Assembly: GCA_029821635.1 (NCBI GenBank)
Contig: JALGSW010000001.1
Location: 8,702-72,701, forward strand
Source of the DNA: Candidatus Zipacnadia bacterium
Lineage (GTDB): Bacteria > Armatimonadota > Zipacnadia > Zipacnadales > UBA5352
Direction of reading: 5' to 3'
Length of the DNA: 64,000 nucleotides
A program made the position numbers and the translations under genes. Within the stretch, counting starts at the first letter, position 1. Every line of letters begins with the position of its first letter. The notes beneath the pieces are model-generated. The model made no database searches. It saw only the letters and a list, made by a program, of their open reading frames with translations, and was not told where the DNA came from. This document shows positions 1 to 64,000 of the stretch, in pieces.

Positions 1-848
1 ACCGGGGTCAAACCCGGGATGTCGACGACCCGGCCAGAGTCCTGAGAAGGTGTGCGCCGCCCACCCACGATTCCTACATCCCTTGCACTTCCTGAGACAT
101 CCCAGAATGATAGGAAGCGAGTAGCCCAAAGGCTCTCTGGCCGATCTCCCTGTTGACGCATCACCAACATGAACCAGCCATCTTCATGCGGGTGCCAACA
201 GATTGGTGCGGGGATCATCGCACTGTGCTGGACACGGTAGCCGTCCGGCAACGGAGCACGGGTGGAGCTTTGCAGACCGGGGACTTGGAGTAGACGTAGC
301 GACGCCCCGCCCTGACGGAACGCATCGACCTCGGACAGGGGTGAGAATGCCACAACTCGCGTCCCATCTCTGTCCCCTAGCAGCCCCATGAACATCTCAT
401 CGATTGTGCTCACCACTGTGCCACTCGTGGGCTGCCAGAGCATCGTCTTACCGTGCAGCAGGGCGTCTACAGTATCGCTGAAGTCCGCCAACCGCCCCAT
501 ATCGCCCAACACCAGCGAGTTGCCGCACCACGTGAAGTCCCATACACCGTGGCCAGGCGAGCTTGGACCGTCGAGGCAGACCGTCAGATTGCCGGATGGG
601 GACATGCCCCATACGTTGAAATGCTGCTCACCTCCGGGCCGCCCCATTGCCGCGACCCATTGCCGGTTCTGACTGAGCCTGAAGAACATGTCCCCGCCGG
701 TGGCTCGGTAGTCGGGCCAGACAGTGAAGCCCGCGACCTGCGGGCGAAGTGCCTCCAAGTCCTGCGCGATGGCAGTCCCGGCGAGCGCGACGAGAAGCAG
801 AGCGGCGGTGAGGCTGAGGATGCTGCGGAGATTGCGCTGCGTGGACAT
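1..848 (-). CDS. hypothetical secreted protein (3' end runs off the window start)
   Basis: Absent from the ORF track because it has no stop inside the window. I checked the minus frame with ATG at 848-846 triplet by triplet and found no in-frame stop down to nt 3. There is an in-frame upstream stop at 861-863 and a GAGGGGG Shine-Dalgarno 7 nt upstream. The N-terminus MSTQRNLRSILSLTAALLLVALAGTAIAQD looks like a Sec signal peptide. No family recognised. The region is visibly less GC-rich than the rest. Confidence 0.5.
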   Translation of the reverse strand, partial: MSTQRNLRSILSLTAALLLVALAGTAIAQDLEALRPQVAGFTVWPDYRATGGDMFFRLSQNRQWVAAMGRPGGEQHFNVWGMSPSGNLTVCLDGPSSPGHGVWDFTWCGNSLVLGDMGRLADFSDTVDALLHGKTMLWQPTSGTVVSTIDEMFMGLLGDRDGTRVVAFSPLSEVDAFRQGGASLRLLQVPGLQSSTRAPLPDGYRVQHSAMIPAPICWHPHEDGWFMLVMRQQGDRPESLWATRFLSFWDVSGSARDVGIVGGRRTPSQDSGRVVDIPGLTP

Positions 849-950
849 GGCATAACCCCCTCACGACACGTGTGCGGCTGTTGTTGCGCTGCTACTTCCA
901 TGCCGCTACTGAGGAACCTTCTTGTGGTGCAGGATGCGGATCGTCCGCAG

Positions 951-984
951 AACCGAAAGCGCGCCGCGATTGCTCGCGGCGCGC
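951..984 (-). terminator. rho-independent terminator candidate downstream of the 1010..2416 gene
   Basis: Perfect 11-bp stem GCGCGCCGCGA (959-969) / TCGCGGCGCGC (974-984) with a 4-nt loop. On the minus strand the stem is followed by TTTCGGTT (complement of 951-958). Confidence 0.6.
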
Positions 985-1009
985 CGGTTGGTCAGGTCGT
1001 CGCTTCTGC

Positions 1010-2416
1010 TCAGAAGACCGGGCCGGTGTAGATTGGGCCGCTAACAGAATAGCCCGACGAGGCGACTCCACGGCGGGCCGAGCCCGTGGCGCGGTCTACG
1101 CCCGCCTGCACGGCCGCACGCGACGCCTCGCCCTCGTACGTGGCATCCGGGGGTGGCGGCTGGGTCGCTCCGCGCGCGCCCTCACGGCCGCCCGCGCCGA
1201 TCAGGACCGCTTCGGCGCGATCGAGACCGGACAGCTCGCCCAGCGGGACGCTGAAGCTGAAGCTGTAGTACCAACCCTTCTTGCCGGGGAGGTTGAGGTT
1301 GCCGCCCTCGAAGCTCTTGTCCTGCGGCGCGATGATCATCTCATTCATCGGCGCGTAGTTGAGCTCGTCGGGGTAGAGGAGCTTGGCGCAGATCCCGCCG
1401 GTGTGCCCGGCCGACTGCGTGGCGGAGGCGATCGTATCGCCCGTCGAATCGTAGAGCGTCAGTCGCACCGAGTTCTGCCCCCAGAGGCTGTTCCACTCGG
1501 AGACCGCGCCGTTGTAGAGGTAGATCTCCTTCGGGTTCCAGATACCGCCCTCGTAGTCGTGGATGCGGAAGATCTGGCGGTCGGTCCCGTAGAAGTCATA
1601 CTTCTTGAGCTTGCGGTAGATGAGGCTCGGGTAGCGCTGGGCGACGTTGGGCTTGACCTTCATGATGACGCCGATCCGGACCGGGATAGTGCTCGTCCCG
1701 GGGCGGATTGCGCTGTGCTCGTACTGGGGAAAGCCGATCTCGAATGAGAAGTTGTCGAGGCCCTTCTCGTAGACATACTGCACGTCGGCGACCTCGGCCT
1801 CCTTGACGGCCAGCTCGCGCTGGATGCGCGTGGCGAGGCCGTAGCCGGGCTTGCCGGCGACGCCGCCCTCAGCGGGGCCGCCTATCTCGCGGGCGGCGTA
1901 GACGCGCTGGAGCTGCCTCCACGCGTTCTCGGTGGCCTTGCGCGGAACGCCCTGGTCGTCTTCGAGGAAGTTCTCCGGGATCATCGCTCCCGGCGTGCCG
2001 GTCTGTGCCAGGAACTCATCGTACGTCTTGACGAGCTCCTCGGGCATTTCCTGCTCGGTCCATTGGAGGCCGCCGGCTCCACCGCCGCCGGCCATGCCGG
2101 TCATTCCGGGCATCCCCGGCATACCTGGCCCTCCAGGCATGCCCTCCATGCCGGGAGGCATTTCTTCGCCGCCGGGCATCCCGCCGATGTCTGGCGGCGG
2201 CTCCATTCCCTCTTCCTGGGCGAAAATCTCTCCCAGGAAGACGAATGTGCCGAATATGGCGATAAGTGCGACGACTCTCAGTATGGTGCGTCCCTGGCGC
2301 CGTCCACGCACAGGCAACCACCTCTGCTGCGATACAGGTTCCGCCCCCCCGCACCGGCAGTGAGCGGGGAGCCGGGTGTCACCGGACAGTATATTGTCGG
2401 CCCGTCGGGAAGTCAA
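1010..2416 (-). CDS. hypothetical membrane-anchored protein with Met-Pro-Gly repeat linker
   Basis: 468-aa ORF with one hydrophobic segment (ILRVVALIAIFGTFVFLGEIF). This is followed by MEPPPDIGGMPGGEEMPPGMEGMPGGPGMPGMPGMTGMAGGGGAGG and then a roughly 340-aa non-repetitive domain of ordinary composition. The opposite-strand ORF 872..1747 has shadow-type composition. The exact start is uncertain and no family was recognised. Confidence 0.6.
   Translation of the reverse strand: MTSRRADNILSGDTRLPAHCRCGGAEPVSQQRWLPVRGRRQGRTILRVVALIAIFGTFVFLGEIFAQEEGMEPPPDIGGMPGGEEMPPGMEGMPGGPGMPGMPGMTGMAGGGGAGGLQWTEQEMPEELVKTYDEFLAQTGTPGAMIPENFLEDDQGVPRKATENAWRQLQRVYAAREIGGPAEGGVAGKPGYGLATRIQRELAVKEAEVADVQYVYEKGLDNFSFEIGFPQYEHSAIRPGTSTIPVRIGVIMKVKPNVAQRYPSLIYRKLKKYDFYGTDRQIFRIHDYEGGIWNPKEIYLYNGAVSEWNSLWGQNSVRLTLYDSTGDTIASATQSAGHTGGICAKLLYPDELNYAPMNEMIIAPQDKSFEGGNLNLPGKKGWYYSFSFSVPLGELSGLDRAEAVLIGAGGREGARGATQPPPPDATYEGEASRAAVQAGVDRATGSARRGVASSGYSVSGPIYTGPVF
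2069..2206 (-). repeat. coding Met-Pro-Gly low-complexity repeat
   Basis: Residues 71-116 of the 1010..2416 protein are almost only M, P, G and E in MPG / MEG / PGM units. The same repeat type occurs in the PilN-, PilO- and PilP-like proteins of this window. Confidence 0.8.
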
Positions 2417-2437
2417 GAGCCCTTCGCGGCGGCCGCC

Positions 2438-3991
2438 TCACTCGCTCTCGGGAGTCGCGGGCGCGTCGGGCGGAGTCGCCGGAGCGGCACCGCCGGGAGC
2501 GGGCGGACTCGTCGCAGTGCCGGGCGCGCCGGGCGTTGTGCCCGGAGGCACGTCCTCGCCCTCGAGAGGCGTCTCCTCCGGCGGCTTCGTCCCGATCCGC
2601 ACCACGTGCGTTTGGGGCGAGTACACGTCCGAGTGCAGCTTCTCATCGCGGACGACCTTGCCGTCGCGAGTGGCCTTGCGGTAGACGGTCACGCGCCAGC
2701 CGTCGCGACCCTCCTTCTCAACTTCCTCCGTGCCCTCCTCGAGCTCGGGGTCCTCGATCTCCTTGGTCGCGTGCCCGATGCGGCTGAGGCCCTCGCGCGG
2801 GAGTTCGACCTCTGCGTCGTCCTCCGCGCTGCCGAGCATCTTGAAGGTCACGTACCCGCCGCCGACCTCCGCGAGCAGCAGCACCGGGTGCTTGAGGGAG
2901 TTGCGGAACTTCAGGTCGTAGACGCCCCAGTAGACCGTTGCGTCGCGGCCGGTCGGCACGTAGTTCACCGGGCGCGAGTGATGGTGGCGCTCGACCATGT
3001 CGAGGTTCGCCAGCAGCGCGACGTTGTACAGAGTGCTGGCTATCTGACAGATGCCTCCGGCCAGTGAGGGCTCGACCTCGCCCCGGATGAAGATGGGTGC
3101 CGAGCGATAGCCGTCCTTGGCCAGCCGCTCGCCGACCATGCCGTTGAACGAGAACTCCTCACCGGGTCGCAGGACGCGCTCGTTGAGCTTGGCCGCGGCG
3201 AGGCCCAGGTTGTGCGTGCGGTCGGCCTGGTATGACTTGTACGGAGAGGCGAACTCCGCGAGCACGACCTCGATGTGCGAGAGGTCCTCGGCGGTCACGG
3301 CAGGCTCGGCGGTCTCGACGACCGCCGCCACCGTCTGCGCCGACGGCTCGGCGAGCGCCGCCTTGACGGTCTCGATCGTTCCTCCCACGTCCAGCCGCCG
3401 ACCCACGACGCCGGGGATGACGTTGACCTTGCTGCCGGCGACTTCGATGTCGGCGTCAACCGGGTCGCGGTCCACCTCCTCGGCGAGGCCGCTCATGGCG
3501 TCATCGAGCGTCTCCTCGTCGAACTGGACCGGTACCTCGACCTGCACGGTGGCGCCGCGGGAGCCCAGGCGGGCTGTCATCTGATCGAGCAAGCCGCCCT
3601 CACGGCCGACGCGCACGGCTTTCTGCGCGGCCACCTCGAGCTTGAACTGCACGCCCAGCTCCTCGCGCTGCGCCTCCCACTCGCCCTCGGGGAAGGTGAC
3701 CAGCACTGCATCGGGGAGTGACGGTAACCAGCGGTCGCGCAGGGCGGCGACGGCCTCCTCGCGGGTCATTCCACCCACGTTCAGGCCGCCGATCGCCACG
3801 TTCCGGGCGATCTCGCCGCTCTTCACCCACGAGGTCGTGGCGATGGCAAGCGTGATGGCGCCGATCACGAGGATCGTGGCCAGTGCTACGGCTGAGATGA
3901 TGGCGATGAGCTTGACGCGGCCGGAGGAGGAGGCGTCCTCCTCCACTACGGCGAGCGCGTCGGTGTTACCCAGGTCAGACTGCTCAGTCAT
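2438..3991 (-). CDS. VanW-family protein with N-terminal membrane anchor and C-terminal G5-like domain
   Basis: VanW-type core PGEEFSFNGMVGERL...GGICQIASTLYNVALLANL...VNYVPTGRDATV. C-terminal G5-like EGTEEVEKEGRDGWRVTVYRK...THVVRIGTK. TM segment LIAIISAVALATILVIGAITLAI. I chose the start at ATG 3991 (MTEQSD, AGGACGG upstream) rather than the track start 4123, which would overlap the upstream gene. Confidence 0.75.
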   Translation of the reverse strand: MTEQSDLGNTDALAVVEEDASSSGRVKLIAIISAVALATILVIGAITLAIATTSWVKSGEIARNVAIGGLNVGGMTREEAVAALRDRWLPSLPDAVLVTFPEGEWEAQREELGVQFKLEVAAQKAVRVGREGGLLDQMTARLGSRGATVQVEVPVQFDEETLDDAMSGLAEEVDRDPVDADIEVAGSKVNVIPGVVGRRLDVGGTIETVKAALAEPSAQTVAAVVETAEPAVTAEDLSHIEVVLAEFASPYKSYQADRTHNLGLAAAKLNERVLRPGEEFSFNGMVGERLAKDGYRSAPIFIRGEVEPSLAGGICQIASTLYNVALLANLDMVERHHHSRPVNYVPTGRDATVYWGVYDLKFRNSLKHPVLLLAEVGGGYVTFKMLGSAEDDAEVELPREGLSRIGHATKEIEDPELEEGTEEVEKEGRDGWRVTVYRKATRDGKVVRDEKLHSDVYSPQTHVVRIGTKPPEETPLEGEDVPPGTTPGAPGTATSPPAPGGAAPATPPDAPATPESE

Positions 3992-4023
3992 GTTCCGTCC
4001 TTCGGTACGCTCGTCCGGCACTC

Positions 4024-4617
4024 CTACTCGAACTTCGTATGCCGGTGGCGGATATGCTCCTCGGTAGTGCCACGTCGGTGCATCAGCATCAGGATCATCG
4101 CGTCGCCCTGCGCCAGCAGGCACTGCTCGAAGAGTGTGCCGGGAGGCTGGCGCGTGGGTCGCTCGGCGTTCAGGAAGACCACCGGCGCGTGCAGATGCAC
4201 GACGTGGTCGGCGGCCCCGGCCAGCGGCGAGTCAGGGTGGCCGGTGATGATGGCGGTGCGCGCCCCGCGAGCGGCCGCGGCTTCCACCAGCGCCAGCGTC
4301 ATGCGTGTGCGCCCCGAGCCGCTGCCCGCGATCAGCAGGTCGTTTTCGCCGATGGCGGGCGTCGTCGTCTCGCCCACCACGTAAGAGGCGAAGCCGATGT
4401 GCATCAGCCGCATCGCCAACGCCTGCATCATCATCATGCTGCGCCCGGCCCCGCCGACGAAGATCGCGTTGGCCGCCTCGATCATGTCCAGCAGCGTCTC
4501 GACCTGCTGCTCGTCCGTGCGGGCGAGCACGTCGCAGATCTCCCGCGCGACCAATTGTGAGTAGTCCCGTGCCGTCATAGCGTCCGCACCTGCCCCGCGT
4601 CCGTCGTCACCGGTCAT
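4024..4617 (-). CDS. SIS-domain sugar-phosphate isomerase, 6-phospho-3-hexuloisomerase-like
   Basis: IFVGGAGRSMMMMQALAMRLMHIGFASYVVGETTTPAIGENDLLIAGSGSGRT matches the SIS/PHI pattern. The start could be 4617 or the internal ATG at 4578. Confidence 0.65.
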   Translation of the reverse strand: MTGDDGRGAGADAMTARDYSQLVAREICDVLARTDEQQVETLLDMIEAANAIFVGGAGRSMMMMQALAMRLMHIGFASYVVGETTTPAIGENDLLIAGSGSGRTRMTLALVEAAAARGARTAIITGHPDSPLAGAADHVVHLHAPVVFLNAERPTRQPPGTLFEQCLLAQGDAMILMLMHRRGTTEEHIRHRHTKFE

Positions 4618-4624
4618 AGGTCCC

Positions 4625-7237
4625 TCAGCCTTCGTTGCCTTCGCCTGTGTCCCCAGGTGTGGTTACGACGACCGCCGAGCGCTCAAGGTCCAGCACGCGT
4701 TGCGCCATCTGCTGCACCTGCTCCGCCGTCACCGCTTCGATACGCTTGTCGTAGCTCTCCCAGTTCTGCGCGCCGAGCCCGTAGATCACGTCCAGCGCCA
4801 TCGTCTGCGCGACCGATGCGTTCGTCTCCAGCCCGGCGCGGTGTGCGGCGATCGCCGCTCGCTTGCCAAGCTCCAGCTCGTCCTGCGACGGCGGCTCCGC
4901 CACCAGCGATCGGATGATCGCCTCGATCCGCTCGCGCACAGTCGCGACCGTCTCCGGCGCCGTGCCGGCCTGGATGATGTACGCGCCCGGATCGAGCCCG
5001 AGCATCGGTGTCCCGTGCACGAAGTAGACGAGCTGCTCGCCGCGCAGTGTGTCGTGCAGCCGCCCGCCGGGCATCCCGGCGCCGGAGAGCACCGCGTCGA
5101 GCACGTCCAGCACGTCCGCGTCCGGGTCATTGACGGTCAGCGCGTGGAAGGCGCAGGCGACGATCGCCTGCGCCTGCGGGCGCTCGATAATCCGCTCGCG
5201 CGGCTGCTCGATCGGCTGCTCCGCGGGTGCGTCCGGCGGCTGCGGCGGCTCGGCCGTGAGCCCCTGCGTCAGGCGCTCGACCTCGGCGAACGCCGCGTCC
5301 GCGTCCACGTCACCGGCGATCACCACCGAGGTCGCGGCGGCTCGGGCGAAGGCCGCGTGGAATGCCTTGATGTCCGCGACGGTCAGGTCGCGCACCGACT
5401 CCTCTGTGCCGATCGGCGTGAAGCGGTAGGGGTGCTCGTGGAAGAGCTCCGCCAGCAGCGCCTGGATCGCCACCATCTGCACGCTGTCCTTCTGACGCGC
5501 GATGCCCGCCAGCGTGAGCTGCCGCTCGCGCTCGAGCTCGTCCGCCGGGAAGGTCGGGCGGAAGAGCGCGTCGAGCGTGAGCTCCAACGCCGCGGGCAGG
5601 TCGCCCGAGAGGAACTGCGCGTTCAGCCCGAAGCTGTTGCGGCCCGAGTACGGGGCGAGGCTGCCGCCGAGCCGGTCCACGCGCTCGGCCAGCTCCTGCC
5701 GCGTAAGGTGCTGCGTGCCGCGCACGAGCATCGACGCCATCAGCGAGGTGATGCCGACGTTCTCGGCGCTCTCGTAGCGCAGGCCGCCGAGAGTCGCGGT
5801 GCAGATGCTCACCGCCGGGATCGAGTGGTTCTCGCGCACCATGACGCGCAGGCCGTTGCCGAGCGTGCGCTCGTAGGTGCGCACCTCACCGGCGTCCGGC
5901 TCCTGTGTGCCCTCGTCCGTGCCCTCGACGGGCGGCCGAAGGATCGCGACGGTCATGCGCTCGGGCGCGAAGTACTTCTGCGCGACCTCGCTGACCTGCC
6001 GGGGCGTGACGCCGCGGATGCCCGCGACGTAGCGCTCCGTGAAGTCCACGTCGCCGGTCTGCATCAGGTTGCGCCCCAGCGTCGAGGCGCGGCCCTCCGC
6101 CGACTCCTGCCCGAACACCTCGGCCGCCTCGACCTGCTTGAGCACGCGCTCGATCTCGCGCTTGCGCGGCGCGCTCCGCTTGATCTCATCGAGCGTCGCC
6201 ACGATCTCCTGCTCGACGCGCGCGAGATTCGCCGGGTCCAGCGTGGCCCCGAATGCGAAGAAGCCCGCGTCGTAGCCGGGCGTGGCGGAGTAGCTCGACA
6301 CGTCATCGACGAGGCCCAGCTCGTCGCGCAGCCGCCGCACCAGCAGCGACGACTCGCCCGCGGTCAGGTAGCCCGAGAGCGTGTCGAGCGCGTAGAGGTC
6401 CTCATCGAAGAGGCTGATCGTCGGCCAGGCGATGCGCAGATAGGCGCGCTGAACGTTCGCGGCCTCCTCGACCCGTCGCCGGGGAGCGATTTGCTCGGGC
6501 TCCTGCGCGAGCTCCACCGCCGGACGCGGCCTGCGCGGGAGCGAGCTGTAGAGCTCGCGCAGCTGCGCCAGCACAGCCTCGCCGTCAAAGTCGCCGACCG
6601 CCGCCACCACGATGTTGCCGGGCCCGTAGAGCCGATCGTGATAGTCCACGATGTCATCTCGGGTGAGGCTGGTGAAAGCCTCCGGGTAGCCGATGATGCG
6701 GTAGCGGTCCGGGTGCGTGGTGAAGAGCGTCTGGTAGAGCAGATTCGTCACGCGGCGGATCGGGTCGTCATCCCCCATCGCCATCTCGCGCAGGATGATC
6801 CCGCGCTGGGTCTCGACGTGCTCGGCGGGGAAGGTCGGGTGCAGGACGAAGTCGGAGATGACGTCTGCCAGCCGGCCGATGTCCTCACCCGAGGTCGTCG
6901 CGTAATAGCAGGTGTGATCCTTGGTCGTGTACGCGTTGTAGGTGTTGCCGAGCGCGTCCAGCTCGGCCTCGATCTCCGCCAGCGTGCGGCTCTGGGAGCC
7001 CTCGCTGATGGTGTGTTCGAGGAAGTGCGTGATGCCGCCACCGAGGTACTGTCCCTCGTAGATCGAGCCGGCGCCGACGTACACGCGGAAAGACGCCACC
7101 GGGCGGGAGTGATCGACCTCCACCACCAGTCGGCAGCCGTTATCGAGCGTCTCCACCACCGGCTCGGCCGCTGCGATCTGCAGGCCCACCAGCAGCACGA
7201 GCGCGGAAAGCACCAGTCCCGATCGTGTCCGGCTCAT
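4625..7237 (-). CDS. M16 (pitrilysin/insulinase) family zinc peptidase, two-unit, secreted
   Basis: 870 aa with signal peptide MSRTRSGLVLSALVLLVGLQIAAAEP. Inverted zincin motif HFLEH (HxxEH) in GGITHFLEHT. A second M16-like half follows after about 450 aa. Confidence 0.85.
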   Translation of the reverse strand: MSRTRSGLVLSALVLLVGLQIAAAEPVVETLDNGCRLVVEVDHSRPVASFRVYVGAGSIYEGQYLGGGITHFLEHTISEGSQSRTLAEIEAELDALGNTYNAYTTKDHTCYYATTSGEDIGRLADVISDFVLHPTFPAEHVETQRGIILREMAMGDDDPIRRVTNLLYQTLFTTHPDRYRIIGYPEAFTSLTRDDIVDYHDRLYGPGNIVVAAVGDFDGEAVLAQLRELYSSLPRRPRPAVELAQEPEQIAPRRRVEEAANVQRAYLRIAWPTISLFDEDLYALDTLSGYLTAGESSLLVRRLRDELGLVDDVSSYSATPGYDAGFFAFGATLDPANLARVEQEIVATLDEIKRSAPRKREIERVLKQVEAAEVFGQESAEGRASTLGRNLMQTGDVDFTERYVAGIRGVTPRQVSEVAQKYFAPERMTVAILRPPVEGTDEGTQEPDAGEVRTYERTLGNGLRVMVRENHSIPAVSICTATLGGLRYESAENVGITSLMASMLVRGTQHLTRQELAERVDRLGGSLAPYSGRNSFGLNAQFLSGDLPAALELTLDALFRPTFPADELERERQLTLAGIARQKDSVQMVAIQALLAELFHEHPYRFTPIGTEESVRDLTVADIKAFHAAFARAAATSVVIAGDVDADAAFAEVERLTQGLTAEPPQPPDAPAEQPIEQPRERIIERPQAQAIVACAFHALTVNDPDADVLDVLDAVLSGAGMPGGRLHDTLRGEQLVYFVHGTPMLGLDPGAYIIQAGTAPETVATVRERIEAIIRSLVAEPPSQDELELGKRAAIAAHRAGLETNASVAQTMALDVIYGLGAQNWESYDKRIEAVTAEQVQQMAQRVLDLERSAVVVTTPGDTGEGNEG

Positions 7238-7365
7238 GGCATCTCCATCTGAACCATCAATTGCGCCCGGCCCCGGCGGAAGACCGGAGCCGCGCGCATC
7301 GCACAGAAGCGTAGCATACGCGCGGGCGCGAAGTCAACGGACTTTGCGGCCTCTCAAGGGACCAC

Positions 7366-7388
7366 TGACGGGCAGGATGCCCGTCCTA
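7366..7388. repeat. REP-like hairpin with CTAC tail (singlet)
   Basis: GACGGGCA-GGA-TGCCCGTC-CTAC. Its reverse complement, GTAG-GACGGGCA-TCC-TGCCCGTC, resembles the GTAG-GACAGGCT-TTCC-AGCCTGTC units at 54388-54456. It lies in the divergent intergenic region between the M16 peptidase gene and comF. Confidence 0.4.
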
Positions 7389-7454
7389 CAAACGACAAAC
7401 GACGGGCTCCCGCGGCGAAGGTATGCCCCCTCGCCCGTCGAACCGCCCAAGACC

Positions 7455-8249
7455 ATGCGTTCACGGGGGCTCGGCTCGCAACTGCTCGACCTGCTCTTCC
7501 CGCCACGCTGCCAGGTCTGCCGGAGTTTCTCGGCCGACCCGCTCTGTGAGACGTGCCGCGGCGAGTCGCTGTTCATCGCAGAGCGCCGCTGCCCGTGCTG
7601 CGGCACCCCTCTGCGCGACCGCGCGCCCGAGTCGCTGCCCGGCGCACTGTGCGCGGATTGCCGCGATGGCCGCTGGATCAGCGGCGCCCGCTCGGTCGGG
7701 CTGCACACGGGGGCGCTGCGCACCGCCATGATCGCCTACAAGTTCCACAGTCGCACGCGTATTGCACCGACCTTCGCGGAGATGATCGGCGACGTGGCAC
7801 GTCGCGAGGTGGGGGGGGCGCGCCCCGGTCTGCCGCTCGACCGCTGCCGCGCGCTCCTGCCCGTTCCGCTGCACCCGAAGCGCCGGGCGTGGCGCGGCTT
7901 CGACCAGGCGGAGATGCTCTGCCGGGGGCTCGCCGAGCCACTCGGGCTCCCCGTCTGGACCGACGCCCTGGCGCGGATCCGCGAGACGCAGCCGCAGACG
8001 CAGGTGCCGGGCCCGCTTCGGCGCGCCAACGTGCGCGGGGCATTCGAGGCGCGCAAGCCCTGGCGGCTCAAGGGCGCATCGCTGATCCTCGTCGATGACG
8101 TCATGACCACCGGCTCGACGCTGGAGGAGTGCGCGCGGGTGCTCAAGTATGCGGGTGCCGCGTCTGTCTACGCGCTCACCGTCACGCGCGCCGTCCCGAG
8201 CTGGCTCGTGGACGCCGACGCACATCCAGGAGGCGTCGCTGATGCTTGA
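7455..8249 (+). CDS. comF: ComF-family phosphoribosyltransferase-domain protein
   Basis: N-terminal Cys pairs (CQVC...CETC, CPCCG...CADC) and the PRTase motif LILVDDVMTTGSTL. The start is set at ATG 7455 (MRSRGLGSQLLDLLFPPRC). The 73-codon upstream extension in the track has no support. Confidence 0.8.
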   Translation: MRSRGLGSQLLDLLFPPRCQVCRSFSADPLCETCRGESLFIAERRCPCCGTPLRDRAPESLPGALCADCRDGRWISGARSVGLHTGALRTAMIAYKFHSRTRIAPTFAEMIGDVARREVGGARPGLPLDRCRALLPVPLHPKRRAWRGFDQAEMLCRGLAEPLGLPVWTDALARIRETQPQTQVPGPLRRANVRGAFEARKPWRLKGASLILVDDVMTTGSTLEECARVLKYAGAASVYALTVTRAVPSWLVDADAHPGGVADA

Positions 8250-10095
8250 GGCCACGATCACCGTCGATCCCTCCCGCCCGACCGGCTCCGTCAGCCCGCT
8301 CATCTTCGGGCACTTCATCGAGCAGCTCGGGCGTTGCATCACCGGCGGCATCCACGCCGAGATGCTGCGCTCCCGGCGCTTCACGGGCTTTGACGAGGAT
8401 CGCGACGGCCTCGCCGACCCCTGGCGGAAGCTCGGCGGGCGCGCGCCGCACCTGCTCGTCGAGCCGCCCGCAGAGTCGTCCGGTGGCGCGCTCACGATGC
8501 GCTGCCTGCGCGACACCGGCGAGCCGCATCGCATCGCCCACGCCGGCCTGGCGGTCCGTGCCGGCGTGGAGTACGCGCTCTCCGTCGAGTTGCGGACCTC
8601 GCCCGGCATCACCGAGGTGCTGCTCGGCCTCGGCGGTGAGACGCACGTGCTGCCCGCGCCCGGCCCCGACGGCGCGCGCATAGAACGCACCGTCACCTCC
8701 CACTGGGACAGCGACGACGACGCGCTCGTGATCGGCTGCCGCGGCGCGGGCACGATGCAGGTGCGCGGGCCGAGCGTGCTGGCCGTGCGCGACCTGGAGC
8801 TGGGCGGCCTCCGCGCCGACGTGGTTGAGCTGGTGCGCGCGATCGAGCCGCCGATCATCCGCTGGCCCGGAGGCTGCTTCGCCGACGGCTACCGCTGGCG
8901 CGACGGCGTCGGCGAGCCCCACGCGCGCCCCGCCAGCTTCGATCCGGCGTGGGGGGCGTGGGATGACAATGACTTCGGCACCGCGGAATTCGTGCGCTTC
9001 TGCCGCCTCGTCGGCGCCGAGCCCTACATCTGCGTCAACACCGGCAGCGATGACGCGGACTCTGCGGCCGAGTGGGTGGGCTGGTGCCGCGAGCGCGACC
9101 TTGGTGTGCACTGGTGGGGGATCGGCAACGAGACCTACGGGAGCTGGGAGATCGGCAACGTGCCCGCGGACGAGTACGCCCGGCTCTTCGTGCGCTTCGC
9201 CGAGGCGATGCGGGCGGAGGACCCGTCGATCGAGCTGATCGCGGTCGGCGCCGATCCGGTGGACCATCCCCACTGGAACCCGACGGTGCTGCGCATCGCG
9301 GGCGAGCAGATCGACCACCTGTCCGTGCATCGCTACGTTCCGCACCGGCGCGACGATGCGGCGCGCGAGCGGCAGTTCCGGGCGATCGTCGCGGCCCCGT
9401 TGGACATCGAGCGGCGGCTGCGCCTGGTCGCGGAGACGATCGACGAGGTCCTCGGCGCGGGCAGCGGCGTTGGCATCGCGTTCGACGAGTGGAATGTCTG
9501 GCTCGACGCAGCCGGCGACGATGGCATCGAGGAGCGCTACGAACTGCGCGACGCTCTGTTCGCGGCAGGCGTCTTCAACGCGATGAATCGGCTGGGCGAT
9601 CGGCTGTCGATGGCCAACCTCGCGCAGCTCGTGAACGTGCTGCCCGCGATCGTCACTGCGCCGACCGCCGCCTGGGGGACACCGCTCTATCACGCGTTCT
9701 CACTCTACCGCCGCTGTCACGGGGAGGCCCTCTCCTGCGAGTGCGCCTCGCCGGCCTTCGATGCGGAGGCTTTCGGCAACATCCCGGCGCTGGATGGCGT
9801 GCCGTGGCTGGATGTGAGCGCGGTTCTCGCCGACGATGGCCGCGAGGTCGTGCTGGCGGCGGTGAACCGGCATCCGTCGGAGGCCGTGCAGGCGCGGATC
9901 GCAGTGGGGGAGAGCGTCGTGGGCATCGAGCGGGCGACGCTCACCGGCGCGAGCGAGGCCGCCGCGAACTCGGAGGCCCTGCCCAACGCCGTGGCGGTAC
10001 ACACTGAGCCACTGGAGCTGCGGGGAGAGAGCTTCGGCATCGTGTTCCCGCCGCATTCGGCGACGGTGTTGAGGCTCAGCCGGCAGAGCCCCTGA
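8242..10095 (+). CDS. alpha-L-arabinofuranosidase, GH51-like
   Basis: PLIFGHFIEQLGRCI, IRWPGGCFADGYRWRDGVG and WWGIGNETYGSWEIG (GNE acid/base region) are GH51-type motifs. The ATG at 8242 overlaps the comF stop (ATGCTTGA). Confidence 0.75.
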   Translation: MLEATITVDPSRPTGSVSPLIFGHFIEQLGRCITGGIHAEMLRSRRFTGFDEDRDGLADPWRKLGGRAPHLLVEPPAESSGGALTMRCLRDTGEPHRIAHAGLAVRAGVEYALSVELRTSPGITEVLLGLGGETHVLPAPGPDGARIERTVTSHWDSDDDALVIGCRGAGTMQVRGPSVLAVRDLELGGLRADVVELVRAIEPPIIRWPGGCFADGYRWRDGVGEPHARPASFDPAWGAWDDNDFGTAEFVRFCRLVGAEPYICVNTGSDDADSAAEWVGWCRERDLGVHWWGIGNETYGSWEIGNVPADEYARLFVRFAEAMRAEDPSIELIAVGADPVDHPHWNPTVLRIAGEQIDHLSVHRYVPHRRDDAARERQFRAIVAAPLDIERRLRLVAETIDEVLGAGSGVGIAFDEWNVWLDAAGDDGIEERYELRDALFAAGVFNAMNRLGDRLSMANLAQLVNVLPAIVTAPTAAWGTPLYHAFSLYRRCHGEALSCECASPAFDAEAFGNIPALDGVPWLDVSAVLADDGREVVLAAVNRHPSEAVQARIAVGESVVGIERATLTGASEAAANSEALPNAVAVHTEPLELRGESFGIVFPPHSATVLRLSRQSP

Positions 10096-10182
10096 CCATC
10101 GCGGCCGCGAGTACGTTAAGATATTGTGGCCACGCAGGTTCCATGCATGCACTTCCGGAACGAGCATTCGCCGCCCGTCGTT

Positions 10183-10245
10183 GGCGTTCGCAGTGGTTGT
10201 ACGCCGTTCGCAGTTGCTGTCTGCCGCTCTCCGTCGTTCGCTACC
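10183..10245 (+). promoter_or_regulatory. CGTT-phased repeat box abutting the pilB -35 element
   Basis: 20-nt units GGCGTTCGCAGTGGTTGTAC (10183-10202) and GCCGTTCGCAGTTGCTGTCT (10203-10222) match 15/20. CGTT occurs at 10185, 10205 and 10235, spaced in multiples of 10. The 28-mer at 10218-10245 matches 14878-14905 at 24/28. Confidence 0.4.
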
Positions 10246-10275
10246 TTGACGTGGCGAGTCGACGGCGGGTATAAT
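10246..10275 (+). promoter_or_regulatory. sigma70-type promoter for pilB
   Basis: TTGACG (10246-10251), an 18-nt spacer, then TATAAT (10270-10275), about 60 nt upstream of the pilB start. Confidence 0.6.
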
Positions 10276-10285
10276 CAGCCGGGCG

Positions 10286-10305
10286 ATAGGACTTTGGAGT
10301 CCTAT
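10286..10305 (+). promoter_or_regulatory. palindrome / 5'-leader hairpin just downstream of the pilB -10
   Basis: ATAGGACT-TTGG-AGTCCTAT, a perfect 8-bp inverted repeat starting 11 nt after the TATAAT. Confidence 0.4.
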
Positions 10306-10337
10306 GTACGGTTCGCGTCACAGCTAGTAGGCGAGAG

Positions 10338-12140
10338 GTGCGGAGAATGCGCAGGTCCCGCGGCAGGAAGTTGATCGGGCAGATGCTCATCGAGAAGGGC
10401 CACGTCACGGATGAGCAGCTCGAACAGGCCCTCGCGGCACAGGAGCAGAGTACACAGCGTATCGGCGAGATTCTGATGGACCTCGGGTTCGTCGACGAGG
10501 AGCCATTGTATCAGACGCTCGCCGAGCAGATGAGCGTTGGCTACGTGAACCTGGACAAGACCCAGGTGGATCCGAACGTGGCGACGCTCATCAGCCAGGA
10601 TGTGGCGAAGCGTTACACGGCGCTGCCGGTGGACCGTGGCGAGGAGGGGACGATTCGTGTGGCGATGGCCGAGCCCACGGACGTCATCGCGCTCGACGAC
10701 CTGAAGATGCGCCTGCAGGTGGCGGTTGAGCCACTGCTGGCGCGAGGTGACGTGATCGAGAGCATGATCGAGAAGGTTTACAGCACGGCGCCGGCCGGCG
10801 GTGGCGGCGGTGGGGGCGGGGGCGGAGGTGGCGGCGCCGGGGACTTCGGCATGGGCGATATGGCCCAGCTGGCCCAGTCCGTGCGCGAGAGCGGGATGCT
10901 CGCGGCCGAGGATGACGCCGGCGACGACTCCCGCATCGACACCGACCGCATCGCGGACGTGGCCGACGAGGCGCCGATCATCCGCATCGCCAAGGTCGTC
11001 ATCCAACGCGCCATCCAGGAGCGCGCCAGCGACATCCACGTCGAGCCGGGGAGCGAGGGCGTGCGCATCCGCTACCGCATCGACGGTGTGCTGCATGAGA
11101 TCCTTACGCTGCCCAAGTACGTGCACGCGCCGCTGATCTCGCGTCTGAAGATCATGGCCAACATGAACATCGCCGAGCGCCGCGTCCCGCAGGACGGACG
11201 CATCCACATCAGGCACGCCGGCGATGACTTCGACCTGCGCGTCTCCACCATCCCCACGACGCTCGGCGAAAAGTGTGTCATGCGGATCCTGGACAAGCGC
11301 GGTATCATGCTCGGCCTCGAGAACCTCGGCTTCTCGCATGAGATGATGGTCACGATGGACTACCTCATCTCCCAGCCCAACGGCATGATCCTCTCGACCG
11401 GACCTACCGGAAGCGGGAAGACCACCACACAGTACTCGGTTCTCAACAAGATCAACGACATCGAGACCAACATCATCACGATCGAGGACCCGGTCGAGTA
11501 TCAGATCGATGGCATCAGCCAGGTGCACGTGAACCGCAAAGCCGGGCTGACCTTCGCGATCGCGCTGAAGTACTTCCTGCGGCAGGACCCCGACATCATC
11601 CTGGTCGGCGAGATTCGCGACCTGGAGACCTCGGAGATCGCGATCCAGGCCGCTCTCACCGGTCACCTTGTGCTCAGCACCCTGCACACGAACGACGCGC
11701 CGTCCACCGTTACGCGTATGATCGACATGGGCGTCGAGCCGTTCCTCATCGCTTCCTCGATCATCGCCTCTGTCTCCCAGCGGCTCGCGCGCAAGCTCTG
11801 TGAGAGCTGCAAGGAGCCCACGACGCCCTCCCGCGACCAGCTCCTGGGCCTCGGCTTCGACCCCGACGCCCCCGAGAATCGGGACATCGTCTTCTACACC
11901 GGACGGGGCTGCCCGGCCTGCCGCAACACCGGCTACTTGGGCCGCATCGGGATCTACGAGATGATGACGATGAACACCGAGATCCGCGAACTGGTGGTCA
12001 AGCGCGCCTCCGCCGACCAGATCAAAGAGGCCGCACTGGCCAACGGGATGATCACGCTGAGCATGGACGCGCTCAACAAGGCGATGGTGGGCACGACGGA
12101 CATCGATGAGATCCTGCGCGTGGTATCCACCGTCAGGTAA
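10338..12140 (+). CDS. pilB: type IV pilus extension ATPase PilB (GspE family) with MshEN-type N-terminus
   Basis: Tandem GspII_E_N/MshEN-like motifs (IGQMLIEKGHVTDEQLEQALAAQ, RIGEILMDLGFVDEEPLYQTLAEQ). Walker A GPTGSGKTTT. Asp box/Walker B DPDIILVGEIRD. C-terminal tetracysteine CESC...CPAC. The start could be GTG 10338 or ATG 10347. Confidence 0.9.
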   Translation: MRRMRRSRGRKLIGQMLIEKGHVTDEQLEQALAAQEQSTQRIGEILMDLGFVDEEPLYQTLAEQMSVGYVNLDKTQVDPNVATLISQDVAKRYTALPVDRGEEGTIRVAMAEPTDVIALDDLKMRLQVAVEPLLARGDVIESMIEKVYSTAPAGGGGGGGGGGGGGAGDFGMGDMAQLAQSVRESGMLAAEDDAGDDSRIDTDRIADVADEAPIIRIAKVVIQRAIQERASDIHVEPGSEGVRIRYRIDGVLHEILTLPKYVHAPLISRLKIMANMNIAERRVPQDGRIHIRHAGDDFDLRVSTIPTTLGEKCVMRILDKRGIMLGLENLGFSHEMMVTMDYLISQPNGMILSTGPTGSGKTTTQYSVLNKINDIETNIITIEDPVEYQIDGISQVHVNRKAGLTFAIALKYFLRQDPDIILVGEIRDLETSEIAIQAALTGHLVLSTLHTNDAPSTVTRMIDMGVEPFLIASSIIASVSQRLARKLCESCKEPTTPSRDQLLGLGFDPDAPENRDIVFYTGRGCPACRNTGYLGRIGIYEMMTMNTEIRELVVKRASADQIKEAALANGMITLSMDALNKAMVGTTDIDEILRVVSTVR

Positions 12141-12214
12141 CGCGCAGCACCATGTAATCACAAGAGGGCGCGCGCGGCCCCCGGCTCCGCCCGCGCCCCC
12201 AGGAGGCACTGCCG

Positions 12215-13342
12215 ATGGCAGCTCAGGAAGCCGCACGAGCCAAGCGGAAGGTCAAGCCCGTCCATGATGTGCACATCGACGAGCTGCTCGAGCTCGTCGT
12301 CGAGCATAACGCCTCGGACCTGCACGTCTCCGACGGTCTTCCGCCCGTGCTGCGCATCGACGGTGAGCTCAAGAAGACGCGCTACGAGGTCATCACGCCC
12401 GAGATCTCCCAGCGCATGATCTACGACATCCTGACCGACGATCAGATCCAGCGCTTCGAGACGGACCTCGAGCTGGACTGCTCCTACGCATACCAGGACG
12501 TCGCGCGCTTCCGCGTGAACGTCTACCGCGACCGCGGCACCGTCGCCTCCGCGCTTCGTCTTATCCCGCGGCGCATCCCAACCATCGACGAACTGAACCT
12601 GCCGCACATCGTCCTCGACCTCTCCCGGCGTGTCCGCGGCCTGATCCTGGTCACGGGCCCCACCGGTAGTGGCAAGTCCACCACGCTCGCCTCGATGATC
12701 AACCAGATCAACCACGAGCGCGCCGAGCACATCATCACGATCGAGGACCCGATCGAGTACCTGCACACGCACGCCAAGTCCGTCATCAACCAGCGCGAGC
12801 TCGGGCAGGACACGCACACCTTCAACAACGCCCTGCGCGCTTCCCTCCGTGAAGACCCGGACGTCATCCTGGTCGGTGAGATGCGCGACCTTGAGACCAT
12901 CCAGCTCGCCGTCACCTGTGCGGAAACCGGTCACCTTGTCATGGCCACCCTGCACACCAACAGCGCCGCGGAGTCCGTTGACCGCATGATCGACGTCTTC
13001 CCACCCGCCGCGCAGGAGCAGATCCGCATCCAGCTCTCGAACAACCTGCAGGCGATCCTCTCCCAGCAGCTCATGCGCCGCGCCGGGCAGCCGGGCCGCA
13101 TCGCCGCGATCGAGGTCATGATCGCGAACTCCGCTATCCGCAACCTCATCCGCGAGGCGAAGACTCACCAGATCACCTCGGTCATCCAGACCTCCGCGGG
13201 CACGGGGATGCAGACGATGGACCAGGCGCTGCGCGACCTGTACCAGGCGTCGATGATTACCTACGAGGACGCAATGCGGCGCGCGCAGAACCCGCTGGAG
13301 CTCGAGAAGCTCATCCACGGCACTGGGGAAGAGGAGTCCTAG
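12215..13342 (+). CDS. pilT: type IV pilus retraction ATPase PilT
   Basis: Walker A GPTGSGKSTTLASMI, DPDVILVGEMRD, and the PilT-specific AIRNLIRE motif is present verbatim. Confidence 0.9.
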   Translation: MAAQEAARAKRKVKPVHDVHIDELLELVVEHNASDLHVSDGLPPVLRIDGELKKTRYEVITPEISQRMIYDILTDDQIQRFETDLELDCSYAYQDVARFRVNVYRDRGTVASALRLIPRRIPTIDELNLPHIVLDLSRRVRGLILVTGPTGSGKSTTLASMINQINHERAEHIITIEDPIEYLHTHAKSVINQRELGQDTHTFNNALRASLREDPDVILVGEMRDLETIQLAVTCAETGHLVMATLHTNSAAESVDRMIDVFPPAAQEQIRIQLSNNLQAILSQQLMRRAGQPGRIAAIEVMIANSAIRNLIREAKTHQITSVIQTSAGTGMQTMDQALRDLYQASMITYEDAMRRAQNPLELEKLIHGTGEEES

Positions 13343-13488
13343 CGCGGGTAGCCGTACGCAGCGTCGCCGGGCCGTTCGATGGTGGCGACAACTTGGTTAA
13401 GGTTTGACGAACTTGTTTCGCGCGTGGGCATCGCGCGTACCCTACTAGCGAGGAAAGCGTGAGTCCGCGGACGAGGAGTGGGTCATAG

Positions 13489-14730
13489 ATGCCTACATTC
13501 GCCTACACGGCCAAGGACAAGATGGGGCAGGAGGTGCAGAAGACTCAGGATGCCGCCTCCAAGGAGGCGCTCATCAAGTCTCTGCGCGATGAAGGCCTCT
13601 TCCCCACCAGCGTTGAGGAGCAGAAGACCTCGGCGCTGATGAAGAAGGCCTCCGGTAAGTCGTTCAAGTTCAGCTTCGGCAAGCGCGTCGGACTGAAGGA
13701 CCTCTCGATCTTCTGTCGGCAGTTTGCCACGATGATCAACGCGGGCGTCTCGCTGGTCCGCTGCCTGGACGTTCTCGAGCAGCAGACCTCGAACGTCGGC
13801 CTCAAGGAGATCATCCGCGACATCCAGACGGAGGTCGAGGGTGGCGCCACGCTGTCGAAGGCGATGGCGAAGTACCCCAAGGTCTTCAGCGAGCTGGCGG
13901 TCGGTCTGGTCCGCGCCGGTGAGGTCGGTGGTGTGCTTGACGACACCCTCGAACGTCTCGCGGTGTTCCTTGAGAAGGACCTCGAGCTGCGCCTGAAGAT
14001 CAAGTCGGCTATGACCTACCCGATCTTGGTTCTCGTCGTTGCGGTCGGCATCGTCAGCTTCCTTGTCATGTCCATCCTGCCCAAGTTCATGGCACTGTTC
14101 CTGGAACTCGGGATGGAGGAGAGCGACTTCCCCGCGCCGACTCGGCTGCTGATGAACATCAGCAACTTCGCGCTGCAGAAATGGTACCTGATGATCGGCA
14201 TCATCGTCGGCCTGTGGATCGCGGTCGGTCGGATCAAGGCAACCAAGAGCGGGAAGCGCTTCTTCGACGCGCTGACGCTGAAGATTCCCGTTTTCGGGCC
14301 GCTGAACCACAAGATCGCCGTCTCGCGGTTCGCGCGCACTCTCTCGACGCTGCTCTCGTCGGGTGTTCCGATCCTGCAGGCGTTCGAGACGGTGGCGGGC
14401 ACGGTGGCCAACGACGTGATCGCCGACGCGATCCTGCTCGCCCGCGCGAGCATCCGTGAGGGTGACACGATCGCGGACCCGCTGGCGGAGAGCAAGATGT
14501 TCCCGGCGATGGTCGTGCAGATGATCACGATCGGTGAAGAGACCGGTCAGCTTGACAGCATGCTCGAGAAGGTCGCTATCTTCTACGAGCGCGAGGTGGA
14601 CGCGGCGGTAGAAAGCCTTACGGCCGCAATCGAGCCGATCATGATCGTTGTGCTGGGCTTCATCGTCGGCTTCATCGTCATCGCGATGTTCCTGCCACTG
14701 ATCGGCGTCATTCAAAACCTGAGCCAGTAA
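13489..14730 (+). CDS. pilC: type IV pilus platform protein PilC (GspF family)
   Basis: 413 aa with two GspF-type repeats and three hydrophobic segments. It sits between pilT and pilD. Confidence 0.9.
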   Translation: MPTFAYTAKDKMGQEVQKTQDAASKEALIKSLRDEGLFPTSVEEQKTSALMKKASGKSFKFSFGKRVGLKDLSIFCRQFATMINAGVSLVRCLDVLEQQTSNVGLKEIIRDIQTEVEGGATLSKAMAKYPKVFSELAVGLVRAGEVGGVLDDTLERLAVFLEKDLELRLKIKSAMTYPILVLVVAVGIVSFLVMSILPKFMALFLELGMEESDFPAPTRLLMNISNFALQKWYLMIGIIVGLWIAVGRIKATKSGKRFFDALTLKIPVFGPLNHKIAVSRFARTLSTLLSSGVPILQAFETVAGTVANDVIADAILLARASIREGDTIADPLAESKMFPAMVVQMITIGEETGQLDSMLEKVAIFYEREVDAAVESLTAAIEPIMIVVLGFIVGFIVIAMFLPLIGVIQNLSQ

Positions 14731-14764
14731 CGTCACGCCGGCTCAGACGCAGTTGAGGGCAGTC

Positions 14765-14795
14765 TTCGGCGGCCGGTGCGGGACCGGCCGCCGAA
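14765..14795 (+). terminator. strong hairpin after pilC (attenuator or terminator, no U-tract)
   Basis: TTCGGCGGCCGGT-GCGGG-ACCGGCCGCCGAA, a perfect 13-bp stem 35 nt after the pilC stop. It is followed by CTGCGCATGC, not a T-run. Confidence 0.4.
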
Positions 14796-14840
14796 CTGCG
14801 CATGCTGGGGTTGCGTGGGCTCGTCGCCGGGGCTGAAGAC

Positions 14841-14910
14841 GTCGGTCGTTCTGTCGTTATCTGCCGTTGTCTGTCGTTCTCTGCCGTTATCCGTCGTTCG
14901 CTGCCGTTCC
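14841..14910 (+). repeat. 7-unit, 10-nt phased tandem array (CTGYCGTTNN) immediately upstream of pilD
   Basis: The units are GTCGGTCGTT / CTGTCGTTAT / CTGCCGTTGT / CTGTCGTTCT / CTGCCGTTAT / CCGTCGTTCG / CTGCCGTTCC. CGTT sits at 14855, 14865, 14875, 14885, 14895 and 14905, exactly 10 nt apart. The array ends right before GAGGTGAG and the ATG at 14920. Confidence 0.85.
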
Positions 14911-14919
14911 GAGGTGAGT

Positions 14920-15780
14920 ATGATCTCCACAGGCGCGGCCGGAACGGCCCTGATCGTGGTTGTCTTCCTGTTTGGGGCCTCCATCGGCAGCTTCCTGAAC
15001 GTGGTGATCTTCCGCTTGCCGCGGGGTGAGTCGCTGGTCCACCCGCGCTCGCGTTGCCTCAGTTGCGGCTCGGACCTCGGACTGGTGGACCTCGTGCCCG
15101 TCTTGAGCTACATCGGCTTGCGCGGGTGCTGCCGGCACTGCGCGCGCTCCTACTCCCCGCGCTACATGCTCGTCGAGCTGTTCACAGGGATCGCGGCGAT
15201 CGGGGCGCTCTACCTCTTCGGCCCGACCCTCCACGCGCCCCTGGCGTTCCTCGCGGTCTGCTGCCTCGTGGTGGTCTTCTTCATCGACCTCGACCACTAC
15301 ATCATCCCGGACGGTACCGTGGCAATCATCGCCGGCGTCGGCGTGGCGCTCGACGTCCTCCGGCTGCTGCAGGGCGGGGTGTCGGGGGCGATAATGTTCA
15401 ACGAGCGGCTCAGTTCCACTTTGGAGTACACGGTGGTGCTGCCGCGCTCGCTGGTCGGCATGGCGGTGGGCGCGGGCCTGTTCGTGGCAATCGCCTTCGT
15501 GGCCGAGCGGGTCTTCAAGCGGCCGGGGATGGGCTGGGGCGACGTGAAGCTCGCCGGCGCGATGGGCGCGATCCTCGGGCCCGGGTACCAGTTCCTGACG
15601 TATTTTCTGCTCGCGGTCTTCATCGGAGCGATCGTGGGCCTGATCTGCATGGCGGCGGGCTTCGTCGGGCGACGGGATTACATCCCGTTCGGGCCGATGA
15701 TGGCGGCCGCGGGCGTGGCGATGATCTACTTCGGCGACATCCTTACACCAATCGTGATGTCGCGGTTCCTTATAGGCTGA
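14920..15780 (+). CDS. pilD: prepilin peptidase / N-methyltransferase PilD (A24 family)
   Basis: GSFLNVVIFRLP, Cys pairs CLSCG...CRHCA, FFIDLDHYIIPD and GMGWGDVKLAGAMGAILG (the two catalytic-Asp regions). The start is at ATG 14920 with a GAGGTGAG RBS. The upstream part of the track ORF is the repeat array. Confidence 0.9.
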   Translation: MISTGAAGTALIVVVFLFGASIGSFLNVVIFRLPRGESLVHPRSRCLSCGSDLGLVDLVPVLSYIGLRGCCRHCARSYSPRYMLVELFTGIAAIGALYLFGPTLHAPLAFLAVCCLVVVFFIDLDHYIIPDGTVAIIAGVGVALDVLRLLQGGVSGAIMFNERLSSTLEYTVVLPRSLVGMAVGAGLFVAIAFVAERVFKRPGMGWGDVKLAGAMGAILGPGYQFLTYFLLAVFIGAIVGLICMAAGFVGRRDYIPFGPMMAAAGVAMIYFGDILTPIVMSRFLIG

Positions 15781-15861
15781 GAAACACCGTGACCAGGACG
15801 CTGGCGGGCGCCAGGCGGCAGGTTTAGTTACCCCCCGCCGCCGGGTAGAAAGCTATCGGAT

Positions 15862-15891
15862 GGCGCGGGAGTCACTAGTGACGCCCGCGCC
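15862..15891. promoter_or_regulatory. 30-nt near-perfect palindrome between pilD and the first pilin gene
   Basis: GGCGCGGG-A-GTCACTAGTGAC-G-CCCGCGCC. The outer 8-bp arms are perfect, the inner 12-mer is self-complementary, and there is one A/G mismatch. It could be an operator or a terminator hairpin. Confidence 0.35.
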
Positions 15892-15956
15892 GCATCCGTG
15901 ACGGACCCGATTTCGCGCCAGAAAGATCCGCCAGCACATGTGGGAGGCACGCGACA

Positions 15957-16706
15957 ATGACGCAAACTGACAAGCGGCGCGGGTTCACGCTGGTGGAGAT
16001 GCTCGTTGTCATATCTATCATCGTCGTCCTCGTGGCGATCCTCTTCCCAACCTTCTCGACTGCGCGGGAGAAATCTCGTCAGGTCAATTGTCAGACCAAC
16101 CTCTCCAGCCTCGTCTCGGCCCTTCAGGACTATAAGCGGCAGTACCACAGGTACCCGCCGCAGCCGATCTACGACGCCGGCCTCCAGCTCTACATCGGCG
16201 GCTTTTCCGCGCTGTATCCTGATTTCGTCGATGACTGGAGCAAGATGGTCTGCCCTGACGACCGCACCGTCATCGACCGGCAGGACGACGCCAAAGCCCG
16301 ACGCTACTGCTCCTACAACGGTGTGATCGAGCTGGCTGAGGACCGCGGCTCCAGCAACCCGTGGGAGTTCGCGGTGGACTCGGACACCTCGAATGCGAAG
16401 GTCACCTACAACTACTACGGCTACGACGAGAAGGGCTGGAATCTCACCACGCCGCTCAGCCCGCCTGGCGATGCGAAGCCCGCGTGGCTCGACCGCGGCT
16501 GGAAGTACTACCCGCGGCTGCTCAACATCTACGCGCCCGAGTACACGATGGTTACGCACTGCACCTTCCACCGGAGCTTCTACTCCAAGACCGCCGAGCA
16601 GCGCGACACACACGTGAACCTCGGCTCCGAGACCGACACGCTCGTGGTGGAGAACTGGCAGAACACGTCGAGCGGCGCGAGCCTGTTCGAGAAGCAGGAG
16701 CAGTAG
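15957..16706 (+). CDS. prepilin-type N-terminal cleavage/methylation domain protein (candidate major pilin)
   Basis: Leader MTQTDKRRG followed by FTLVEMLVVISIIVVLVAILFP (G|F with Glu at +5). It is the first pilin-like gene after pilD, has its own 176-nt upstream region, and encodes 249 aa. Confidence 0.8.
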   Translation: MTQTDKRRGFTLVEMLVVISIIVVLVAILFPTFSTAREKSRQVNCQTNLSSLVSALQDYKRQYHRYPPQPIYDAGLQLYIGGFSALYPDFVDDWSKMVCPDDRTVIDRQDDAKARRYCSYNGVIELAEDRGSSNPWEFAVDSDTSNAKVTYNYYGYDEKGWNLTTPLSPPGDAKPAWLDRGWKYYPRLLNIYAPEYTMVTHCTFHRSFYSKTAEQRDTHVNLGSETDTLVVENWQNTSSGASLFEKQEQ

Positions 16707-16823
16707 CCTGAGGAGCAGGCGCCGGGCGAAGATACGCACGCAAGGGCGCGGGAGCGACCGCGCGGCAGCGACCGGATGCGAAGGGATACCGCCGTGACGA
16801 CAAGCGCGAGGAAAGGGACGGTC

Positions 16824-18449
16824 ATGGGACGAGGACGCCGCGGTATGACGCTGGCCGAGCTGCTTGTTGCCATGCTCATCCTGCTCGTGGGCATCTACGC
16901 CATCGCGCGCGGCTTCCCGTCGCTGTTCGGCAACCTCGAGGGTGAGCGCATCCGCACGGAGACGGCCCGGCGGGTCCAGGCGCGCATGGAGAACCTCAAG
17001 ACCACGGCCTGGGCACTTCCCGAAGCCATCACCGGGCACGATCCGCTCGACGCCTCCGTTATCGAGCCGGGGCTGTACCCCGACGAGAACCAGGACCCGG
17101 TGCCGGGCAATCCGCGCGATGACCTCACCTGGGTGATCGGCGAGACCTTCGATGTGCCGATCGCGCAGCCGGGCCAGGCCTACTCGGTCTATTCTCTGAA
17201 CCTCGGCCCCGCCACCGTCCAGGACACGACTGCGGTGGCTGACTACGTGCAGGTCACGCGGTTGGTCGCGTTGGAGCGGACGGACGTTGGGACGCCACTG
17301 GGCAACGATCAGTTCTACGTGGATGAGGACGGCTATCTCAACGCGCCGGCCACCTACGCCTCGGCCGAGGTCGACTACGTGTGGGTGGACGAGAACGGTG
17401 AGCGGCACGGAGTGCTCGGTGAGGTCGTGGACAACGCCAACGCCAGCGTCAGCGCCCTGCCGGTGCGCGCGGTGGCGGTCGTCGATGCTCCCGCGTTCGT
17501 GAACGTGCTGCCCGATCAGTGCACCGCGACCGCCCTGGAGCCGTTCACTACCGTGATCGGCCAACCCGCCAACGTCGCGAGCGGCCGGGCCGTGCTGGAG
17601 AGCACCTACGGCGCGACGCTGCTGCTTTCCGCCGGTGACGCGAACGAGACGCTGCAGGTCAACTATCAGCAGATGACCGAGGCCGACTCGATGGGCAGCC
17701 CGCGTCGGGTGCCCTTCATGATGGAGGAGATGGCCGCGCCGACCCAGCCGCCCTACCTGGTGGACCTGGCGTTCCGCGGCATCGACGACGAGAGCCCGCT
17801 GTTCACCGCCAACCTGCTCGGCGCCGCCTTCACCGATCCGGTCTACGTGCTCATCGTGGACACGCAGACGGGAGACGCGTGGACGGATGCGGAGGACTGG
17901 GTGGGCCTGGACTTCATCGAGAGCAAGCTCACGCTGGACTGGGACGATGCGGCGGCGCCGCTGACCGCCGTCGGGGCCCGCGGACACGATCTGCGCGTCT
18001 ACTACCGCACCATCGCCGGGCACACGGTCGTGGTGCAGAAGGCGCCGTCGTGGTTCGTCGAGGACTACACCGATGCCGGTCGCTTGTCCGTCCATGACAC
18101 CTACGTCACCGACGGGCTGGCCGACTCGGTTGACTACCGCTACTACCAGGTCGGGCCCGATCCCGACGACGCGACCTACACGCGGTTGCTCTTCCCGATG
18201 TCGGCGGCGAATCAGATGGTGGCCGTTGACTACATGGCCGGCGCTGCCGAGCCCTACGACCGGGTGAGCGGCGAGCTGCACGTCATCTCCGGCGACACGC
18301 TCAACGCGACGCTCAATGAGCCGGACGTGCATGGCGTGTTGGCCGTGCGCGGGGTCTCAGTGACGGTGCGCGGCTGGTGGCACATAGCCAGCGGGCGCGT
18401 GGAGATGGTCGGCATTGATACCTTCCTGACACCGGAGCCGCTGCTCTAG
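16824..18449 (+). CDS. large PilV-like minor pilin (prepilin leader)
   Basis: MGRGRRG|MTLAELLVAMLILLVGIYAIARGF has a class-III leader with Glu at +5. 541 aa. The start is at ATG 16824 with a GAAAGGGA RBS. Confidence 0.7.
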   Translation: MGRGRRGMTLAELLVAMLILLVGIYAIARGFPSLFGNLEGERIRTETARRVQARMENLKTTAWALPEAITGHDPLDASVIEPGLYPDENQDPVPGNPRDDLTWVIGETFDVPIAQPGQAYSVYSLNLGPATVQDTTAVADYVQVTRLVALERTDVGTPLGNDQFYVDEDGYLNAPATYASAEVDYVWVDENGERHGVLGEVVDNANASVSALPVRAVAVVDAPAFVNVLPDQCTATALEPFTTVIGQPANVASGRAVLESTYGATLLLSAGDANETLQVNYQQMTEADSMGSPRRVPFMMEEMAAPTQPPYLVDLAFRGIDDESPLFTANLLGAAFTDPVYVLIVDTQTGDAWTDAEDWVGLDFIESKLTLDWDDAAAPLTAVGARGHDLRVYYRTIAGHTVVVQKAPSWFVEDYTDAGRLSVHDTYVTDGLADSVDYRYYQVGPDPDDATYTRLLFPMSAANQMVAVDYMAGAAEPYDRVSGELHVISGDTLNATLNEPDVHGVLAVRGVSVTVRGWWHIASGRVEMVGIDTFLTPEPLL

Positions 18450-19246
18450 TGGCGGATGAGGAGAGGCGGTCTGTGATGGGCGCAGCGAGGCGCGACGCGC
18501 ACACAACATGGACGAGGCTCCGGGGTACGCGCGGCGGTTTCACGCTGATCGAGCTTCTCGTCGTGATAGCGATCGCGGTGATCCTGATGGCGCTGCTGGT
18601 TCCGACCGGCAAGGCGCTGCGGGACGGCAACCGCGCGATGACCTGCAAGAGCCAGCTTCAGCAGATCGGCGTGGCGCTGAAGGCCTACTGCCTCGATGAG
18701 GGAGGCGCGCCGCCGCTCTACATCGACCAGACCGGCGATCCGACCGATCCGGTGGCGAGCCCGCCCGATGGGCCGGGGCTGATGGCGCTCTACGAGACGG
18801 GTTACCTGAGCCGGCGCGAGACGCTGCACTGCCCGGTCGATTACTACTCGCCCGCCGGATCCGACGAGCATTTCGAGAGCTACCAGCGCTATGACGAGGA
18901 CGTAGCCGCAACTGTGGCGCTGAACCGCTACTCCTACCTGACCACGCGGGGCATTGAGGACGACACCAGCGACTGGTACCGCCGCCAGCTCCAGCCGGCG
19001 GCCGACATCGACAGCAACGCCGGCACGCCGGCAATGCCCGTGAACATGCCTGACTGGCGGCCCGACGACAACACGGTCATCACCTGGTGCCCCTTCCATG
19101 TGGACGCGGTCGAGGTCGGGGGCGAGGGCGCCTACCAGGTCCTGTTCTGGGACGGAAGTGTGCAGCGGGTGCGCAGGAGCGTCATGACGGACGACTCGGT
19201 TGGCCCGGATGAGGCGTGGAAGGTCGGACACCAAGACGCTGGGTAG
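18449..19246 (+). CDS. prepilin-leader protein, DUF1559-like C-terminus
   Basis: RGG|FTLIELLVVIAIAVILMALLVP. The C-terminal VLFWDGSVQRV resembles the conserved DG(S) tail of planctomycete/verrucomicrobial-type pseudopilins. GTG 18449 overlaps the TAG of the previous gene, and ATG 18476 is an alternative start. Confidence 0.7.
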   Translation: MADEERRSVMGAARRDAHTTWTRLRGTRGGFTLIELLVVIAIAVILMALLVPTGKALRDGNRAMTCKSQLQQIGVALKAYCLDEGGAPPLYIDQTGDPTDPVASPPDGPGLMALYETGYLSRRETLHCPVDYYSPAGSDEHFESYQRYDEDVAATVALNRYSYLTTRGIEDDTSDWYRRQLQPAADIDSNAGTPAMPVNMPDWRPDDNTVITWCPFHVDAVEVGGEGAYQVLFWDGSVQRVRRSVMTDDSVGPDEAWKVGHQDAG

Positions 19247-19348
19247 GCGCGACCGACGAAGGGTATACTGCAGGCGAATGACACTCCGACGGTCGCCAGC
19301 GCTTTCGGGCGAGAGCCAACGGACGATGCGCGGCTGAGGATAGAGAAT

Positions 19349-21253
19349 ATGATGGCACGAGGCGCCGCACCAAAGCTTGGTCGGATCATGAGAGGGCAGC
19401 GCGACCGCGCGGGCTTCACGCTCGTGGAGATGCTGGTCGTGCTCGCCATCCTCGTGATCCTTTTCGCGATGCTGTTCGCGCCGATGATCGCCAGCCTCGA
19501 CATGGTCAGTGCCGGCCAGTCGAAGGTGACGATGCAGACGGCCGCACGCAACGCACTTAAGGAGATGCGACGCGAGATCTCCAACGCGATGTACATCTAC
19601 CCGGTACCGGGCCTGGTGCTCAAGGGCGCCGATGCCCTGCTCGGCACCTTTGACGACACGCGCATCCCGGACCCGTCCAAGATCGTCTTCGTCGGGCCGG
19701 CGCGCACCGCCACCGGCGAGCTGATCGAGCCGCTCGCGCCGCGCAGCGACGCCACCGGCTCGATCATCGCGACGAGGCTCCGCGCCTCCCTGCTCGACGA
19801 AGCCCAGGTCTACGGCCGCAACAACCCGTTCGTGCTCGTGCGCGAAGAGGGCTACTACGAGCGCATGGAAGACGCCACCGCGGTATGGTGGGAGTTCACC
19901 AACGTGAGCACCGCCAACCCGGTGCGTAACGTGCTCTCGCCGCGCGGCGGCTACGACATCCCCGCAACGCGCTCGATCTGCACCGACCCGAGCTGCACCG
20001 ATCGCGTCTACGAGGGCTACGCCACCGTGTGCCCGACCTGCGGCGGCACAGACATCATCTACGCGCACGACAACCTGCAGTTCCTGCCCGAGCGTGTGAG
20101 CGGCGAGACGCTGCAGGCGAGCGCGAATGAGACGCTCTTCCAGGCCCGCCACGGCGCCTGGTCGGGCTTCTACAACCGTGGCAGCTTCGAGCTCAACGAC
20201 CTGAAGCCCGCCAGCGCGGCGAATCCGCTGATGGTGCTGGGCGCATCCGAGCTCGACCCGCGCATCGTGCTGCTCAACCCGACGAACTGGAGCGTCGTGC
20301 GCGACTCGTGGCAGAACACCGATGCGTCGAACACGATCCTCACGTGGGACTCGAACCGCGGCGTGCTCCAGGTCGGCGCGACCACCGGCCGCTGGATACG
20401 CGTGACGAACCCCAACGACCTCAACACGACCGGGGCGTACGACCCGGGAGGCGTCGATGACGGACTCGATCCGGGCGAGTACTATACGATCGACATTCAG
20501 AACGAGCGACCGGACCAGGTCGCCACGACGCGCGATCAGTATGATGAGGACGGGACGCTGACGTCCGCGCGTGGCTGGGACATCGTGCCCATCTACCCGA
20601 GCCTCGGCGTGCTGCTTTGTCCGGCCTGCGGCACGACCGCCGACCCGACGCAGTACTCCGTCGGCGACCCGTGCCCGAGTTGCGGCGTCGGCACACTGGT
20701 CTCCAGCGCTCAGCCGGGCGACCCGGCGATGCCGATCGCGTACCGGCTCGACCCGACGATGGCGGGCGCCTTCCAGGCCGCGAAGATCGTTCCGGGCAGC
20801 GTGCGCGTGGTCGTCTGGGGCACCGACGCGGCCGGGCGGATGTACCAGACCGCGTACTCCGAGACCACCAACACGGTGCAGGCGGAGATCGGCGCGGAGC
20901 AGTTCGCGGTGGTGCTCAGCAACTTCGGGCAGCGAGCCGAAGTGCGCTTCAACGAGCTGAACCCGCCGAGCCCTCGGATGCTCACCGACGCGGGCATCAC
21001 GGTGGCGAACTTCGGCGTCTACATCCAGTATTACTACCGGCGCAACTACGACCCGAGCGCGCCGGACACCGATTACGTAATCAGAGCCGACTACTCGACT
21101 CAGGAGATCATGAACCTGAGGCTGGCGCTCCAGCGCTACATCGAACTCGAGGCGGATCCTGGCAACCCGGGCGCACTTATCATCCCGCCGGACGCTTCGC
21201 CCGACCGGGTCTCGCTGGAGGACCAGGTGCAGGTCAGGAACCTGAATCGTTAG
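19349..21253 (+). CDS. 634-aa prepilin-leader protein with two zinc-ribbon-like Cys knuckle pairs
   Basis: Leader ...RDRAG|FTLVEMLVVLAILVILFAMLFAP. C-x4-C-x11-C-x2-C at 19979-20041 and CPAC-x14-CPSC at 20618-20683. Confidence 0.75.
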   Translation: MMARGAAPKLGRIMRGQRDRAGFTLVEMLVVLAILVILFAMLFAPMIASLDMVSAGQSKVTMQTAARNALKEMRREISNAMYIYPVPGLVLKGADALLGTFDDTRIPDPSKIVFVGPARTATGELIEPLAPRSDATGSIIATRLRASLLDEAQVYGRNNPFVLVREEGYYERMEDATAVWWEFTNVSTANPVRNVLSPRGGYDIPATRSICTDPSCTDRVYEGYATVCPTCGGTDIIYAHDNLQFLPERVSGETLQASANETLFQARHGAWSGFYNRGSFELNDLKPASAANPLMVLGASELDPRIVLLNPTNWSVVRDSWQNTDASNTILTWDSNRGVLQVGATTGRWIRVTNPNDLNTTGAYDPGGVDDGLDPGEYYTIDIQNERPDQVATTRDQYDEDGTLTSARGWDIVPIYPSLGVLLCPACGTTADPTQYSVGDPCPSCGVGTLVSSAQPGDPAMPIAYRLDPTMAGAFQAAKIVPGSVRVVVWGTDAAGRMYQTAYSETTNTVQAEIGAEQFAVVLSNFGQRAEVRFNELNPPSPRMLTDAGITVANFGVYIQYYYRRNYDPSAPDTDYVIRADYSTQEIMNLRLALQRYIELEADPGNPGALIIPPDASPDRVSLEDQVQVRNLNR

Positions 21254-21296
21254 AGCCAGGCACGCTCACAGATCCGGCAGGCGGAGGCCGAAGGGA

Positions 21297-24197
21297 ATGC
21301 GGCGAATACATCTCACAACGCACGCAAGTTCGCGCCGCGGGCAGGCGCTGATGGTGGCTGTCCTGCTGATGATGGCCATCCTGCTCGTGGGCATCCTGTT
21401 CGTGGCGCTGGTCACCTACAACCAGGATCAGTCCACGCGGCACGAGGACACGCTGCTCGCCCAGGCGATGGCCGAGGCGGCCGTGCGCTACGCCTCGTAT
21501 ATGCTGGAGAACTCCCCCGAGGGAGCGGACTGGCGTCCGCCCGAGCCGCCGGCGGTGGACAGCGCCGGCAACGCGGATCTCGACGTCTACGGCGCCGACC
21601 GCGCTCAGGGCACCGAGGACGACTACTACGATGACGTCGCGCTCGGCCGCGGCTGGGCCCCCGTGCTCAACGATTTGACCACGCGCGACAGCTACACCCA
21701 GCGCGGCTTCAGCCGCTTCCCGGACACGCGCAACCCCTCGGGCGTCACGAGCGCGACCGTTCCCACGGCCGTCGATCGTGGCTACTTCATGCTGCGCGTG
21801 AGCTACAACCCGTGGGAGCCGGGCGACACCGCGACGCCCGACCCGATGAACTGGCACCTCAAGATCGAGGCGATCGGTCGCGTCGAGGGCTCGCAGGTCT
21901 ACCGCAAGCTCGTCGCCTATAAGCCGATCCCGATGCTCAACTACGCGCGCCTCGTGCACAACCTCACCGACGACGGGCGGCCGGCGTACTTCGGCATCCC
22001 GGCGTTCGCCGACATGGACCGCGACACCGCCGTCGTCACGAGCGGCACGCTGCGGCCCGACTGGCTCGCAACGCTCATCGACGGGCCGGTGCACGTGAAC
22101 GGCCGGCTGGACGTCGCGGGCGGCGACTGGCCCGACGGTAGCGGCGGCATCCTCGATGCGAGCACGACCTTCGCGCTCACCGACGGCTTCAGCCCGGCGG
22201 GCTACCTGCGCAGCGACAAGATCGAGGCCACGGGCGGCATCTACCGCTGGCAGGAGCCCGCGGACACCGTCGATGACACGGGCGACCGGCCCGCGCAGGT
22301 GGATCTCAACGGCACCGTCGACATGATGACCTACACCAGCGACGACGTGGACCCCGACGCCGACAGCTTCGACACCATCGGCGGCCACGTCCTGGACAAC
22401 CAGCAGGGGCTCGCGGGCGGCGAGTCGCGCTTCGTCTCGTGGGTCAATCCCGGCGCGCTCACGCTGGGCGGCGGGACCACGAACTTCGAGCGCTACACGC
22501 GCCTCGCGCGCGACACCGGTGAGCTCGTGCAGGCCGGGGTGGGCGCGCCCTTCGAGAACAACGGCCAGTGGGGCTTCGGCAAGGGCATCTACATCGACAA
22601 CTTCGGTGACGTGCAGTTCAACCACGACATCGACACGCTCATCGCCGACTGGCAGCGCCCTGCGGCCACCGCCGGCACGCCGCCGCCCGACAGCGGCTGG
22701 AACGCGCTGTTCACGACCTACGCCCCGCCCGCGGTGGAGATCGAGTTCCTACCCACCGAGGCCGCGGCAGGCAGCTTTGAGGTCAGCACCAACCCGACGG
22801 ACGTGGGCTCGGGCGAGGTCTGGTGGCCCTACCATCAGAACGGGCAGCCGGGCATCCGGATCACGCGCCATGACGAGACGTGGCGCATCCCCGAAGGCGC
22901 CAACGCCGGCCAGCTTTCGGGTCAGCGCACAATCGTCTTCGACTACCCGACGCCGATGCTGGATGGCAGCGACGACACGGTGCGCCATCCGCTGATCGTG
23001 ACCGAGGGCAACGTGCGCGTCTCCGGGCAGCTTCCGCCCGCGCTGAACACCGTCGGCGACCTGACGCGCGCCTACGACATGATCGTCGTCTCGGGCGGCA
23101 CGGTCTACATCGACGGGCAGCTCCTTGCGCCCAACGACTACCTCGTCACCGCGGTGTCCGATGAGTTCAACACCAAGGTGGCGCTGCTCGCGCGCGACTG
23201 CGTGTGCCTCAACGCCACGCAGATCGTGCCGCAGGACACCATCGGCACCGCACCCGCGGTCCCCGACGATCCGCTGAACCCGGCGGACCCGAACAAGCAC
23301 TGGGAGCTGGCTCCCGGCAGCGACGGTCGCGGCTACAGCATGTTCATGTGGGGCGCGGACCCGGTCGGCGATTCGGTCGCGCTGGTCGCGCGGCAGACGG
23401 CCGCCGATCCGGGCCCGTCAGGCGTTCAGGTGATGCCCTGGACCGCAAGCGGGGGCTACACCTCCTACGACTTCGGCACGGCGCCCGCGCCGATGGTGGA
23501 CACCACCTTCGCGCTCGTCCCGCCGGCGACGGTCTTCCCCGACGGCACGTCACTGCCGCCGCAGCCCTACGGCGTGGTCGCGAACGCGCCGCAGTGGGCG
23601 CCCTACCGCGACGCCGCGGCGCTCCTGCCGTGGGACCTCGCGGGCTACATGGACCCGACGCCGGGCCTCGCGAACGCCATCGTCCTGCGCCAGGCCGACC
23701 CGGCCATCGGCGCGGGCTCGACCAGCTACTGGCTCAAGCACTGGAAGATCGCTGAGTACGACAGCGACGGCCTGCCCGTCGGGGCGATCAGCGCGCGCGT
23801 GAACGCGGCGGTCTACGCCGAGCGCGGTTGCTGGTACGTCCTCTCGCCCGGCTACTTCGACCCCAACCTCGCGGTCGATCCGGTCGCGGGTGTCGCGGTT
23901 GGCGACGTGATCGAGAACCGGCGCTACAACTACAAGCTCACGTTCGTGGGCACGATCGCCGAGAACTTCACGGCGACGGTAGAGGCCGCGCAGGGCTGGC
24001 ACGACAGGCTGGCGTTCCCGGAGACTTACGACAGCGGAGATCTGGAAGAGTGGGGCACCGTCGAGTACCAGTTCGACGAGACGCTTCGCCTGGCACGGTT
24101 CCACTCGACGGTCAGCAACCCGATGAATCCGGCGGCGAACCAGCCACGACTGCCCCTGCTGCCCGTCAGCCCGGACCTTGTCTACTACGGTGAGTGA
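21297..24197 (+). CDS. 966-aa PilX_N-like pilus-associated protein
   Basis: The N-terminus RRGQALMVAVLLMMAILLVGILFVALVTYNQDQS...LLAQAMAEAAVRYA has the PilX N-terminal pattern: a hydrophobic helix without Glu at +5, followed by an AEAG/AEAA-type helix. The rest was not recognised. Confidence 0.6.
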   Translation: MRRIHLTTHASSRRGQALMVAVLLMMAILLVGILFVALVTYNQDQSTRHEDTLLAQAMAEAAVRYASYMLENSPEGADWRPPEPPAVDSAGNADLDVYGADRAQGTEDDYYDDVALGRGWAPVLNDLTTRDSYTQRGFSRFPDTRNPSGVTSATVPTAVDRGYFMLRVSYNPWEPGDTATPDPMNWHLKIEAIGRVEGSQVYRKLVAYKPIPMLNYARLVHNLTDDGRPAYFGIPAFADMDRDTAVVTSGTLRPDWLATLIDGPVHVNGRLDVAGGDWPDGSGGILDASTTFALTDGFSPAGYLRSDKIEATGGIYRWQEPADTVDDTGDRPAQVDLNGTVDMMTYTSDDVDPDADSFDTIGGHVLDNQQGLAGGESRFVSWVNPGALTLGGGTTNFERYTRLARDTGELVQAGVGAPFENNGQWGFGKGIYIDNFGDVQFNHDIDTLIADWQRPAATAGTPPPDSGWNALFTTYAPPAVEIEFLPTEAAAGSFEVSTNPTDVGSGEVWWPYHQNGQPGIRITRHDETWRIPEGANAGQLSGQRTIVFDYPTPMLDGSDDTVRHPLIVTEGNVRVSGQLPPALNTVGDLTRAYDMIVVSGGTVYIDGQLLAPNDYLVTAVSDEFNTKVALLARDCVCLNATQIVPQDTIGTAPAVPDDPLNPADPNKHWELAPGSDGRGYSMFMWGADPVGDSVALVARQTAADPGPSGVQVMPWTASGGYTSYDFGTAPAPMVDTTFALVPPATVFPDGTSLPPQPYGVVANAPQWAPYRDAAALLPWDLAGYMDPTPGLANAIVLRQADPAIGAGSTSYWLKHWKIAEYDSDGLPVGAISARVNAAVYAERGCWYVLSPGYFDPNLAVDPVAGVAVGDVIENRRYNYKLTFVGTIAENFTATVEAAQGWHDRLAFPETYDSGDLEEWGTVEYQFDETLRLARFHSTVSNPMNPAANQPRLPLLPVSPDLVYYGE

Positions 24198-24245
24198 CGG
24201 CCGGCCACCGGCCGCTCGCTCGGGCATCGCACGGAGGTCATCGAT

Positions 24246-27200
24246 ATGCGGTTCGGCCGCGCATCATTTCTCTTGACAGCCCTCATTGGCGCCGCGCTGG
24301 CAGCCTCGCTGCCGGCCATGGCGGCGCGTACCGCATTCCGCTACGATGCCACCCAGCGCGTGACCAATGCCTGCGTGCTGGGAGTGAACGGCCAGACCGT
24401 CGCCGGCCACCCCAACCCCTACATCATCGAGGGCATCAGGCGTTCGGACCTCACGCCTGATGACTGGACGTTCGAGAACCCCCTCGCGCCCGCCACTGTC
24501 ATCGAGGGCGACCTTGCCGCCGACTTCGTCGTTAAGGGCAAGCGAGACTACTGGTTCGTGCCTCTGACCGATGACACCGCCAACCAGCTCGTCGGGATGG
24601 ACCTGATCTACATCTCCGCGCCCGACCTCGACCTCACCCCCCGCGAGCAGAATGGTCTGCGCGCCGCCGTCGAGGCGGGGGCGGTGCTGTGGGTGGACAA
24701 CGACATCGCCCGCAACGCCGGCGGCAACCCCACCGGCGAGACAGCCGTTACCGCGTTCCCGTGGGTCTTCAGCTTCGACTACAACGCCGGGGGGAACATC
24801 CATGCGCTGGAGGCGGTCGATCCGGGCAACTCACTGCTGCGCGACCCCTACGCGCTGTCCGCGGCGTCGATCGCACGCCTCGGCGACCGGCCCGACCGCG
24901 CCGAGTACGACGCGGCGGTCGGTGGCACTCTCACCGAGGGCCACTTCATCGACACGCTCGGCACCGAGTTCCGCACGATCATCAACAACGTCCAGTACAA
25001 CGGTGCCGGCGTGGTGCAGGGCACCGCGGCGTGGGCCATCGCGGCCGACTACGGCTCGGGCAGCGTGCTCGTCACCGCAGGCGGCGTCGGGCGCGACGTG
25101 GCCGAGTGGATCCTCGAACGCGAGTCGGGCGGCACCAACTGGCGCCCCTCGCCGGACTTCCTGCAGGCCCCGGACGTGAAGTTCGCGCTCAACGTCGTGC
25201 AGTGGAACGATCGCTGGCAGCAGGTCCGGCGGACGCCGCGCGCAAGTGCCACGAGCGTCGCGCGCGCTCCCTTCCCGCTGGACATCGCCTGGCAGTACCC
25301 CGATAGCAGCGAGGATGCGGCCGCCGTCGCCATCGGCGCGGTCGTCTCCACGCCCGTGCAGAGCCGCAACTTGCTCTACGCGCTGAGCGTGCCGTCGACC
25401 GTCGCCGGCGCGCCCGCCTACCTGATGTGCTTCGACATGACGCCCGAGGACGACCGTGACGGGGACAGCATGGCCGACGACGGCCTCACCGACTACTCCG
25501 GCGGCGCGCCCTACGACATGGTCTGGCGCGTGGCGCTCGACGCGGACATGACGCCGCGCTACGCGTCACCCACGCTCACCTCGTACAACGATCCGAATAA
25601 CAACCTGGGGAACGTCGCCGATGACGTCTTCTACCCGCAGGTGGCGCTGATCAGCTACGTGGACACGAGCAACGGCGAGGCCTGGGTGGACTGCTACGAC
25701 GCTTCGATCCCGACCGGCGGCACGCTGCTGTGGCGCCGGCAGATCGAGGGCTACTCCGCGAGCGCGCAGATCGTGTCGCTCTCTACGCCGATCGTACACA
25801 GGGGCTACGTCTACGTGCTCGCGAGCGAGTATGACACGGTGCTCAGCGGCGCGGGCGACCCCGACAGCACCTACACCCGCGCGCACTGCTTTGAGCTGGA
25901 CTACCCCTGGACTGTCGCCGATCCGTGGCCGACCGACGGCTCGTGGTGGGTCTACCCGTCGAGCCTGGTGAACATCGACGGGATCGGCACCGACGAGTCG
26001 GCTTCCGAGCCGCAGAACGCGCTGCCTCCCGTTGACGAGCCGCGCTGGGTCGCCGCCGAGGCGACGATGTACCCGCCCCCCCAGGGCCGCACTCCGCTCC
26101 CGCCCGCCCCCGGCGCCCTGCCCGTGGTCCATGCGGTGGGGACGACGATTGCCGGGGCGGCCGTCGATGCGCTGCTGACCTTCGGCACGCCGTTCTCGAA
26201 CGAGTGGGACGATCCGGACATCGAGATCGACAACGGCGCCGGTGGCAGCCAGTACACGCTCGTCCCGACGCCGTTCCGCGAGGACGACGAGTCGCCTGCG
26301 AAGCCGGGCTACGCTTCGGCCGCGCTGCCGTGGGGGATCGGGCTCAACCACGATCACTTCGCGCTGCGCATGAACGAAGTCATCAACGACCCGCCGGTCC
26401 CAGTCGTCACCACGCTCGATGGATCGCTGGTGGACGAGCACGTGTCCGCGGACGGCGATCGCTACGTGATCTTCTCGCCGAGCACGGCGCGTGAAGCGGC
26501 GATCCAGGCCGCGTTCGCGGGGGGCAACCCGCTCGAGGCGCAACTGGGCGTGGAGGTCGAGGTCGACTACAACGGGCTCGCGGACCCGGAGGCGCAGCGT
26601 CTCTCCGGTCCTGTCGCGTGGCGTCGCGCACTCAAGAACGGCCAGCGGCCCTACCAGCCCGCATCGATGAGCGACGATGAGATCGCGGTCACGTCCGGAC
26701 GGCCGGTCCAATACCAGTACCTCACGCCACCGCCTAACCCGCCGGCCGGTAGCGGCGCGATCACCGAGATGGACGCCTCCAGCGGCATCACGCGCTGGAG
26801 CTACGACCCGACGATCTCCATCCCGCAGCCGGGGACCGCGCCCACTATGAGCACGACCGCCGCGGCCTTCGACGACGAGACGCTCATCGTGGGTGCGAGC
26901 GCGGTGGACTACTCCAACCTCTTCTCTGTGAGCTCCATCATCGGGCTGCAGAGGCAGATCGACATGCAGATCGATCTCGCCGGTGGAACCGCCGGCGCCT
27001 ACCCGAGCGACGTCTTCATGCTCTGGCCGGGCGGCGTCATCCACCAGCTCGCCCCGAGCAGCTACAACGTTGACCCGTGGGCCGGCCGGCTCATGTTCCC
27101 GGCCGCAAGCGCGGCCGAGATGATCGACATCGACGGCTACGCAATCCCGGGGCCGGTCTACGGCAGGGCGATCCGGGTTGTGTGGCCTGACGGAACGACC

Positions 27201-29234
27201 GAGGATCACTTCGCGCCCGACATCGAGCGCTTCCACGTAACCCCCGGCTTCATCCGCCTGCGCTACCGGCCCTTCGATCCGGCGACCACCGTCATCACGA
27301 GGCCGGACGGGACCGCGATCGCCGGCGCCGCGTGGCTCAATGCGCCGCTTCCCTTCGGCGGCACGAACGCGGTGCTCGACGGCTGGGTTGACCTTCGTGC
27401 AGCGCTGGACGCCGACGGCGTCGCCGTCGCGCCCGGCGACGAGGTCTACGTGAGCTACACCGGCTGGTCGGAGGCGAATGGCGGGTGGGTCACGGTGCCC
27501 AGTGCCGGGCTCAACATCGCCACCGAGCACCACCAGCTCTCGCCGGTCTTCGGGCCGTCGCTATCATCCCCCGCGGTGGCTGGCGACACAATCCACCTCG
27601 GCACCCAGGGCCGCGACAGGGACCTTGACGGCGTCTTCGAGCCCGCCGCGCCCAATCCGGCGCGTGCCGAGACGCTGCTGTCGTTGATGTGGAACAAGGC
27701 CACCGGCTACGTGCGCACGGACATCGCGCGGCCCGCGCGGCAGCAGCCGGGCGTCGCGGGTATCCCGGTCGTGAGCGGCTCGCCCTCGATCGCCGAGGAC
27801 AGCGTCTTCGTTGGCTCGCGCATTATGAGCACCGCCGACAACACCGGCATCGGCTACGGCTACGTCAGCGCACTCAAGCCCTGGCGGGTGCTGCTGTGCG
27901 ACAGCAACCGCATCGTTGAGACCACCGGCTCTGACCCGAGCTGGGTCTGCACCGGCACGTCCAGCCCGCAGCGCGCGCAGTCGTTCGTCGGCGAGGACCT
28001 GCGTCGGCCGTTCAGCCGCCCGGCCAAGGCCGCGCGCCTGGACACCGACAACATCCTCGTCGTTGACACCGGCAACCACCGGGTCGTGGAGATCGACCGC
28101 GCCGGGCGCGTCGTCTGGCCGCTCGACCAGTTCGGCTACGAGTATTACACGAGCCCGGACAACCACGATCTGAAGCTCTCGCGGCCCGCCGACGCGCATC
28201 GCTACTGGGGCTACGTCACTGAGAATGTCGGCGGGACGCCGCGTACCTTCCCGGTGATGCACACCGTCGTCGCCGACACCGGCAACGCGCGGGTCGTCGA
28301 GATCTCGACCACCTTCTACGACCCGATCAGCTTCGTGCAGGATGGCCGCCAGCGGCACACGATCACGACGCTCACACCGGCCTACGTGCGTGTCGGGACA
28401 AGCGCGCGCGGCTACGAGCGCGTCCGCTACACCTCCTCCGCGCCGATCACCGATCCGGTCAATGGCGCTGTGATCGGCTACCTGTGCGCCGCCTCGAACC
28501 TCAACCAGCTCCTCGTGGTGACGGCGGGCAACCGGATCGTCAATCCCTACGCCTCCGTCGCCATCGCGGGCGGCACGGCCGGCTCGACATGGGCCCAGTG
28601 GGCGTGGCTCTACGACGAAGACCCGGCCGACGGCAACAACGTCTCGAGCCAGCCGCTGCAGTTCGAGAACATCAAGCACGTTGACCTGAGCCGCATCGGC
28701 GGCACGATCTACATGGCCGTCACCTGCTCGCGCTACCTCGGGCGCTCGGGCGACCCCAGGCACGCACTCGCCGCTGAGGGCGCGGGTGTCTTCGAGTTCC
28801 GCATCGACGCCTCGGGAGCCCCGGCGGCCTGGCAGCTCGATCGGATGGGCACGGGCGCAGCCTGGCCCACCGCCGACCCGCACTGGTTCTTCGTCGGGGA
28901 CGACTACCGCGGCCGCACGATGACGACGATCACGACCGCCGCCGCGGGCTACGACAAGCGCTGGTACCCGGTCTGCTCGCAGCGCGTCAGGCCCGACACG
29001 GTGCTTGTCACCAACAGCCTCAGCCAGATCGAGAGCGCGACGACGGCCAACATCGGCGCGGGCGTGCGCAACGCGGTGCTGGGCAGTCACATCTTCGAGG
29101 TCGAGACCGACGACGGCGGTGACGCGAACCCGACCAACGATGCACACTCGATCGATCCGGGGCGCTCGGTGCCCGCGCCCGGTGAGATGTGGGCCGATCC
29201 GTTCGTGCAGCCGGCCTACGCCGAGGTCAGATGA
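24246..29234 (+). CDS. 1662-aa secreted protein with NHL-type beta-propeller repeats (PilY1-position analogue)
   Basis: Signal peptide MRFGRASFLLTALIGAALAASLPAMA. NHL-like repeats NILVVDTGNHRVVEIDRAGRVVWP and HTVVADTGNARVVEIS lie near 28040-28320. It sits directly after the PilX_N-like gene. Confidence 0.6.
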   Translation: MRFGRASFLLTALIGAALAASLPAMAARTAFRYDATQRVTNACVLGVNGQTVAGHPNPYIIEGIRRSDLTPDDWTFENPLAPATVIEGDLAADFVVKGKRDYWFVPLTDDTANQLVGMDLIYISAPDLDLTPREQNGLRAAVEAGAVLWVDNDIARNAGGNPTGETAVTAFPWVFSFDYNAGGNIHALEAVDPGNSLLRDPYALSAASIARLGDRPDRAEYDAAVGGTLTEGHFIDTLGTEFRTIINNVQYNGAGVVQGTAAWAIAADYGSGSVLVTAGGVGRDVAEWILERESGGTNWRPSPDFLQAPDVKFALNVVQWNDRWQQVRRTPRASATSVARAPFPLDIAWQYPDSSEDAAAVAIGAVVSTPVQSRNLLYALSVPSTVAGAPAYLMCFDMTPEDDRDGDSMADDGLTDYSGGAPYDMVWRVALDADMTPRYASPTLTSYNDPNNNLGNVADDVFYPQVALISYVDTSNGEAWVDCYDASIPTGGTLLWRRQIEGYSASAQIVSLSTPIVHRGYVYVLASEYDTVLSGAGDPDSTYTRAHCFELDYPWTVADPWPTDGSWWVYPSSLVNIDGIGTDESASEPQNALPPVDEPRWVAAEATMYPPPQGRTPLPPAPGALPVVHAVGTTIAGAAVDALLTFGTPFSNEWDDPDIEIDNGAGGSQYTLVPTPFREDDESPAKPGYASAALPWGIGLNHDHFALRMNEVINDPPVPVVTTLDGSLVDEHVSADGDRYVIFSPSTAREAAIQAAFAGGNPLEAQLGVEVEVDYNGLADPEAQRLSGPVAWRRALKNGQRPYQPASMSDDEIAVTSGRPVQYQYLTPPPNPPAGSGAITEMDASSGITRWSYDPTISIPQPGTAPTMSTTAAAFDDETLIVGASAVDYSNLFSVSSIIGLQRQIDMQIDLAGGTAGAYPSDVFMLWPGGVIHQLAPSSYNVDPWAGRLMFPAASAAEMIDIDGYAIPGPVYGRAIRVVWPDGTTEDHFAPDIERFHVTPGFIRLRYRPFDPATTVITRPDGTAIAGAAWLNAPLPFGGTNAVLDGWVDLRAALDADGVAVAPGDEVYVSYTGWSEANGGWVTVPSAGLNIATEHHQLSPVFGPSLSSPAVAGDTIHLGTQGRDRDLDGVFEPAAPNPARAETLLSLMWNKATGYVRTDIARPARQQPGVAGIPVVSGSPSIAEDSVFVGSRIMSTADNTGIGYGYVSALKPWRVLLCDSNRIVETTGSDPSWVCTGTSSPQRAQSFVGEDLRRPFSRPAKAARLDTDNILVVDTGNHRVVEIDRAGRVVWPLDQFGYEYYTSPDNHDLKLSRPADAHRYWGYVTENVGGTPRTFPVMHTVVADTGNARVVEISTTFYDPISFVQDGRQRHTITTLTPAYVRVGTSARGYERVRYTSSAPITDPVNGAVIGYLCAASNLNQLLVVTAGNRIVNPYASVAIAGGTAGSTWAQWAWLYDEDPADGNNVSSQPLQFENIKHVDLSRIGGTIYMAVTCSRYLGRSGDPRHALAAEGAGVFEFRIDASGAPAAWQLDRMGTGAAWPTADPHWFFVGDDYRGRTMTTITTAAAGYDKRWYPVCSQRVRPDTVLVTNSLSQIESATTANIGAGVRNAVLGSHIFEVETDDGGDANPTNDAHSIDPGRSVPAPGEMWADPFVQPAYAEVR

Positions 29235-29296
29235 GGGTGCCCCTCGCCGGGGACTTGCGACGGACCAGAGGCGATGTTCTGGAGAGGTGCCAATTG

Positions 29297-32200
29297 ATGC
29301 GAAACCGGTCGATCATCGCGATATTGCTTGCCTGCATCACAGCCGTCCCCGCGCTCGCGGAGGACGGGCCACCGTGGCAGGTGCGTCCGTACCTTTCCAC
29401 GTACACCGACGACTCCGCACGGTCGGCGACCGAGACGTGGACGTGGAACTACTCCGCTCTGCGGCACCATATCGTGTGCCCCTACTGCGGCTACAGCACG
29501 ACCGTCGAGGACCCGACGCCCGACCTGGACTACACCTGCCCGAACCCCTTCGACATCGCGGGCCATCCGGCAACGCAGCTCACGGAGGCCAATCCGCTTC
29601 AGCGCGTCCTCGGGCACCTCGAGGTGGGCGCTGAGGACATCGACGGTGACGAGGCGGCGCCACTGGTCGGGCGACCGTTCCATCCGGGCGGCATCGCCGC
29701 TCCGGTCTGGAACGACACCCCCTCTCCGTGGGAGGACCCGGTGGCGCTGGAGGATCAGGCGTCGTGGGTTACGCTGCGCGCGGACAATCTCGACGCCACC
29801 GACGGCGGCGGCCCGCTCGTCCAGGACGGCGACGGCCTGCGCTTCCTGCTGCTTGAGCCCGGCGCGGTCAGGCCGCAGGCGAGCTTCCAGTATGTGGACC
29901 CCACTGACGTGGTCACCGCCGCGGCAACCTTCTACGCCACCGGCGCCGGCGACGCGGGCACAAGTGGCGCGGGCCCGGCGAACTACATCATCTCCATCAA
30001 CCCCAACCGCGTCTCCGATGGCGACGTGTTCTACATCCGCCATCACGAGCGACGCGAGACGTGGTTCATGGGCTTCCTCGGCAGGACCGCGGAAGTTGAC
30101 TGCCAGGTCTACAGCACGCTCTACGGCAACGACTTCGACACCGCCGGCGAGATCGACGACGCGCTCCTCGAGCTCGCGCCCTACGACACGCAGCAGGGCT
30201 GTCAGATCGTCACCGACAGCGGTGCGCTGCGCGTCACGCTCCCCCGGCGCTTCTCCACCGTCGCGGTGCTGGAGAATACCTGGGTGCTCAAGATCGTCAT
30301 CAACTCCAATGCCCGCCTGATGCCGGGACCCGAGGAGGTCAACTGGGACCTCGTCGATGGCGTGGACCTCTACACCGAGCCCGCGGAGGTCGAGCCGGAC
30401 CTGCTCACCAACATCAACGCCGATCTCTCGCAAAAGAAGGCCGCGTACGTCGCCTATGCCAGCGGCAACGATCCCGCCCTCGCCACCGCCGACGACAACG
30501 ATGGCATCGCCTATGACGTGGAGGAGAAGGACCTGCATGGCGACGGCTTCATCTCGTCGGAGATCTGGCCGTACCGGATGCAGCCGGAGGCCGCCGGACG
30601 CGGTCGCGCGATGCTCCAGTGGTCCGAGCTCATCCCGTCCGCGGCCCTGCAGCAGGACAACCCGGCATTCCTCGCCCAGATGGTCTACTACCGCGACGGC
30701 GCGGAGTGGAACTACCTCGCGGACATCGATGGCTTCGAGACGCGGCTGGTCACCAACGGGGATGTCGCGAACCAGACCGCCATCAGCAGCACGACCACGA
30801 ACTACACGTACATCGACTCGTACTTCATGTGCTCGCGCGTGGACGTTGATCACGACGCGGCCTACCCATTCTACCTCGCCGATGACAACTGGATGGACTC
30901 ACTGGGCAATGACAAGGGCGTGGTTGTCGGCGACCTCGAGCCCGCCACCGGTGGCCACGCGCGCATCGTCCTCGGCGAACTGCAGGACGCGCCCAGCGAT
31001 GCCTGGGGCGGCGAGTACAAGCCCGGCACGCGCACCCCCGCCCGCGTCTTCTCGCTGGCGAACCGCATGGAGGTCCGCCCGCTCGTCTGCCCGCTCGACG
31101 ACGACGGCTGCGGCGCGCGCTACCGGCTCGACGAGCCCTTCGCGGACGGTAATGACGGCCAGCTCGCCCCCGGCGACGACTGCCCCGCCTGCGGCGTGGA
31201 GCTGATCCTCGAGCGCGGCGAGGCCGAGGTGCGCTACGACTCGCAGGACGTGATGGCCGCCAACGCCGGCGCACAGCGCATGACCGCCACCGCCTTCCGC
31301 TTCGAGCCGAACGCGCTCGTTCCGATGGGCGCGGTTGACTTCGAGCAGGAGGTCTTCGCCGACATCCCGGCCTACCAGCCGCCGTCGGTGCCCGCGGGCG
31401 CCACGCCCTTCGCCAACGACATCGCCAACGACTTCGGCTACCGCGGCACGATGGTGGCCTTCAACCGGCCCGAGGATGACGGCGACGCCCAGACCGCCAA
31501 CACCAACTGGGACGCCTACTATCTCTCGCCCGAGGACGGCGACAAGCTCGCCAGCGTAGACGCCGCCACCGCCGCCGATGCCGAGTGGGTCTGCTCGGTC
31601 TGCCACACGCGGCTGAACCGCAGCTACACCGACTGCACCTGCTGCGGCCACACCTTCGCGGCGGCCGACGATCTGCCCAACCCCTACGTGATGCACGACG
31701 CGCTCACGGCTGAGGAGTACGATCCCTTCGGCCTGCAGCTCTCCGTGCTGCGACAGGCGGGGCTCGCCGCCGACCAGCGCGTCGTGGACCTCGGCTGGGT
31801 CGCGCCCGGCACCCCGCAGGACGCGCCCAACACGGTCAACGGCTCAACGGACGTGGTTGCCGGCAGCGCGGCCGTGCCCACGGACGTCTCCAACCGCGGC
31901 GACCTGCCCGTGCGTAACGAGGGCAACATCATCGTGGACACGGAGATGCGCTCAGGGCCGCTGCTGCAGACCGGCGTGGACCAGGCAGTGCGTTCGGAGA
32001 GCCGCTGGGCGCAGAGCGTGCCGATCACGCTCGGGACACTCTTCCGCTACCGCCCCGGCCCGAACGAGTTCGACAGCGCCGACTGGATGCTCGACTCCCC
32101 CGACGCCACCGGCGCCGCGGGCGCGAGTGCGACCGCGATGCTGCAGGTCGGCGTCCGCGCCATCGCTGGCGATCCCTACGGTGGCACCGTCAAGCCCGTC

Positions 32201-34753
32201 CCGCTGGGCCAGCCGGTCGGCAACTACGCCAGCGAGGTGCTCGTCTTCATCGACCTGAACGGTGACGGCGACCTCGACTTCTACGATGTCCAGACCGGCG
32301 CGACCAACCGTCCGTCCACCGAGTTCGATCCGGGCATCGACGAGCCGTTCGAGCCCGTCGCGCCCTTTGCCACGCGCGCCCGCGTCACCGAGGCGCGGCT
32401 GCCGCAGGACGACTTCTACTCGCAGGACGTCACGCCGACGCTCCTGTATCAGGAGAACCAGGCGACGCCTGACCAGAGCCGCATGCAGGTGCTGTGGGTG
32501 GGGCAGAGGGCCGCTCCGGCCGCCGCCGGCGCCGATGCGCCCGCAGGCGTCTCGCCCGCGAACGTCCCGGCGCCGATCGCGCCGACCAACATCCTCTACT
32601 CCAACGCGCAGGTCAACGCCGGCGCCGCCGCCGCGGCCGACCCGGTCTACCGCGGCTGGCTGTGGGCACCGGCGGGCACTGAGCCCGCGGATGCAGACGC
32701 ACTCTCGGTCAGCGCGACCGCCAACGAGAGCAACAGTTCGCCCACCGCCTACGTGGACGGCGCGAATGGCAATCGCTGGGTCATGTGGCACCGCTCGCAG
32801 GCCTCCGCGGCGGGCATCTCCTCCCAGCTCCGCTTCGACACCTCGTCCACCGCGGACTGGGACGGCTCCGACCCGACCGAGTTCATCTTCGGCAGCGCCG
32901 GCGCGCATAGCGGCCTCACCGCCTTCGTGCGACCGGGCGCGGCCAACGCACACTGGCTGCTCTGGCACGGCGGCCCGGTCGGCCGCGAGAACCTGCGCTA
33001 CCGCTGGGAGTGGGACCCGACCTCGGGCACCGTGCCCGGCGACGCGCGGCTGATGGTCAGCAATACCTCCACCGGCCTGCGCTTCGACTACTTCGACGTC
33101 GGCGGCCAGCGCTACCGCAAGCCAGCGCTCGATCCCTTCACCTACGTGAAGGAGGCCAGCGCCTTCGGCACGACCGACGGCGCGGGGGACTTCCAGCTCG
33201 ATGTGCTCTTCACCGGGCACATCCGCTCGCTGGGCAACTCCGACATTTGCTGGTCGCGCTTCAGCTTCGGCAACCCCGCCGACGCGGACTTCCCGTATAA
33301 CTCTGCACAGGATAACTTCGGCAAAGTTCCATTCCCGCGCGTGGCCGGGCAGACCTACGGCGCCGCACCCTACGCCACCACCGACGCCCGCGGGATGTCC
33401 GCGGTCATCGACGCCGCCGGCGACGTGCGCGGCTACGTCGGCGAGCAGCTTCAGTCCAGTCCGCGTCGCGAGGCGTTCCAGGCGCATGACATCGACTGGC
33501 TCGTGACCTACGACTACGAGACCGACCCGGACTGGCAGACGTGGCTTACGGACGCCGCTCCGAAGCCCACGACCGCCGACTACGATGACCCGATGCTCTA
33601 CGTGGGCGTGGTGACCGATGACGGCACCGGCGCGGCGCAGAGCCTCTACGCGGTCGAGTGGAGCGAGGGAGCCTACAACGCCGCCACGGGCCTCTACCAG
33701 GTGCTCCCGCGGCTGATAGGCCTGGACGTGCTCTCGGGCAGTCTCGCGGAGTTGCCCGACCCAGCGGATCCGGCGAATGACCCCGCACTGCCGCATCCGA
33801 ACGACGACAGCGCCACCGACGCGATCTACTGGCGGGCCATCGGCGGTGTCAACGCGAAGGCGTTGCTCGCGCCGCGCGCGCGCCAGGAAGCGATGGACGG
33901 AAGCGCTCCTGAGGGCCTGCCCGCCGTCATGCTCACGATCAACCCGGCGTCGGGCATGGTGCAGTGGTCTTCGTCGCTGTTCAACCCGGACAACCCGTTC
34001 GACAGCCAGGCGGTCTTCAACGAGCAGAACACGCCCAATATCGTTGACGTGGTGATGTACGCGGACTACACGCCGTTCACGCGCCGCGCCACCACGGACA
34101 TGGCGGACGACGACTCGCCGTCGGCGTTCTGGAACGCGGGCGACAGCGGCCGGCTGACGGTCTTCTGGCGGCGCAGCTACGCGGACACCGACACACCGCA
34201 CTTCGGCCGCCCGTCGTTCTTGTATAAGACCTACACCCGCGCCATCCAGGTCGGCCGCCCGCCGATCGCCGGCATGGGCAGCGTCATCGACCGGACCGTC
34301 CATCCCACCGGGGCCGCGCCCGATGTCACCTACAACGTGCTCTCACCGGCCAACGGTGTGATCGAGATTGGCACGAGTCCTGCAACATCACTGTCGAGGA
34401 TCGGTCACCGGATCGCCGTGACTTACACGGACGGCGCCGGCGTGTCCCGCACCGAGCAGCACCGCGTCATCGGCTGGAGCCTGGAGACGCCGGTGCCGAT
34501 CAACGCCGTCACCTCCGAGGGCCCGCTACGGGTGATCCCGGAGGTCTACGACGTCGATCCGGGCTCAGGCGACGTGTTCACCACGGTGCGCTACTGGCTC
34601 GCGTGGTCGAGCTCGCGCGGTGTCTACGACATGCGCGGCGCGGCCGCCGACGGCCAGCGGGTGCATCAGTCGCCGGACGTGTATCTCGCCGTGGTGGCGC
34701 CCGAGCACAGCAGCCTGATCGCGGACCTCCAGGTGCCCAGACTCGAGCCGTGA
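29297..34753 (+). CDS. 1818-aa secreted giant protein with Cys-knuckle motifs and a DxDxDG loop
   Basis: The start is at ATG 29297 (GGAGAGGTG RBS) with signal peptide MRNRSIIAILLACITAVPALAEDG. Cys motifs at 29477-29539, 31088-31192 and 31592-31645. DLNGDGDLD at 32252-32278. No family recognised. Confidence 0.65.
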   Translation: MRNRSIIAILLACITAVPALAEDGPPWQVRPYLSTYTDDSARSATETWTWNYSALRHHIVCPYCGYSTTVEDPTPDLDYTCPNPFDIAGHPATQLTEANPLQRVLGHLEVGAEDIDGDEAAPLVGRPFHPGGIAAPVWNDTPSPWEDPVALEDQASWVTLRADNLDATDGGGPLVQDGDGLRFLLLEPGAVRPQASFQYVDPTDVVTAAATFYATGAGDAGTSGAGPANYIISINPNRVSDGDVFYIRHHERRETWFMGFLGRTAEVDCQVYSTLYGNDFDTAGEIDDALLELAPYDTQQGCQIVTDSGALRVTLPRRFSTVAVLENTWVLKIVINSNARLMPGPEEVNWDLVDGVDLYTEPAEVEPDLLTNINADLSQKKAAYVAYASGNDPALATADDNDGIAYDVEEKDLHGDGFISSEIWPYRMQPEAAGRGRAMLQWSELIPSAALQQDNPAFLAQMVYYRDGAEWNYLADIDGFETRLVTNGDVANQTAISSTTTNYTYIDSYFMCSRVDVDHDAAYPFYLADDNWMDSLGNDKGVVVGDLEPATGGHARIVLGELQDAPSDAWGGEYKPGTRTPARVFSLANRMEVRPLVCPLDDDGCGARYRLDEPFADGNDGQLAPGDDCPACGVELILERGEAEVRYDSQDVMAANAGAQRMTATAFRFEPNALVPMGAVDFEQEVFADIPAYQPPSVPAGATPFANDIANDFGYRGTMVAFNRPEDDGDAQTANTNWDAYYLSPEDGDKLASVDAATAADAEWVCSVCHTRLNRSYTDCTCCGHTFAAADDLPNPYVMHDALTAEEYDPFGLQLSVLRQAGLAADQRVVDLGWVAPGTPQDAPNTVNGSTDVVAGSAAVPTDVSNRGDLPVRNEGNIIVDTEMRSGPLLQTGVDQAVRSESRWAQSVPITLGTLFRYRPGPNEFDSADWMLDSPDATGAAGASATAMLQVGVRAIAGDPYGGTVKPVPLGQPVGNYASEVLVFIDLNGDGDLDFYDVQTGATNRPSTEFDPGIDEPFEPVAPFATRARVTEARLPQDDFYSQDVTPTLLYQENQATPDQSRMQVLWVGQRAAPAAAGADAPAGVSPANVPAPIAPTNILYSNAQVNAGAAAAADPVYRGWLWAPAGTEPADADALSVSATANESNSSPTAYVDGANGNRWVMWHRSQASAAGISSQLRFDTSSTADWDGSDPTEFIFGSAGAHSGLTAFVRPGAANAHWLLWHGGPVGRENLRYRWEWDPTSGTVPGDARLMVSNTSTGLRFDYFDVGGQRYRKPALDPFTYVKEASAFGTTDGAGDFQLDVLFTGHIRSLGNSDICWSRFSFGNPADADFPYNSAQDNFGKVPFPRVAGQTYGAAPYATTDARGMSAVIDAAGDVRGYVGEQLQSSPRREAFQAHDIDWLVTYDYETDPDWQTWLTDAAPKPTTADYDDPMLYVGVVTDDGTGAAQSLYAVEWSEGAYNAATGLYQVLPRLIGLDVLSGSLAELPDPADPANDPALPHPNDDSATDAIYWRAIGGVNAKALLAPRARQEAMDGSAPEGLPAVMLTINPASGMVQWSSSLFNPDNPFDSQAVFNEQNTPNIVDVVMYADYTPFTRRATTDMADDDSPSAFWNAGDSGRLTVFWRRSYADTDTPHFGRPSFLYKTYTRAIQVGRPPIAGMGSVIDRTVHPTGAAPDVTYNVLSPANGVIEIGTSPATSLSRIGHRIAVTYTDGAGVSRTEQHRVIGWSLETPVPINAVTSEGPLRVIPEVYDVDPGSGDVFTTVRYWLAWSSSRGVYDMRGAAADGQRVHQSPDVYLAVVAPEHSSLIADLQVPRLEP

Positions 34754-34969
34754 CGTCGGTGCATGGAGGCCGGGCGGAGCGGGCGATGGTTGTCCGCGAA
34801 AGCTTAACGCAGGGACGATAGAGGGATCATGCTCCGGGTGGGGAAGATGAGCGTGTACCGGAGACTTGACATTGGCCTGCCAGATATAATAGAGTAACCG
34901 AGGATCAGGCTGCCCGGAGCGGCCATCGCTCGGGAGTGAGAGGCTGCAATACGGCAGGAGGCGCGCTAC

Positions 34970-36307
34970 ATGGCCAAGGGCGCAACGCATGTCCTGGGCC
35001 TGGACATCGGGACAGCATTCATCAAGGCAGCGGAGATCCAACTGCGCGGCAGTGAGTTCCACGTTGTCGGTCGCCCTGCAGTGATCCCGACGCCTCGCGG
35101 TGCCGTGCGTGGTGGCGTTATCGTTGACGCCCCCGCGGTGACCGAGGCGCTTCAGGAGATCCGCGCCCACTTCGGCATCAAGTCGAAGAAGGTGATCGCC
35201 TCGGTAGGCGGCGACTCATCCGTCGTCGTGCGTATCACCGAGGTGCCCCGTATGTCCGGCAAAGAGCTCGATGAAGCTGTCCAGTGGGAGCTCGACGAGC
35301 AGACGCCCTTCCCCGTTGACGAGGTCATCTACGACTACTCCCCGATCGATCGCCCCGACGCCGACCCTGAGGCGACCGAGATGGAGATCCTGCTCGCTGT
35401 AGCGCAGGAGGACCTTGTCGCGGCGCACGTCGAGGCTATCCAGGGCGCAGGGATGCAGCCGGTGGCTATGGACATCGAACCGCTCGCCATCGGTCGCGCC
35501 ATCATAGACGCCGCAGGCGAGGAGATGGCCGACGAGACCATCGTCAACGTCCACGTCGGCGCTACCAACTCGCTGATCCTGATCTTCCGGCACAAGCTGC
35601 TCGGCTTCGTGCGCGTCATCCCCTCGGGTGGCGAGAACCTCAGCCAGGCCCTCGCCCAGAGCCTCATGCTCGACCAGGAAAACGCTGAAGTTGTTAAGCT
35701 TCAGCTCGGAAACCTTAACGAGGGCGGGCTTGTCGAAGAACCGACGGACGAGTTCGGCGGCGCCGGCATGTTCGAGGAGGAAGAGGAGGACGACGGGCTC
35801 GGAACCGACTCGGTCTTCGAGCTTTCCAGCACTGAGGACGCGGCCGACCTCGGCCCGGTGGACGACCGCGCTACGCACCTTGAGATCGAGGAGGACCTGG
35901 GCGAGATCGAGGAGCCTCCAGCCGCAGAGATGCCGGCGCCGCCGGCCATGGCGGCCGACGCGGAGCCGCAGGACCCGGATCTGGTCGAGGCGCGGGAGCA
36001 CGTCGCCGAGGCCCTTACCGAACCGGTCCTCGACCTCGCAACTGAGGTCCGCAGGTCCCTGGAGTTCTACCGCCGGCAGCACCGCAACGAACCGATCGAC
36101 CGCATCGTGATCACCGGCGGGACAGCCAATCTCGAGGGCATCGCGCAACTGATGACCGACGAGACAGGCGTCAAGTCCGAAGTCGGCAACCCGTTCAAGC
36201 ATATGCAGTTCGACGATGACACCATTTCTGAGCACTACCTGCGCGACATCGGGCCATCCAGCGTCGTGGCCGTCGGGCTCGCGCTCCGCGACATGGTCGC
36301 CGAGTGA
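34970..36307 (+). CDS. pilM: type IV pilus assembly protein PilM (actin-like ATPase fold) with acidic insertion
   Basis: VLGLDIGTAFIKAAEIQ N-terminus and an IVITGGTANLEGI C-terminal phosphate-2-like motif. A roughly 90-aa E/D-rich insertion is encoded around 35712-35990. Confidence 0.85.
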   Translation: MAKGATHVLGLDIGTAFIKAAEIQLRGSEFHVVGRPAVIPTPRGAVRGGVIVDAPAVTEALQEIRAHFGIKSKKVIASVGGDSSVVVRITEVPRMSGKELDEAVQWELDEQTPFPVDEVIYDYSPIDRPDADPEATEMEILLAVAQEDLVAAHVEAIQGAGMQPVAMDIEPLAIGRAIIDAAGEEMADETIVNVHVGATNSLILIFRHKLLGFVRVIPSGGENLSQALAQSLMLDQENAEVVKLQLGNLNEGGLVEEPTDEFGGAGMFEEEEEDDGLGTDSVFELSSTEDAADLGPVDDRATHLEIEEDLGEIEEPPAAEMPAPPAMAADAEPQDPDLVEAREHVAEALTEPVLDLATEVRRSLEFYRRQHRNEPIDRIVITGGTANLEGIAQLMTDETGVKSEVGNPFKHMQFDDDTISEHYLRDIGPSSVVAVGLALRDMVAE

Positions 36308-36354
36308 GCCACCGGACGACACCGCTGACGACCGACTGATCTGAGGGATCGCAC

Positions 36355-37233
36355 GTGCTGAGGATCGACCTGCTGCCCCGACAGATAGCGATTGCGAGGA
36401 TGAACAAGCTCCTCGTCGCGCTCATAATCGTGCTCCTGGTCGTCGAGCTTGGCGCGCTCGGCGCGATGCTGATGGGCGTCAAGGGCCAGATCGGCACGGT
36501 CGACGAGGAGCTCACTAAGATCACGAAGATCGCGGACCAGGTCGAGGACCTCCAGGCCGAGGTCAACGCCAAACAGGCCGACCTCGATCCGATTAAGCTG
36601 AAGGTGGACTTCGTCGAGGACGCGAATAGCTCTGGCGAGCAGTACTGGGATCGCTTCCACGCGATCAACGAATACATCTACGACAATGCGCAGCTCACGC
36701 GCTTCAGTCTCACCGGGGGCAGCTCAGTCAACTTCACGGTGATTGTCGGCGACACGACCGACGCGGCTCGCTTTGTGCTGAACCTGGTGCATTGCCCGGC
36801 CCTGTCGAACGTCGCCGTCTCGGGCCTGCCGGCCGGAATGAGCGTCGAGGGCGTGGGTGGCGCCGCGGCAGGTGGCTTCACGCCCATGGCAGGTGGCATG
36901 GACCCGATGATGGAACCTGGCATGGACCCGGGGATGGAAGCTGGTATGGACCCGGGCATGGAGCCCGGAATGGGCGGAATGGGCGGAATGGGCGGAATGG
37001 GTCCGCAGGCCTCCGCGAGCGGTGACATTACGCTCGACGTCACGGCCACGCTGACCGAGCCCACGGAAGTCCCCTCGCCGGGCGGCGGAGCCGCCGCGGG
37101 CGGAATGCCCGGAATGCCGGGAATGCCCGGAATGGAGCCAGGGATGGAACCGGGCATGGAGCCAGGGATGGAGCCTGGGATGGAGCCTGGGATGGACCCT
37201 GGTGCCGGCGGCGCAGAAGCACCGCCCGCGTAA
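36355..37233 (+). CDS. pilN: PilN-like pilus alignment protein with two Met-Pro-Gly repeat blocks
   Basis: GTG start. The MLRIDLLPRQ (INLLP-type) motif is followed by a TM segment and a coiled coil. It sits directly after pilM. Confidence 0.75.
   Translation: MLRIDLLPRQIAIARMNKLLVALIIVLLVVELGALGAMLMGVKGQIGTVDEELTKITKIADQVEDLQAEVNAKQADLDPIKLKVDFVEDANSSGEQYWDRFHAINEYIYDNAQLTRFSLTGGSSVNFTVIVGDTTDAARFVLNLVHCPALSNVAVSGLPAGMSVEGVGGAAAGGFTPMAGGMDPMMEPGMDPGMEAGMDPGMEPGMGGMGGMGGMGPQASASGDITLDVTATLTEPTEVPSPGGGAAAGGMPGMPGMPGMEPGMEPGMEPGMEPGMEPGMDPGAGGAEAPPA
36898..37005 (+). repeat. coding tandem repeat block 1 (MDP/MEPG/MGG units)
   Basis: Encodes MDPMMEPGMDPGMEAGMDPGMEPGMGGMGGMGGMG. The nucleotide level shows GGAATGGGC repeated three times. 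Confidence 0.85.
37102..37203 (+). repeat. coding tandem repeat block 2: (GGAATGCCN)x3 then (ATGGARCCNGGN)x6
   Basis: Encodes GMPGMPGMPG-MEPG-MEPG-MEPG-MEPG-MEPG-MDPG. The 12-nt units from 37132 to 37203 are nearly identical at the DNA level. Confidence 0.9.
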
Positions 37234-37286
37234 CTGCAGCAACGCGGCAGCATCGGGCCGCATGACCGCAGCACAGGAGCAATCTG

Positions 37287-38036
37287 ATGGGCCGTATACC
37301 AACCTGGGCAGTCATACTCATAGGTGTCTTCCTCTTCGCGGGAGCGGGAGCGCTCGTCTTCATGCTCATGATTAAGCCTGAGCGCGAGCGCCTGGACGAT
37401 CTGCAGGGCCAGCTTCAGGAGAAGACGGACATCGCGAACAAGCTCGACGCCACAAATGCACAGCTTGCGGATGTCACAGCCCAGTGGCTGGAGGCCCAGG
37501 AGCAGGTGCAGGACCTGCGCGAGGCGCGCAGTATCCCGATTTCATTCGGCCACCCGGCCGGCGCGATGATCGCTCTGTGGTATGAGTATCGCCACGATCT
37601 CGTCCCGCTTATCGAGGACTGGGTCCAGTCCAGCGGCTGCACCATCGAGAGCGGCGCGAGCTTCCCTGCACCGCCGATGACGCCGCCCGCCGCCCCGCCC
37701 AGTGGCTTCATGCAGGTGCCGGGCGGCCAGCCGATCGCGCTCACCGTCTCAGGCACGCTTCAGCAGCTTGAGCGGCTCTACCGGTCGCTGGATCAGTTCG
37801 AGCGCGTGGTCACCATCAGTGACCTCGTGCTGGTCCCAACGGGCGAGGGCGACAGGCTGCAGGCGCCGGTCAACCTGGCCATCTATTTGCTGGTCGAGGC
37901 GCCCACGCCCGCCCCCGCACCTGCGGGCGACGGAGAGGGCGGGATGGAAGGCGACATGCCGCCGGGGGACGGCGGAGAGCCCATGCCCGAGGGCGAGGGC
38001 GAAGTTCCCGTCGATGAAGAACTGCCCCCTGAGTAA
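37287..38036 (+). CDS. pilO: PilO-like pilus alignment protein
   Basis: N-terminal TM (WAVILIGVFLFAGAGALVFMLMI), then a coiled coil (ERLDDLQGQLQEKTDIANKLDATNAQLADV), then an alpha/beta domain. Acidic M/P/G tail. Sits after the pilN-like gene. Confidence 0.7.
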   Translation: MGRIPTWAVILIGVFLFAGAGALVFMLMIKPERERLDDLQGQLQEKTDIANKLDATNAQLADVTAQWLEAQEQVQDLREARSIPISFGHPAGAMIALWYEYRHDLVPLIEDWVQSSGCTIESGASFPAPPMTPPAAPPSGFMQVPGGQPIALTVSGTLQQLERLYRSLDQFERVVTISDLVLVPTGEGDRLQAPVNLAIYLLVEAPTPAPAPAGDGEGGMEGDMPPGDGGEPMPEGEGEVPVDEELPPE

Positions 38037-38118
38037 CCGCCCGGTCCCCCCTTGGGACGTGGGCTTGTTGGTCAGATATTCGTGGTCCATATGACGTACG
38101 CAGTGGAAGGGTCCGACT

Positions 38119-38949
38119 GTGATCGAGGAGCAGAAGGCAAAAGCCCTGTTTGCCGGCGGCATAGCCCTGTTCGTGGTAGGGCTGGTTGTCCTCATGCTGT
38201 TCGTGATCCCTGCGGCGAGGCACACGCAGGTCGCCATGGCGCAGGATGAGGAGGACGCCGCGCCGGAACCCGACGCCGCTGGCGAAGTTGACCCGGGGAT
38301 GGATCCCGGCATGGAGCCTGGGAGGGAGCCCGGCATGGAGGGAATGCTCGGCATGGAGGGCATGCCCGGCGCCATGCCAGGTGGCGGCGGAGGTGGCGGA
38401 GTGGGCGAAGTGCCGCCCGGCCAGATCCTGGACCCGCTCGAGGCCAGCCGCCCCAACCCGTTCTCGCCGCGTTCGAGCATGGCGACGCCCGCCGCGGCCG
38501 CCGCGGCACTGGCCAGCCCGCACTACGGGCCCGACTGGAGCCAGCTCCCGATCGCCGAGCGCGTCGCATTCGTGCGGCCCGACATCCCGTCGGCCCCGAC
38601 ACCCGCACTGCCCCGCCTCGATCCGCCGCCGGAGTCGCAGGTGCGAATCACCAGCATCCTGTGGGACGCGTCCGGGCAGGCAATGGCCGCCTACGAGGAT
38701 CCCGACGGCAAGAAGGGCGAGCTCAAGCCCGGCGACAGAGTTCCCGGCACCGGCCTGACAGTGCGGGAGATCACCCGGGTGGGCGCTACGCTCGAGAACC
38801 CGCGGACCGGCGAGACGCAGGAACTTGAGCTGCGCCCGCGTGTTGAGAAGAAGGAAGAGCCCCCGCAGAGGCAGCCGAGGCGTCCGTCCCGTGGCGGCAG
38901 CAGTAGCAGCAACCGCGGAGGCTTCCCTGGCGCGCCTCCCGGCGGTTAG
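38119..38949 (+). CDS. PilP-like protein (TM anchor, Met-Pro-Gly repeat, C-terminal beta domain)
   Basis: GTG start and TM segment ALFAGGIALFVVGLVVLMLFVI. Repeat DPGMDPGMEPGREPGMEGMLGMEGMPGAMPGGGGGG (about 38291-38400). The C-terminus ITSILWDASGQAMAAYEDPDGKKGELKPGDRVPGTGLTVREITRVGATLE resembles the PilP beta-sandwich pattern. Confidence 0.5.
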   Translation: MIEEQKAKALFAGGIALFVVGLVVLMLFVIPAARHTQVAMAQDEEDAAPEPDAAGEVDPGMDPGMEPGREPGMEGMLGMEGMPGAMPGGGGGGGVGEVPPGQILDPLEASRPNPFSPRSSMATPAAAAAALASPHYGPDWSQLPIAERVAFVRPDIPSAPTPALPRLDPPPESQVRITSILWDASGQAMAAYEDPDGKKGELKPGDRVPGTGLTVREITRVGATLENPRTGETQELELRPRVEKKEEPPQRQPRRPSRGGSSSSNRGGFPGAPPGG

Positions 38950-39003
38950 TGTATACGTTGATAGCACACGATTGCGGGGAAGTAAGAGCAGGAGTGGATC
39001 AAG

Positions 39004-39735
39004 ATGCGTAAGACAGTGCTCGCGCTGATTGCTCTCATGATGTTGGGCGCCTTCGTTCTTCCTGTGATGGCGCAGGAGGAAGAGGTGCGGCTTGACCTCG
39101 ACTTCCGGGGCGAGTCCCTCGACCAGATTCTGCAGTTGTTCCGGCGCGGCTACGCGCTGGAGTACACACTGGGTGAGGGTGTCGATCCGAACACCCAGAT
39201 TACCACGCATCTTCGTGGCGTCACGCTCGACCAGGCCCTTCGCTCGATCCTTGAGCCCAACGGCCTGCTGGCGATCGAGCAGAACGGCCGCTACGTGGTC
39301 AAGGAGCGCCCGACGCCCACGGAGCGCACGGAGCCCGCAAGCCGCACGGTGACGCCCGTGTTCACGACCGAGAGCCGCACGCCGCCCGCACCGACCCGCC
39401 AGGCGCGCGCCTACGAGCCGCGCCGCGGAGCGGCGGAGGAAGAAGAGGGCGAAGAGGAAGAGCGCGATGAGGTCATGGAGATCATCTATCCCATGTACCT
39501 CGGCGCGGACATGGCCTCGGCCATCTTCGGCGGCGGCTTCGTTGAGGCCGGCGGCTACTACGGCGGCGGCAGCGGCGGCAGCAGCAGCAGCTACGGCGGC
39601 AGCAGCAGCAACAACTCGAGCTTCGGTGGCAATCGCAGCAACAGCAGCTCCAGCTTCGGGAGCAACCGCAGCAACAGCAGCAGCAACTTCGGGAGCAATC
39701 GCAGCAGCAGCAGCAACCGCAACTCGGGTTACTGA
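39004..39735 (+). CDS. secreted STN/secretin-N0-like domain protein with FG/Ser/Asn low-complexity tail
   Basis: Signal peptide MRKTVLALIALMMLGAFVLPVMAQE. Domain LDLDFRGESLDQILQLFRRGYALEYTLGEGVDPNTQITTHLRGVTLDQALRSILEPNGLLAIEQNGRYVV. Acidic linker, then a GGYYGGGSGGSSSSYGGSSSNNSSFGGNRSNSSSSFGSNRSNSSSNFGSNRSSSSNRNSGY tail. Confidence 0.7.
   Translation: MRKTVLALIALMMLGAFVLPVMAQEEEVRLDLDFRGESLDQILQLFRRGYALEYTLGEGVDPNTQITTHLRGVTLDQALRSILEPNGLLAIEQNGRYVVKERPTPTERTEPASRTVTPVFTTESRTPPAPTRQARAYEPRRGAAEEEEGEEEERDEVMEIIYPMYLGADMASAIFGGGFVEAGGYYGGGSGGSSSSYGGSSSNNSSFGGNRSNSSSSFGSNRSNSSSNFGSNRSSSSNRNSGY
39550..39732 (+). repeat. coding AGC/AAC-rich tandem repeat (about 33-nt units encoding FG[GS]NRSNSSS)
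   Basis: AGCTTCGGTGGCAATCGCAGCAACAGCAGCTCC / AGCTTCGGGAGCAACCGCAGCAACAGCAGCAGCAAC / TTCGGGAGCAATCGCAGCAGCAGCAGCAAC. There are long (AGC)n runs. Confidence 0.85.
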
Positions 39736-39834
39736 ACGCTTTGCCACAAAGCTGGTGTGGCGTAGCGCGCCTATCGTAGACACGTTCGGGTAGATGGCGT
39801 CGTTCGCAGACGGAGTTCCTGGGAGGGCCCAAAG

Positions 39835-41466
39835 GTGACGCTCTTCAATCGGCATATGAAGGCCTTCATTGTAGCGTGCATCGCAGCAACACTCGTAGTC
39901 AGCCCCGGTATCAAGGCCGCGCGCGCTGACACGCCGGCGGATGAAGCGCCGATCAACATCGACGTACGTGACATGGAGGTCGGCGACGTTCTGCGGATGC
40001 TTGCGAGGGCCGCGAACGTTAACATCATCGTCGGCAAGGGCGTAGCGGGAGAGATCAACTCCCTCACCCTGCGTGATGTCTCCGTGGAGATGGCCTTGCG
40101 AGCGATCACCGAGGCCAACGGCTACTACTGGCGAAAAGATGGCAACATCTACTTCGTCACGTCCGAGCCGACCGGAGCCGAGGTGGTGCCGGTCGCACCC
40201 GAAACGGACGCCGGGCAGCCGACTCCGACTGCGGGGACGGCCATTCCGCGTCCCCCCGACACCGGGACCGTGAGCCAGCCCAGGCCACCGGCGACGCAGG
40301 AGCCGCCTCGGATCATCTCCGAGCTGCTTCCCCTCAACTACAAGAGCGCGAACGAGCTCGCGGCGCTGTTCGGCGCCCAGACGGCGTGGTCCTACACGCC
40401 CAACGACCTCCGCGCGCCCGGCACCGGACTCTCCGGGATGCGTTCGCCCGCAACTGATAGCACCCTTGGCTCGATGGGCGCCTACCGCGGCCGCCTCGGC
40501 GGCAACGGTCTGCCTCAGTTCGATGGCGACATGGGTGGCGGCACGCAGGGCAACCAGGGCGGCCTCGGCGGCGGCCTCAGCCAGACCAGCAGCTCCAACG
40601 TTGGTGGCACCACCGGCACCAGCAGCCAGGACACGATCGAGCTTCCCGGCGAGATGGTCATCACGGCCATCATGAGCCACAACGCGATCCTCGCCCGAGG
40701 CACGCGTGAAGAGCTCGACGAGTTCCGCGAGATGCTCAACCTCCTCGACATAGCGCAGAAGCAGGTCGAGATCTCCACGAAGTGGATCGACGTGCAGACG
40801 ATTGCGGCCGAGGCGCTCGGTATCGACTGGTCGGTCACGAACGGCGCCTGGGAGATCTTCAACCTGGGCTTCGCGCCGGGCGAAGCCGCCAACAACGGCA
40901 TTCGCTTCGGGCGCGGCCGCTGGTGGGCCGAGTTGTCGGTGCTGATTAACACCAGCCAGGCGACGGTCGTCAATGAGCCGCGCATCGTCTGCATGAACGG
41001 AATGCCCGGCTCGATCTCGTTCGAGACGGAGATCCCCTACTTCTCCGCGACCATCAGCTACAACCAGTTCGGCCAGCGCACCGTGGACTACACCTCTGAC
41101 TCGGTGACCGTCTCCAACGAACTGTCGGTCGTCCCGCAGATCAACCCGGACGATTCGGTGAAGATGCTGCTGGCGCCGCAGTTGCAGGATCAGGTTGGCA
41201 CGGTCGAGGGCCCGAACGGCGAGCGGATCCCGATCATCACCTCGCAGTACGTGGAGACGATGGTCCGCGTCCCGGACGGTGAGACGGTGGTTCTCGGCGG
41301 CGTCATCCGCGCCGACGAGTCGGTGAACGTCCGGAAGACGCCCCTGCTCCACCAGATCCCGATCATCGGCAAGCTCTTCCAGTCCAGGCGCGTCGAGAAG
41401 AACAACAGCGAGCTTCTCATCTTCGTCACGCCGAAGATCGTGAGGGACGCGTCGAGCGCCTACTAG
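39835..41466 (+). CDS. pilQ: type IV pilus secretin PilQ (short form)
   Basis: GTG start and a signal-like N-terminus. STN/N0-like INIDVRDMEVGDVLRMLARAANVNIIVGKGVAGEINSLTLRDVSVEMALRAITEANGYYW. C-terminal secretin motif VPDGETVVLGGVIRADESVNVRKTPLLHQIPIIGKLFQSRRVEKNNSELLIFVTPKIV. Confidence 0.9.
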   Translation: MTLFNRHMKAFIVACIAATLVVSPGIKAARADTPADEAPINIDVRDMEVGDVLRMLARAANVNIIVGKGVAGEINSLTLRDVSVEMALRAITEANGYYWRKDGNIYFVTSEPTGAEVVPVAPETDAGQPTPTAGTAIPRPPDTGTVSQPRPPATQEPPRIISELLPLNYKSANELAALFGAQTAWSYTPNDLRAPGTGLSGMRSPATDSTLGSMGAYRGRLGGNGLPQFDGDMGGGTQGNQGGLGGGLSQTSSSNVGGTTGTSSQDTIELPGEMVITAIMSHNAILARGTREELDEFREMLNLLDIAQKQVEISTKWIDVQTIAAEALGIDWSVTNGAWEIFNLGFAPGEAANNGIRFGRGRWWAELSVLINTSQATVVNEPRIVCMNGMPGSISFETEIPYFSATISYNQFGQRTVDYTSDSVTVSNELSVVPQINPDDSVKMLLAPQLQDQVGTVEGPNGERIPIITSQYVETMVRVPDGETVVLGGVIRADESVNVRKTPLLHQIPIIGKLFQSRRVEKNNSELLIFVTPKIVRDASSAY

Positions 41467-41510
41467 CCGACAGCGGCGCTCCGGCGCCGATGAAAGAGCT
41501 GCACACGACG

Positions 41511-41532
41511 GACGGCACAGAGCGCTGTGCCG
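41511..41532 (+). terminator. hairpin after pilQ (weak terminator candidate)
   Basis: ACGGCACAG-AGCG-CTGTGCCGT, a 9-bp stem followed by TCGTCAGTACTT (only moderately T-rich). A 6-bp CGGCGC/GCGCCG hairpin lies just upstream. Confidence 0.35.
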
Positions 41533-41556
41533 TTCGTCAGTACTTGGAGGTTGCTC

Positions 41557-42771
41557 GTGCGCTCCGCACTTGAGTTGACGACAGCGGGAGAGTCCCACGG
41601 GCGGTGTGTCACGGCGATACTTGGCGGGGTCCCTGCCGGGCTGGGCGTGACCGCGGAGATCGTCAACCGCGACCTCGCCCGCAGGCAGGCGGGCTACGGA
41701 CGTGGGGGCCGGATGAAGATCGAGGCCGACGTCGTCCGCTTCACCGGCGGCGTTCGGCACGGACAGACGCTTGGCTCGCCGGTCTGCATGGTCGTTGAGA
41801 ACCGTGACTCGGAGAATTGGCGCGAGGAGATGGGCGCGGACCCGTCTCCATCCGGTTGGGTGAGTGGCCGGACCGTTTCGGTGCCGAGGCCGGGACACGC
41901 CGACCTGGCGGGCCTCGCGCGCTTCGGCCACACGGACATGCGCAACGTGCTCGAACGCGCCAGCGCGCGCGAGACCGCTGCCCGCGTCGCGGCCGGAGCG
42001 ATCTGCCGCGCGCTGCTCGCCGCCATCGGCGTGACGGTCCGGTCCCGGACGGTCGCGACCGGCGGCGTCCGCGACGAGGCCTTCGACGGATCCGACGCAA
42101 CCTGGGCCGAGGTCGAGTCGTCCGATGTGCGCTGCGCCGACGAGGGAGCCGCCGGGGCTATGCGCGAGGCGATCGACCGCGCGCGGGCCGATGGTGACAG
42201 CCTCGGCGGTGAGTTGGAGCTGGTGGCTGACGGCGTGCCCCCCGGTCTCGGCAGCCACGTCTCGTGGGAGAGCCGCCTCGACGGGCGCATCGCCGGCGCG
42301 ATGTTGGGCATTCCCGCGATCAAAGCCGTCGCAATCGGCGCGGGCTTCGACGCCGGTGAGCTTCCCGGTTCGCAGTTCCACGACGCAATTCTTCCCGCGG
42401 AGGCCGGCACGCGCTGGCCTGTCACGCGCCCGACCAACCGTGCCGGCGGCATCGAGGGCGGCATGACCAACGGTGAGCCCGTCGTGGTGCGTATGGTCAT
42501 GAAGCCGATCCCCACGCTGACTGCCCCGCTGCCCTCCGTGGACGTGCGCACCGGTGAGCCGACGCAGGCGCACGCCGAGCGTTCGGACGTGTGCGCGGTT
42601 CCGGCGGCCGGCGTGGTGGGTGAGGCGATGCTCGCGCTGGTGCTCGCCTCCGCGGCGGTGGAGCTGTTCGGTGGCGCATGCATGGCCGACCTGCTGGCCG
42701 CGCACGAGCGCTACGTCGGGAGGTTGGCGGGGGCGTGGGGAGAGGGGCGGGCCTCCGATGATGATGCTTGA
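41557..42771 (+). CDS. aroC: chorismate synthase
   Basis: ELTTAGESHG N-terminal signature, GRPGHADL and ERASARETAARV. The start is at GTG 41557, 6 nt after GGAGG. Confidence 0.9.
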   Translation: MRSALELTTAGESHGRCVTAILGGVPAGLGVTAEIVNRDLARRQAGYGRGGRMKIEADVVRFTGGVRHGQTLGSPVCMVVENRDSENWREEMGADPSPSGWVSGRTVSVPRPGHADLAGLARFGHTDMRNVLERASARETAARVAAGAICRALLAAIGVTVRSRTVATGGVRDEAFDGSDATWAEVESSDVRCADEGAAGAMREAIDRARADGDSLGGELELVADGVPPGLGSHVSWESRLDGRIAGAMLGIPAIKAVAIGAGFDAGELPGSQFHDAILPAEAGTRWPVTRPTNRAGGIEGGMTNGEPVVVRMVMKPIPTLTAPLPSVDVRTGEPTQAHAERSDVCAVPAAGVVGEAMLALVLASAAVELFGGACMADLLAAHERYVGRLAGAWGEGRASDDDA

Positions 42772-44395
42772 GCCGCCCGCGGATGCGATCGCTATCACAG
42801 GTTTCATGGGCACCGGCAAGACGACCGTCGGGCGGCTGCTTGCCGAGCGCCTCGGAATGGCCTTCATCGACACGGACGAGCGGATCGAGGCGCACGCCGG
42901 GCGATCGATCCCGGAGATCTTCGCTGCGCATGGTGAGGAGCACTTCCGCGACCTCGAGAGCGAGGCGCTGGCGGATGCGTTGGCCACGCCCGGACGGGTG
43001 GTCAGTACCGGCGGCGGCATGCTCCTGCGCGATGCGAACGTGGCGGCGCTGCGGCAGGTGGGGCCGATCATCTGCCTGACCGCGGCGGGGGAGACGGTGC
43101 TGGCACGCACGTCCGCCGACGCGAACCGCCCGCTGTTGCGGGTGGCCGATCCCGCGGGGCGCATCGAGGAACTGCTTGCGGCGCGCCAGGAGTGCTACGC
43201 GCGGGCGGACGTTCATGTCGCGACCGACGCTCGTTCGCCGGAGGAAGTCGTGGACGCGATCGCCGAGTTCCTGGCCGCCGATGCGCGCGGGCGCTGGCTG
43301 GCCGGGGCGCAGACGGTGATCCCGCTGGATCTGCCGGACCCGGGCTACGCGATCACGGTCGGTCGCGGCCTGCTGGAGTCCCTCGGGGAGATTGTGCCTG
43401 CGCGCGAGGCCGGTGTGCGTGCGGCGCTGATCACGACCGATCGCATCGGGCCGCTCTACGCCGAGCGCGTGCAGCGGGCGCTGGCGCAGGTCGGGTGGGA
43501 CGTTGCGGTGCTGACGGTGCCCGATGGCGAGTCGAGCAAGCGGCTGGAGGTCGCGGGCGATCTGCTCGGGGCCCTGGCCGAGGCGGGGCTCGACCGTGGC
43601 GGCGCCGTGTTCGCGCTTGGCGGCGGCGTGGTCGGCGACCTCGCGGGCTTCGTGGCGGCGACGTACATGCGTGGCATCGACCTCGTGCATCTGCCGACGT
43701 CGTTGCTGGCGCAGGTGGACAGCAGCATCGGCGGCAAGACCGCGGTGGACCTCGACGCCGGGAAGAACCTCGCGGGCGCCTTCCATCAGCCGGTCGCGGT
43801 TGTGTCCGACGTGGCGGCCCTGGCGACGCTGCCGGCGGTTGAGCTGCGCTCCGGTTTGGGGGAGATCATCAAGCACGCGTGCTGCTTTGACGCGGAGATG
43901 TTCGCGCTGCTTGAGAGTCGGCGGGACGCGGTTCTCCGCGGCGATGGCGTGGTGTTGGAGTACCTTGTCGCTCGCAACTGTCAAATCAAAGCGGGGGTCG
44001 TCGAGCAGGACCCGCACGAGGCGGGGCTGCGCGCGGTCCTCAACTACGGGCACACGGTCGGGCATGCGCTGGAGCGCGCGGCCGAGGGCTGGGCGTTGCG
44101 GCACGGGGAGGTCGTCGGGGCCGGCATCGTGGCGGAGAGCCGGCTGGCGGCGTGGCTTGGGCTTGCGGATCAGGAGACGGTGTCGCGGCAGGAGGCGCTG
44201 GTCGCCGCGTACGGGCTGCCGACGGAGGTGGCGGGCGTGGGCGAGCCGGTGGCGCTGGCGGCGCTTGAGCGAGACAAGAAGATCGTGGCGGGGAAGCTGC
44301 GCATGCCGCTCGTGCCCGCGATCGGCAGCTTCGAGATCGTTGATGACGTGGACCTTGAGCTGGTCCGCAGGGCGGTTCGTTCGGTGCTTGCGTAG
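42758..44395 (+). CDS. aroKB: bifunctional shikimate kinase / 3-dehydroquinate synthase (AroK-AroB fusion)
   Basis: N-terminal GFMGTGKTTVGRLLA...DTDE (shikimate kinase). Then GGGVVGDLAGFVAATYMRGI, SSIGGKTAVD and NYGHTVGHALE (DHQ synthase). ATG 42758 overlaps the aroC end by 14 nt. Confidence 0.85.
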   Translation: MMMLEPPADAIAITGFMGTGKTTVGRLLAERLGMAFIDTDERIEAHAGRSIPEIFAAHGEEHFRDLESEALADALATPGRVVSTGGGMLLRDANVAALRQVGPIICLTAAGETVLARTSADANRPLLRVADPAGRIEELLAARQECYARADVHVATDARSPEEVVDAIAEFLAADARGRWLAGAQTVIPLDLPDPGYAITVGRGLLESLGEIVPAREAGVRAALITTDRIGPLYAERVQRALAQVGWDVAVLTVPDGESSKRLEVAGDLLGALAEAGLDRGGAVFALGGGVVGDLAGFVAATYMRGIDLVHLPTSLLAQVDSSIGGKTAVDLDAGKNLAGAFHQPVAVVSDVAALATLPAVELRSGLGEIIKHACCFDAEMFALLESRRDAVLRGDGVVLEYLVARNCQIKAGVVEQDPHEAGLRAVLNYGHTVGHALERAAEGWALRHGEVVGAGIVAESRLAAWLGLADQETVSRQEALVAAYGLPTEVAGVGEPVALAALERDKKIVAGKLRMPLVPAIGSFEIVDDVDLELVRRAVRSVLA

Positions 44396-44421
44396 CGCGA
44401 ATCTGACGCGAGGAAGCGGCG

Positions 44422-45966
44422 TTGGGCAGCGTGATTGAGCTGGAGGAGAAACTGACGGCGATCGACCCGGTCGGCGGCTGGCGGCGCTGGCTCGGATATG
44501 ACGCTGACCGCGACCGCGGCCTGCTGGTCAGTCGGCCTGCGGACGCGTCCGCACAGTTGGTGGCGGGGGATGGTGAAGGCGGCGCGCCTCAGGCGACGCT
44601 GCTGCGGCACCCCGGACTCGCGCGCGTGGTTGAGGCGGAGGCCGACGGCGAGGGCCGCCGCGTCGTGGAGGAGGTGGGGCAGGCTCGGTCGCTGAGCGAC
44701 GGGCGCTGCCGTCTCCCACGCGGGGAGGCCCTGACGAACGGGCTGCTCGGGCTGTTGGAGGCGCTGGCCTACCTGCACCGGCAGGGCCTGAGCCACGGGG
44801 CGGTGGCGCGCGCCACGGTCTTCTCCGATGGCAGAGCGTTGCTGCTCACGGGCGTGGCGCTGGGCCCTCGGGCGTCGGCGTCGCCATCGGCGGACGTGCG
44901 TGACTGGGCGCGACTGACTTCGGAGCTGCTGGATGGCGCGCGTGGCGGTGCGAACGCGGAGCTGCTGCGGGAAGCGGCCCGGCAGGTCGTGGCGGCCGTG
45001 GATGACGGGCGGACGCTCGATGCAGCCCGCGTGGCCCAGGCGATCCACCGGGCGCAGGGCGCCGGTGGCGGGGCAGCCGGTGGCGAGGACGCCGGCGCGC
45101 CGGCCGACGCGGACAGTGACGCTGAGATCGAAGCGGACACGGACGGACCTGAGCGGAGCCGGCAGATGAAGGCGCTCCTCGCAGTCCTGAATGTCATCGG
45201 CAACTTCATCCTCGGGTCGCTGACGACGGTGCTGACCATCGCCCTGATCGGCGGCGCGATCGCGCTTGGCGTCATCTGGTTCCTCGGCCGGCTTCCGCAG
45301 GAGGTTCGGGTGCCGATGGTGGTGGGGCTGGAGCGCAAGCAGGCTGAGGACCGTTTGAAGCAGGACGCGCTCGAGGTCGGGCGTGTGCGCTCCGTCTATC
45401 GGGAGGACGTTGACCCCGGCTACGTGGCAGCGACGACGCCGCCGGAAGGCATGGTCGTGCGCGAGGGCCGCGAGGTAACGCTCGTTGTGAGCATGGGAGC
45501 GGCGCAGGTCAAGGTGCCTCGCGTGGTCGGCCTGCGCCTCGACGAGGCGGAGAAGGTGCTGGAGAAGCAGGGGCTCGCGCTCGTGGATGGCGGCAAGATC
45601 CGGTCGGGGTCACCGGAGGGCGAGATCGTTCATCAGGACCCGCCGGCCGGACGCAAGATCGCTCAGGGCCAGCGCGTGATGGCGCAGGTGAGCGGCGGTC
45701 CGGAGTTCGGCGTGGTGGAGGTCGAGGGCGATGACGAGGACGGGGAGCCGCAGCGCATGGTCTTCCGGCGGGTGGAGGTCATCGTGCCGAGGGGCGATGC
45801 GCTCCAGCGCGTCGTGGTGCGTGAGGGCTATGACGACGACCTCGAGACCACCTACGACCGGCTGCGCCGCCCCGGCGATCGGGTGAAGCTGGACACGTAC
45901 GGCAGACCCGGCAAGCAGATCAAGGTCCTCATCGAGGGGGATGAGGTCTTCAAGACCCAGCTTTGA
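44422..45966 (+). CDS. degenerate Ser/Thr-kinase-like (pseudokinase) membrane protein with PASTA repeats
   Basis: The kinase C-lobe-like ALAYLHRQGLSHGAVARATVF...LLLTGVALG has HRD replaced by SHG and DFG by TGV, with no Gly-loop or VAIK seen. TM segment LLAVLNVIGNFILGSLTTVLTIALIGGAIALGVIWFL. Two PASTA-like units follow (VPMVVGLERKQAEDRL..., VPRVVGLRLDEAEKVL...). TTG start. Confidence 0.65.
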   Translation: MGSVIELEEKLTAIDPVGGWRRWLGYDADRDRGLLVSRPADASAQLVAGDGEGGAPQATLLRHPGLARVVEAEADGEGRRVVEEVGQARSLSDGRCRLPRGEALTNGLLGLLEALAYLHRQGLSHGAVARATVFSDGRALLLTGVALGPRASASPSADVRDWARLTSELLDGARGGANAELLREAARQVVAAVDDGRTLDAARVAQAIHRAQGAGGGAAGGEDAGAPADADSDAEIEADTDGPERSRQMKALLAVLNVIGNFILGSLTTVLTIALIGGAIALGVIWFLGRLPQEVRVPMVVGLERKQAEDRLKQDALEVGRVRSVYREDVDPGYVAATTPPEGMVVREGREVTLVVSMGAAQVKVPRVVGLRLDEAEKVLEKQGLALVDGGKIRSGSPEGEIVHQDPPAGRKIAQGQRVMAQVSGGPEFGVVEVEGDDEDGEPQRMVFRRVEVIVPRGDALQRVVVREGYDDDLETTYDRLRRPGDRVKLDTYGRPGKQIKVLIEGDEVFKTQL

Positions 45967-45967
45967 G

Positions 45968-46573
45968 ATGGCAACAGGTCATGGCATGGCGGCGAACCGG
46001 TCGGAGGCCGATCTGATCAGGGCTGCGCGAGCGGGCGACGCGGATGCATTCGACCGTCTCGTGCAGGCTCACTACAGCAGCGTGTACAACATCGCCTACC
46101 GGATGCTGTCCACCCCCAGCGCCGCCTCCGACGCCACGCAGACCACCTTCGTCCGAGTCTTCGAAGCGATCACCTCCTTCCGCGGCGACGCGAGCTTCGG
46201 CACCTGGCTCTACCGCATCACCATGAACGTATGCCTCGACCAGCTCCGCCGCCGGAAGAACCAGCCCCTGAGCCTCACTGATGAGGACGAGGACGGCGAG
46301 CTCGCCGGCGAGCGGGAGCTGCCCGACCTGACCGACGAGCCCTCCGGCACCGCCGAGCAGCGCGAGCTGCAGGAGCTTGTGCATGAGGCGATCGGACGGC
46401 TCTCCGAGGACTTCCGCACGGTGATCGTGCTCTACGACATCCGCGGGCTGTCGTACCAGGAGGTCGCGCAGGTGCTGGCGATCCCGCTGGGCACGGTAAA
46501 GTCGCGGCTCAATCGCGCGCGACTGGCGCTGCGCGATGAGATGGAGCCGTGGGTGGAACTTTTCGACGCATGA
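45968..46573 (+). CDS. ECF (group 4) sigma-70 family sigma factor
   Basis: Region 2 FDRLVQAHYSSVYNIAYRML...FGTWLYRITMNVCLDQLRRR and region 4 SYQEVAQVLAIPLGTVKSRLNRAR. The ATG is 2 nt after the previous stop. Confidence 0.85.
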   Translation: MATGHGMAANRSEADLIRAARAGDADAFDRLVQAHYSSVYNIAYRMLSTPSAASDATQTTFVRVFEAITSFRGDASFGTWLYRITMNVCLDQLRRRKNQPLSLTDEDEDGELAGERELPDLTDEPSGTAEQRELQELVHEAIGRLSEDFRTVIVLYDIRGLSYQEVAQVLAIPLGTVKSRLNRARLALRDEMEPWVELFDA

Positions 46574-46620
46574 CGCCGTCATACCCGTGATTGCAGACCG
46601 GACAGTCAGGACATGCAACG

Positions 46621-48201
46621 ATGACCTGTGAGCAGTGCCTGGACAAGCTGACGGAGTTCCTCGTGGGAGATCTCCCGCCCGACGCAGAGCGGGAGGTCCG
46701 CGCGCACGTGGCTGCGTGCCCGGAGTGCGCGCGTGCCCTTGCGCAGGTGCGCGGGCTCGTGGGCGTGCTGCACGGCCTCCCGGAGGTCGAGCCGCCCGCC
46801 GAGCTGCGTGAGCGCCTTCGTGCGATCCCCGGGGCCGTTGGTGAGCCCGATCACGTGTGGTGGCGGCGCTGGCAGCCGATTGCGGCCGGCTTTGCCGCCG
46901 CCGCCGCGGTCGTGCTGATGCTGTCGATCGGCTTCATCACCTACCAGCGTGAGACAGGCGAGGTGCCGGGCGCGCTGATGGCTGAGCGAGGCGCGCCGGC
47001 CGATGACGCGGTCGCGACCGACGGCGAGGGCGCGCCGGCCGAGGCCAGAACGCCCGACACCGAGGTCGCTGCTGAGGCGCCGATCGCTGAGACCGCTCCC
47101 AACGAAGTCGCAGCCGACGAGGCCGCCGCGGCCGGCGCGCAGCCTGCTGATTCCGCGCCGACGCCCCGTGGGGCGGATCGTCGCACCGGGACGCGCGACG
47201 TGCCGACGGCCTCCACGGAAACGGTCACTCCCGAGCGTCCGCGCCCGGCGCCGCCGAGCGGGCGTGCACCTGCTCCTGAAGAGGTGCCCGCCATCCAGCC
47301 GCCCCCGCCGCAGCCGCGAAGCGATCATGTCGGCCGCGCGGCGGACGCTGACGAGCGGTCTGGCACACCCACGATTGCTCCAGGAGCGGCCGCTCCCGCG
47401 GCGGAAGCTCACGGGGTGAGCGCGTACCAGCCGGCCGAGGTACTCGCCGGGCCTGCCGGTGCGAGCCGTCCCGCCGGACCAGCGGGACCCGCTGGTCCAG
47501 CCGGATCGCGTGCGGCCAGGGGGGCGATGGTCGCCGCGATGGGAGCTGCGCCGGAGCCGGACGTGATGAAGCTCGCGCCGCCGGCCTACCTCGACGCAGG
47601 TGAGGGCGGCAGCGCCCGCGTCGGCGAGGGAACGCCCTTCACCGTCGGCGTCACGCCGCCGCATGAGAGGGTCGCCGGCACGATCGTGGCCGCGACGATC
47701 CGGCTGGAGGCGGAGGCCGACGTGGCGCGCGCGCGGTTGACCGTCGCGGGCTCGGAGGACCTTGAGCTCGTCGGCCTGGGTGACGATGGCGTGCTGTTCG
47801 AGGGGCCGCTCGCGGCCGGTCAGGAGACCGTGCTGAGCGTGCGCATGCTGGCGCACAGGCCCGGCACGCAGGCGGTCACGCTGCGTATCCGCAGCACCGA
47901 CCCCGTGGTGGACACCCAGCTCGACGTTGGCATGGGAGAGTTCACCGCGCCGGTGCCGCCCGCCGATCGCCCGGTGCAGTTCAACTTTGTTGGCACGCCG
48001 ATCCGCGAGGCCGTGGCGGAGATCACGCGGCAGTCGGGGATGCGCGTGATCGTCGATCCGGGCGTGGGTGACGCGACGGTCACCGCACGGGCCGACGACG
48101 CGATCCCCGCCGCCGCCGCGCTGCGCGCCATCGCGGAGGCCGCCGGGCTGCAGGTCAGTCAGAGGCGTGGCGCCTGCGTCGTCGAGGGGGCCGCTGAGTA
48201 G
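46621..48201 (+). CDS. zf-HC2 anti-sigma factor with Ala/Pro-rich periplasmic region and C-terminal STN-like domain
   Basis: MTCEQCLDKLTEFLVGDL...HVAACPECA (H-x3-C-x2-C). TM segment PIAAGFAAAAAVVLMLSIGFI. C-terminal VQFNFVGTPIREAVAEITRQSGMRVIVDPGVGDATVTARADDAIPAAAALRAIAEAAGLQV. The alternative start at 46591 is not excluded. Confidence 0.75.
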   Translation: MTCEQCLDKLTEFLVGDLPPDAEREVRAHVAACPECARALAQVRGLVGVLHGLPEVEPPAELRERLRAIPGAVGEPDHVWWRRWQPIAAGFAAAAAVVLMLSIGFITYQRETGEVPGALMAERGAPADDAVATDGEGAPAEARTPDTEVAAEAPIAETAPNEVAADEAAAAGAQPADSAPTPRGADRRTGTRDVPTASTETVTPERPRPAPPSGRAPAPEEVPAIQPPPPQPRSDHVGRAADADERSGTPTIAPGAAAPAAEAHGVSAYQPAEVLAGPAGASRPAGPAGPAGPAGSRAARGAMVAAMGAAPEPDVMKLAPPAYLDAGEGGSARVGEGTPFTVGVTPPHERVAGTIVAATIRLEAEADVARARLTVAGSEDLELVGLGDDGVLFEGPLAAGQETVLSVRMLAHRPGTQAVTLRIRSTDPVVDTQLDVGMGEFTAPVPPADRPVQFNFVGTPIREAVAEITRQSGMRVIVDPGVGDATVTARADDAIPAAAALRAIAEAAGLQVSQRRGACVVEGAAE

Positions 48202-48203
48202 CT

Positions 48204-48983
48204 GTGACCGGACTGCGCCCCGCGCCGTGGCCGCTGGCCGCACTGCTTGCGCTCGTTGCGCTCGGACTCGTTCCCGCGTGCTTCGCCGAGGACGCGCCGA
48301 GCGTCCTCACTCCCAGCGTCGCGGTCTTCCCCTTCGCCGACCCCGCCGACCTGCCCGACCGCATGATCGGCCGCCGAGCCGCCGACGCGACCTGGGCGGC
48401 CCTGCGCACCGACGCTCCGTGGGAGCCGGCCGATCCGGCGTGGCTGCTGCGGCTGTGCGAGGCCGAGGGCGTGCAAGCTCCGTTCGCGGTCGGCCACCTG
48501 CAGATGCTCGGTCAGCGGATGCGCGCGCCGCTGGCGGCGGCGGGCCTCGTGGAGACCTGCGAGCTCAATCCAAGACGCGGGATCGCTCAGGTCACGCTGC
48601 TGGTCGAGCTCGTGGAGACCCTCGGCGGCAACAGCCTCGCATCCGCACGCGGCGTGGCGTCGGCTACGCGGGAGCAGGGCGAGCCACTCGATGGCGCGCT
48701 CGACCGCGCGCTGACCGAGGCGGCGACGGATGCCGCGCGGCAGCTGGCGTCCTTCGACGCGGCGTCGGCCATCGTTGTGGCGACGCTGCCCGACGGGCGG
48801 GTGCTGATGGACGGCCCGGCCGAGCCGCGGATCAAGCAGGGGGCGAAGCTGGTGATCTTCCGCGGCGCAGATGTGATCGGCGCCGTCGAGGTAAGGTCCA
48901 GCAGGCTCACGGTGCTGCACACCGAGCCGCTGGCGGGTGAGGGCTTTTTCCAGGGAGATCGCGGCGTCGTGGTCGCGCGGTGA
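48204..48983 (+). CDS. hypothetical secreted or lipoprotein, co-operonic with the sigma/anti-sigma pair
   Basis: GTG start 3 nt after the anti-sigma stop. N-terminus LAALLALVALGLVPACFAED is a signal peptide with a possible lipobox Cys. No family recognised. Confidence 0.5.
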   Translation: MTGLRPAPWPLAALLALVALGLVPACFAEDAPSVLTPSVAVFPFADPADLPDRMIGRRAADATWAALRTDAPWEPADPAWLLRLCEAEGVQAPFAVGHLQMLGQRMRAPLAAAGLVETCELNPRRGIAQVTLLVELVETLGGNSLASARGVASATREQGEPLDGALDRALTEAATDAARQLASFDAASAIVVATLPDGRVLMDGPAEPRIKQGAKLVIFRGADVIGAVEVRSSRLTVLHTEPLAGEGFFQGDRGVVVAR

Positions 48984-49118
48984 GCGGCACTCGCGGAGGT
49001 CTGCGCGCGCTGTCAGGCGAACAGTGCGGTGGAGCCGGATGGCTCCATCGACTTCATTTGTGCGAACGCAGTTCCGCGCGGACCGCGCGCGCGTCGCGCG
49101 CGCCCCTCGGGAGGAGAC

Positions 49119-50036
49119 GTGGCGACGGCTTTCCTCGGGCTGGACGTCGGCAACACGCGGCTGAGCGCGGCGCTTGTGTCGCGCGATGGTCGTGTGCTGG
49201 CGCTTAGACGTGGCGAGGCGCCTCCGACCGCTGACGAGGCGGTCGAGGCGCTTGTGCGGTTGACGCAGGAGCTGATGGGCCAGGCGGACACCGCGCTTGA
49301 GGCCGCCGGGATCGGCTTTGGCGGGCCGGTGGACACGCGCAGCGGCGAGGTCCGCGGCTCGTTCCTCAGCTCAGGGTGGGAGGGCCTGCCGCTGGGGCGG
49401 CTGATGGCCGAGCGCCTCGGCATGGCGACGTGGCTGGCGAACGATGCAGACGCGGGCGGCCTTGGGGAGGCGCGCTTTGGCGCGGGGCGAGGGGCGAGCA
49501 GCCTCCTCTACGTGAACGTTGGCACCGGCATCGGTGGCGCGGTCCTGCTCGACGGGCGGCTGCACGTCGGCGCGACGTCGAGCGCGGGGGAGATCGGGCA
49601 CATGGTGCTCAGCCCCGACGGCCCCGTCTGCGAGTGCGGCAAGCGCGGCTGCCTGCAGGTGCTCGCCTCCGGCACCGCGATCGCCCGCCGCGCGCGGGAG
49701 CGGCTGCACCGGGAGATGACCGGCCGGGAGGTCGGCGAAGCCGCGCTGGCGGGTGACCCTCAGGCCCTTGAGGTGATCGACGAGGCCGCGTGGTGGCTGG
49801 GGCTGGCGCTGGCGAACGCGGCGCAACTGCTCGACCCGGAGCGCATCGTGATCGGCGGAGGCGTGGCGGAGCTGGGCGAGGTCTTCCTCGCGCCGGTCCG
49901 CGCATCGCATTGCACGCACACCCTCGGACCGGCGGCTCAGACGCCGATCGTGCCGGCCGAGCTAGGATATGACGCAGGCGTGATCGGGGCGGCCGCCGTC
50001 GCGATGGAAGGCGCCGGCGCTCGCTCCGACCCGTGA
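49119..50036 (+). CDS. ROK-family sugar kinase (glucokinase-like)
   Basis: LGLDVGNTRLSAALV, GIGFGGPVD and the ROK zinc motif CECGKRGCLQVLASG. The start is at GTG 49119 after GGAGGAG. Confidence 0.8.
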   Translation: MATAFLGLDVGNTRLSAALVSRDGRVLALRRGEAPPTADEAVEALVRLTQELMGQADTALEAAGIGFGGPVDTRSGEVRGSFLSSGWEGLPLGRLMAERLGMATWLANDADAGGLGEARFGAGRGASSLLYVNVGTGIGGAVLLDGRLHVGATSSAGEIGHMVLSPDGPVCECGKRGCLQVLASGTAIARRARERLHREMTGREVGEAALAGDPQALEVIDEAAWWLGLALANAAQLLDPERIVIGGGVAELGEVFLAPVRASHCTHTLGPAAQTPIVPAELGYDAGVIGAAAVAMEGAGARSDP

Positions 50037-50878
50037 CTAACGCACCCAGGAGGACCGTGACAATGATCGATCTGAGTAACCTTGCGGGCTACCCGCTCAA
50101 GTTCGACCCGGACACCGTCGGCCTGTCGTTCGGCTCGGAAATACGCATGCCGCAGTACAGCACGCGCGAACTCGACGCGCTCCGGCCGGTGCTGCTCGAT
50201 CCGGACGCCGAGGGCCCGGACGTGATCTACTGGATGTTCCGCAACACGGGCATGCCCGAGGACGCGGGCCTTTACGAGGCCCATGATCTGCGCTACGATG
50301 TCAGCGCGTTCCAGTCGGTCATGCTCGGCCCTGAGTACATGAAGACCTCCGGGCACTACCACCCGATGATTCCCGGCACGCGGCACTCCTACCCGGAGGT
50401 CTACGAGATCCTCTACGGGGAGGCGCTCTACATCATGCAGGCGCTCGACGATTACGCCGCCTCGCCCGACGAGGTCGTGGTCGAGGACGTCATCCTGTGC
50501 CGCGTGAAGGCCGGACAGAAGATCATCATGCCGCCCGGATACGGGCACGTGACCGTCAACACGCTCGACCAACCGTTGATGATGAGCAACTGGGTGAGCA
50601 GCCGCTTCAGCTCGTTCTACGGCACCACCGAGGCCGCGCGCGGCTTCGCCTGGTACGTGGTGGACGATGGCGGCGAGCCGAGCTACATTGAGAACAACAG
50701 CTACGCACGGGGCGTCCCGGCGGTGCGCTGGGCGGAAGTGCGCGAGGTGCCCGAACTCGGGCTGACCTGGGACGTGCCGATGTACCAGGCCTGCGCCGAG
50801 GCGCCGGAGCGCTTCGAGTTCCTCAACAGGCCCTGGGAGTACGAGGAGCTCATCTGGGCCAACCTCGATCTTGCGTAG
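50033..50878 (+). CDS. cupin-type glucose-6-phosphate isomerase family protein
   Basis: KTSGHYHP...YPEVYEILYGE and MPPGYGHVTVN fit the cupin-PGI signatures T-x-G-H-x-H...E and PP-x3-H-x3-N. The start could be GTG 50033 or ATG 50063. Confidence 0.6.
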   Translation: MTNAPRRTVTMIDLSNLAGYPLKFDPDTVGLSFGSEIRMPQYSTRELDALRPVLLDPDAEGPDVIYWMFRNTGMPEDAGLYEAHDLRYDVSAFQSVMLGPEYMKTSGHYHPMIPGTRHSYPEVYEILYGEALYIMQALDDYAASPDEVVVEDVILCRVKAGQKIIMPPGYGHVTVNTLDQPLMMSNWVSSRFSSFYGTTEAARGFAWYVVDDGGEPSYIENNSYARGVPAVRWAEVREVPELGLTWDVPMYQACAEAPERFEFLNRPWEYEELIWANLDLA

Positions 50879-50892
50879 CAGGTTTCACCGCG

Positions 50893-50922
50893 TTGCGGGC
50901 CGGGTAACATGAAAGGCAATAT
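50893..50922 (+). promoter_or_regulatory. possible promoter for guaB
   Basis: TTGCGG, an 18-nt spacer, then CAATAT. It has the same 18-nt spacing as the two stronger promoters in the window but weaker hexamers. Confidence 0.3.
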
Positions 50923-50960
50923 CCACTCCCGGACGCCGCGGAATCCACGGAGGTGACACG

Positions 50961-52442
50961 ATGGAGGGCCGCTTTGAGAAGGAAGGTCTCTCCTTTGACG
51001 ACGTGCTGCTCCTGCCGTCGAAGGCCGTGAGCGACAAGTATGACGTGGCGATCAACACGCTCATTACCCCGACCATCGGGCTGAACATCCCGATCGTGAG
51101 CGCGGCGATGGACCGTGTGACCGAATCGCGCCTGGCGATCGCAGTCGCGCGTGAGGGCGGCATCGGCATCATCCACCGCAACATGGACCCCGAGGCTCAG
51201 GCGCTCGAGGTGGACCGGGTCAAGCGCTCTGAGAGCGGCATGATCATCGATCCGATCACCCTCGGGCCGCTGCAGACTGTCGCCGAGGCGCTGCAGATCA
51301 TGTCGGAGTATCACATCTCCGGCCTGCCGATCACCGACCCCGACGAGAAGCTGCTCGGGATCCTCACCAACCGCGACCTGCGTTTCGAGACCGACCTCGC
51401 CAAACGCGTCGAGGACGCGATGACCCGCGAGGGCCTCGTCACCACCCGTGAGGGCACCACCCTCGAGGAGGCGAAGGCGATCCTGCACAAGCACCGGATC
51501 GAGAAGCTGCCGGTGGTTGATGAGGCAGGCTATCTGCGCGGGCTGATCACGATCAAGGACATTGAGAAGGTCGCGCAGTTCCCGAGCGCCTGCAAGGACG
51601 AGCACGGTCGCCTCCGCGTGGGCGCGGCGGTCGGCGTAGGCGACGACGCGCGCGAGCGCGCCCGCCTGCTCGTAGACCGCGGCGTGGACCTGGTCATCAT
51701 CGACTCCGCCCACGGCCACTCCATCGGGGTGATCGACACCGTGAGCTGGCTCAAGGGCGAGTTCCCCGAGCTGCAGGTTGTTGCGGGCAACGTCGGCACG
51801 GCCGAAGGCACTGAGGCGCTGGTCGAGGCGGGCGCGGACGGTGTGAAGGTCGGCATCGGGCCCGGCTCGATCTGCACCACGCGCATCGTCGCGGGCGCGG
51901 GCGTACCCCAGGTCACGGCGATCAGCGATTGCCGCGAGGCCGCGAAGAGCCTCGGCGTCACCGTCATCGCCGACGGCGGCATCCGCTACTCAGGTGACAT
52001 CACGAAGGCCATCGCCGCGGGCGCGGACTGCGTCATGATCGGCTCGCTGCTGGCCGGGACCGAGGAGAGCCCCGGCGAGACGGTGCTCTACCGTGGCCGC
52101 ACATACAAGGAGTACCGCGGCATGGGCTCGATCGCCGCGATGAAGGACCGCTCGTCGGTCCGCGATCGCTACGGCCAGGGCAACGTGGTTCGCGAGGAGG
52201 AGCTTGTGCCCGAGGGCCTGGAGGGCCGCGTGCCCTACAAGGGCTCGCTCTCCGCGGTCGTCCATCAGCTCATGGGCGGCCTCCAGTCGGGCATGGGCTA
52301 CTGCGGCGTGCGCAGCATCAATGCGCTCATGACCGAGACGAAGTTCGTCCGCGTCACCGCGGCCGGCATGCATGAGAGCCACCCGCATGACATCACGATC
52401 ACCGAGGAAGCGCCGAACTACCAGATACCGGACAGCGTGTGA
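50961..52442 (+). CDS. guaB: IMP dehydrogenase
   Basis: [11 protein letters not shown], a CBS pair region, and the catalytic loop [21 protein letters not shown]. 493 aa. Confidence 0.95.
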
Positions 52443-52450
52443 GGCGACGC

Positions 52451-53578
52451 ATGAGCAGTCACAGGATCGCGGTCATTGACGGAGACGGGATCGGGCCGGA
52501 GGTCGTGGCGGAGGTTCTGCGCGTCCTCGACGCGGTCGCAGAGCCCGCGGGCTTCGAGTACGAGACGACGCTCTTCCCGTGGGGCTGCAGGTACTACGTC
52601 GAGCACGGGCACACGATGCCCGCCGACGCCATCGCGATGCTCGCACACTACGACGCGATCTTCCTCGGCGCGGTCGGTGACCCACGCATCGCGCCTGAGG
52701 AGGTCGCGGGTGTCGGACCGGTGCTCGCGATCCGCTTCGGCTTCGATCAGTACGCGAACATCCGCCCGGTCAAACCCCTTCCCGGCGCCCCCTACCCGCT
52801 CGCGCGCCCCGCGCCCGACGCGATCGACTTCACCGTGGTCCGCGAGGCCACCGAGGGCATCTACGTAGGCCTCGGCGGGCGCTTCGCCCCCGATGACCCT
52901 CAGGTCGCCGAGATCGTCGCGATGCGCAAAGTCTTCGAGCAGTCATCGGAGATCGCGCTGCAGACCGGCGTCTTCAGCGAGGCGGGCTCGCGGCGCGTCA
53001 TCGAGCGCGCGTTCCTGCTCGCCGAGGAGCGCGACGGCCGGCGCCTCGTCACGAGCGCCACGAAGGCCAACGCGATGAAGCACGGGATGTCGCTGTGGAA
53101 CGACGTGTTCGCCGACGTCGCGCGCGAGCACCCCGACGTGCAGAGCGAGTGGAACAACATCGACGCGCTGGCGATGCGCTTCGTGCTCAAGCCCGAAAGC
53201 CTCGACGTCGTGGTCGCGCCCAACCTCTTCGGTGACATCCTCACCGACCTGTCTGCGGCACTGCTCGGCGGCCTTGGCTTCGCACCCTCGGCCAACCTCG
53301 GCGACGGTCACTTCCCCGCGATGTTCGAGCCCTGCCACGGCTCGGCGCCGGACATCTCCGGGAAGGGCATCGCCAACCCGACGGCGTCGCTGCTTACGCT
53401 CGCGATGATGCTCGAGCGCCTCGGCGAGCAGGCGGCGGCGCGGGCGGTCGAGGATGCCGTGCGCTCGGTCGTGGCGGCGGGCGAGGTGCGCACCCCGGAC
53501 ATGGGTGGCGCCTCCTCGACCGAAGAGATGGGCCGCGCAATGGCAGGCATAGCCGCGGAGATGCTGGCGGAGCGCTGA
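52451..53578 (+). CDS. isocitrate/isopropylmalate dehydrogenase family, tartrate/D-malate dehydrogenase-like
   Basis: [36 protein letters not shown] and [10 protein letters not shown]. The F-x-W-x-C-x-x-Y...G-x-x-MP segment looks more TtuC/D-malate-type than LeuB-type. ATG 52451 follows GAGG. Confidence 0.7.
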
Positions 53579-56106
53579 TGGGGGCGCGCGCGCCGCTTCG
53601 CCGCCCCGCCCTCGCGGCCGTGGTCGCCGCGCTCGTGCTGGCGAGCTTGCCGTGCCGCGCCGGAGAGGTGGAGACGATGAGGCAGGAGCTTCCGTCGCGC
53701 GATGAGATCGAGCAGCTTCCCCCTGATGGTGGCGAGCAGTTCAACCGCCTGATCTTCGAGACGAGCCCCTACCTGTTGCAGCATGCGCGCAACCCCGTGG
53801 ACTGGTGGCCGTGGTCCGACGAGGCCTTCGAGCGCGCCCGCGAGCTCGACCGCCCCGTCTTCCTGTCGGTCGGCTACTCCACCTGTCACTGGTGCCACGT
53901 GATGGAGCGCGAGTCGTTCGAGAACAAGCGCATCGCCGAGCTCCTCAACGAGCGCTTCGTGCCCATCAAGGTGGACCGCGAGGAGCGGCCGGACGTCGAT
54001 GAGATATACATGGCCGCGACGCAGCTGATGGTCGGCCGCGGCGGCTGGCCCAACTCCGTGTGGCTCACTCCCGACGCCCGCCCGTGGTATGCGGGCACGT
54101 ACTTCCCGCCCGAGGGCGCGCCCGGCGTCCCCGGCTTCCGCGAGCTCCTCGGCAAGCTCGCCGACACCTGGGACGAGCAGCGCGACGACGTCGAGGCGCA
54201 GGCCGCGCAGCTTCAGGAGGCCGTGCGCGGCTCCGTCGCGCCTCGCGAACTCGCGCCGATGCCGCTGAGCGACGAGCTGCTTGGCGGCGCGGTCGAGGCA
54301 CTCTCCGATCAGTTCGACGAGCGCTACGGCGGCTTCGGCGGCGCGCCGAAGTTCCCGCCGCACAGCGCGCTGCGGCTTCTGTTGTTCGTAGGACAGGCTT
54401 TCCAGCCTGTCAATGGAGGACCACGTGCTGGTGACAGGCCCGAAAGCCTGTCCTACGAGACCCTCGACGCGATGGCCCGGGGCGGCATCCACGATCACGT
54501 CGGCGGCGGCTTCCACCGCTACTCGACCGACGCCTACTGGCTCGTCCCGCACTTCGAGAAGATGCTCTACGATAACGCGCAGCTCGCCGCCGTCTACGCC
54601 CTCGCGCACCAGGCGACCGGCTCGCAGGACTACGAGGTCGCCGCGCGGGGGATCTGCGACTGGGCTCTGCGTGAGATGGCCGATGAGGCGGGCGGCTTCT
54701 ACTCCGCGCTGGACGCCGACAGCGAGGGCGTTGAGGGCAAGTTCTACCTCTGGACGCGCGACGAGGTCACCGAGGTGCTCGGCGGTGAACGCGCCGCGCT
54801 CGCGTGCGAGCTCCTGAACATCCGCGCCGATGGGAACTTCGTCGACGAAGTCTCCGGGCACCGCTCCAACGCGAACATCCCGCACATCAGCCTTGCCGGA
54901 CTGGCGGACGATGCCCTGCGGCCGTTCCTGCGGCAGGCCGAGGAGCAGCTCCGCGAGCGCCGCAGCAGCCGCGTCCGCCCGCACCGCGATGAGAAGGTGC
55001 TGGCCTCGTGGAACGGGCTGATGATCTCCGGGCTCGCGACCGCCGGGCGCGTCTTCGGCGAGCAGCGTTACATCGACGCCGCTGTGCGGGCCGCCGACTT
55101 CATCCTGCGTGAGATGCGCGTGGACGGGCAGCGTGCCAACGCCCTGATGCGCGTCTGGCGTGACGGTGCGGTCAAGCAGCCCGGCTACCTCGACGACTAC
55201 GCGTTCCTCGCCGTCGGCCTGCTCGACTTGCACGTCGCGACCGGCGACGAGCGCTGGCTGACCGACGCCCGGTGGCTCGCCGACGAGACGCTGCGGCTCT
55301 TCGAAGACCGGGCGCAGGGCGGCTTCTTCTTGACCGCGCACGACAGCGAGGAGCTGCTCGCGCGCGTCAAGCGCCCCTTCGACCAGGCGATCCCGTCGGG
55401 CAACGCGATGGCGGCGCTCGCGCTGGTGCGACTGGCCGACTTGACCGGCGAGGAGCGCTACTCCGAGGCCGCCGGACGCACGCTGCGCGCCTTCTCCGCC
55501 GCGATGCGCAACGCACCCACGTCCACGGGGATGATGTTGCTCGCGACCGCGCACTACCTCAATCTCGCCGGCGACGCGGCCGAGGTCGCGCCGGTGGCGG
55601 TCGAGGCCGAGCCGGACGCGCGTACGCAGCGCGGGCCCGTGACGGTGGCGGCGTGGGCGTCGCGGCGGACCGCCGAGCCGGGCGGCGAGGTGGCGGTCGC
55701 GCTGCGCATCACTATCGCTGACGGCTGGCACATCAACGCGCACAAGCCGTTGCAGGACTACCTGGTCGCGACGGAGATCGAACTGGAGGAGGGCGCGCCC
55801 TACGCGCTGATGGAGGCGACGTGGCCGGATGCGATCGCGGTCGAGCCGGCCTTCAGCGACGAGCCGCTGGCGGTCTACGAGGGCGAGGCGTGGGTGCTCG
55901 CGCGCGTGAAGGTGCTGCCAGGCGCGGCCACAGGCGAAGCGCCTGCGGGCAACGCGCCGCTGCGGCTGACGCTGGTGGCGCAGCCCTGCGACGACAGCAC
56001 CTGCGCCCGACCCGAGCGCTACGCGCTGGAGCTGCCGATGCGCATCATGCGCGACGCTCCGGACGAGCAGCGCAACGAGGCGGTCTTCGAGCGCTTCGCG
56101 AACTGA
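53578..56106 (+). CDS. YyaL/SPATA20-like thioredoxin-domain protein with signal peptide and C-terminal DsbD-N-like extension
   Basis: [26 protein letters not shown]...[38 protein letters not shown]...[12 protein letters not shown]. The C-terminal [26 protein letters not shown] resembles the DsbD N-terminal-like domain. The ATG overlaps the previous stop (TGATG). Confidence 0.85.
54388..54456 (+). mobile_element. REPIN-like inverted doublet of REP units, in frame inside the yyaL-like CDS
   Basis: GTAG-GACAGGCT-TTCC-AGCCTGTC (54388-54411), a 21-nt spacer, then GACAGGC-CCGAAA-GCCTGTC-CTAC (54433-54456). The outer 15-bp arms GTAGGACAGGCTTTC / GAAAGCCTGTCCTAC are perfect reverse complements. The two units are 22/24 identical when one is reverse-complemented. 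The 69 nt equal exactly 23 codons ([23 protein letters not shown]). Confidence 0.6.
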
Positions 56107-56127
56107 CGCCCGTCGCGCAACTACGAG

Positions 56128-56868
56128 GTGATGGCTTTGGCCGGGATCATCGACATGGTCACGAGCTTCGGGATCGACCGCACGCGCGAGTCCGACCTCG
56201 GCCTCGACTCGCTGCTCTCCGTCCTCGGCGAGCACGAGGTCGAGCGCGCGTACACCTGCTCGCTGCACGCGGTCTGGTACACCGGGCCGCAGGGCAACGA
56301 CGAGACGCTCCGCGCGTGCGAGGCGCACGAAGTCCTGCGGCCGGCGGCGGTGCTCGACCCGCGCCGCTACTTCGATCAGCAGGACGAGGCGCGGCGCTGC
56401 TTCGACCGCGGCTGCTCGGTCTTCCGCTTTTTCCCGCACCAGCAGGGCTGGCCGTTCGAGTTCCTGCCCTTCATCAAGATCTGCGAGACGCTCGCGGAGC
56501 TTGGCGCGCGCGCGATCGTCCCCGCGAGCGCCTACGGTGAGGCCACGCGCGTTGCGCATCTGCTCGCCCACCTGGAGCTGCCGGTGCTGCTGATCGGTGG
56601 CGGCTACGCGAACATCGGCGAGCTGATGGCGGTGCTCGCGGAATTCCCGACGATGCACTGCGACGCGCACGTGCAGGACGGCCCGTTCGCGCTGGAGGGG
56701 CTGATGGAGCGTGGGGGAGAGGATCGCGTGATCTTCGGCTCGAACTCGCCCGAGCGGGAGTTCCTGGCGCCGCTCTTGATGGCGCGGCACGCAGAGCTCA
56801 CCGACGAGCAGCGGCGAGGCTACCTGCATGACAACGCGCTCGCGTTCCTCGGGGAGGGAGCGGCATGA
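56128..56868 (+). CDS. amidohydrolase-2-like TIM-barrel protein (paralogue of next gene)
   Basis: 246 aa, similar in length and C-terminal pattern (VIFGSNSPEREF...YLHDNALAFLG) to the downstream gene (IVFGSDMDLLDP...VYYDNGARLLG). The metal-binding N-terminal HxH is not obvious. Confidence 0.5.
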   Translation: MMALAGIIDMVTSFGIDRTRESDLGLDSLLSVLGEHEVERAYTCSLHAVWYTGPQGNDETLRACEAHEVLRPAAVLDPRRYFDQQDEARRCFDRGCSVFRFFPHQQGWPFEFLPFIKICETLAELGARAIVPASAYGEATRVAHLLAHLELPVLLIGGGYANIGELMAVLAEFPTMHCDAHVQDGPFALEGLMERGGEDRVIFGSNSPEREFLAPLLMARHAELTDEQRRGYLHDNALAFLGEGAA

Positions 56869-57602
56869 AGAAGATTGACATGCACGGACACCTGGGCTAC
56901 TGGCCGTTCGCCCTGCCGAACTGCGGCACCGCGGACTCGCTGGTGCGGCTGTGCGAGCGCTACGACATCGAGCGGCTCGCCGCGTCCTCGTCGCTGGCGC
57001 TCAACTACGACATGGAGGCGGGCAACGCGGAGATGGCCGAGGCCGCGCGCGAGCACGAGCGGCTGCTGATGTACGCCTACGTGAACCCGAACTTCATCGC
57101 ACGAAGCTGCGCGGAGATGGACCGCTACCTGCCCGAGGAGTTCGCGGTCGGCTGCAAGATCCACACGAGCTACTCCGCCACCCCGACCTCCGCGCCACGG
57201 ATGCACGAGCTGGTGGCGGAGATCGCGGGGCGCACGAGCCTCGTGAAGGTCCACCCCGGCGACGCCGCGGACCTCGGGCAGTGGGCGCGCGCCTACCCGG
57301 ACCTGAACATCATCGTCGCGCACAGCTTCGGGTCGAACTACCCGGCGGCTGTCGAGCTCGCGGTCGCGCACCCGAACATCTACCTCGACTTCTGCTGCAG
57401 CCACGCGGGGCGCGGGAAGGTCCGCTACGCGCTGGAGCGCTGCGGGGCCGGGCAGATCGTCTTCGGTTCGGACATGGATCTGCTCGACCCGGCGTTCACG
57501 ATGGCGGTCTTCGTGGGCGCGAATCTCAGCGACGAGGAGCGCCGCGCGGTCTACTACGACAACGGCGCGCGGCTGCTGGGAATTCTCCCCACAGGCGGCT
57601 GA
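56865..57602 (+). CDS. amidohydrolase-family metal-dependent hydrolase
   Basis: MKKIDMHGHLG N-terminus (the HxH metal motif typical of amidohydrolase_2) and a FGSDMD C-terminal Asp region. ATGA overlap with the previous gene. Confidence 0.6.
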   Translation: MKKIDMHGHLGYWPFALPNCGTADSLVRLCERYDIERLAASSSLALNYDMEAGNAEMAEAAREHERLLMYAYVNPNFIARSCAEMDRYLPEEFAVGCKIHTSYSATPTSAPRMHELVAEIAGRTSLVKVHPGDAADLGQWARAYPDLNIIVAHSFGSNYPAAVELAVAHPNIYLDFCCSHAGRGKVRYALERCGAGQIVFGSDMDLLDPAFTMAVFVGANLSDEERRAVYYDNGARLLGILPTGG

Positions 57603-57629
57603 GGATGCGTGAGAGCGGCAGAAACGAAC

Positions 57630-57659
57630 TTGACAATCAGGGGGCGCGTGTGGTATATT
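57630..57659 (+). promoter_or_regulatory. sigma70-type promoter (extended -10) for tRNA-Glu
   Basis: TTGACA (57630-57635), an 18-nt spacer ending in TGG, then TATATT (57654-57659). The tRNA starts 21 nt downstream. Confidence 0.65.
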
Positions 57660-57679
57660 ATGCACCTCTGTAAAGAGGT

Positions 57680-57754
57680 GCGCCCATGGTCTAGCGGTCA
57701 GGATACCGGGTTCTCAGCCCGGCGGCCGGGGTTCGACTCCCCGTGGGCGTACCA
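57680..57754 (+). tRNA. tRNA-Glu (anticodon CUC), CCA encoded
   Basis: Hand-folded cloverleaf. Acceptor GCGCCCA/TGGGCGT (G1-U wobble). D-arm GTCT-AGCGGTCA-GGAT. Anticodon stem CCGGG/CCCGG with loop TT-CTC-AG. T-arm CGGGG-TTCGACT-CCCCG. Discriminator A plus CCA. Confidence 0.85.
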
Positions 57755-57806
57755 GCAATCATCGGCCGCAGGCCTGCTCTCAACGCGGGTCACGCGGATT
57801 TCTTCA

Positions 57807-57840
57807 GGCCGCGCAGGCCCTCTGCGCGGCCTCTTTCATT
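57807..57840 (+). terminator. rho-independent terminator after tRNA-Glu
   Basis: GGCCGCGCAG-GCCCT-CTGCGCGGCC, a perfect 10-bp stem followed by TCTTTCATT. Confidence 0.7.
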
Positions 57841-57861
57841 AAGCGCTGACAGGTGATCCTC

Positions 57862-58032
57862 ATGGGCAGTTACGAGGTCGGCGGGCTCACCGTCGAGGTC
57901 GTCGAGGGGGACATCACCGGGGCCGACACGGACGCGATCTCCAACGCGGCCAACGGTCACCTGTGGATGCTCTTCGGGCTCGAGGCGCACGACGCCTTCG
58001 ACGCCGTCGCGCGAGGGAAGTGGGGCGCGTGA
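57862..58032 (+). pseudogene. truncated macro-domain (ADP-ribose-binding/O-acetyl-ADP-ribose deacetylase-like) gene remnant
   Basis: A 56-codon ORF, too short for the track. MGSYEVGGLTVEVVEGDITGADTDAISNAANGHL matches the macro-domain N-terminus pattern (V-x-G-D-I-T...D-A-I-V-N-A-A-N). It then diverges and stops, and I found no continuation in the other frames. Confidence 0.5.
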
Positions 58033-59060
58033 CCTGGCGATCCCTTCTCGCGTGCATTGCGTTCTCACTCTTCGCGCTCCTCGCGCCTGTCGCCGGGGCC
58101 TACGAGGACCCGGTCGCGGGCTACCTCGCCGAGCGTGAGCGCCTCGTTCCCGCTGCGGTGGCGTCGCGGGCCGCGCTTCAGCAGGTTCTCGCCACCGGAG
58201 ACTTTGCGCACGTCGAGCTGGTCGGCGATGTGAGCGGCAAGGCTTCCGCCGCGGCGTCACTTGAGGGCCTGCCGCAGCGCACGCTCATGCTCACCCTCGA
58301 CGATGGCTCGTACGTGGCCCTGCAGGCGGGCACGGAGATCGACGAGCTGCAGGTCGGCCACCGCGTAGCGGTCATCGCGACGCCCGCGGTCGGCGTGTCG
58401 CACGGCGACCTCGTCCTCGAGGCGTGGGTGTATGAGTGGGACCTCCCGCGCGAGGTGGAGCCGGTCGAGGAGCCGCCGCCCGTGCCCCAGGCGCCGCCTC
58501 AGACGCCCGTATCGCCAACTGCGCCGCCGAGCGTGACGGCCGCGCCGCCGATGCCGCGGCCCGCTGCGGGCACGCCCCAAGTGGACGCAGTCCAGACGTG
58601 GAAGGCGTGGGTGCTGGAGCTCAACCCGAAGCTCAGCGACGAGCAGGCCGCGAACATCGTCCGATGGGTGCTCTACTACTCCCAGCAGTACGATGTCAAT
58701 CACAAGCTGATCTTCGCGCTAATCAAGTGGGAGTCGTGGTACAGCCCGAGCTGCGTCTCACATGCGGGCGCGATCGGACTCATGCAGCTCATGCCGGGCA
58801 CCGCGCGCTACCTCGGCGTCAATCCGCGCAACGTGCAGCAGAACATCGAGGGCGGGGTGCACTACCTCTCCGAGCAGCTCGGGACCTACGCCGGTCGCTC
58901 GAACTACGAGCGCGTGATCCTCGCGCTGGCGTGTTACAACGCGGGCCCGAACGCCGTCAAGCGCGCCGGCCATGCCGTGCCGAACATCACCGAGACCCAG
59001 CGCTACGTGAAGAAGGTCAGCACCACGTTCTACGAGCTGCACCAGGCCGGGATGCCCTGA
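58029..59060 (+). CDS. secreted lytic transglycosylase (SLT domain) protein
   Basis: GTG 58029 overlaps the remnant's stop (GTGA). Signal-like WRSLLACIAFSLFALLAPVAGA. Pro-rich linker. SLT motifs LIKWESWYSP...AGAIGLMQLMPGTA...YNAGPNAV. Confidence 0.8.
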   Translation: MTWRSLLACIAFSLFALLAPVAGAYEDPVAGYLAERERLVPAAVASRAALQQVLATGDFAHVELVGDVSGKASAAASLEGLPQRTLMLTLDDGSYVALQAGTEIDELQVGHRVAVIATPAVGVSHGDLVLEAWVYEWDLPREVEPVEEPPPVPQAPPQTPVSPTAPPSVTAAPPMPRPAAGTPQVDAVQTWKAWVLELNPKLSDEQAANIVRWVLYYSQQYDVNHKLIFALIKWESWYSPSCVSHAGAIGLMQLMPGTARYLGVNPRNVQQNIEGGVHYLSEQLGTYAGRSNYERVILALACYNAGPNAVKRAGHAVPNITETQRYVKKVSTTFYELHQAGMP

Positions 59061-59092
59061 TCCGCCACCTCGCCGCGCCGGGAGGACGCCCC

Positions 59093-60508
59093 ATGCGCCT
59101 GACACTTGCCGCCCTGATCGCGCTGCTTCCCCTGTCCGCAACCGCCGACCCGAGCTTCGTGGACGTCAGTGCTGCGTCCGGCCTCTCCGGAGGCGGACAG
59201 GCCGCCTGGGCGGACTACGATGCAGACGGGCGCGTGGACGTGCTGATCGGCGCCACGCTCTTCCGCAACCTGGACGGCGCGCGCTTCGAGCAGGCCGCGC
59301 TCCCTGACGGCATCGGCTCGATGAGCGGCACGTGGGGCGACTGCGACAACGATGGCGACCTCGACCTGTTCACCTTCGGCGGGAAGTTCGGCCTCGCGCT
59401 CAACAACAGCGACGGTACCTTCACCGCTGCCGAGCTGCCGGAGATCCCGGTGGTGAACTCGCGCGGCGCCTGCTGGGTGGACCTCAACGCCGACGGGCTG
59501 CTCGACCTCTACGTGGGCGGCTATGAGAAGTGGGAGGAGGCCGTCTACCTCGATGCCGCGCTCATCAACGAGGGCGAGGGCCGCTTCGTGGTTAGCTGGC
59601 AGAGCAGCGAGGAGGGCAAGCGTTCGGCGCGTGGCGTCGCCGCCGCCGACTTCGACGAGGATGGCGACGCGGACGTCTACGTGAGCAACTACCGCCTGCA
59701 GCCGAACATCCTCTGGCTGAACACGGGCGAGCTGCCGATGGCGGACGTGGCGGTCGAGCGCGGCGTGGCGGGCGTGGCCAAGGAAGAAATCGACTACACG
59801 GGCGGCATTCGCTACCCCCTGAGCGGGCACACGATCGGCTCGGCGTGGGGCGATCTCGATGACGACGGCCGCCTCGACCTGTTCGTCGGCAACTTCAGCC
59901 ACCCGCCCGACTATCAGGACCGCCCGCAGTTCCTGCGCAACACCGGCGCGCCCGACTGGCGCTTCGAGGACATGAGCGCGGACGCCGGGCTCGCGTGGCA
60001 GGAGTCCTTCGCCAGCCCGGCGCTCGCGGACGTGGACAACGATGGCGACCTCGACCTGTACTTCAGCACCGTCTACGGCGGCGACCACAGCGTGCTCTAC
60101 CTCAACGAGGGCGACTGGCACTTCCGCGACGTGACCGCCTCTGCGGGCATCGACGCGGTGAAGACCTACCAGGCGTCGTGGGCCGACTACGATGGCGATG
60201 GCGACCTCGACCTGCTCACCGGCGGCAAGCTCTACGCGAACACCACCGAGGGCGGGAACTACGTGCGCGTGAAGCTGGAGGGGCCGGGCTCGGCGATCGG
60301 TGCGATCGCGCGCGTGCAGGTGGGGGAGAGGACGCTCACGCGACAGGTGGAGTCAGCGACCGGCGAGGGCGATCAGAGCGAGATGACACTGCACTTCGGC
60401 CTTGGCGACTACGAGGGCCTGGTGACTGTCGAGGTCGCCTGGCCCGGAGGCGCGCAGACCGCGCACGATGTGCAGAGCGGCCGGACGGTGACGCTCAGGG
60501 CGGAGTGA
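59093..60508 (+). CDS. FG-GAP/VCBS-repeat protein with ASPIC/UnbV-like C-terminus (CRTAC1-like)
   Basis: ATG 59093 follows GGAGGA, with signal peptide MRLTLAALIALLPLSATA. Seven D-x-D-x-D-G-x-x-D loops (DYDADGRVD, DCDNDGDLD, DLNADGLLD, DFDEDGDAD, DLDDDGRLD, DVDNDGDLD, DYDGDGDLD). The C-terminus GNYVRVKLEG...GAIARVQVG...EVAWPGG is ASPIC/UnbV-like. Confidence 0.8.
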   Translation: MRLTLAALIALLPLSATADPSFVDVSAASGLSGGGQAAWADYDADGRVDVLIGATLFRNLDGARFEQAALPDGIGSMSGTWGDCDNDGDLDLFTFGGKFGLALNNSDGTFTAAELPEIPVVNSRGACWVDLNADGLLDLYVGGYEKWEEAVYLDAALINEGEGRFVVSWQSSEEGKRSARGVAAADFDEDGDADVYVSNYRLQPNILWLNTGELPMADVAVERGVAGVAKEEIDYTGGIRYPLSGHTIGSAWGDLDDDGRLDLFVGNFSHPPDYQDRPQFLRNTGAPDWRFEDMSADAGLAWQESFASPALADVDNDGDLDLYFSTVYGGDHSVLYLNEGDWHFRDVTASAGIDAVKTYQASWADYDGDGDLDLLTGGKLYANTTEGGNYVRVKLEGPGSAIGAIARVQVGERTLTRQVESATGEGDQSEMTLHFGLGDYEGLVTVEVAWPGGAQTAHDVQSGRTVTLRAE

Positions 60509-60519
60509 GGCGCGGCGCG

Positions 60520-61236
60520 CTACCCGCAGGCCTCCACGAACGCGCTGAAGATGCGCATGAGCGCCGCGTCCCGGTGCGCCATGATCTCCGGGTGGAACTG
60601 CAGCCCGAGGCAGAAGCGCGCGTCCGGGCGCTCGATGGCCTCGACGACGCCGTCCAAGCTGCGCGCGACGACTTCGAAGCCCGGCGCGCAGCCATCCACC
60701 GCCTGGTGGTGGTAGCTGTTGACGCTCACGCGCTCCGCGCCGAGCAGCTCCCGCAGCAGGCTCCCCTCCACCAGGTCGATGTCATGCGTCCCGTACCATC
60801 CGGGCGCGGTCTGATTGTGCTTGAGCGCCCCCGGCGCCTCGCTCCCCACGTCCTGCAGCAGCGTGCCGCCCGCGACCACGTTCATCGCCTGGATGCCCCG
60901 GCAGATGCCCAGCATCGGCAGCTCGGGTCGGTCGAGCGCGTAGCGCACCGCGACCGCGTCGAGGTGGTCGCGCTGCGGGCTGACCGCGCCGAGTTTCGCG
61001 TGGGGCTGGAGGCCGTAGGCGCGCGGATCGACGTCCGCCCCGCCGGTCACCAGCAGTCCGTCGCACAGCTCGAGCAGCGCCACGATCTCCTCGTCGGCGC
61101 AGTCGTGGATCAGCAGCGCGGCGCCGCCCGCATCGGCGATGCGGGCGAGGTAGGGCTGGTTCACCAGTTGCCGCTCAGCGAACGGCCCCGAGTCGCCATC
61201 CGTGTGATTGCACAGCACACCGATGCGCGGCTTCAT
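60520..61236 (-). CDS. class I glutamine amidotransferase, peptidase C26 / gamma-glutamyl-GABA hydrolase-like
   Basis: MKPRIGVL start, GICRGIQAMNVVAGGTL (nucleophile Cys), SYHHQAV and QFHPE. ATGA overlap with the lnt stop. Confidence 0.8.
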   Translation of the reverse strand: MKPRIGVLCNHTDGDSGPFAERQLVNQPYLARIADAGGAALLIHDCADEEIVALLELCDGLLVTGGADVDPRAYGLQPHAKLGAVSPQRDHLDAVAVRYALDRPELPMLGICRGIQAMNVVAGGTLLQDVGSEAPGALKHNQTAPGWYGTHDIDLVEGSLLRELLGAERVSVNSYHHQAVDGCAPGFEVVARSLDGVVEAIERPDARFCLGLQFHPEIMAHRDAALMRIFSAFVEACG

Positions 61237-62870
61237 GCGCTGCCCTCCCGAGGCTGCCCGTTGCCGTCCGCGTCGTCTTCGTCGCCGGGCCGCCTGCGCG
61301 GGAGACCGAGCAACCCGACCCACAGCAGCGCCCCGCAGAAGACCTGCAGCGGCATGTCACCCCACTGATTGTAGGCCGACAGCTCCGTGCGCGGGCGGAC
61401 CTCGTGCCACGCCACGCCCGCCTTGGCCACCGGCACGTCGGAGAGCACCTCACCGTCGGGCGCGATGATCTGCGACCGCCCCCACGTCGCCGCGCGGACG
61501 ATGTAGCGCCGGGCCTCCACCGCGCGCAGCGGCGCGGTCACCGAGTGCTGCTCGATCTCATTTGTTCCGGCGGCCCAGGCGTCGCTGGTGCCGATCAAGA
61601 TGAACTGCGCGCCGAGCTGCGTGTTGGTGCGCACCGCGTTCGGGAAGAGCGCCTCGAAGCAGATCAGCGGCCCGGCCTTGACGCCGCCGAGGTCGAAGAC
61701 CTTGTGCCCGGGGCCGGGGGAGAAGTCCACGTTGCGCAGCGCGAATTTGCGCAGCCACGGGAAGCGATCGGCCCACGGCACGCTCTCGCCGAACGGGACG
61801 AGGATGGCCTTCTGGTACGTGTCCGTGAGTTCACCCTCGGGCGAAAAGACGAAGAGTGTGTTGTAGACGCGGTTCTCGCGGAACTCGAACGCGCCCGTGA
61901 TCAGCCACGCCGACTTCTCCACCGCCAGCGCGCCAACGCGCTCGGCATACTCCGGCACGACGTTGAGCGCCACGGGGAGGGCGGTCTCCGGCCACACGAT
62001 CACGTCCACGCCGTCGGGGATCGCCTGGGAAAGCGCCTCGTAGGTCGCGAAGGCCTCCTCCGCGCGATCGGCGCTGGTGCCCTCGCCGTCGCCCAGGGCG
62101 GCCTGCACCGCGGCGATCTCGATGGGCTCGACGGTTGTGTCCTCGGGCCGGCGCATCACCAGCGCGCCCCAGATGAAGACGAGCAGCACGATCACGTAGC
62201 AGGCCAGCCCGGTCCTGGCCGCGAGCGTCGCGAACTGCCGCGGGTGCATCCGAGGCCGAACGAGGACGCCCGGCGCCACCGCCAGCCCCGCCTGCGCTAC
62301 CGCCGCGTTGATGGCCGCGATGAAGAAGCCGATGCCGAAGTGACCGATCATCGACGCGGCCTGCAGCATGGGGATCTGATCGTGCTGGGTGTAGCCGAGG
62401 TCGCCGATGGTGAAGCCAAGTCCGCCGATGCCGCCGCGCAGCATCTCCACGAGCGTCCACGCGCCCGCGGTCGCGAGCGCGCGCAGCGCGGGGTGAGCGG
62501 TGCGGTTGCACATCGCGGCGGCGAGGCCGAAGACGCCGAAGAAGAGCGCCTCAAAGGCCACGCTGGCGAACCACGCGATGAAGCCGTATTCGAGCATGAA
62601 CGAGGCGTAGAGCCCCATGAAGACCATGCCGAAGATCAGGCCGAGGGCGAGGCCGCCCACCGGTCGGACCTGGGTGAGCGCGAAGAAGAGCGGGATCAGT
62701 CCGAACCACGCGATGGGGCCGAGGTCGAAGGGCGGGAATGCGGCGCAGAGCATCAGCGCGGAGAGTGCCGTGAGCGCGACCTTCGGCCAGGTGACGCGCT
62801 GGACGCGTTCGAGCGCGGGCACCGGGGAGACGGTCGTGGGCTGAGCATCATCGGGGCGCGGAGCGCTCAC
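61233..62870 (-). CDS. lnt: apolipoprotein N-acyltransferase
   Basis: 545 aa. Multi-TM N-terminal half, then a CN-hydrolase domain (IVWPETALP...GPLICFEALFP). Confidence 0.85.
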   Translation of the reverse strand: MSAPRPDDAQPTTVSPVPALERVQRVTWPKVALTALSALMLCAAFPPFDLGPIAWFGLIPLFFALTQVRPVGGLALGLIFGMVFMGLYASFMLEYGFIAWFASVAFEALFFGVFGLAAAMCNRTAHPALRALATAGAWTLVEMLRGGIGGLGFTIGDLGYTQHDQIPMLQAASMIGHFGIGFFIAAINAAVAQAGLAVAPGVLVRPRMHPRQFATLAARTGLACYVIVLLVFIWGALVMRRPEDTTVEPIEIAAVQAALGDGEGTSADRAEEAFATYEALSQAIPDGVDVIVWPETALPVALNVVPEYAERVGALAVEKSAWLITGAFEFRENRVYNTLFVFSPEGELTDTYQKAILVPFGESVPWADRFPWLRKFALRNVDFSPGPGHKVFDLGGVKAGPLICFEALFPNAVRTNTQLGAQFILIGTSDAWAAGTNEIEQHSVTAPLRAVEARRYIVRAATWGRSQIIAPDGEVLSDVPVAKAGVAWHEVRPRTELSAYNQWGDMPLQVFCGALLWVGLLGLPRRRPGDEDDADGNGQPREGSA

Positions 62871-64000
62871 TGCTCGATCGTGACCTCGCCCGCACTCAGG
62901 CGCGCGAGGAACGCCTCCATCCGCGCGAGCGCCTCGCGCAGATCGCTGATCGAGCTGGCGTAGCTGCAGCGCACGTGCCCCTGGCCCGCCTCGCCGAAGG
63001 CGTCGCCCGGCACAACCGCCACCCGCTGGTCCGCCAGCAGCGACTTCGCGAACTGCTGCGAGGTCAGCCCGGTGGAGCGGATCGACGGGAATGCGTAGAA
63101 CGCGCCCATCGGCACGAAGCAGTCGAGCCCGATGCGGTTCAGACCGTTCACGAACACGCGCCGCCGCTGATCGTACTCCGCAACCATCCGCGCCCGATCG
63201 TCCTCACCGTGGCGCAGTGCCTCGATCGCGGCGATCTGCCCCATGATCGGCACGCACATGGTCGTGTACGCGTGGATGCGTGTCATCGCCTCGATGACAT
63301 CCGCGGGGCCGCAGGCGTAGCCGACCCGCCAGCCGGTCATCGCATCGGCCTTGGAGAAGCCGTTGAGCAGCAGCGTACGCTCATACATGCCCGGCAGCGT
63401 CGGGAAGCAGCAGTGGGTGCCCTCGTAGGTCAGCTCGGCGTAGATCTCATCGGAGATGACGAGCAGGTCACGGTCGCGCGCGACCTCCGCCACCCCCTCG
63501 AGGTGCTCGCGCCGCATGACCGCGCCGGTGGGGTTCGACGGGTTACAGAACAGCAGCCCGCGCGTGCGCTCCGAGCAGGCGTCGGCCAGCGGACCGGCTT
63601 TGATGCGGAACTCGTCCTCCAGCCGGGTGCGCACCGCGACGGCGCGAGCGTGCGCCATCTCGACGCAAGGAGCGTAGGAAACGTAGGAGGGGTCGGTGAC
63701 GAGGAACTCGTCGCCGGGGTCGAGCAGCACGCGCATCGCGAGGTCCACGGCTTCACTGGCGCCGACGGTGACGAGGATCTGCTCCTCGGGATCGTAGTCA
63801 ACGCCGAACCTGGCGAGGAGGTAGTCCGCGATCTCCACGCGCAGATCGAGCATGCCGCGGTTGGAGGTGTACGAGGTGGCGCCGTGTCGCAGCGACTCGA
63901 TGACCGCGTCGCAGGCGCGCCAGGGGGTGGGGAAGTCCGGCTCGCCCACGCCGAGGCTGATGACGTCGTCCATCCCGACGACGAGGTCAAAGAATTCGCG
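62867..64000 (-). CDS. class I/II pyridoxal-phosphate aminotransferase (5' end beyond window)
   Basis: ISLGVGEPDFPTP, NPSNPTG and GFSKADAMTGWRVGY (PLP-Lys motif). The reading frame stays open upstream of the listed Met to the window edge (REFFDLVVGMDDV), so the true start is outside the window. Confidence 0.85.
   Translation of the reverse strand, partial: REFFDLVVGMDDVISLGVGEPDFPTPWRACDAVIESLRHGATSYTSNRGMLDLRVEIADYLLARFGVDYDPEEQILVTVGASEAVDLAMRVLLDPGDEFLVTDPSYVSYAPCVEMAHARAVAVRTRLEDEFRIKAGPLADACSERTRGLLFCNPSNPTGAVMRREHLEGVAEVARDRDLLVISDEIYAELTYEGTHCCFPTLPGMYERTLLLNGFSKADAMTGWRVGYACGPADVIEAMTRIHAYTTMCVPIMGQIAAIEALRHGEDDRARMVAEYDQRRRVFVNGLNRIGLDCFVPMGAFYAFPSIRSTGLTSQQFAKSLLADQRVAVVPGDAFGEAGQGHVRCSYASSISDLREALARMEAFLARLSAGEVTIEQ

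Follow-up and report, generated by a model that had tools for sequence, protein, structure and literature searches.

A type IVa pilus locus of an uncultured Armatimonadota bacterium with enlarged pilin-like proteins and two giant secreted proteins encoded between pilD and pilM

The 64-kb window of Candidatus Zipacnadia bacterium, an uncultured member of the Armatimonadota, contained a pilus locus where very large proteins take the place of the ordinarily small tip proteins, joined by two giant secreted proteins. The locus can probably be read as a complete retractile type IVa pilus (T4aP) gene set in which pilD and pilM enclose the filament and tip genes, and the pilus would then have an enlarged priming/tip complex carrying giant adhesin-like cargo. 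All 17 genes named in the original prediction were found on the + strand at the predicted coordinates, with the predicted lengths and order: pilB-pilT-pilC-pilD, a block of seven genes, pilM/N/O/P, an STN-domain gene, and pilQ. Besides this gene content, leader motifs and a synteny kept across the phylum could be shown, as could the pilin-like fold of modelled p966 and the propeller repeats of p1662. A published description of this layout could not be found in the literature searched, and the original prediction had likewise not recognised the architecture as described. The genes were as follows.

10338–12140, + strand: pilB, extension ATPase (Pfam T2SSE 438 bits, with N-terminal MshEN)
12215–13342, + strand: pilT, retraction ATPase (TIGR01420 501 bits, cut-off 319)
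13489–14730, + strand: pilC, platform protein (Pfam T2SSF in two stretches, above cut-off)
14917–15780, + strand: pilD, prepilin peptidase (Pfam A24_N_bact and Peptidase_A24, above cut-offs)
15957–16706, + strand: p249, prepilin of 249 aa (N_methyl and SBP_bac_10; DUF1559 signature)
16824–18449, + strand: p541, large prepilin of 541 aa (N_methyl; G↓MTLAE; weak PilV-like N-terminus)
18449–19246, + strand: p265, DUF1559/GspG-like prepilin of 265 aa (N_methyl and SBP_bac_10)
19349–21253, + strand: p634, large prepilin of 634 aa (N_methyl; two CxxC...CxxC motifs)
21297–24197, + strand: p966, pilin-like protein of 966 aa (conserved RG↓Q(A/S/T)L N-terminus, no Glu5)
24246–29234, + strand: p1662, Sec-exported giant of 1662 aa (PQQ-like and NHL beta-propeller repeats; PilY1 position)
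29297–34753, + strand: p1818, Sec-exported giant of 1818 aa (three conserved Cys4, zinc-ribbon-like, motifs)
34970–36307, + strand: pilM (PilM_2 183 bits; TIGR01175 223 bits, cut-off 133)
36355–37233, + strand: pilN-position gene (by position and topology: N-terminal TM helix, coiled region, PGME-type repeat tail)
37287–38036, + strand: pilO (Pfam PilO 28.6 bits, cut-off 22)
38119–38949, + strand: pilP-like gene (by position; TIGR03021 25.1 bits, below the 34.65 cut-off)
39004–39735, + strand: extra, secreted STN-domain protein (Pfam STN 31.1 bits, cut-off 28.4)
39835–41466, + strand: pilQ, secretin (Pfam Secretin 133.7 bits; STN/N0, one Secretin_N match, secretin domain)

The predicted single-strand, all-in-one T4aP locus was supported by PilT and PilM, which scored above the NCBIfam cut-offs, and by PilB, PilC, and PilQ, each of which scored higher on T4aP than on type II secretion system (T2SS) models. 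The best full-length match of PilB was TIGR02538 with 615 bits (cut-off 676) against 578 bits for GspE, both below the cut-offs, and its N-terminal MshEN-type c-di-GMP-binding motif was above the cut-off (NF053729, 66.6 bits). The top NCBIfam matches of PilC were the Thermus-type (433 bits) and Myxococcus-type (413 bits) PilC models, with GspF (373 bits) behind. PilQ scored 200 bits on TIGR02515 against 133 bits on GspD, both below the cut-offs, and no AMIN domain was matched in it. The pilD ORF opens at 14776, though ATG 14917 is the likely start codon because the orthologues are 273–289 aa long; the Cys4 motif of PilD was kept in 94% of orthologues. The pilN-position gene gave a weak Amuc_1101 match and contained tandem repeats at 36894–37202. 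The STN-domain protein consisted of the STN match, an acidic stretch, and a Ser/Asn/Gly-rich repeat tail, with a 33-nt tandem repeat in its gene, and STN matches could be observed at the corresponding position in related loci. GspL, GspM, and GspC were not found at the locus, the best GspC score being 20 bits, on the PilP-like protein, against a 150-bit cut-off. With PilT and PilM present, the locus does not show the T2SS pattern of a GspL/M/C platform without a retraction ATPase.

Intergenic gaps within the seven-gene block were 117, −1, 102, 43, 48, and 62 nt. Three candidate signals could be located around the genes.

10246–10275, + strand: sigma-70-like site 5' of pilB (TTGACG-18-TATAAT, 11/12, consensus match only)
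15862–15891, + strand: GC-rich hairpin between pilD and the p249 gene (dG −29.4 kcal/mol, z = −3.6)
34866–34895, + strand: sigma-70-like site in the 216-nt gap before pilM (TTGACA-18-TAGAGT, 10/12, consensus match only)

A sequence similar to this hairpin was also present in three related loci (L009, L003, and L008). The promoter-like sites before pilB and pilM, together with the conserved hairpin, point to several transcription units instead of a single operon. The start given for the locus in the original prediction, position 10246, coincides with the 11/12 sigma-70-like site.

In 14 distinct contigs, with identities as low as about 30%, the order pilD-seven genes-pilM was found again, so that the refuting condition set in the original prediction, giants usually located away from pilus genes, did not apply. 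Since the order recurs in dozens of independent genomes, the arrangement cannot be attributed to chance. Genes pilB-pilT-pilC-pilD were upstream of the block in loci L067 and L069, and the core, comprising a small pilin, p541, p634, p966, p1662, and another giant, reached Chthonomonadales and other Armatimonadota. In L005 and L033 the giants were not followed by pilM. Within the same genomes, divergence was faster in the block genes than in pilC, pilD, and pilM; together with the changing occupant of the second-giant slot, described below, this is behaviour typical of exposed proteins.

Prepilin-type leaders occurred in only four proteins of the whole window, p249, p541, p265, and p634, with N_methyl above threshold in all four. 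The p249 leader consisted of 9 aa with G↓FTLVE and Pro22. Its paralogue p265, which aligns together with it, has an uncertain start codon (GTG 18449 or ATG 18476). Motif-bearing orthologues carried G-1 and E+5 in 21/21 cases for p249 and 22/24 for p265. GspG was the best-scoring NCBIfam model for both proteins, and along some 59 residues of alpha-1 their profile matched GspG and major pilins with E-values between 2e-16 and 5e-10 (Geobacter PilA 2e-16, M. xanthus PilA 2e-11, GspG 5e-11, Thermus PilA 6e-10). Because these matches span the whole of alpha-1, p249 is probably the built-in major pilin rather than an oversized minor pilin, as judged from alpha-1 similarity alone; its mature length of about 240 aa is near the 208-residue chain of M. 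xanthus PilA. The assignment is weakened by the dozens of PulG-like genes that Armatimonadota genomes can hold elsewhere, 79 in Fimbriimonas (PMC4072686).

The two large prepilins carry approximately 480–570 residues beyond the leader and helix. G-1 and E+5 were present in 27/27 motif-bearing orthologues of p541 and 29/30 of p634. The N-terminus of p541 gave a weak match to TIGR02523 (PilV), and the protein may be a minor pilin with a globular part of about 480 aa; that of p634 gave weak matches to HpsC and Verru_Chthon C, far below the cut-offs. The N-terminal helix alone was common to p541 and p634 (hhalign 96%), and both profiles matched over only about 25 N-terminal residues, that of p541 in the PDB profile search. 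In the libraries searched, the extra modules matched no known domain.

The AF2 model of p966 (pLDDT 87.7, pTM 0.88) consisted of a 59-residue N-terminal helix (residues 14–72), then a beta-sheet, and beyond it large beta-rich domains. All 42 orthologues showed an invariant G-Q with I/V/L at +5. The family comprised 148 homologue clusters, all named ones from Armatimonadota, with members of up to 1168 aa. No Pfam or NCBIfam model, and hence no GspK-type model, matched p966 of the window, and Foldseek with the model retrieved only weak CBM/jelly-roll and ComZ matches. Among minor pilins, PilX and GspK are distinguished by the lack of Glu5 and by lying topmost in the complex, in contact with PilY1 (PMC7541494). 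The missing Glu5, a hallmark of this type, along with the predicted helix and gene position, points to p966 as a PilX/GspK-type cap pilin with large beta-rich modules.

The type I signal peptide of p1662, MRFGRASFLLTALIGAALAASLPAMA↓A, was read from the sequence, and its N-terminus is kept in the family consensus. Among the 21 homologue clusters, the N-terminal region of about 450 aa and the NHL segment were conserved phylum-wide; NHL was found in 19/19 family members and PQQ_2 in 13/19. In every locus holding both, the p1662 relative directly followed the PilX-type gene, even where pilM was elsewhere, which suggests a stoichiometric partnership. The second giant, p1818, matched no Pfam or NCBIfam model and belonged to a very narrow family of 22 homologue clusters, with 64 hits among 1.84 billion representative proteins; its members have conserved Cys columns and weak zinc-ribbon matches. 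The slot itself was kept across orders, with the occupant swapped for unrelated giants. A distant p1818 relative contained CBM_5_12, and the slot-2 giant of another lineage contained two Golvesin_C matches and PQQ_2. These domains, with the CBM-like jelly-roll in the p966 model, are hints of carbohydrate binding.

The fimU-pilVWXY1-like order that had been predicted could be supported: prepilins are followed by a Glu5-less PilX/GspK-type pilin and then by a big propeller protein. In the Pseudomonas order, PilY1 follows pilX. The individual roles predicted for the block proteins stood in part. Textbook minor pilins are roughly 150–200 aa long, and the proposal that the block prepilins are oversized minor pilins agreed with p541, p634, and p966 but not with p249 and p265, which have a major-pilin/GspG-type alpha-1. 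The PilX_N-type character proposed for p966 could be derived from the absence of Glu5, the predicted helix, and the gene position, whereas Pfam PilX_N itself was not significant, being matched in 2/37 family members with an E-value of about 0.09. Propeller repeats and position were likewise as expected for a PilY1-like protein, but the PilY1 domain (PF05567/IPR008707) was found in 0/19 p1662 family members at E <= 1; the PDB profile search retrieved nothing, and PilY1 was not among the top 50 Foldseek matches of a low-quality partial AF2 model (pLDDT 43.6). Lacking this domain, p1662 is a PilY1 analogue and not a homologue or member of that family.

In the proposed mechanism, p249 would be the major pilin polymerised by PilB, and p265, p541, p634, and p966 would be the counterparts of FimU/GspH, PilV/GspI, PilW/GspJ, and PilX/GspK, of which the last three have been enlarged to 541–966 aa, presumably by mutually unrelated extra modules. 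After presumed processing by PilD, the minor pilins would assemble on the PilC platform into a priming complex topped by the Glu5-less p966. Once folded in the periplasm, the Sec-exported p1662 and p1818 would dock on the p966 cap as PilY1 does, and polymerisation of p249 would push them through the PilQ secretin to the pilus tip, where they may serve as adhesins whose substrates are probably polysaccharides or particles. PilT would retract the fibre. Approximately 6000 aa may thereby form one priming/tip complex in physical association with the pilus. Against this tip-complex reading counts the bulk of about 5,800 residues of non-filament protein that must fit the periplasm and pass the secretin. 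It is unlikely, though conceivable, that the three hypertrophied pilins and two giants belong to a six-protein tip complex of about 0.6 MDa in which slot 2 is an exchangeable cassette setting what the pilus grabs. If so, the exchangeable giant could target, for example, insoluble polysaccharides or particles, and the T4aP would equivalently be a pilus/secretion hybrid whose retractile fibre has giant proteins, already folded, delivered to its end; the cargo would seemingly be larger than any T4P tip complex found described, raising the question of how it passes the secretin.

An unlikely alternative is that the machine serves mainly for secretion: a short (pseudo)pilus made of the block's pilins would act as a piston, and both Sec-exported giants would be substrates that it expels through the secretin, to be released or kept at the cell surface, and not stable parts of a tip. 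The type I signal peptides of both giants, which, like T2SS substrates, would reach their fold in the periplasm, the GspG scores of p249 and p265, and the cargo genes beside the machine with a swappable slot 2, as in a substrate cassette, fit this reading, and it accords with the reassignment of generic systems in Armatimonadetes to T2SS by Denise et al. (PMC6668835), the T2SS annotated in the Zipacnadia paper (PMC10290634), and the view of PilY1 as a T2SS-substrate analogue by Treuner-Lange et al. (PMC7541494). However, PilT above its cut-off and PilM/N/O/P in place of GspL/M/C are T4aP features, the T4aP models are preferred by PilB, PilC, and PilQ, and the constant adjacency of p1662 to the PilX-type gene argues for a partner rather than a passing substrate. 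It is decidedly improbable that the giants are envelope or periplasmic machine parts (for example a conduit, plug, or anchor through an unusual cell envelope), or unrelated surface proteins sharing the neighbourhood, that never leave on the pilus. Against this, they lie between the pilins and pilM, in a PilY1-like position and not beside the secretin gene, and they evolve faster than core machine parts. The non-homologous slot-2 occupants of other orders also speak against it, since such exchange is characteristic of effector or adhesin modules exposed at the surface but uncommon among structural machine parts. The sizes of about 180 and 195 kDa, which make secretin passage questionable, the missing PilY1 domain, and the extra STN-domain gene with repeat-rich PilN/O/P tails, which hint at a modified envelope complex, would suit an envelope role.

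A system that is primarily a Thermus-type DNA-uptake (competence) pilus, with p966 as a ComZ-like beta-solenoid tip DNA receptor, appears very improbable. ComZ (6qvi) was at rank 3 in the p966 Foldseek search, DSSP of the model revealed short, regularly spaced strands at residues 259–317 compatible with a solenoid segment, and PilC was best on the Thermus-type model. The ComZ match was nevertheless not significant (probability 0.21, TM 0.11–0.17, rmsd 18), comEA/comEC-type genes were not seen among the flanking genes examined, and the two giants would be left unexplained.

The closest counterpart is the FimU-PilVWX-PilY1 complex of P. aeruginosa and M. xanthus (PMC7541494), which is alike in its four G-1/E+5 leader pilins with a last pilin lacking Glu5 and in clustered genes associated with PilB, PilT, PilC, PilD, PilMNOP, and PilQ. 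It differs in that the minor-pilin counterparts here are of 541, 634, and 966 aa, the propeller protein carries NHL and PQQ repeats in place of the PilY1 domain, a second giant follows it, and the tip module lies inside one locus, between pilD and pilM; T4aP genes are usually scattered over several loci (PMC6668835). The T2SS GspH-I-J-K with GspG shares the order from a major-type pilin to a Glu5-less, largest last member, and its pseudopilus tip is comparable in the GspG-like p249/p265 and a cap proposed to contact folded periplasmic cargo. It is distinguished by PilT and PilM/N/O/P here instead of GspL/M/C, and by Gsp pseudopilin models that match N-terminally only, far below the cut-offs.

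Verru_Chthon (TIGR02596/02599) and the cyanobacterial HpsB-D pseudopilins (NF038304) are comparable as cassettes, found outside the Proteobacteria, of pilin-like proteins of unusual size, and they matched weakly at the N-termini of p249, p265, and p634; with 19–29 bits against cut-offs of 70–256 bits, over the N-terminal helix only, the block proteins are not members of these families. Thermus thermophilus ComZ (6qvi), a competence-associated pilin, resembles p966 in its large size, its pilin-like character, and its beta-rich insertions, and its gene likewise lies among pilin genes of a Terrabacteria lineage. The structural match is marginal (probability 0.21) without sequence similarity, and p966, which lacks Glu5, has nearly double the length. 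Modular type IV pilins such as S. sanguinis PilB/PilC, CofB, and ComZ (Raynaud et al. 2021, PMC8179133) share a pilin N-terminal module with bulky modules expected to be tip-exposed, and p541 and p634 qualify as such by combining a class III signal peptide with an extra non-pilin module. Such a design accounts for polymerisation despite the great size of these proteins. No signature of the libraries searched was matched by the modules added here, and p966, with family members of up to 1168 aa, exceeds the largest pilin of that survey, 860 residues (PMC8179133). The locus differs further in bringing together three enlarged pilins and two non-pilin giants.

The locus encodes a complete type IVa pilus (T4aP) gene set with one major-type pilin family, four more pilin-like proteins (Glu5 is missing from the last one) and two giants that are exported by Sec and occupy the PilY1 position. 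The window has a G+C content of approximately 68%, and gene calling revealed an unbroken run of 17 plus-strand genes at 10246-41466. The seven genes between pilD and pilM are named here by the length of their products in amino acids (aa), p1662 and p1818 being the giants.

10338-12140, plus strand: pilB (Pfam T2SSE and MshEN)
12215-13342, plus strand: pilT (Pfam core machinery)
13489-14730, plus strand: pilC (Pfam T2SSF, in two stretches)
14917, likely start, plus strand: pilD (Pfam A24_N_bact and Peptidase_A24)
15957-34753, plus strand: block of p249, p541, p265, p634, p966, p1662 and p1818, in this order
34970-36307, plus strand: pilM (Pfam)
36355-37233, plus strand: pilN-like gene (position; weak matches)
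37287-38036, plus strand: pilO (Pfam)
38119-38949, plus strand: pilP-like gene (position; weak matches)
39004-39735, plus strand: gene of an STN-domain protein (Pfam)
39835-41466, plus strand: pilQ secretin (Pfam)

The pilD start was placed at 14917 because orthologues are 273-289 aa long. The block products measure 249, 541, 265, 634, 966, 1662 and 1818 aa and their genes are separated by 117, -1, 102, 43, 48 and 62 nt; the gene content, sizes and tiny gaps or overlaps described in the original prediction were reproduced exactly by gene calls, Pfam matches and gap lengths. N_methyl leaders were present on four of the seven proteins (249, 541, 265 and 634 aa), and a six-frame scan of the 64-kb window found no further prepilin leaders. 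An alpha-L-arabinofuranosidase-like gene (8149-10095) lies directly upstream of the locus, and the downstream flank encodes a PASTA-domain protein, a zf-HC2 anti-sigma factor, a ROK kinase, IMPDH, a DsbH-like thioredoxin, an SLT transglycosylase and Lnt; a link of these flanking genes to the pilus is not evident. Directly after pilQ, aroC is followed by an aroK-aroB fusion gene (41527-44395), an order that echoes the pilMNOPQ-aroK-aroB linkage of Proteobacteria.

The machine could be assigned as a T4aP rather than a type II secretion system (T2SS), since PilT and PilM/N/O/P are present and no GspL/M/C was found in the locus. The NCBIfam family thresholds were exceeded by PilT, with 501 bits against a cut-off of 319, and by PilM, with 223 bits against 133. 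PilB, PilC and the secretin stayed below the equivalog cut-offs and favoured the T4aP models, with 615 bits for type IVa PilB against 578 for GspE, 433 and 413 bits for Thermus and Myxococcus PilC against 373 for GspF, and 200 bits for PilQ against 133 for GspD. The T4aP reading of the original prediction was therefore upheld. Surveys have binned Armatimonadota systems as T2SS (PMC6668835; PMC10290634), and the present analysis corrects a likely mis-annotation as T2SS or "hypothetical" in MAG studies of the phylum. An MshEN-type c-di-GMP-binding motif was detected in PilB residues 13-64 (NF053729, 66.6 bits, cut-off 38), so pilus extension may be controlled by c-di-GMP.

Pro/Gly/Met/Glu-rich low-complexity tracts (e.g. 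MEPGMEPGMEPG) derived from 9-36-nt tandem DNA repeats were observed in PilN (3' end of the gene, 36894-37202), PilO (C-terminus; gene 37287-38036) and PilP (5' part of the gene, 38299-38370); one repeat flavour common to three alignment-complex proteins is unusual. The extra secreted protein encoded between pilP and pilQ (39004-39735) combines a signal peptide with an STN domain that resembles N0 of PilQ, a stretch of acidic residues and a tail rich in Ser, Asn and Gly, for which a 33-nt tandem repeat codes (39602-39714). Related loci have STN matches at this position too, and the protein could be a partner associated with the secretin or akin to a pilotin.

Motif-bearing orthologues in related genomes nearly always had Gly at -1 and Glu at +5 (p249, 21/21; p265, 22/24; p541, 27/27; p634, 29/30). 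The combined p249 and p265 profile matched solved major pilins and GspG across approximately 59 residues of alpha-1, with E-values of 2e-16 for Geobacter PilA, 1.8e-11 for M. xanthus PilA, 5e-11 for GspG and 5.5e-10 for Thermus PilA. Because of these matches, its leader of 9 residues, Pro22 and the strong ribosome-binding site GGGAGG, p249 is the probable major pilin, and p265 is read as its paralogue with an adaptor (FimU/GspH-like) or second-pilin role. The earlier reading as oversized minor pilins may hold for the leader-bearing p541 and p634 but does not for p249 and p265. The p541 and p634 profiles gave a weak match to PDB sequences, confined to the generic N-terminal pilin helix (first ~25 residues); this helix alone is common to the two proteins (hhalign 96% over 62 columns), and their globular parts matched no library searched. 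CxxC...CxxC zinc-ribbon-like motifs were also observed in p634 (gene 19349-21253) at residues 211-231 and 424-445.

No Pfam or NCBIfam match was obtained for p966. Its confident AlphaFold2 model, built on a 37-sequence alignment (pLDDT 87.7, pTM 0.88), revealed a 59-residue N-terminal helix (14-72), after which come a beta-sheet and large domains rich in beta structure. The protein starts with G-Q-(A/S/T)-L, of which G-Q is invariant, and carries I/V/L at +5 and never Glu (42/42 motif-bearing orthologues). PilX homologues and GspK are minor (pseudo)pilins without Glu5 that occupy the top of the complex, the site of contact between PilX and PilY1 (Treuner-Lange et al., PMC7541494). By this criterion, the missing Glu5 and the modelled helix suggest that p966 works like the PilX/GspK cap pilin, and it is a candidate for that role. 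These traits agree with the protein having been called "PilX_N-type", whereas membership of Pfam PilX_N could not be confirmed, as 2 of 37 family members matched with an E-value of ~0.09. The family profile found nothing useful among PDB sequences. Foldseek comparison of the model with the PDB gave a weak match to a jelly-roll/CBM-like domain of ~190 residues and a marginal one to Thermus ComZ (probability 0.21); owing to the weakness of these matches, no family could be assigned at the fold level. Paralogy of p634 and p966 was rejected (hhalign probability 1.1%).

Both giants start with signal peptides of type I, and their family profiles found nothing useful among PDB sequences. NHL repeats were present in 19/19 members of the p1662 family and PQQ_2 (BamB-type propeller) in 13/19, while the PilY1/PilC domain was found in 0/19. 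Like PilY1, p1662 is Sec-exported, contains a propeller and is encoded directly after a PilX-type gene; since it shares this design but lacks the defining domain, it is, judged by sequence, a PilY1 analogue and not a family member. The big beta-propeller protein that had been predicted to follow the PilX-type gene is thus present, although outside the PilY1 family. The C-terminal 1200 residues of p1662 were modelled with AlphaFold2 on a 7-sequence alignment (pLDDT 43.6), and Foldseek matched this low-quality model to generic multi-propeller and NHL proteins; the poor model makes fold comparison uninformative.

No Pfam or NCBIfam domain was matched by p1818 (29297-34753). The family is extremely restricted: a word-indexed search yielded 22 clusters, and the C-terminal 1200 residues obtained 64 matches among 1.84 billion representative proteins. 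Three Cys4 zinc-ribbon-like CxxC...CxxC motifs (residues ~61-81, 598-632 and 766-783) are conserved in the family; elsewhere such motifs are sporadic (7% of p634 and 8% of p1662 orthologues; chance expectation ~0). Zinc knuckles are unusual among extracellular proteins, and it may be speculated that they replace disulfides in anaerobes. Paralogy of p1818 with p1662 (hhalign probability 0.7%) or p966 (0.3%) was rejected. A lipoprotein reading, raised by Cys13 of the signal peptide, was also rejected because this residue is not kept in the family consensus.

Scanning a single genome for each GTDB species yielded 60 loci; loci are cited by L-numbers. Homologues of p1662, p1818 and p966 belonged to Armatimonadota wherever the source named them. 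The complete order pilD-p249-p541-p265-p634-p966-p1662-p1818-pilM was present in 14 distinct contigs, to ~30% identity, from 'Candidatus Zipacnadia', WS1 and Armatimonadia MAGs. In most of them the pilC end also lay upstream, and many more contig-truncated loci were collinear with the window. The giants are thus linked to pilus genes and not usually found away from them, as the original prediction needed. The order pilB-pilT-pilC-pilD directly precedes the block in L067 and L069, an unrelated gene followed by pilT-pilC-pilD precedes it in L068, and pilQ-aroC-aroKB follows in L004 as in the window. Absence of pilM downstream was observed in two loci: L005 (GCA_053529235.1 JAIVNZ010000118.1) keeps p966-p1662-p1818 together, followed by unrelated DUF4380 and AP endonuclease-family genes, and L033 keeps p1662-p1818 up to the contig end; the tip module is therefore separable from pilMNOPQ. 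NHL-region matches outside Armatimonadota (L059-L066; Sericytochromatia, Cyanobacteria, Actinomycetota and a beta-proteobacterium) were dismissed as generic repeats because prepilin genes were absent nearby.

The core is also kept in Chthonomonadales, including a C. calidirosea MAG, and in other Armatimonadota, two complete chromosomes among them. Its order starts with pilD, provided that the flank extends so far, and continues with one or two genes of small pilins, p541-like, p634-like and p966-like genes, a p1662 relative and one or two further giants (998+1866, 2083, 2398 or 2838 aa). Family HMMs revealed p966 to be homologous over its full length everywhere and the first giant to be always a p1662 relative with a conserved N-terminal ~450 residues and NHL segment. 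The position after p1662 (slot 2) holds a p1818-like giant in Zipacnadia/WS1-type loci; outside these, slot-2 giants had no p1818 HMM match except a weak C-terminal one in L039. The slot-2 giant of L058 (11305-18498) contains two Golvesin_C matches and a PQQ_2 propeller, that of L039 (14196-20444) contains PQQ_2, and P0200, a distant p1818 relative, contains a CBM_5_12 carbohydrate-binding module; these modules hint at carbohydrate-directed functions. When the same genomes are compared, divergence is faster in the block genes than in pilC, pilD and pilM, as in L023 (pilD 58% and pilM 46% identity vs p541 30%, p634 32%, p1662 33% and p1818 30%). Exposed tip or cargo proteins, unlike core machine parts, are expected to evolve fast and to fill a conserved slot with changing occupants, which is the pattern observed here.

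Sigma-70-like sites were located before pilB (10246-10275, 11/12) and before pilM (34866-34895, 10/12). The pilD-p249 gap contains a GC-rich near-perfect palindrome or hairpin (GGCGCGGGAGTCACT/AGTGACGCCCGCGCC; 15862-15891, dG -29.4 kcal/mol, z = -3.6), after which the GGGAGG Shine-Dalgarno sequence follows. A comparable hairpin sequence occurs at this position in three of four relatives checked (L009, L003 and L008, not L012), and the hairpin may serve the first pilin gene as an operator or as an element for processing or stabilisation. The two promoter-like sites and the hairpin make several transcription units plausible, and the seven block genes, separated by at most 117 nt, are probably co-transcribed. 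Rfam analysis of the window gave only a tRNA and no riboswitch, the sigma-54 search found no site ahead of p249 and fewer matches over the whole window than expected by chance, intrinsic-terminator scans stayed at chance level with none convincing, and the p249-p541 intergenic region had no significant structure.

In the proposed mechanism, PilC would carry a priming complex of p265, p541, p634 and p966, topped by p966, and p1662, probably with p1818, would dock in the periplasm on the p966-capped complex. PilB-driven polymerisation of p249 would then carry the complex through PilQ to the pilus tip, and PilT would retract the fibre. The ligand, the weakest step, may be polysaccharide or particulate substrates, given the CBM-like folds and modules and the polysaccharide metabolism that PMC11535203 describes as conserved in Armatimonadota. 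Visual placement of the cleavage sites in the sequences gives a total of ~5,800 residues for the mature non-filament proteins, or ~6,000 once p249 is included. This sum matches the ~6000 aa of extracellular protein proposed originally; that it forms one priming/tip complex is what we infer.

Type IV pili rank with the most common surface machines of prokaryotes, and the way in which their tips acquire specificity is under active study. The locus presents a phylum-wide, strongly syntenic case of several-fold growth of the priming/tip module, and it defines families without informative annotation, namely p966, p1818 and, apart from generic NHL/PQQ repeats, p1662, together with p541 and p634, whose globular parts had no library match. 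It offers natural tests of the size of tip cargo that a T4aP machine and secretin can handle, of whether a PilX-type cap can dock non-PilY1 partners, and of whether tip cargo is exchanged as cassettes. Since the core module is present in Chthonomonas calidirosea and possibly other cultured Armatimonadota, these predictions are experimentally testable.

The arrangement was not described in the literature searched, including the Zipacnadia description, in which pili are unmentioned (PMC10290634), and the Fimbriimonas genome paper (PMC4072686), in line with the initial impression of an unrecognised architecture. Its logic is the same as that of FimU-PilVWX-PilY1 in T4aP and the GspH-K tip of T2SS (PMC7541494), and the enlargement of its pilins follows the "modular pilin" principle, for which a survey counted over 1,200 modular pilins, 860 residues being the extreme (PMC8179133). 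T4aP genes are usually scattered over several loci (PMC6668835). What is new is that three hypertrophied pilins occur together, among them pilin-like proteins that lack Glu5 and measure 819-1168 aa, that a propeller giant outside the PilY1 family is joined by another giant which is exchangeable, and that a single-locus T4aP contains the whole tip module; this arrangement is conserved across the phylum.

Follow-up and report, generated by a model that had tools for sequence, protein, structure and literature searches.

A 1818-aa exported protein with three putative metal-binding knuckle modules encoded beside type IV minor pilins in Armatimonadota

Type IV pilus locus and gene order

The window, a stretch of 64,000 nucleotides of DNA from a Candidatus Zipacnadia bacterium, contains a type IV pilus locus with the order pilB-pilT-pilC-pilD, four prepilin genes, genes for a 966-aa and a 1662-aa protein, the target gene and pilMNOP-STN-pilQ. 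The genes and features of the locus are as follows:

10290-15780, forward strand: pilB, pilT, pilC and pilD (stop-to-stop coordinates)
15882-19246, forward strand: three prepilin-type genes, encoding a 274-aa DUF1559-type pilin, a 580-aa protein and a 275-aa protein (stop-to-stop coordinates)
19349-21253, forward strand: 634-aa PilW/GspJ-like minor pilin with two knuckle modules (N_methyl match; homologues named PilW and PulJ/GspJ)
19979-20041 and 20618-20683, forward strand: modules 1 and 2 of the 634-aa pilin (cysteine motifs)
21297-24197, forward strand: 966-aa protein with an N-terminal hydrophobic anchor, a co-inherited partner
24246-29234, forward strand: 1662-aa signal-peptide protein, a co-inherited partner (NHL repeat; PQQ_2 faint in homologues)
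29297-34753, forward strand: target gene, encoding a 1818-aa exported protein of no curated family
34866-34895, forward strand: promoter-like site between the target and pilM (consensus match only)
34970-41466, forward strand: pilM, pilN-like, pilO, pilP-like, STN protein and pilQ secretin

The gaps from the minor pilins to the target measure 43-62 nt, and the 216-nt gap between the target and pilM contains the promoter-like site. The next gene is pilM (34970-36307), as the first-pass annotation had it when it placed the target last before pilM. The order of minor pilins, 966-aa protein, 1662-aa protein, target and pilMNOPQ is kept in about 20 loci, including those of homologues at 30% identity; this synteny supports the pilus linkage claimed earlier. 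An exception is the most divergent clade, where the three giants do not adjoin pilM. One metagenome-assembled genome (MAG) holds two paralogous pilus loci, both with the target position after the minor pilins. The host MAGs represent anaerobes of anoxic sediments.

Target gene and export signal

The target starts at the ATG at 29297, located 3′ of a Shine-Dalgarno-like GGAGAGG, and its stop codon ends at 34753. The GC3 of the open reading frame (0.90) is similar to that of the adjoining genes. The encoded protein is strongly acidic (D+E 13.7%, K 0.8%). An earlier description as an 1818-aa giant with a signal peptide and no recognisable family was borne out: the reading frame, the length and the signal peptide were confirmed, and neither Pfam nor NCBIfam returned a family match. 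No match to the C-terminal half was found by tblastn in a set of 72,556 plasmids, and an exact-match look-up of the protein among assemblies had no entry. An RGD sequence at aa 867 was discounted, since about 0.8 such sites are expected by chance. The family is small, with about 40 cluster representatives among 1.84 billion proteins, and the named genomes are all Armatimonadota MAGs. The target is a real and conserved exported protein whose gene accompanies those of type IV minor pilins. Its regions, apart from the knuckle modules, are the following:

29297-29362, forward strand: Sec (SPase I type) signal peptide, aa 1-22, MRNRSIIAILLACITAVPALA/ED with the slash at the cleavage site (read from the sequence, conserved)
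29363-31756, forward strand: N-terminal beta-rich region, aa 23-820, with three knuckle modules and no known-fold match (AF2 pLDDT 76, pTM 0.79)
31769-32386, forward strand: highly conserved segment, aa 825-1030 (invariant residues; pLDDT 20-46 in both models)
32252-32278, forward strand: DLNGDGDLD loop, aa 986-994 (matches calcium-binding motif 1 of PilY1/PilC, Dx(D/N)xDGxxD)
32387-34711, forward strand: C-terminal beta-propeller-like region and further beta domains, aa 1031-1805 (AF2 pLDDT 73, pTM 0.76)

A signal peptide with n-h-c architecture and an AxA or AxG cleavage site is retained in all 22 homologues. The homologue P0021 has a lipobox, LSGC, instead of the SPase I site, and a second one carries a lipobox-like AAGC. 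Sec export, as asserted at first, is accordingly predicted throughout the family, some members having lipobox variants. In the target, LLAC at C13 was not taken as a lipoprotein signal because C13 is not conserved. The target also lacks the class III signal of type IV pilins (G/FxxxE) and an N_methyl match, and its signal is of the SPase I type.

Predicted fold

A Foldseek search with the model of the N-terminal region found no match at E<0.1 in the PDB and none at E≤0.001 in BFVD, a set of viral structures (best E 0.025). The matches of this model at the level of noise are lectin-like jelly rolls. The conserved segment that follows, aa 825-1030, shows a weak FG-GAP_3 match and is possibly a partner interface or the first propeller blade. 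The DLNGDGDLD loop lies in this segment; the corresponding calcium-binding motif 1 of PilY1/PilC has been defined as Dx(D/N)xDGxxD (PMC13190605). A relaxed form of the loop is retained in most homologues, and a calcium role is predicted from the motif.

For the C-terminal model, the best matches are sialidase, GH43, GH32 and GH62 propellers (E 4e-6 to 1e-3); they are 5- and 6-bladed glycosidases, and the propeller of PilY1/PilC has seven blades. No glycosidase Pfam family was detected in any of the 22 members, and the glycosidase likeness is one of fold class only. The PilY1 structure 3HX6 is absent from the best 50 fold matches of the C-terminal half. A search of the 22 members for the PilY1 family PF05567 returned no match at E≤1, and relaxing the cutoff to E≤10 for the C-terminal half of the target did not change this; the domain is likewise absent from the 1662-aa neighbour.

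Alternatively, the target might be a surface or secreted protein that binds or cleaves glycans and does not belong to the pilus, encoded with the pilus genes as cargo or as a co-regulated factor; the glycosidase propellers in its C-terminal half, the jelly rolls among the noise-level matches of its N-terminal half and the separation of the trio from pilMNOPQ in the most divergent clade would suit such a protein. Set against this are the lack of any glycosidase family by sequence in 22 of 22 members, the position after the minor pilins, which is kept over deep divergence and in both paralogous loci of one MAG, the PilY1-type calcium motif and the presence of the same knuckle module in a pilin of the same operon. 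A glycan-directed protein outside the pilus is considered unlikely.

Cysteine clusters

The target contains 17 cysteines, one of which (C13) is within the signal peptide. Of the 16 in the mature protein, 12 fall into three clusters: C61/C64/C81 (29477-29539), C598/C605/C629/C632 (31088-31192) and C766/C769/C780/C782/C783 (31592-31645); C269, C302, C512 and C1318 are outside them. The coordinates and spacings of the three compact motifs, to which the first-pass annotation had assigned most of the cysteines, proved exact. Shuffled sequences contain on average 0.13 CxxC pairs and 1.8 clustered cysteines, as compared with the 4 pairs and 12 clustered cysteines observed, values that 0 of 20000 shuffles reach. 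The clusters define three modules:

29477-29566, forward strand: knuckle module 1, C61-P-Y-C64-G ... C81-P-N-P ... H90, Cys3 + His (conservation, profile match, AF2)
31088-31192, forward strand: knuckle module 2, C598-x6-C605-G ... C629-P-A-C632-G (conservation, ligand swaps, hhalign)
31592-31645, forward strand: knuckle module 3, C766-S-V-C769 ... C780-T-(C)-C783-G (conservation, ligand swaps, profile matches)

A pattern of four ligands, in two Cys-x2(-x6)-Cys knuckles 10-35 residues apart, is present in motifs 2 and 3, and motif 1 has the composition Cys3 + His90. Two details of the motifs as originally written had to be changed. In motif 1, given as HHIV-CPYC-x16-C, the cysteines stood, but neither H57 nor H58 is conserved, and the histidine that homologues retain (20 of 22) is H90. 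Motif 3 was correctly placed, but C782 of its CSVC-x10-CTCC is unique to the target and is replaced by F or Y in homologues, so the motif is CxxC-x10-CxxC.

Two modules of the same kind occur in the 634-aa minor pilin, with the cysteines C211/C216/C228/C231 and C424/C427/C442/C445. All 35 pilin homologues carry module 1, with Cys-to-Asp swaps among them; module 2 behaves as a clean insertion or deletion and occurs in 16 of the 35. An hhalign comparison of module 2 of the target with module 2 of the pilin gave a probability of 96.6%. Together with the same Cys-to-Asp swaps in pilin homologues, this supports the proposal made at the outset that the two proteins share a module, judged by sequence.

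Metal sites or disulfides

All three clusters of the target persist to 25-30% identity, among about 50 homologues, so the check on cysteine conservation came out in favour of the motifs. Motif 1 has three invariant cysteines and a conserved histidine nearby. The fourth ligand of motif 2 is C in 39 sequences, H in 10, D in 2 and another residue in 2, and that of motif 3 is C in 33, D in 14, E in 1, H in 1 and T in 2. Within one sub-clade (P0050, P0051 and P0052) this position holds D, C and E. Since the swaps are partly clade-specific, there were fewer independent events than the raw counts suggest. In P0020 the first knuckle of motif 2 is lost, and a new knuckle, CNEC, appears in an insert of the same module. 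In the clade of P0020 and P0043 just two cysteines of motif 3 remain (C766 and C780), a state equally compatible with a leftover disulfide and with a decayed site.

The alternation of Cys, His, Asp and Glu at ligand positions fits metal ligands and not disulfide partners, and the evolution of the three clusters fits that of metal (zinc)-binding knuckles. The opposite possibility, metal-free clusters whose cysteines pair as disulfide staples in the periplasm, draws on the export of the target and on P0020 and P0043, which lost C769 and C783 jointly and kept C766 and C780, as would be expected of two independent pairs. However, replacement of a fourth cysteine, by His in 10 and Asp in 2 sequences for motif 2 and by Asp, Glu or His in 16 sequences for motif 3, leaves three cysteines, one of them without a disulfide partner. 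The three invariant cysteines of motif 1, accompanied by its conserved histidine, the match of the CPxCG knuckle sequence to metal sites in the PDB and the anoxic habitats of the hosts also speak against staples, which are rated as rather improbable. Of the zinc sites and disulfide staples initially offered as options, metal sites are therefore favoured by the ligand swaps, the knuckle profiles and the CNEC replacement in P0020.

Profile searches with the motif regions, an earlier suggestion for checking the motifs, lend further weight to the metal reading. The profile of motif 3 matched rubredoxins in the PDB (E 4e-7) and also the zinc ribbon of ribosomal L37Ae; that of motif 1 matched rubredoxins (E 3e-6), and that of motif 2 alone gave a weak result (E 0.01). 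The profile of the whole protein reached zinc-ribbon matches among PDB sequences at E 0.2 only. When the N-terminal profile was searched against 1.84e9 proteins, the sole matches outside the family were proteins carrying above-threshold Pfam Zn_ribbon_3, DZR or Zn_Ribbon_1, and these align to motif 3 of the target. On the target itself, no Pfam zinc-ribbon model exceeds its curated threshold; Zn_Ribbon_TF, DZR_2, Zn_Ribbon_1 and RUBY_RBDX appear below threshold. In the AF2 model every CxxC is located between two short strands with pLDDT of about 90 (secondary structure only, by DSSP). The strands are 59-60/67-68, 595-597/608-610, 628/635-638, 764-765/772-773 and 779/786, which places the knuckles, as modelled, at beta-hairpin turns.

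A metal-bound knuckle could also be active and not structural. It is conceivable, and very unlikely, that the knuckles are redox- or metal-responsive sites, such as rubredoxin-like iron or labile zinc thiolates, on the pilus-tip complex of strict anaerobes. If so, oxidants, sulfide or metal supply would switch pilus function, or the knuckles would pass electrons, and such switching would act alongside the Ca2+ switch known for PilY1. Rubredoxin-like Fe(Cys)4 centres in the knuckles, which would lend a pilus-associated protein a redox function, would account for rubredoxins being the top PDB matches of motifs 1 and 3, for the cysteines at all four ligand positions in motifs 2 and 3 of the target and for the anaerobic hosts. 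Yet the matches span just the generic knuckle, which is common to zinc ribbons; Pfam Rubredoxin (PF00301) reaches a best E of 0.21, below threshold, and does so in 2 of 22 members; the rubredoxin aromatic core is not seen; and the His, Asp and Glu replacements in many homologues typify structural zinc, not rubredoxin iron. These centres are judged highly improbable. Most zinc ribbons occur in the cytoplasm, and many bind nucleic acid, but an unused signal peptide on a cytoplasmic nucleic-acid-binding protein has a negligible chance of being right in view of the AxA or AxG site kept across homologues and the lipobox in one, the very acidic composition and the nature of the protein, a beta-propeller giant with exported proteins and pilins on either side. 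DNA binding by the knuckles was likewise set aside, given a strongly acidic protein whose modules have no basic character.

Proposed role

The reading that best unites these observations, with a probability of roughly 0.55, is that the target is a zinc-stapled, PilY1-like non-pilin accessory protein of a type IVa pilus. It would be co-transcribed with the minor pilins and, by analogy with PilY1/PilC, would most likely join the minor-pilin priming or tip complex together with the 966-aa and 1662-aa proteins; a location at the tip and an adhesin or priming function are what this analogy suggests. One metal ion, most likely Zn2+, is probably coordinated by the Cys4 or Cys3-His/Asp ligands of each knuckle module; both the binding and the identity of the metal are deduced from ligand patterns and profiles. 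The modules would staple long surface loops, in place of the disulfides of the pilus proteins of aerobes, and the C-terminal propeller-like body may dock on pilins or bind a ligand, possibly a glycan.

Zinc-type knuckles outside the cytoplasm are unusual. If metal is bound, zinc-ribbon modules serve this anaerobic Armatimonadota lineage as a regular building block outside the cytoplasm, found in a minor pilin as well as a giant accessory protein, and the lineage has a different solution for stabilising surface proteins where disulfides are unavailable. The analysis also defines a conserved cassette of three proteins (966, 1662 and 1818 aa) that would replace PilY1 in these pili. The knuckle fragments are short and well delimited, and their metal content is directly testable.

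Comparison with known systems

PilY1/PilC and the target are alike in being large non-pilin proteins that carry a Sec signal and a conserved Dx(D/N)xDGxxD loop, have variable N-terminal modules and are encoded just after minor pilins; a propeller-like C-terminal body is predicted for the target as well. Unlike PilY1/PilC, the target belongs to a family in which PF05567 is missing and the best propeller matches are glycosidases; its N-terminal part has no vWA domain and carries three putative metal knuckles, and its calcium-type loop precedes the confidently modelled propeller instead of lying inside it. The place of one PilY1 is filled by two giants (1662 aa and 1818 aa), which are unrelated; paralogy between them was tested and none was found.

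With the zinc-ribbon and rubredoxin domains (Zn_ribbon_3, Zn_Ribbon_1, DZR, L37Ae and rubredoxin) the target shares a pair of CPxCG-type knuckles that lie 10-35 residues apart at the turns of beta hairpins, as well as profile matches and, in its family, ligand positions limited to C, H, D or E. Those domains are found in small cytoplasmic proteins, whereas the modules described here are loops in a pilin and in an 1818-aa exported beta-rich protein. The modules remain below every curated Pfam threshold, and the Cx6C spacing in the first knuckle of motif 2 of the target clade is a further difference.

Disulfides and calcium are what normally stabilise the exported proteins of pili. Literature searches found no relevant description of a zinc ribbon in a minor pilin or a periplasmic protein. 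The pilin PilJ of Clostridioides difficile reportedly holds a structural zinc site (Piepenbrink et al. 2014, J Biol Chem). PilJ would resemble the target as a type IV pilus protein of an anaerobe in which cysteine-bound extracytoplasmic zinc replaces the usual pilin disulfide; it differs in having a single site within the pilin fold of a monoderm, without a zinc-ribbon module, and in not being a giant accessory protein. To our knowledge, the zinc sites described so far for type IV pilus systems belong to PilD and the ATPases and lie at the cytoplasmic face. The prepilin peptidase PilD and the extension ATPase contain C4 zinc sites of the type CxxC-Xn-CxxC (PMC10191384, PMC4471445). These sites face the cytoplasm, whereas those of the target and the 634-aa pilin are predicted in exported proteins.

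Target gene, export and family

The last gene before pilM starts at an ATG at 29297, 62 nt past the stop codon of the upstream gene and preceded by a GGAGAGG ribosome-binding-like site; its frame is open to the stop at 34753, giving a protein of 1818 aa. Its third-position GC is 0.90, comparable to that of every gene of the long plus-strand operon, and the ORF is genuine. A 1764-aa ORF on the minus strand (37870–43164), antisense to pilO through aroC, is probably spurious; it fails the GC3 > 0.8 codon-position filter, which is passed by the plus-strand genes overlapping it, and appears to be the kind of long false ORF that arises in high-GC DNA. The target contains 17 cysteines, and the motif coordinates and spacings in the first-pass annotation were exact.

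Features of the target protein (window 29297–34753, + strand)
C13: cysteine of the signal peptide
C61, C64, C81: cluster 1
C598, C605, C629, C632: cluster 2
C766, C769, C780, C782, C783: cluster 3
C269, C302, C512, C1318: cysteines outside the clusters
aa 23–820: beta-rich region
aa 825–1030 (window 31769–32386): conserved segment, pLDDT 20–46 in both models
aa 986–994 (window 32252–32278): DLNGDGDLD loop within the conserved segment
aa 1031–1805: C-terminal region, pLDDT 73, pTM 0.76

The mature protein has four CxxC pairs and 12 clustered cysteines, against means of 0.13 and 1.8 when the mature sequence is shuffled; none of 20000 shuffles attained the observed values.

The proposed signal peptide is supported. 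A basic n-region followed by a hydrophobic core of 12–15 residues is found in 22/22 homologues, with an A-x-A or A-x-G cleavage site ahead of a conserved PPWEVR segment. This site is replaced by a lipobox, LSGC, in homologue P0021, and homologue P0020 has a lipobox-like AAGC; the target itself is not a lipoprotein, since its C13 is not conserved. The protein is strongly acidic (D+E 13.7%, K 0.8%). Elsewhere in the window, the ORF at 53236–56106 encodes a Thioredox_DsbH (DUF255) domain and a DsbD_N-like domain; its product is possibly a thiol-reducing envelope protein, which bears on whether exported cysteines are oxidised or reduced.

Among 5.8 billion proteins searched with a word index, the target has 22 relatives, at identities from 100% down to 28%, and every named one comes from Armatimonadota MAGs. 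With a profile built from the first 800 residues as query, only 51 of 1.84 billion cluster representatives matched at E ≤ 0.001; about 40 are family members or fragments. A scan of the GTDB species, each represented by one genome, yielded 23 loci, hosted by Armatimonadota (Armatimonadia or ‘Candidatus Zipacnadia’) except for two MAGs labelled WS1 and one ‘uncultured bacterium’. Pfam and NCBIfam assign no family to the target, even with all 22 members scanned at E ≤ 1, and the description ‘no recognisable family’ therefore stands. The family is small and lineage-restricted.

Genomic locus

The gene order in the window begins with pilB, pilT, pilC, pilD and a DUF1559-type pilin, followed by three prepilin-type genes (580, 275 and 634 aa) and the 966-aa, 1662-aa and 1818-aa genes. 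After the target come pilM, a pilN-like gene, pilO, a pilP-like gene, an STN protein, pilQ, aroC and aroK–aroB, consistent with its earlier placement as the last gene before pilM. The intergenic gaps from the 634-aa gene through the target are 43–62 nt, and the gap between the target and pilM is 216 nt with a promoter-like site inside; the target therefore belongs to the minor-pilin unit. No terminator-like site was found in the 216-nt gap.

The order from the 634-aa gene through the target to pilM and onward is conserved in about 20 loci, among them loci whose homologues share just 30% identity and a paralogous pair in one MAG. In this MAG, Meg22_810_Bin_187 (loci L019 and L020), each paralogous target has a separate pilM, pilN and pilO downstream of it, which suggests two pilus clusters, each with its own giants. 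The most divergent clade (protein P0022; loci L002, L026 and L027) retains the 966/1662/target trio intact, with pilMNOPQ not adjoining; its proteins have 34–36 cysteines and additional CPxCG knuckles (CxxC-type cysteine pairs), and topoisomerase I and dprA are among the genes downstream of the trio in L002. In most loci reaching that far (the window, L001, L003, L004 and L005), a PASTA-domain protein follows aroK–aroB (window ORFs of this stretch: 44407–45966 and 45887–48201); just downstream, the window has an ECF sigma factor and an anti-sigma-like protein of zf-HC2 type.

The 966-aa protein (21297–24197, + strand), with an N-terminal hydrophobic anchor and no family, and the 1662-aa protein (24246–29234, + strand), with a signal peptide and one NHL repeat (PQQ_2 being faint in its homologues), are always co-inherited with the target. 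Neither has sequence similarity to the target or a PilY1 domain. Homologues of the 634-aa protein are named PilW or PulJ/GspJ family by NCBI; thus, the gene order parallels fimU–pilVWXY1 of Pseudomonas. In this comparison, the giants occupy the positions of PilX and PilY1.

Nature of the cysteine knuckles

Conservation of the cysteines among homologues, a check proposed with the first-pass annotation, was confirmed: in 22 close relatives C61, C64, C81, C629, C632, C766 and C780 are invariant, C598, C605, C769 and C783 are retained in 21/22, and H90 is retained in 20/22. H57, H58 and C782 are not conserved, so that the motifs described as HHIV-CPYC-x16-C and CSVC-x10-CTCC hold for their other cysteines, without the two histidines of the former and C782 of the latter. 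Ligands were counted, by reading the residues after the anchoring cysteine, in an extended set of 56 distinct sequences, with distant members added from the GTDB-species scan and the 1.84-billion profile search.

Residues at the knuckle positions in the extended set
Motif 1, first knuckle: CxxC in 47/48
Motif 2, second knuckle, C-x-x-?: C 39, H 10, D 2, other 2
Motif 3, first knuckle: CxxC in 48/52
Motif 3, second knuckle, C-x-x-?: C 33, D 14, E 1, H 1, T 2

Cys, His, Asp and Glu are all zinc-ligating residues, and His or Asp in place of a disulfide partner necessarily leaves one cysteine unpaired. In the sub-clade of P0050, P0051 and P0052, motif 3 ends in D, C and E; ligand swaps therefore arose more than once. 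P0020 has lost C598 and C605, and an insert brings a new CNEC knuckle beside CPNPGC, restoring the count of four ligands in motif 2. A complication is the P0020/P0043 clade, in which motif 3 is reduced to C766 and C780; this remnant would fit the decay of the site or a disulfide left in its place. P0036, P0038 and P0039 carry an inserted domain of about 100 residues; it comes immediately after motif 2's second knuckle, which is CPYH in these proteins.

Profiles of motifs 3 and 1 matched rubredoxins in the PDB (E 4e-7 and 3e-6, respectively), the ribosomal zinc ribbon L37Ae being a further match; motif 2 gave only weak zinc-ribbon matches. Among the 1.84 billion cluster representatives, proteins outside the family that the N-terminal profile matched align with it in the motif 3 region only, and 6/6 of those scanned hold above-threshold Pfam Zn_ribbon_3, DZR or Zn_Ribbon_1 domains. 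Motif 2 is similar to motif 3 (hhalign probability 96%). The target knuckles themselves score below every curated zinc-ribbon threshold. In the AlphaFold model of aa 1–930 (pLDDT 76, pTM 0.79), every knuckle is flanked by two short strands in blocks of pLDDT about 90. Motif, profile similarity and ligand behaviour together class these as zinc-ribbon/rubredoxin-type metal knuckles. Zinc sites and disulfide staples had both been put forward; the Cys/His/Asp/Glu swaps and profile matches clearly favour metal sites and speak against disulfides. We infer that the knuckles bind metal, and Zn rather than Fe.

The proposed sharing of a module with the 634-aa pilin (19349–21253, + strand) is supported. 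Pilin module 1 (C211, C216, C228 and C231) is present in 35/35 homologues, three of which have CxxD instead of CxxC. Pilin module 2 (CPACG...CPSCG, window 20618–20683) occurs in 16/35 homologues; it is a cleanly inserted or deleted block of about 33 residues and behaves like a mobile mini-domain. It aligns with target motif 2 with an hhalign probability of 96.6% (P 5.6e-10), and the P0020 replacement knuckle, CNECG...PCPNPGCGGTL, is closely similar to the pilin form, CTDCGG...PCPNPSCSGVL.

Domain architecture

With the N-terminal model as query, Foldseek gave no PDB match at E < 0.1 and no BFVD match at E ≤ 0.001 (best BFVD hit E 0.025). The segment aa 825–1030 ranks among the best-conserved parts of the family, and many of its G, P, D, E and R residues are invariant. 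It may need a partner in order to fold, or may be a first propeller blade left unmodelled. Its DLNGDGDLD loop agrees with calcium motif 1 of PilY1/PilC, Dx(D/N)xDGxxD (PMC13190605), for which about 0.02 sites are expected by chance in the target, as estimated from composition. Most homologues retain a relaxed version. A check of seven proteins, the pilins and giants of 15882–34753, showed the motif in the target alone. The fold of aa 1031–1805 matches beta-propeller glycosidases (sialidase, GH43, GH32 and GH62; E 4e-6 to 1e-3).

Comparison with known systems

The first-pass observation was correct and its interpretation largely right, with metal sites taken over the disulfide alternative. The target is read as a PilY1-like pilus accessory giant with new domains, stapled by exported zinc-ribbon modules that also occur in a minor pilin. 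The system is restricted to uncultured bacteria, and its function is inferred; the claim of exported zinc ribbons is specific and easily testable. The pilin PilJ of C. difficile reportedly has a structural zinc site, which would be the nearest precedent for the exported knuckles. The reviews consulted place zinc in pilus machines only in cytoplasmic parts, PilD and the ATPase. ‘Zipacnadia’ hosts live as anaerobes in anoxic sediments (PMC10290634), a habitat that fits metal-thiolate staples in place of disulfides, and such a replacement may have occurred in these hosts. PF05567 is absent from all members of the target family and from the 1662-aa neighbour, and the target is outside the PilY1/PilC family. 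In its mode of working, however, the target would be most like PilY1/PilC: a large exported non-pilin, encoded with minor pilins, with a propeller-like C-terminal body and a calcium-type loop.

What the first reader, a model, noticed from the sequence alone, without database searches (positions are those of the whole stretch)
54388..54456. REPIN-like element (two inverted REP units with GTAG heads) inserted in frame in a conserved yyaL-like gene
The 69-nt segment reads GTAG + hairpin (GACAGGCT/AGCCTGTC), a 21-nt spacer, then hairpin (GACAGGC/GCCTGTC) + CTAC. The outer 15-bp arms are perfect reverse complements. A GTAG head followed by a palindrome is the hallmark of REP sequences recognised by RAYT (IS200/IS605-like) transposases, and inverted REP doublets are known as REPINs. 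Those are normally intergenic. Here the element is exactly 23 codons, keeps the frame open ([23 protein letters not shown]), and sits between the conserved KFP and TLDAMARGG blocks, where YyaL-type proteins normally have a helical segment. This resembles the in-frame palindromic-element insertions known from Rickettsia (RPEs). It may represent exaptation of a mobile repeat into a protein loop, or an mRNA structure with a regulatory role.
Basis: partly seen in the sequence, partly recalled or inferred. Interest (0 to 1): 0.65.

Follow-up and report, generated by a model that had tools for sequence, protein, structure and literature searches.

The report
In-frame REPIN inside a yyaL-like gene
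A 69-base mobile palindromic repeat (two inverted "REP" hairpins of a family that is mobilised by RAYT transposases) has overwritten 45 bases of a conserved thioredoxin-fold gene without breaking its reading frame. This is a clear but already documented kind of event.

Summary
Window 54388-54456 is GTAG-hairpin / 21-nt spacer / hairpin-CTAC, in frame in an 842-aa DUF255/YyaL-like gene, and no shuffle of the window reproduces it.

It belongs to a large repeat family. The half-site GTAG-GACAGGC-N6-GCCTGTC occurs in at least 117 genome loci from more than 10 phyla and at least 120 metagenome loci. It is often found as the same inverted doublet. In five loci it lies beside genes that match NCBIfam "REP-associated tyrosine transposase". 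So "REPIN-like" is supported.

Orthologues carry 15 residues at this place (107 of 116 homologues), so the 69 nt replaced 45 nt, a net gain of 8 residues. Third-position GC is 48% in the element against 93% in the rest of the gene, which marks it as foreign.

AlphaFold models, with and without the element, show that the arms encode the end of helix α1 and the start of helix α2. The native 2-residue turn becomes an 11-residue loop of lower confidence. The rest of the fold and all invariant residues are kept.

Intragenic GTAG-REP dimers encoding 20-30 residues were described by Di Nocera et al. (2013). This is therefore a new member of a known kind. Nothing supports exaptation or regulation.

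The parts
54388..54456 (+). Whole REPIN-like element (69 nt, 23 codons, [23 protein letters not shown]). It replaces the 15 native codons between ..LLLF and ETLDAM.
   Evidence: Sequence; inverted repeat; folding; codon alignment with six orthologue genes; GC3 48% against 93% in the rest of the gene.
54388..54411 (+). Left REP unit: GTAG head, 8-bp stem GACAGGCT/AGCCTGTC, TTCC tetraloop. Encodes VGQAFQPV; V271-A274 are modelled as the last turn of helix α1.
   Evidence: -8.6 kcal/mol as DNA, z = -6.2. The identical 24-mer occurs 108 times in the metagenome loci retrieved. The 8th stem pair covaries across the family. AF2 secondary structure.
54412..54432 (+). 21-nt spacer AATGGAGGACCACGTGCTGGT (NGGPRAG). 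All 7 codons end in A or T. It is modelled as part of an 11-residue loop.
   Evidence: Spacers of other doublets in the family differ in length and sequence.
54433..54456 (-). Right REP unit in inverted orientation (on the minus strand GTAGGACAGGCTTTCGGGCCTGTC): 7-bp stem, two differences from the left unit. Encodes DRPESLSY, modelled as the start of helix α2.
   Evidence: This exact variant was seen once elsewhere (L165).
53578..56106 (+). Host gene: 842-aa secreted-type YyaL/DUF255 protein (Thioredox_DsbH domain, (α/α)6 barrel, DsbD_N-like C-terminal domain). Full length, with all family-invariant residues present.
   Evidence: Pfam; PDB 7tkv by sequence (E = 2.9e-113) and by fold (TM-score on the target 0.84); alignments A1 and A2; AF2 mean pLDDT 91.2; IMPDH-IsoDH-yyaL gene order shared with WS1-type contigs.
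7367..7389 (-). Second, single REP unit of a related variant (GTAGGACGGGCATCCTGCCCGTC; 8-bp stem with A-T changed to G-C). It lies between the M16 peptidase gene and a comF-like gene. It shows that this genome carries GTAG-tagged REPs outside yyaL.
   Evidence: 0.05 expected by chance; -9.7 kcal/mol as DNA, z = -4.9.

Best explanation
A non-autonomous REPIN has become part of the coding sequence of a yyaL-like gene in a WS1-type (Sumerlaeota-like) bacterium. A REPIN is two inverted GTAG-tagged REP hairpins, the substrate of REP-associated tyrosine (HUH/Y1) transposases, which act on single-stranded DNA.

The event put in 69 nt and removed the 45 nt that encoded the junction of the first two helices of the (α/α)6 domain. 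Both lengths are multiples of three, and the only stop-free frame of the element is the one in use, so the gene stayed open.

The left arm now supplies the last turn of helix α1. The right arm supplies the first two turns of helix α2. The spacer and neighbouring residues form an enlarged 11-residue loop where the native protein has a 2-residue turn.

The copy survives because this is the most length-variable spot of the protein. It is a tolerated passenger, not an adapted module. Excising it would no longer restore the native gene.

Shown here: the anatomy, family membership, RAYT association of the family, the replacement, foreign composition, and a preserved fold in the model. Inferred: RAYT-mediated arrival, the order of insertion and deletion, neutrality, and that the loop lies on the face of the barrel away from the conserved [15 protein letters not shown] loop.

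The family:
My own estimate for 596 Gb, both strands, 18 fixed bases and equal base frequencies is about 17 chance matches.
- Twenty-two inverted doublets in those loci have the same architecture with variable spacers.
- The window's own variant gave at least 120 metagenome loci, with the exact left arm 108 times.
- The 8th stem pair is Watson-Crick in 273 of 296 units, using all four pair types. The 9th pair is Watson-Crick in only 3 of 296.

RAYT link:
- NCBIfam REP_Tyr_transpos hits lie beside the repeats in L105 (93.7 bits), L142 (91.3), L172 (85.8), L176 (108.9) and L162 (67.7 on a partial translation). The curated cut-off is 80 bits.
- L105 also matches TnpArep, PDB 4er8.
- The L162 gene is flanked by the window's exact variant in inverted orientation.

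Replacement:
- Codon-level comparison with six orthologue genes in conserved gene order.
- 107 of 116 homologues have 15 residues at this place; the window has 23.

Foreign origin:
- GC3 is 11/23 in the element against 0.93 in the rest of the gene (binomial P = 8e-9). It is the lowest 23-codon stretch of the gene, and the spacer scores 0/7.

Tolerance:
- AF2 gives mean pLDDT 91.2, with helices 262-274 and 286-301, a loop at 275-285, and block pLDDT of 68 and 70 between flanks of 96 and 97.
- Orthologue P0002 has helices 229-242 and 245-260 joined by a 2-residue turn.
- The model matches 7tkv.
- Other homologues carry 34-aa and 58-aa inserts in the same loop.

Precedent within this family:
- In-frame copies occur in recG (L011), an AddB-like nuclease (L059), an AlkZ-like glycosylase (L154 and L191) and a kinase/STAND protein (L243). 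All use the same frame, GTA GGA CAG GCN.

Precedent in the literature:
- Di Nocera et al. 2013, PMC3733652.
Against: - No RAYT gene is present in the 64-kb window (tblastn with two RAYT queries).
- Only one other REP unit is in the window, so activity of the system in this genome is not shown.
- No sibling REPIN with the same spacer was found in any retrieved locus.
- Simple RAYT or IS200-type insertion does not explain the loss of 45 nt. A separate or coupled deletion has to be assumed.
- The 22 kb of WS1-type DNA held as L121/L122, and the other relatives' loci, carry no copy.
- The structure is a prediction. Protein function, expression and read support were not tested.
Confidence: 0.8

Rival explanations
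1. Exapted element. The REPIN-encoded loop, or the strong hairpin it forms in the mRNA, has acquired a function and is kept by selection. Candidate functions are an interaction surface, translational pausing, an RNase III site or mRNA stabilisation.
For: - The element now supplies helix termini that the gene cannot lose.
- The RNA hairpin is very stable (-50.1 kcal/mol).
- REPs are reported to act on transcripts (Di Nocera 2013).
- The same reading frame recurs in other intragenic copies.
Against: - The element occurs in 1 of 116 homologues, and none of the close orthologues has it.
- Its codon usage has not been adjusted to the host.
- It is the lowest-confidence stretch in that part of the model.
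- Frame recurrence has a simpler cause. The second frame carries the TAG of the head, and the third frame of this copy carries a TGA (read directly from the sequence).
- No Rfam family reaches its threshold.
Confidence: 0.09
2. Silent inactivation. The replacement removed 15 native residues of a helix pair, and the open reading frame is an in-frame but non-functional gene on its way to decay.
For: The native stretch, including the moderately conserved ..ALxMAT.. start of helix α2, is gone. The event looks recent, so decay might not yet be visible.
Against: - All 64 invariant and the near-invariant family positions are intact.
- There are no frameshifts or stops over 842 codons.
- The model keeps the helix pair with native helix lengths.
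- The same loop tolerates 34-aa and 58-aa inserts in other lineages.
Confidence: 0.06
3. Assembly or sequencing artefact, such as a chimeric join at a repeat or a hairpin artefact, rather than a real allele.
For: The window comes from an uncultured-organism assembly. The protein cluster has a single member and a single contig. Repeats are classic sites of misassembly. Contigs carrying the RAYT genes are mostly very short.
Against: - Both flanks are the same gene, in order and in frame. The codons immediately adjacent to the element on each side align with the orthologues.
- The inserted piece is a complete doublet with the architecture of the family.
- A misjoin giving an exact multiple-of-three substitution in the only open frame is unlikely.
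Confidence: 0.04
4. Local origin. The palindrome arose in place, for example by template-switch (quasi-palindrome) mutation of native sequence, and resembles REPs only by chance.
For: The peptide encoded by the right arm ([11 protein letters not shown]) is loosely similar in character to the native RGEERALTMAT. Each arm is itself a hairpin.
Against: - The exact 24-mer of the left arm is the commonest variant of a family found in hundreds of unrelated loci.
- The GTAG/CTAC heads, stem and TTCC loop all match that family.
- GC3 of 48%, and 0/7 in the spacer, cannot come from native sequence that is 93% GC3.
Confidence: 0.01

Closest known systems
Intragenic GTAG-tagged REP dimers (Di Nocera, De Gregorio & Rocco 2013, BMC Genomics 14:522; PMC3733652)
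   Same: - A GTAG head on a short stem-loop, arranged as an inverted dimer with a spacer.
- Located inside an ORF, in frame. [quoted passage not shown]
- The family is otherwise mostly next to 3' gene ends and is linked to RAYT genes.
- The paper's bias towards DNA-repair genes also appears in this family (recG, AddB-like, AlkZ-like).
   Different: - The host is a WS1-type lineage, and the gene is yyaL/DUF255. I found neither in the text or supplements of that paper (one search found none of the sequence or peptide strings searched for).
- This copy substitutes for 45 nt of native coding sequence instead of only adding residues.
- I could not check whether the GACAGGC stem corresponds to one of their 24 GTAG families, because the figure is not held.
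REPINs and their RAYTs (Bertels & Rainey 2011, PMC3116915; Nunvar et al. 2010, PMC2817692; TnpAREP structure 4er8, PMC3479197)
   Same: [quoted passage not shown]
- GTAG at the 5' end of each unit.
- RAYT genes flanked by the same REPs (L105, L162).
   Different: - Classical REPINs are extragenic, number tens to hundreds per genome and have conserved spacers. Here only one doublet and one singleton are visible in 64 kb, and no sibling with the same spacer was found.
- The same hairpin is shared across many phyla, while the adjacent RAYTs are only 26-59% identical. Described REPIN-RAYT systems are treated as lineage-specific (my reading of that literature, not checked here).
Rickettsia palindromic elements (RPEs)
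   Same: Palindromic mobile repeats found in frame inside unrelated protein-coding genes and judged compatible with the fold of the host protein (review PMC10969869). Di Nocera et al. equate RPE-4 and RPE-6 with CGTC-tagged REPs.
   Different: RPE-1-type elements are about 100-150 bp, restricted to Rickettsia, encode a conserved peptide and are pure insertions. The element here is 69 nt, GTAG-tagged, belongs to a RAYT-associated family and replaced native codons.
IS200/IS605-derived hairpin MITEs
   Same: Short non-autonomous elements with hairpins at both ends, recognised as single-stranded DNA by a Y1 HUH transposase, with no target-site duplication. None is seen here.
   Different: The associated proteins score as REP_Tyr_transpos (85-109 bits), not as IS200 transposase (24-30 bits against a cut-off of 55). 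No tnpB or IS body is associated.

Membership tests
GTAG-tagged REP superfamily (Di Nocera 2013) | Short palindrome forming a stem-loop with a 6-9 bp stem | tested here: met
   The stems are 8 bp and 7 bp. Family-wide, the 8th pair is Watson-Crick in 273/296 units with four pair types.
GTAG-tagged REP superfamily (Di Nocera 2013) | GTAG tetranucleotide at one end of the stem-loop | tested here: met
   GTAG at 54388-54391 and its complement CTAC at 54453-54456. In the genome loci, 80 of 168 hairpins have a GTAG head and 76 have a CTAC tail.
GTAG-tagged REP superfamily (Di Nocera 2013) | Member of a dispersed multi-copy family | tested here: inconclusive
   The family is abundant in other genomes and metagenomes. 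In this genome only 64 kb can be seen: three units at two loci.
GTAG-tagged REP superfamily (Di Nocera 2013) | Predominantly extragenic, close to 3' gene ends | tested here: not met
   This copy is intragenic. The family behaves as expected: the TAG of the head closes an open frame of at least 150 codons in 59/305 units, against 6.9% of control TAGs. The source paper itself lists intragenic members, so this does not exclude membership.
GTAG-tagged REP superfamily (Di Nocera 2013) | RAYT (REP-associated tyrosine transposase) gene flanked by the same REPs | tested here: met
   Met for the family in other organisms: L105, L142, L172, L162 and L176. None is in the window, and the rest of this genome is not available.
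REPIN (Bertels & Rainey 2011) | Two REPs in inverted orientation separated by a short spacer, foldable into one long hairpin | tested here: met
   27-nt arms at 93% complementarity with 19 nt between them. Folding energy is -28.9 kcal/mol as DNA and -50.1 kcal/mol as RNA.
REPIN (Bertels & Rainey 2011) | The doublet replicates as a unit, giving several copies with a related spacer in the same genome | not testable with these tools
   Only 64 kb of the genome is available. No doublet with this spacer occurs in the 237 retrieved loci.
REPIN (Bertels & Rainey 2011) | Cognate RAYT in the same genome | not testable with these tools
   No RAYT is in the window. No WS1 or Sumerlaeota name appears among the 120 listed RAYT homologues.
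Rickettsia palindromic elements | Rickettsia-specific element of about 100-150 bp encoding a conserved peptide, inserted without loss of host codons | tested here: not met
   The element is 69 nt, sits in a WS1-type host, carries a GTAG tag, and 15 host codons were lost. It behaves like an RPE but is not one.
YyaL / DUF255 (Thioredox_DsbH) proteins (host gene) | N-terminal Thioredox_DsbH domain followed by an (α/α)6 barrel | tested here: met
   PF03190 at E = 4.6e-74. PDB 7tkv at E = 2.9e-113 by sequence and TM-score 0.84 by fold.

The most novel reading that the evidence does not exclude
The GTAG-GACAGGC hairpin marks one RAYT/REPIN system that moves between phyla (at least 10 phylum-level groups, plus 28 predicted viral contigs). 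Its hairpin stays nearly invariant while the transposases diverge to 26-59% identity. Its REPINs can overwrite coding DNA, not merely insert into it, so that arms pre-adapted to one open frame (VGQAxxPV...) take over as structural segments of host proteins. That would conflict with the picture of REPIN-RAYT systems as strictly vertically inherited, lineage-specific residents. It would also make REPINs a source of protein segment replacement.
Probability: 0.15. Interest if true: 0.55.

Novelty: new member of a known kind. Interest (0 to 1): 0.3.

Why it matters
- The finding adds a clean, well-delimited example of a REP doublet that has become coding sequence. It comes from a poorly studied candidate phylum and sits in a gene of known fold.
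- It has an uncommon twist: the element substitutes for native helix ends instead of only decorating a loop. The gene can therefore no longer return to its ancestral state by excision.
- It is a small natural experiment on how much a helix-turn-helix junction of an (α/α)6 barrel can be rewritten.
- The wider lead concerns the family more than this copy. One REP hairpin is shared across many phyla beside divergent RAYTs. It often supplies the stop codon of the upstream gene, and it recurs inside DNA-repair genes.
- For annotation, such segments should not be taken for lineage-specific protein motifs.

Tried and rejected
- **Rfam:** a scan of 54200-54650 at E ≤ 1 gave only sub-threshold, generic microRNA-precursor hairpin matches. 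Nothing was learned.
- **Literature by sequence:** full-text search for the repeat strings returned only unrelated primer hits. The RepRanger paper does not contain the motif. The Di Nocera supplements do not contain the sequence or peptide strings I searched for.
- **Source contig:** looking up the window's own protein to recover the rest of the 82.7-kb contig failed; it is not on record.
- **Gene recurrently linked to the repeats:** all-against-all clustering of ORFs in the 117 genome loci gave only ordinary families such as response regulators, kinases, ABC transporters and TonB receptors. RAYT genes were found only with a directed tblastn search.
- **Relatives:** the WS1-type relatives' loci hold no copy of the repeat.
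- **L140:** this contig comes from the same WGS project as a WS1 contig, but it showed no convincing relationship to the window.
- **Spacer as native remnant:** rejected, because 0 of its 7 codons end in G or C in a gene with 93% GC3.
- **Target-site preference:** the nucleotides flanking 29 doublets show no consistent target sequence or duplication.
- **Candidate intragenic copies:** several lie upstream of the first Pfam domain and are probably outside the true gene (L161, L166, L074, L096, L216). They were not counted.
Full report
**1. The observation**

Window 54388-54456 reads GTAG-GACAGGCT-TTCC-AGCCTGTC, then 21 nt, then GACAGGC-CCGAAA-GCCTGTC-CTAC.
- The outer 15 nt are perfect reverse complements. 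The inverted repeat extends to 27-nt arms at 93% complementarity (54386-54412 / 54432-54458).
- Each arm is itself a hairpin. As DNA the left arm folds at -8.6 kcal/mol and the right arm at -6.8 kcal/mol.
- The whole element can form one long hairpin: -28.9 kcal/mol as DNA (z = -9.35) and -50.1 kcal/mol as RNA (z = -8.1).
- The hairpin pattern occurs twice in the window against none in 100 shuffles.
- The 69 nt are 23 codons in frame with ORF 53578-56106 (+).

**2. The host gene**

The 842-aa product has a Thioredox_DsbH/DUF255 domain (E = 4.6e-74), weak matches to (α/α)6 glycosidase-like families, and a DsbD_N-like C-terminal domain.
- It matches the Brucella Bab1_2064 structure 7tkv by sequence (E = 2.9e-113) and by predicted fold (TM-score on the target 0.84).
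- The closest database proteins are 59-76% identical. One of them is named "candidate division WS1 bacterium".
- Their contigs share the gene order IMPDH - isocitrate/isopropylmalate-type dehydrogenase - yyaL with the window. They are therefore orthologues, and the window most likely comes from a WS1-type bacterium. WS1 is called Sumerlaeota in GTDB; that equivalence is from my own knowledge, and only confirms the NCBI name.

**3. It is a replacement, not a plain insertion**

In the protein alignment the window has 23 residues where orthologues have 15. For example, P0002 reads LLLY-LHATRGEERALTMAT-ETLDAM and the window reads [33 protein letters not shown].
- At codon level the flanks TTC and GAG-ACC-CTC-GAC are native. 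Everything between them is the element.
- Among 116 homologues, 107 have exactly 15 residues in this interval.
- So 69 nt took the place of 45 nt (48 in P0007), a net gain of 8 residues.
- The TC...GA that lengthens the palindrome belongs to the native codons.

**4. The element is foreign**

- Third-position GC is 93% in the rest of the gene and 48% (11/23) in the element (binomial P = 8e-9). The element is the lowest 23-codon stretch of the gene.
- The 7 spacer codons all end in A or T.
- Several codons are rare in neighbouring genes: GTA, GGA, CCT, CCA, AAT, AGG, GCT.

This rules out a native origin for any part of the 69 nt, including the spacer. It also suggests a recent arrival. An alternative is that the palindrome itself constrains the sequence.

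**5. The repeat family**

My rough estimate for chance is about 17.
- The record titles name Acidobacteriota (most of them), Planctomycetota, Armatimonadota, Chloroflexota, Verrucomicrobiota/Kiritimatiellae, Lentisphaerae, Calditrichaeota, Omnitrophota, Firestonebacteria, Desantisbacteria and Xenobia. These are MAGs, so some assignments may be binning errors.
- Twenty-two inverted doublets in those loci have the window's architecture: GTAG-hairpin, a spacer of 0 to about 220 nt, hairpin-CTAC. The spacers are unrelated to each other.
- The commonest unit is GACAGGCA-TTCC-TGCCTGTC. The window has GACAGGCT-TTCC-AGCCTGTC, a compensatory change of the 8th pair.
- Over 296 oriented units the 8th pair is Watson-Crick in 273 (TA 140, AT 91, CG 28, GC 14). 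The next position pairs in only 3. The conserved object is therefore an 8-bp stem with a tetraloop.
The window's exact left arm occurred 108 times, and there were 7 more doublets.
- The window itself holds one more unit at 7367-7389 (-), GTAGGACGGGCATCCTGCCCGTC. It has a further compensatory change and lies between the M16 peptidase gene and a comF-like gene.

**6. Link to RAYT transposases**

Clustering the ORFs of the loci showed no recurrent neighbour. That is expected if the transposase gene is single-copy. A directed tblastn search found Y1-transposase genes beside the repeats in five loci.
- They score as NCBIfam NF047646 "REP-associated tyrosine transposase": L105 93.7 bits, L142 91.3, L172 85.8, L176 108.9, and L162 67.7 on a partial translation. 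The cut-off is 80 bits.
- They score far below the IS200 model's cut-off.
- L105 also matches Pfam Y1_Tnp and E. coli TnpArep, PDB 4er8.
- In L105 and L162 the gene is bracketed by inverted units of the family. In L162 these are the window's exact variant.
- Database homologues of the L142 protein are widely named "REP element-mobilizing transposase RayT".

The family therefore meets the criteria of GTAG-tagged REPs with REPtrons. No RAYT is encoded in the window. The rest of this genome cannot be examined.

**7. Effect on the protein**

- AlphaFold2 with 116 homologues gives mean pLDDT 91.2. Around the element it places helix 262-274, a loop at 275-285 and helix 286-301. The 10-residue pLDDT blocks are 68 and 70, between flanks of 96 and 97.
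- The orthologue P0002, which lacks the element, has helix 229-242, a 2-residue turn and helix 245-260, with block pLDDT values of 95-98.
- Thus VGQA (left arm) stands in for the last turn of α1. DRPESLSY (right arm) stands in for the first turns of α2. The tight turn becomes an 11-residue loop.
- All invariant family positions are present.
- The loop is permissive. P0004, P0091 and P0097 have 3-5 extra residues, P0078 has 34 residues and P0109 has 58.
- The P0109 insert is itself an unrelated palindromic element with 28-nt inverted ends.
- By inference, this turn lies at the end of α2 opposite the conserved [15 protein letters not shown] loop, so away from the likely functional face.

**8. 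Precedent**

- Di Nocera et al. (2013) defined GTAG- and CGTC-tagged REP superfamilies in 8 phyla. They reported REPs inside genes, mostly dimers encoding 20-30 residues. These were most frequent in Opitutus terrae and often lay in replication and repair genes. The authors equated RPE-4 and RPE-6 of Rickettsia with such repeats.
- In the loci retrieved here, the family also occurs in frame in recG (VGQAPSPV), an AddB-like nuclease (VGQALLPV...), an AlkZ-like glycosylase (GGEAILPV...) and a kinase/STAND protein (VGQAFQPV...). All use the same frame.
- That frame is the only fully open one in the window copy. The second frame has the TAG of the head, and the third has a TGA (read).

**9. Mechanism and verdict**

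The best-supported reading is this. A REPIN of a RAYT-associated family entered the α1-α2 junction of yyaL. Together with the loss of 45 nt, it produced an in-frame chimeric segment. The copy is tolerated because the site is structurally permissive.
- How the 45 nt were lost is unknown. It could have been one coupled strand-transfer or deletion event, or insertion followed by deletion.
- I found no evidence for a new function of the peptide or of the mRNA hairpin. Silent inactivation and misassembly remain minor possibilities that only reads, relatives or experiments can settle.
The "23-codon insert" is really a 23-for-15 replacement. The exaptation idea is unsupported, except in the trivial sense that the gene now depends on the element's codons.
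- This kind of event is already described, so this is a new member of a known kind. Interest is modest. The more intriguing lead is the cross-phylum conservation of the hairpin next to divergent RAYTs.

Noticed in passing
window 7367-7389 (- strand): A second, single GTAG-tagged REP unit, GTAGGACGGGCATCCTGCCCGTC (8-bp stem, 3-nt loop). Its stem differs from the yyaL copy by a compensatory A-T to G-C change. It lies between the M16 peptidase gene (4625-7237, -) and a comF-like gene (7236-8249, +, whose first domain starts at residue 83).
   Followed up: partly
L001-L117 and L125-L244 (for example L105 3402-4024, L162 282-1091): The same REP hairpin (GTAG + GACAGGC-N6-GCCTGTC) is shared by MAGs assigned to more than 10 phyla, while the RAYT genes next to it are only 26-59% identical to each other. 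The DNA hairpin is far better conserved than its presumed transposase. This is odd if REP-RAYT systems are lineage-specific and vertically inherited.
   Followed up: partly
L021 5841-5844; L035 6048-6051; 59 of 305 units overall: The TAG inside the GTAG head is the stop codon of an open frame of at least 150 codons in 19% of units, against 6.9% for random TAGs in the same loci. These REPs often abut or overwrite the 3' end of the upstream gene and supply its stop codon.
   Followed up: partly
L245 1744-1857 (gene of P0109); P0078 in L246: The same α1-α2 loop of YyaL homologues carries independent inserts in other lineages. P0109 has an in-frame insert of about 114 nt with 28-nt inverted ends (TCAACACGGAGGCACGGAGGACACTGAG / CTCCGTCCTCTCCGCGTCTCCGTGTTGA; 58 residues in the interval, 43 more than the usual 15). 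It is a different palindromic element. P0078 has a 34-residue low-complexity segment there.
   Followed up: partly
L011 3605-3628 (recG); L059 1521-1566 (AddB-like PD-(D/E)XK nuclease); L154 about 9440-9505 and L191 (AlkZ-like glycosylase); L243 3944-3967: Other in-frame intragenic copies of this REP family were found. Three of the four host genes act in DNA repair, echoing the bias noted by Di Nocera et al. 2013. All use the frame GTA GGA CAG GCN (VGQA...).
   Followed up: partly
L247-L274 (IMG/VR contigs): Twenty-eight predicted viral contigs carry the REP half-site, some as inverted doublets (L255, L266). They could be prophage or cellular contigs classed as viral, or a hint at a vehicle for spread between lineages.
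   Followed up: no
window 53308-56829 (- strand): A 1173-aa open frame runs antisense to yyaL and reads through the palindrome (…[13 protein letters not shown]…). Together with several other long antisense ORFs in this 68% GC window, it is most likely a composition artefact and not a gene.
   Followed up: no
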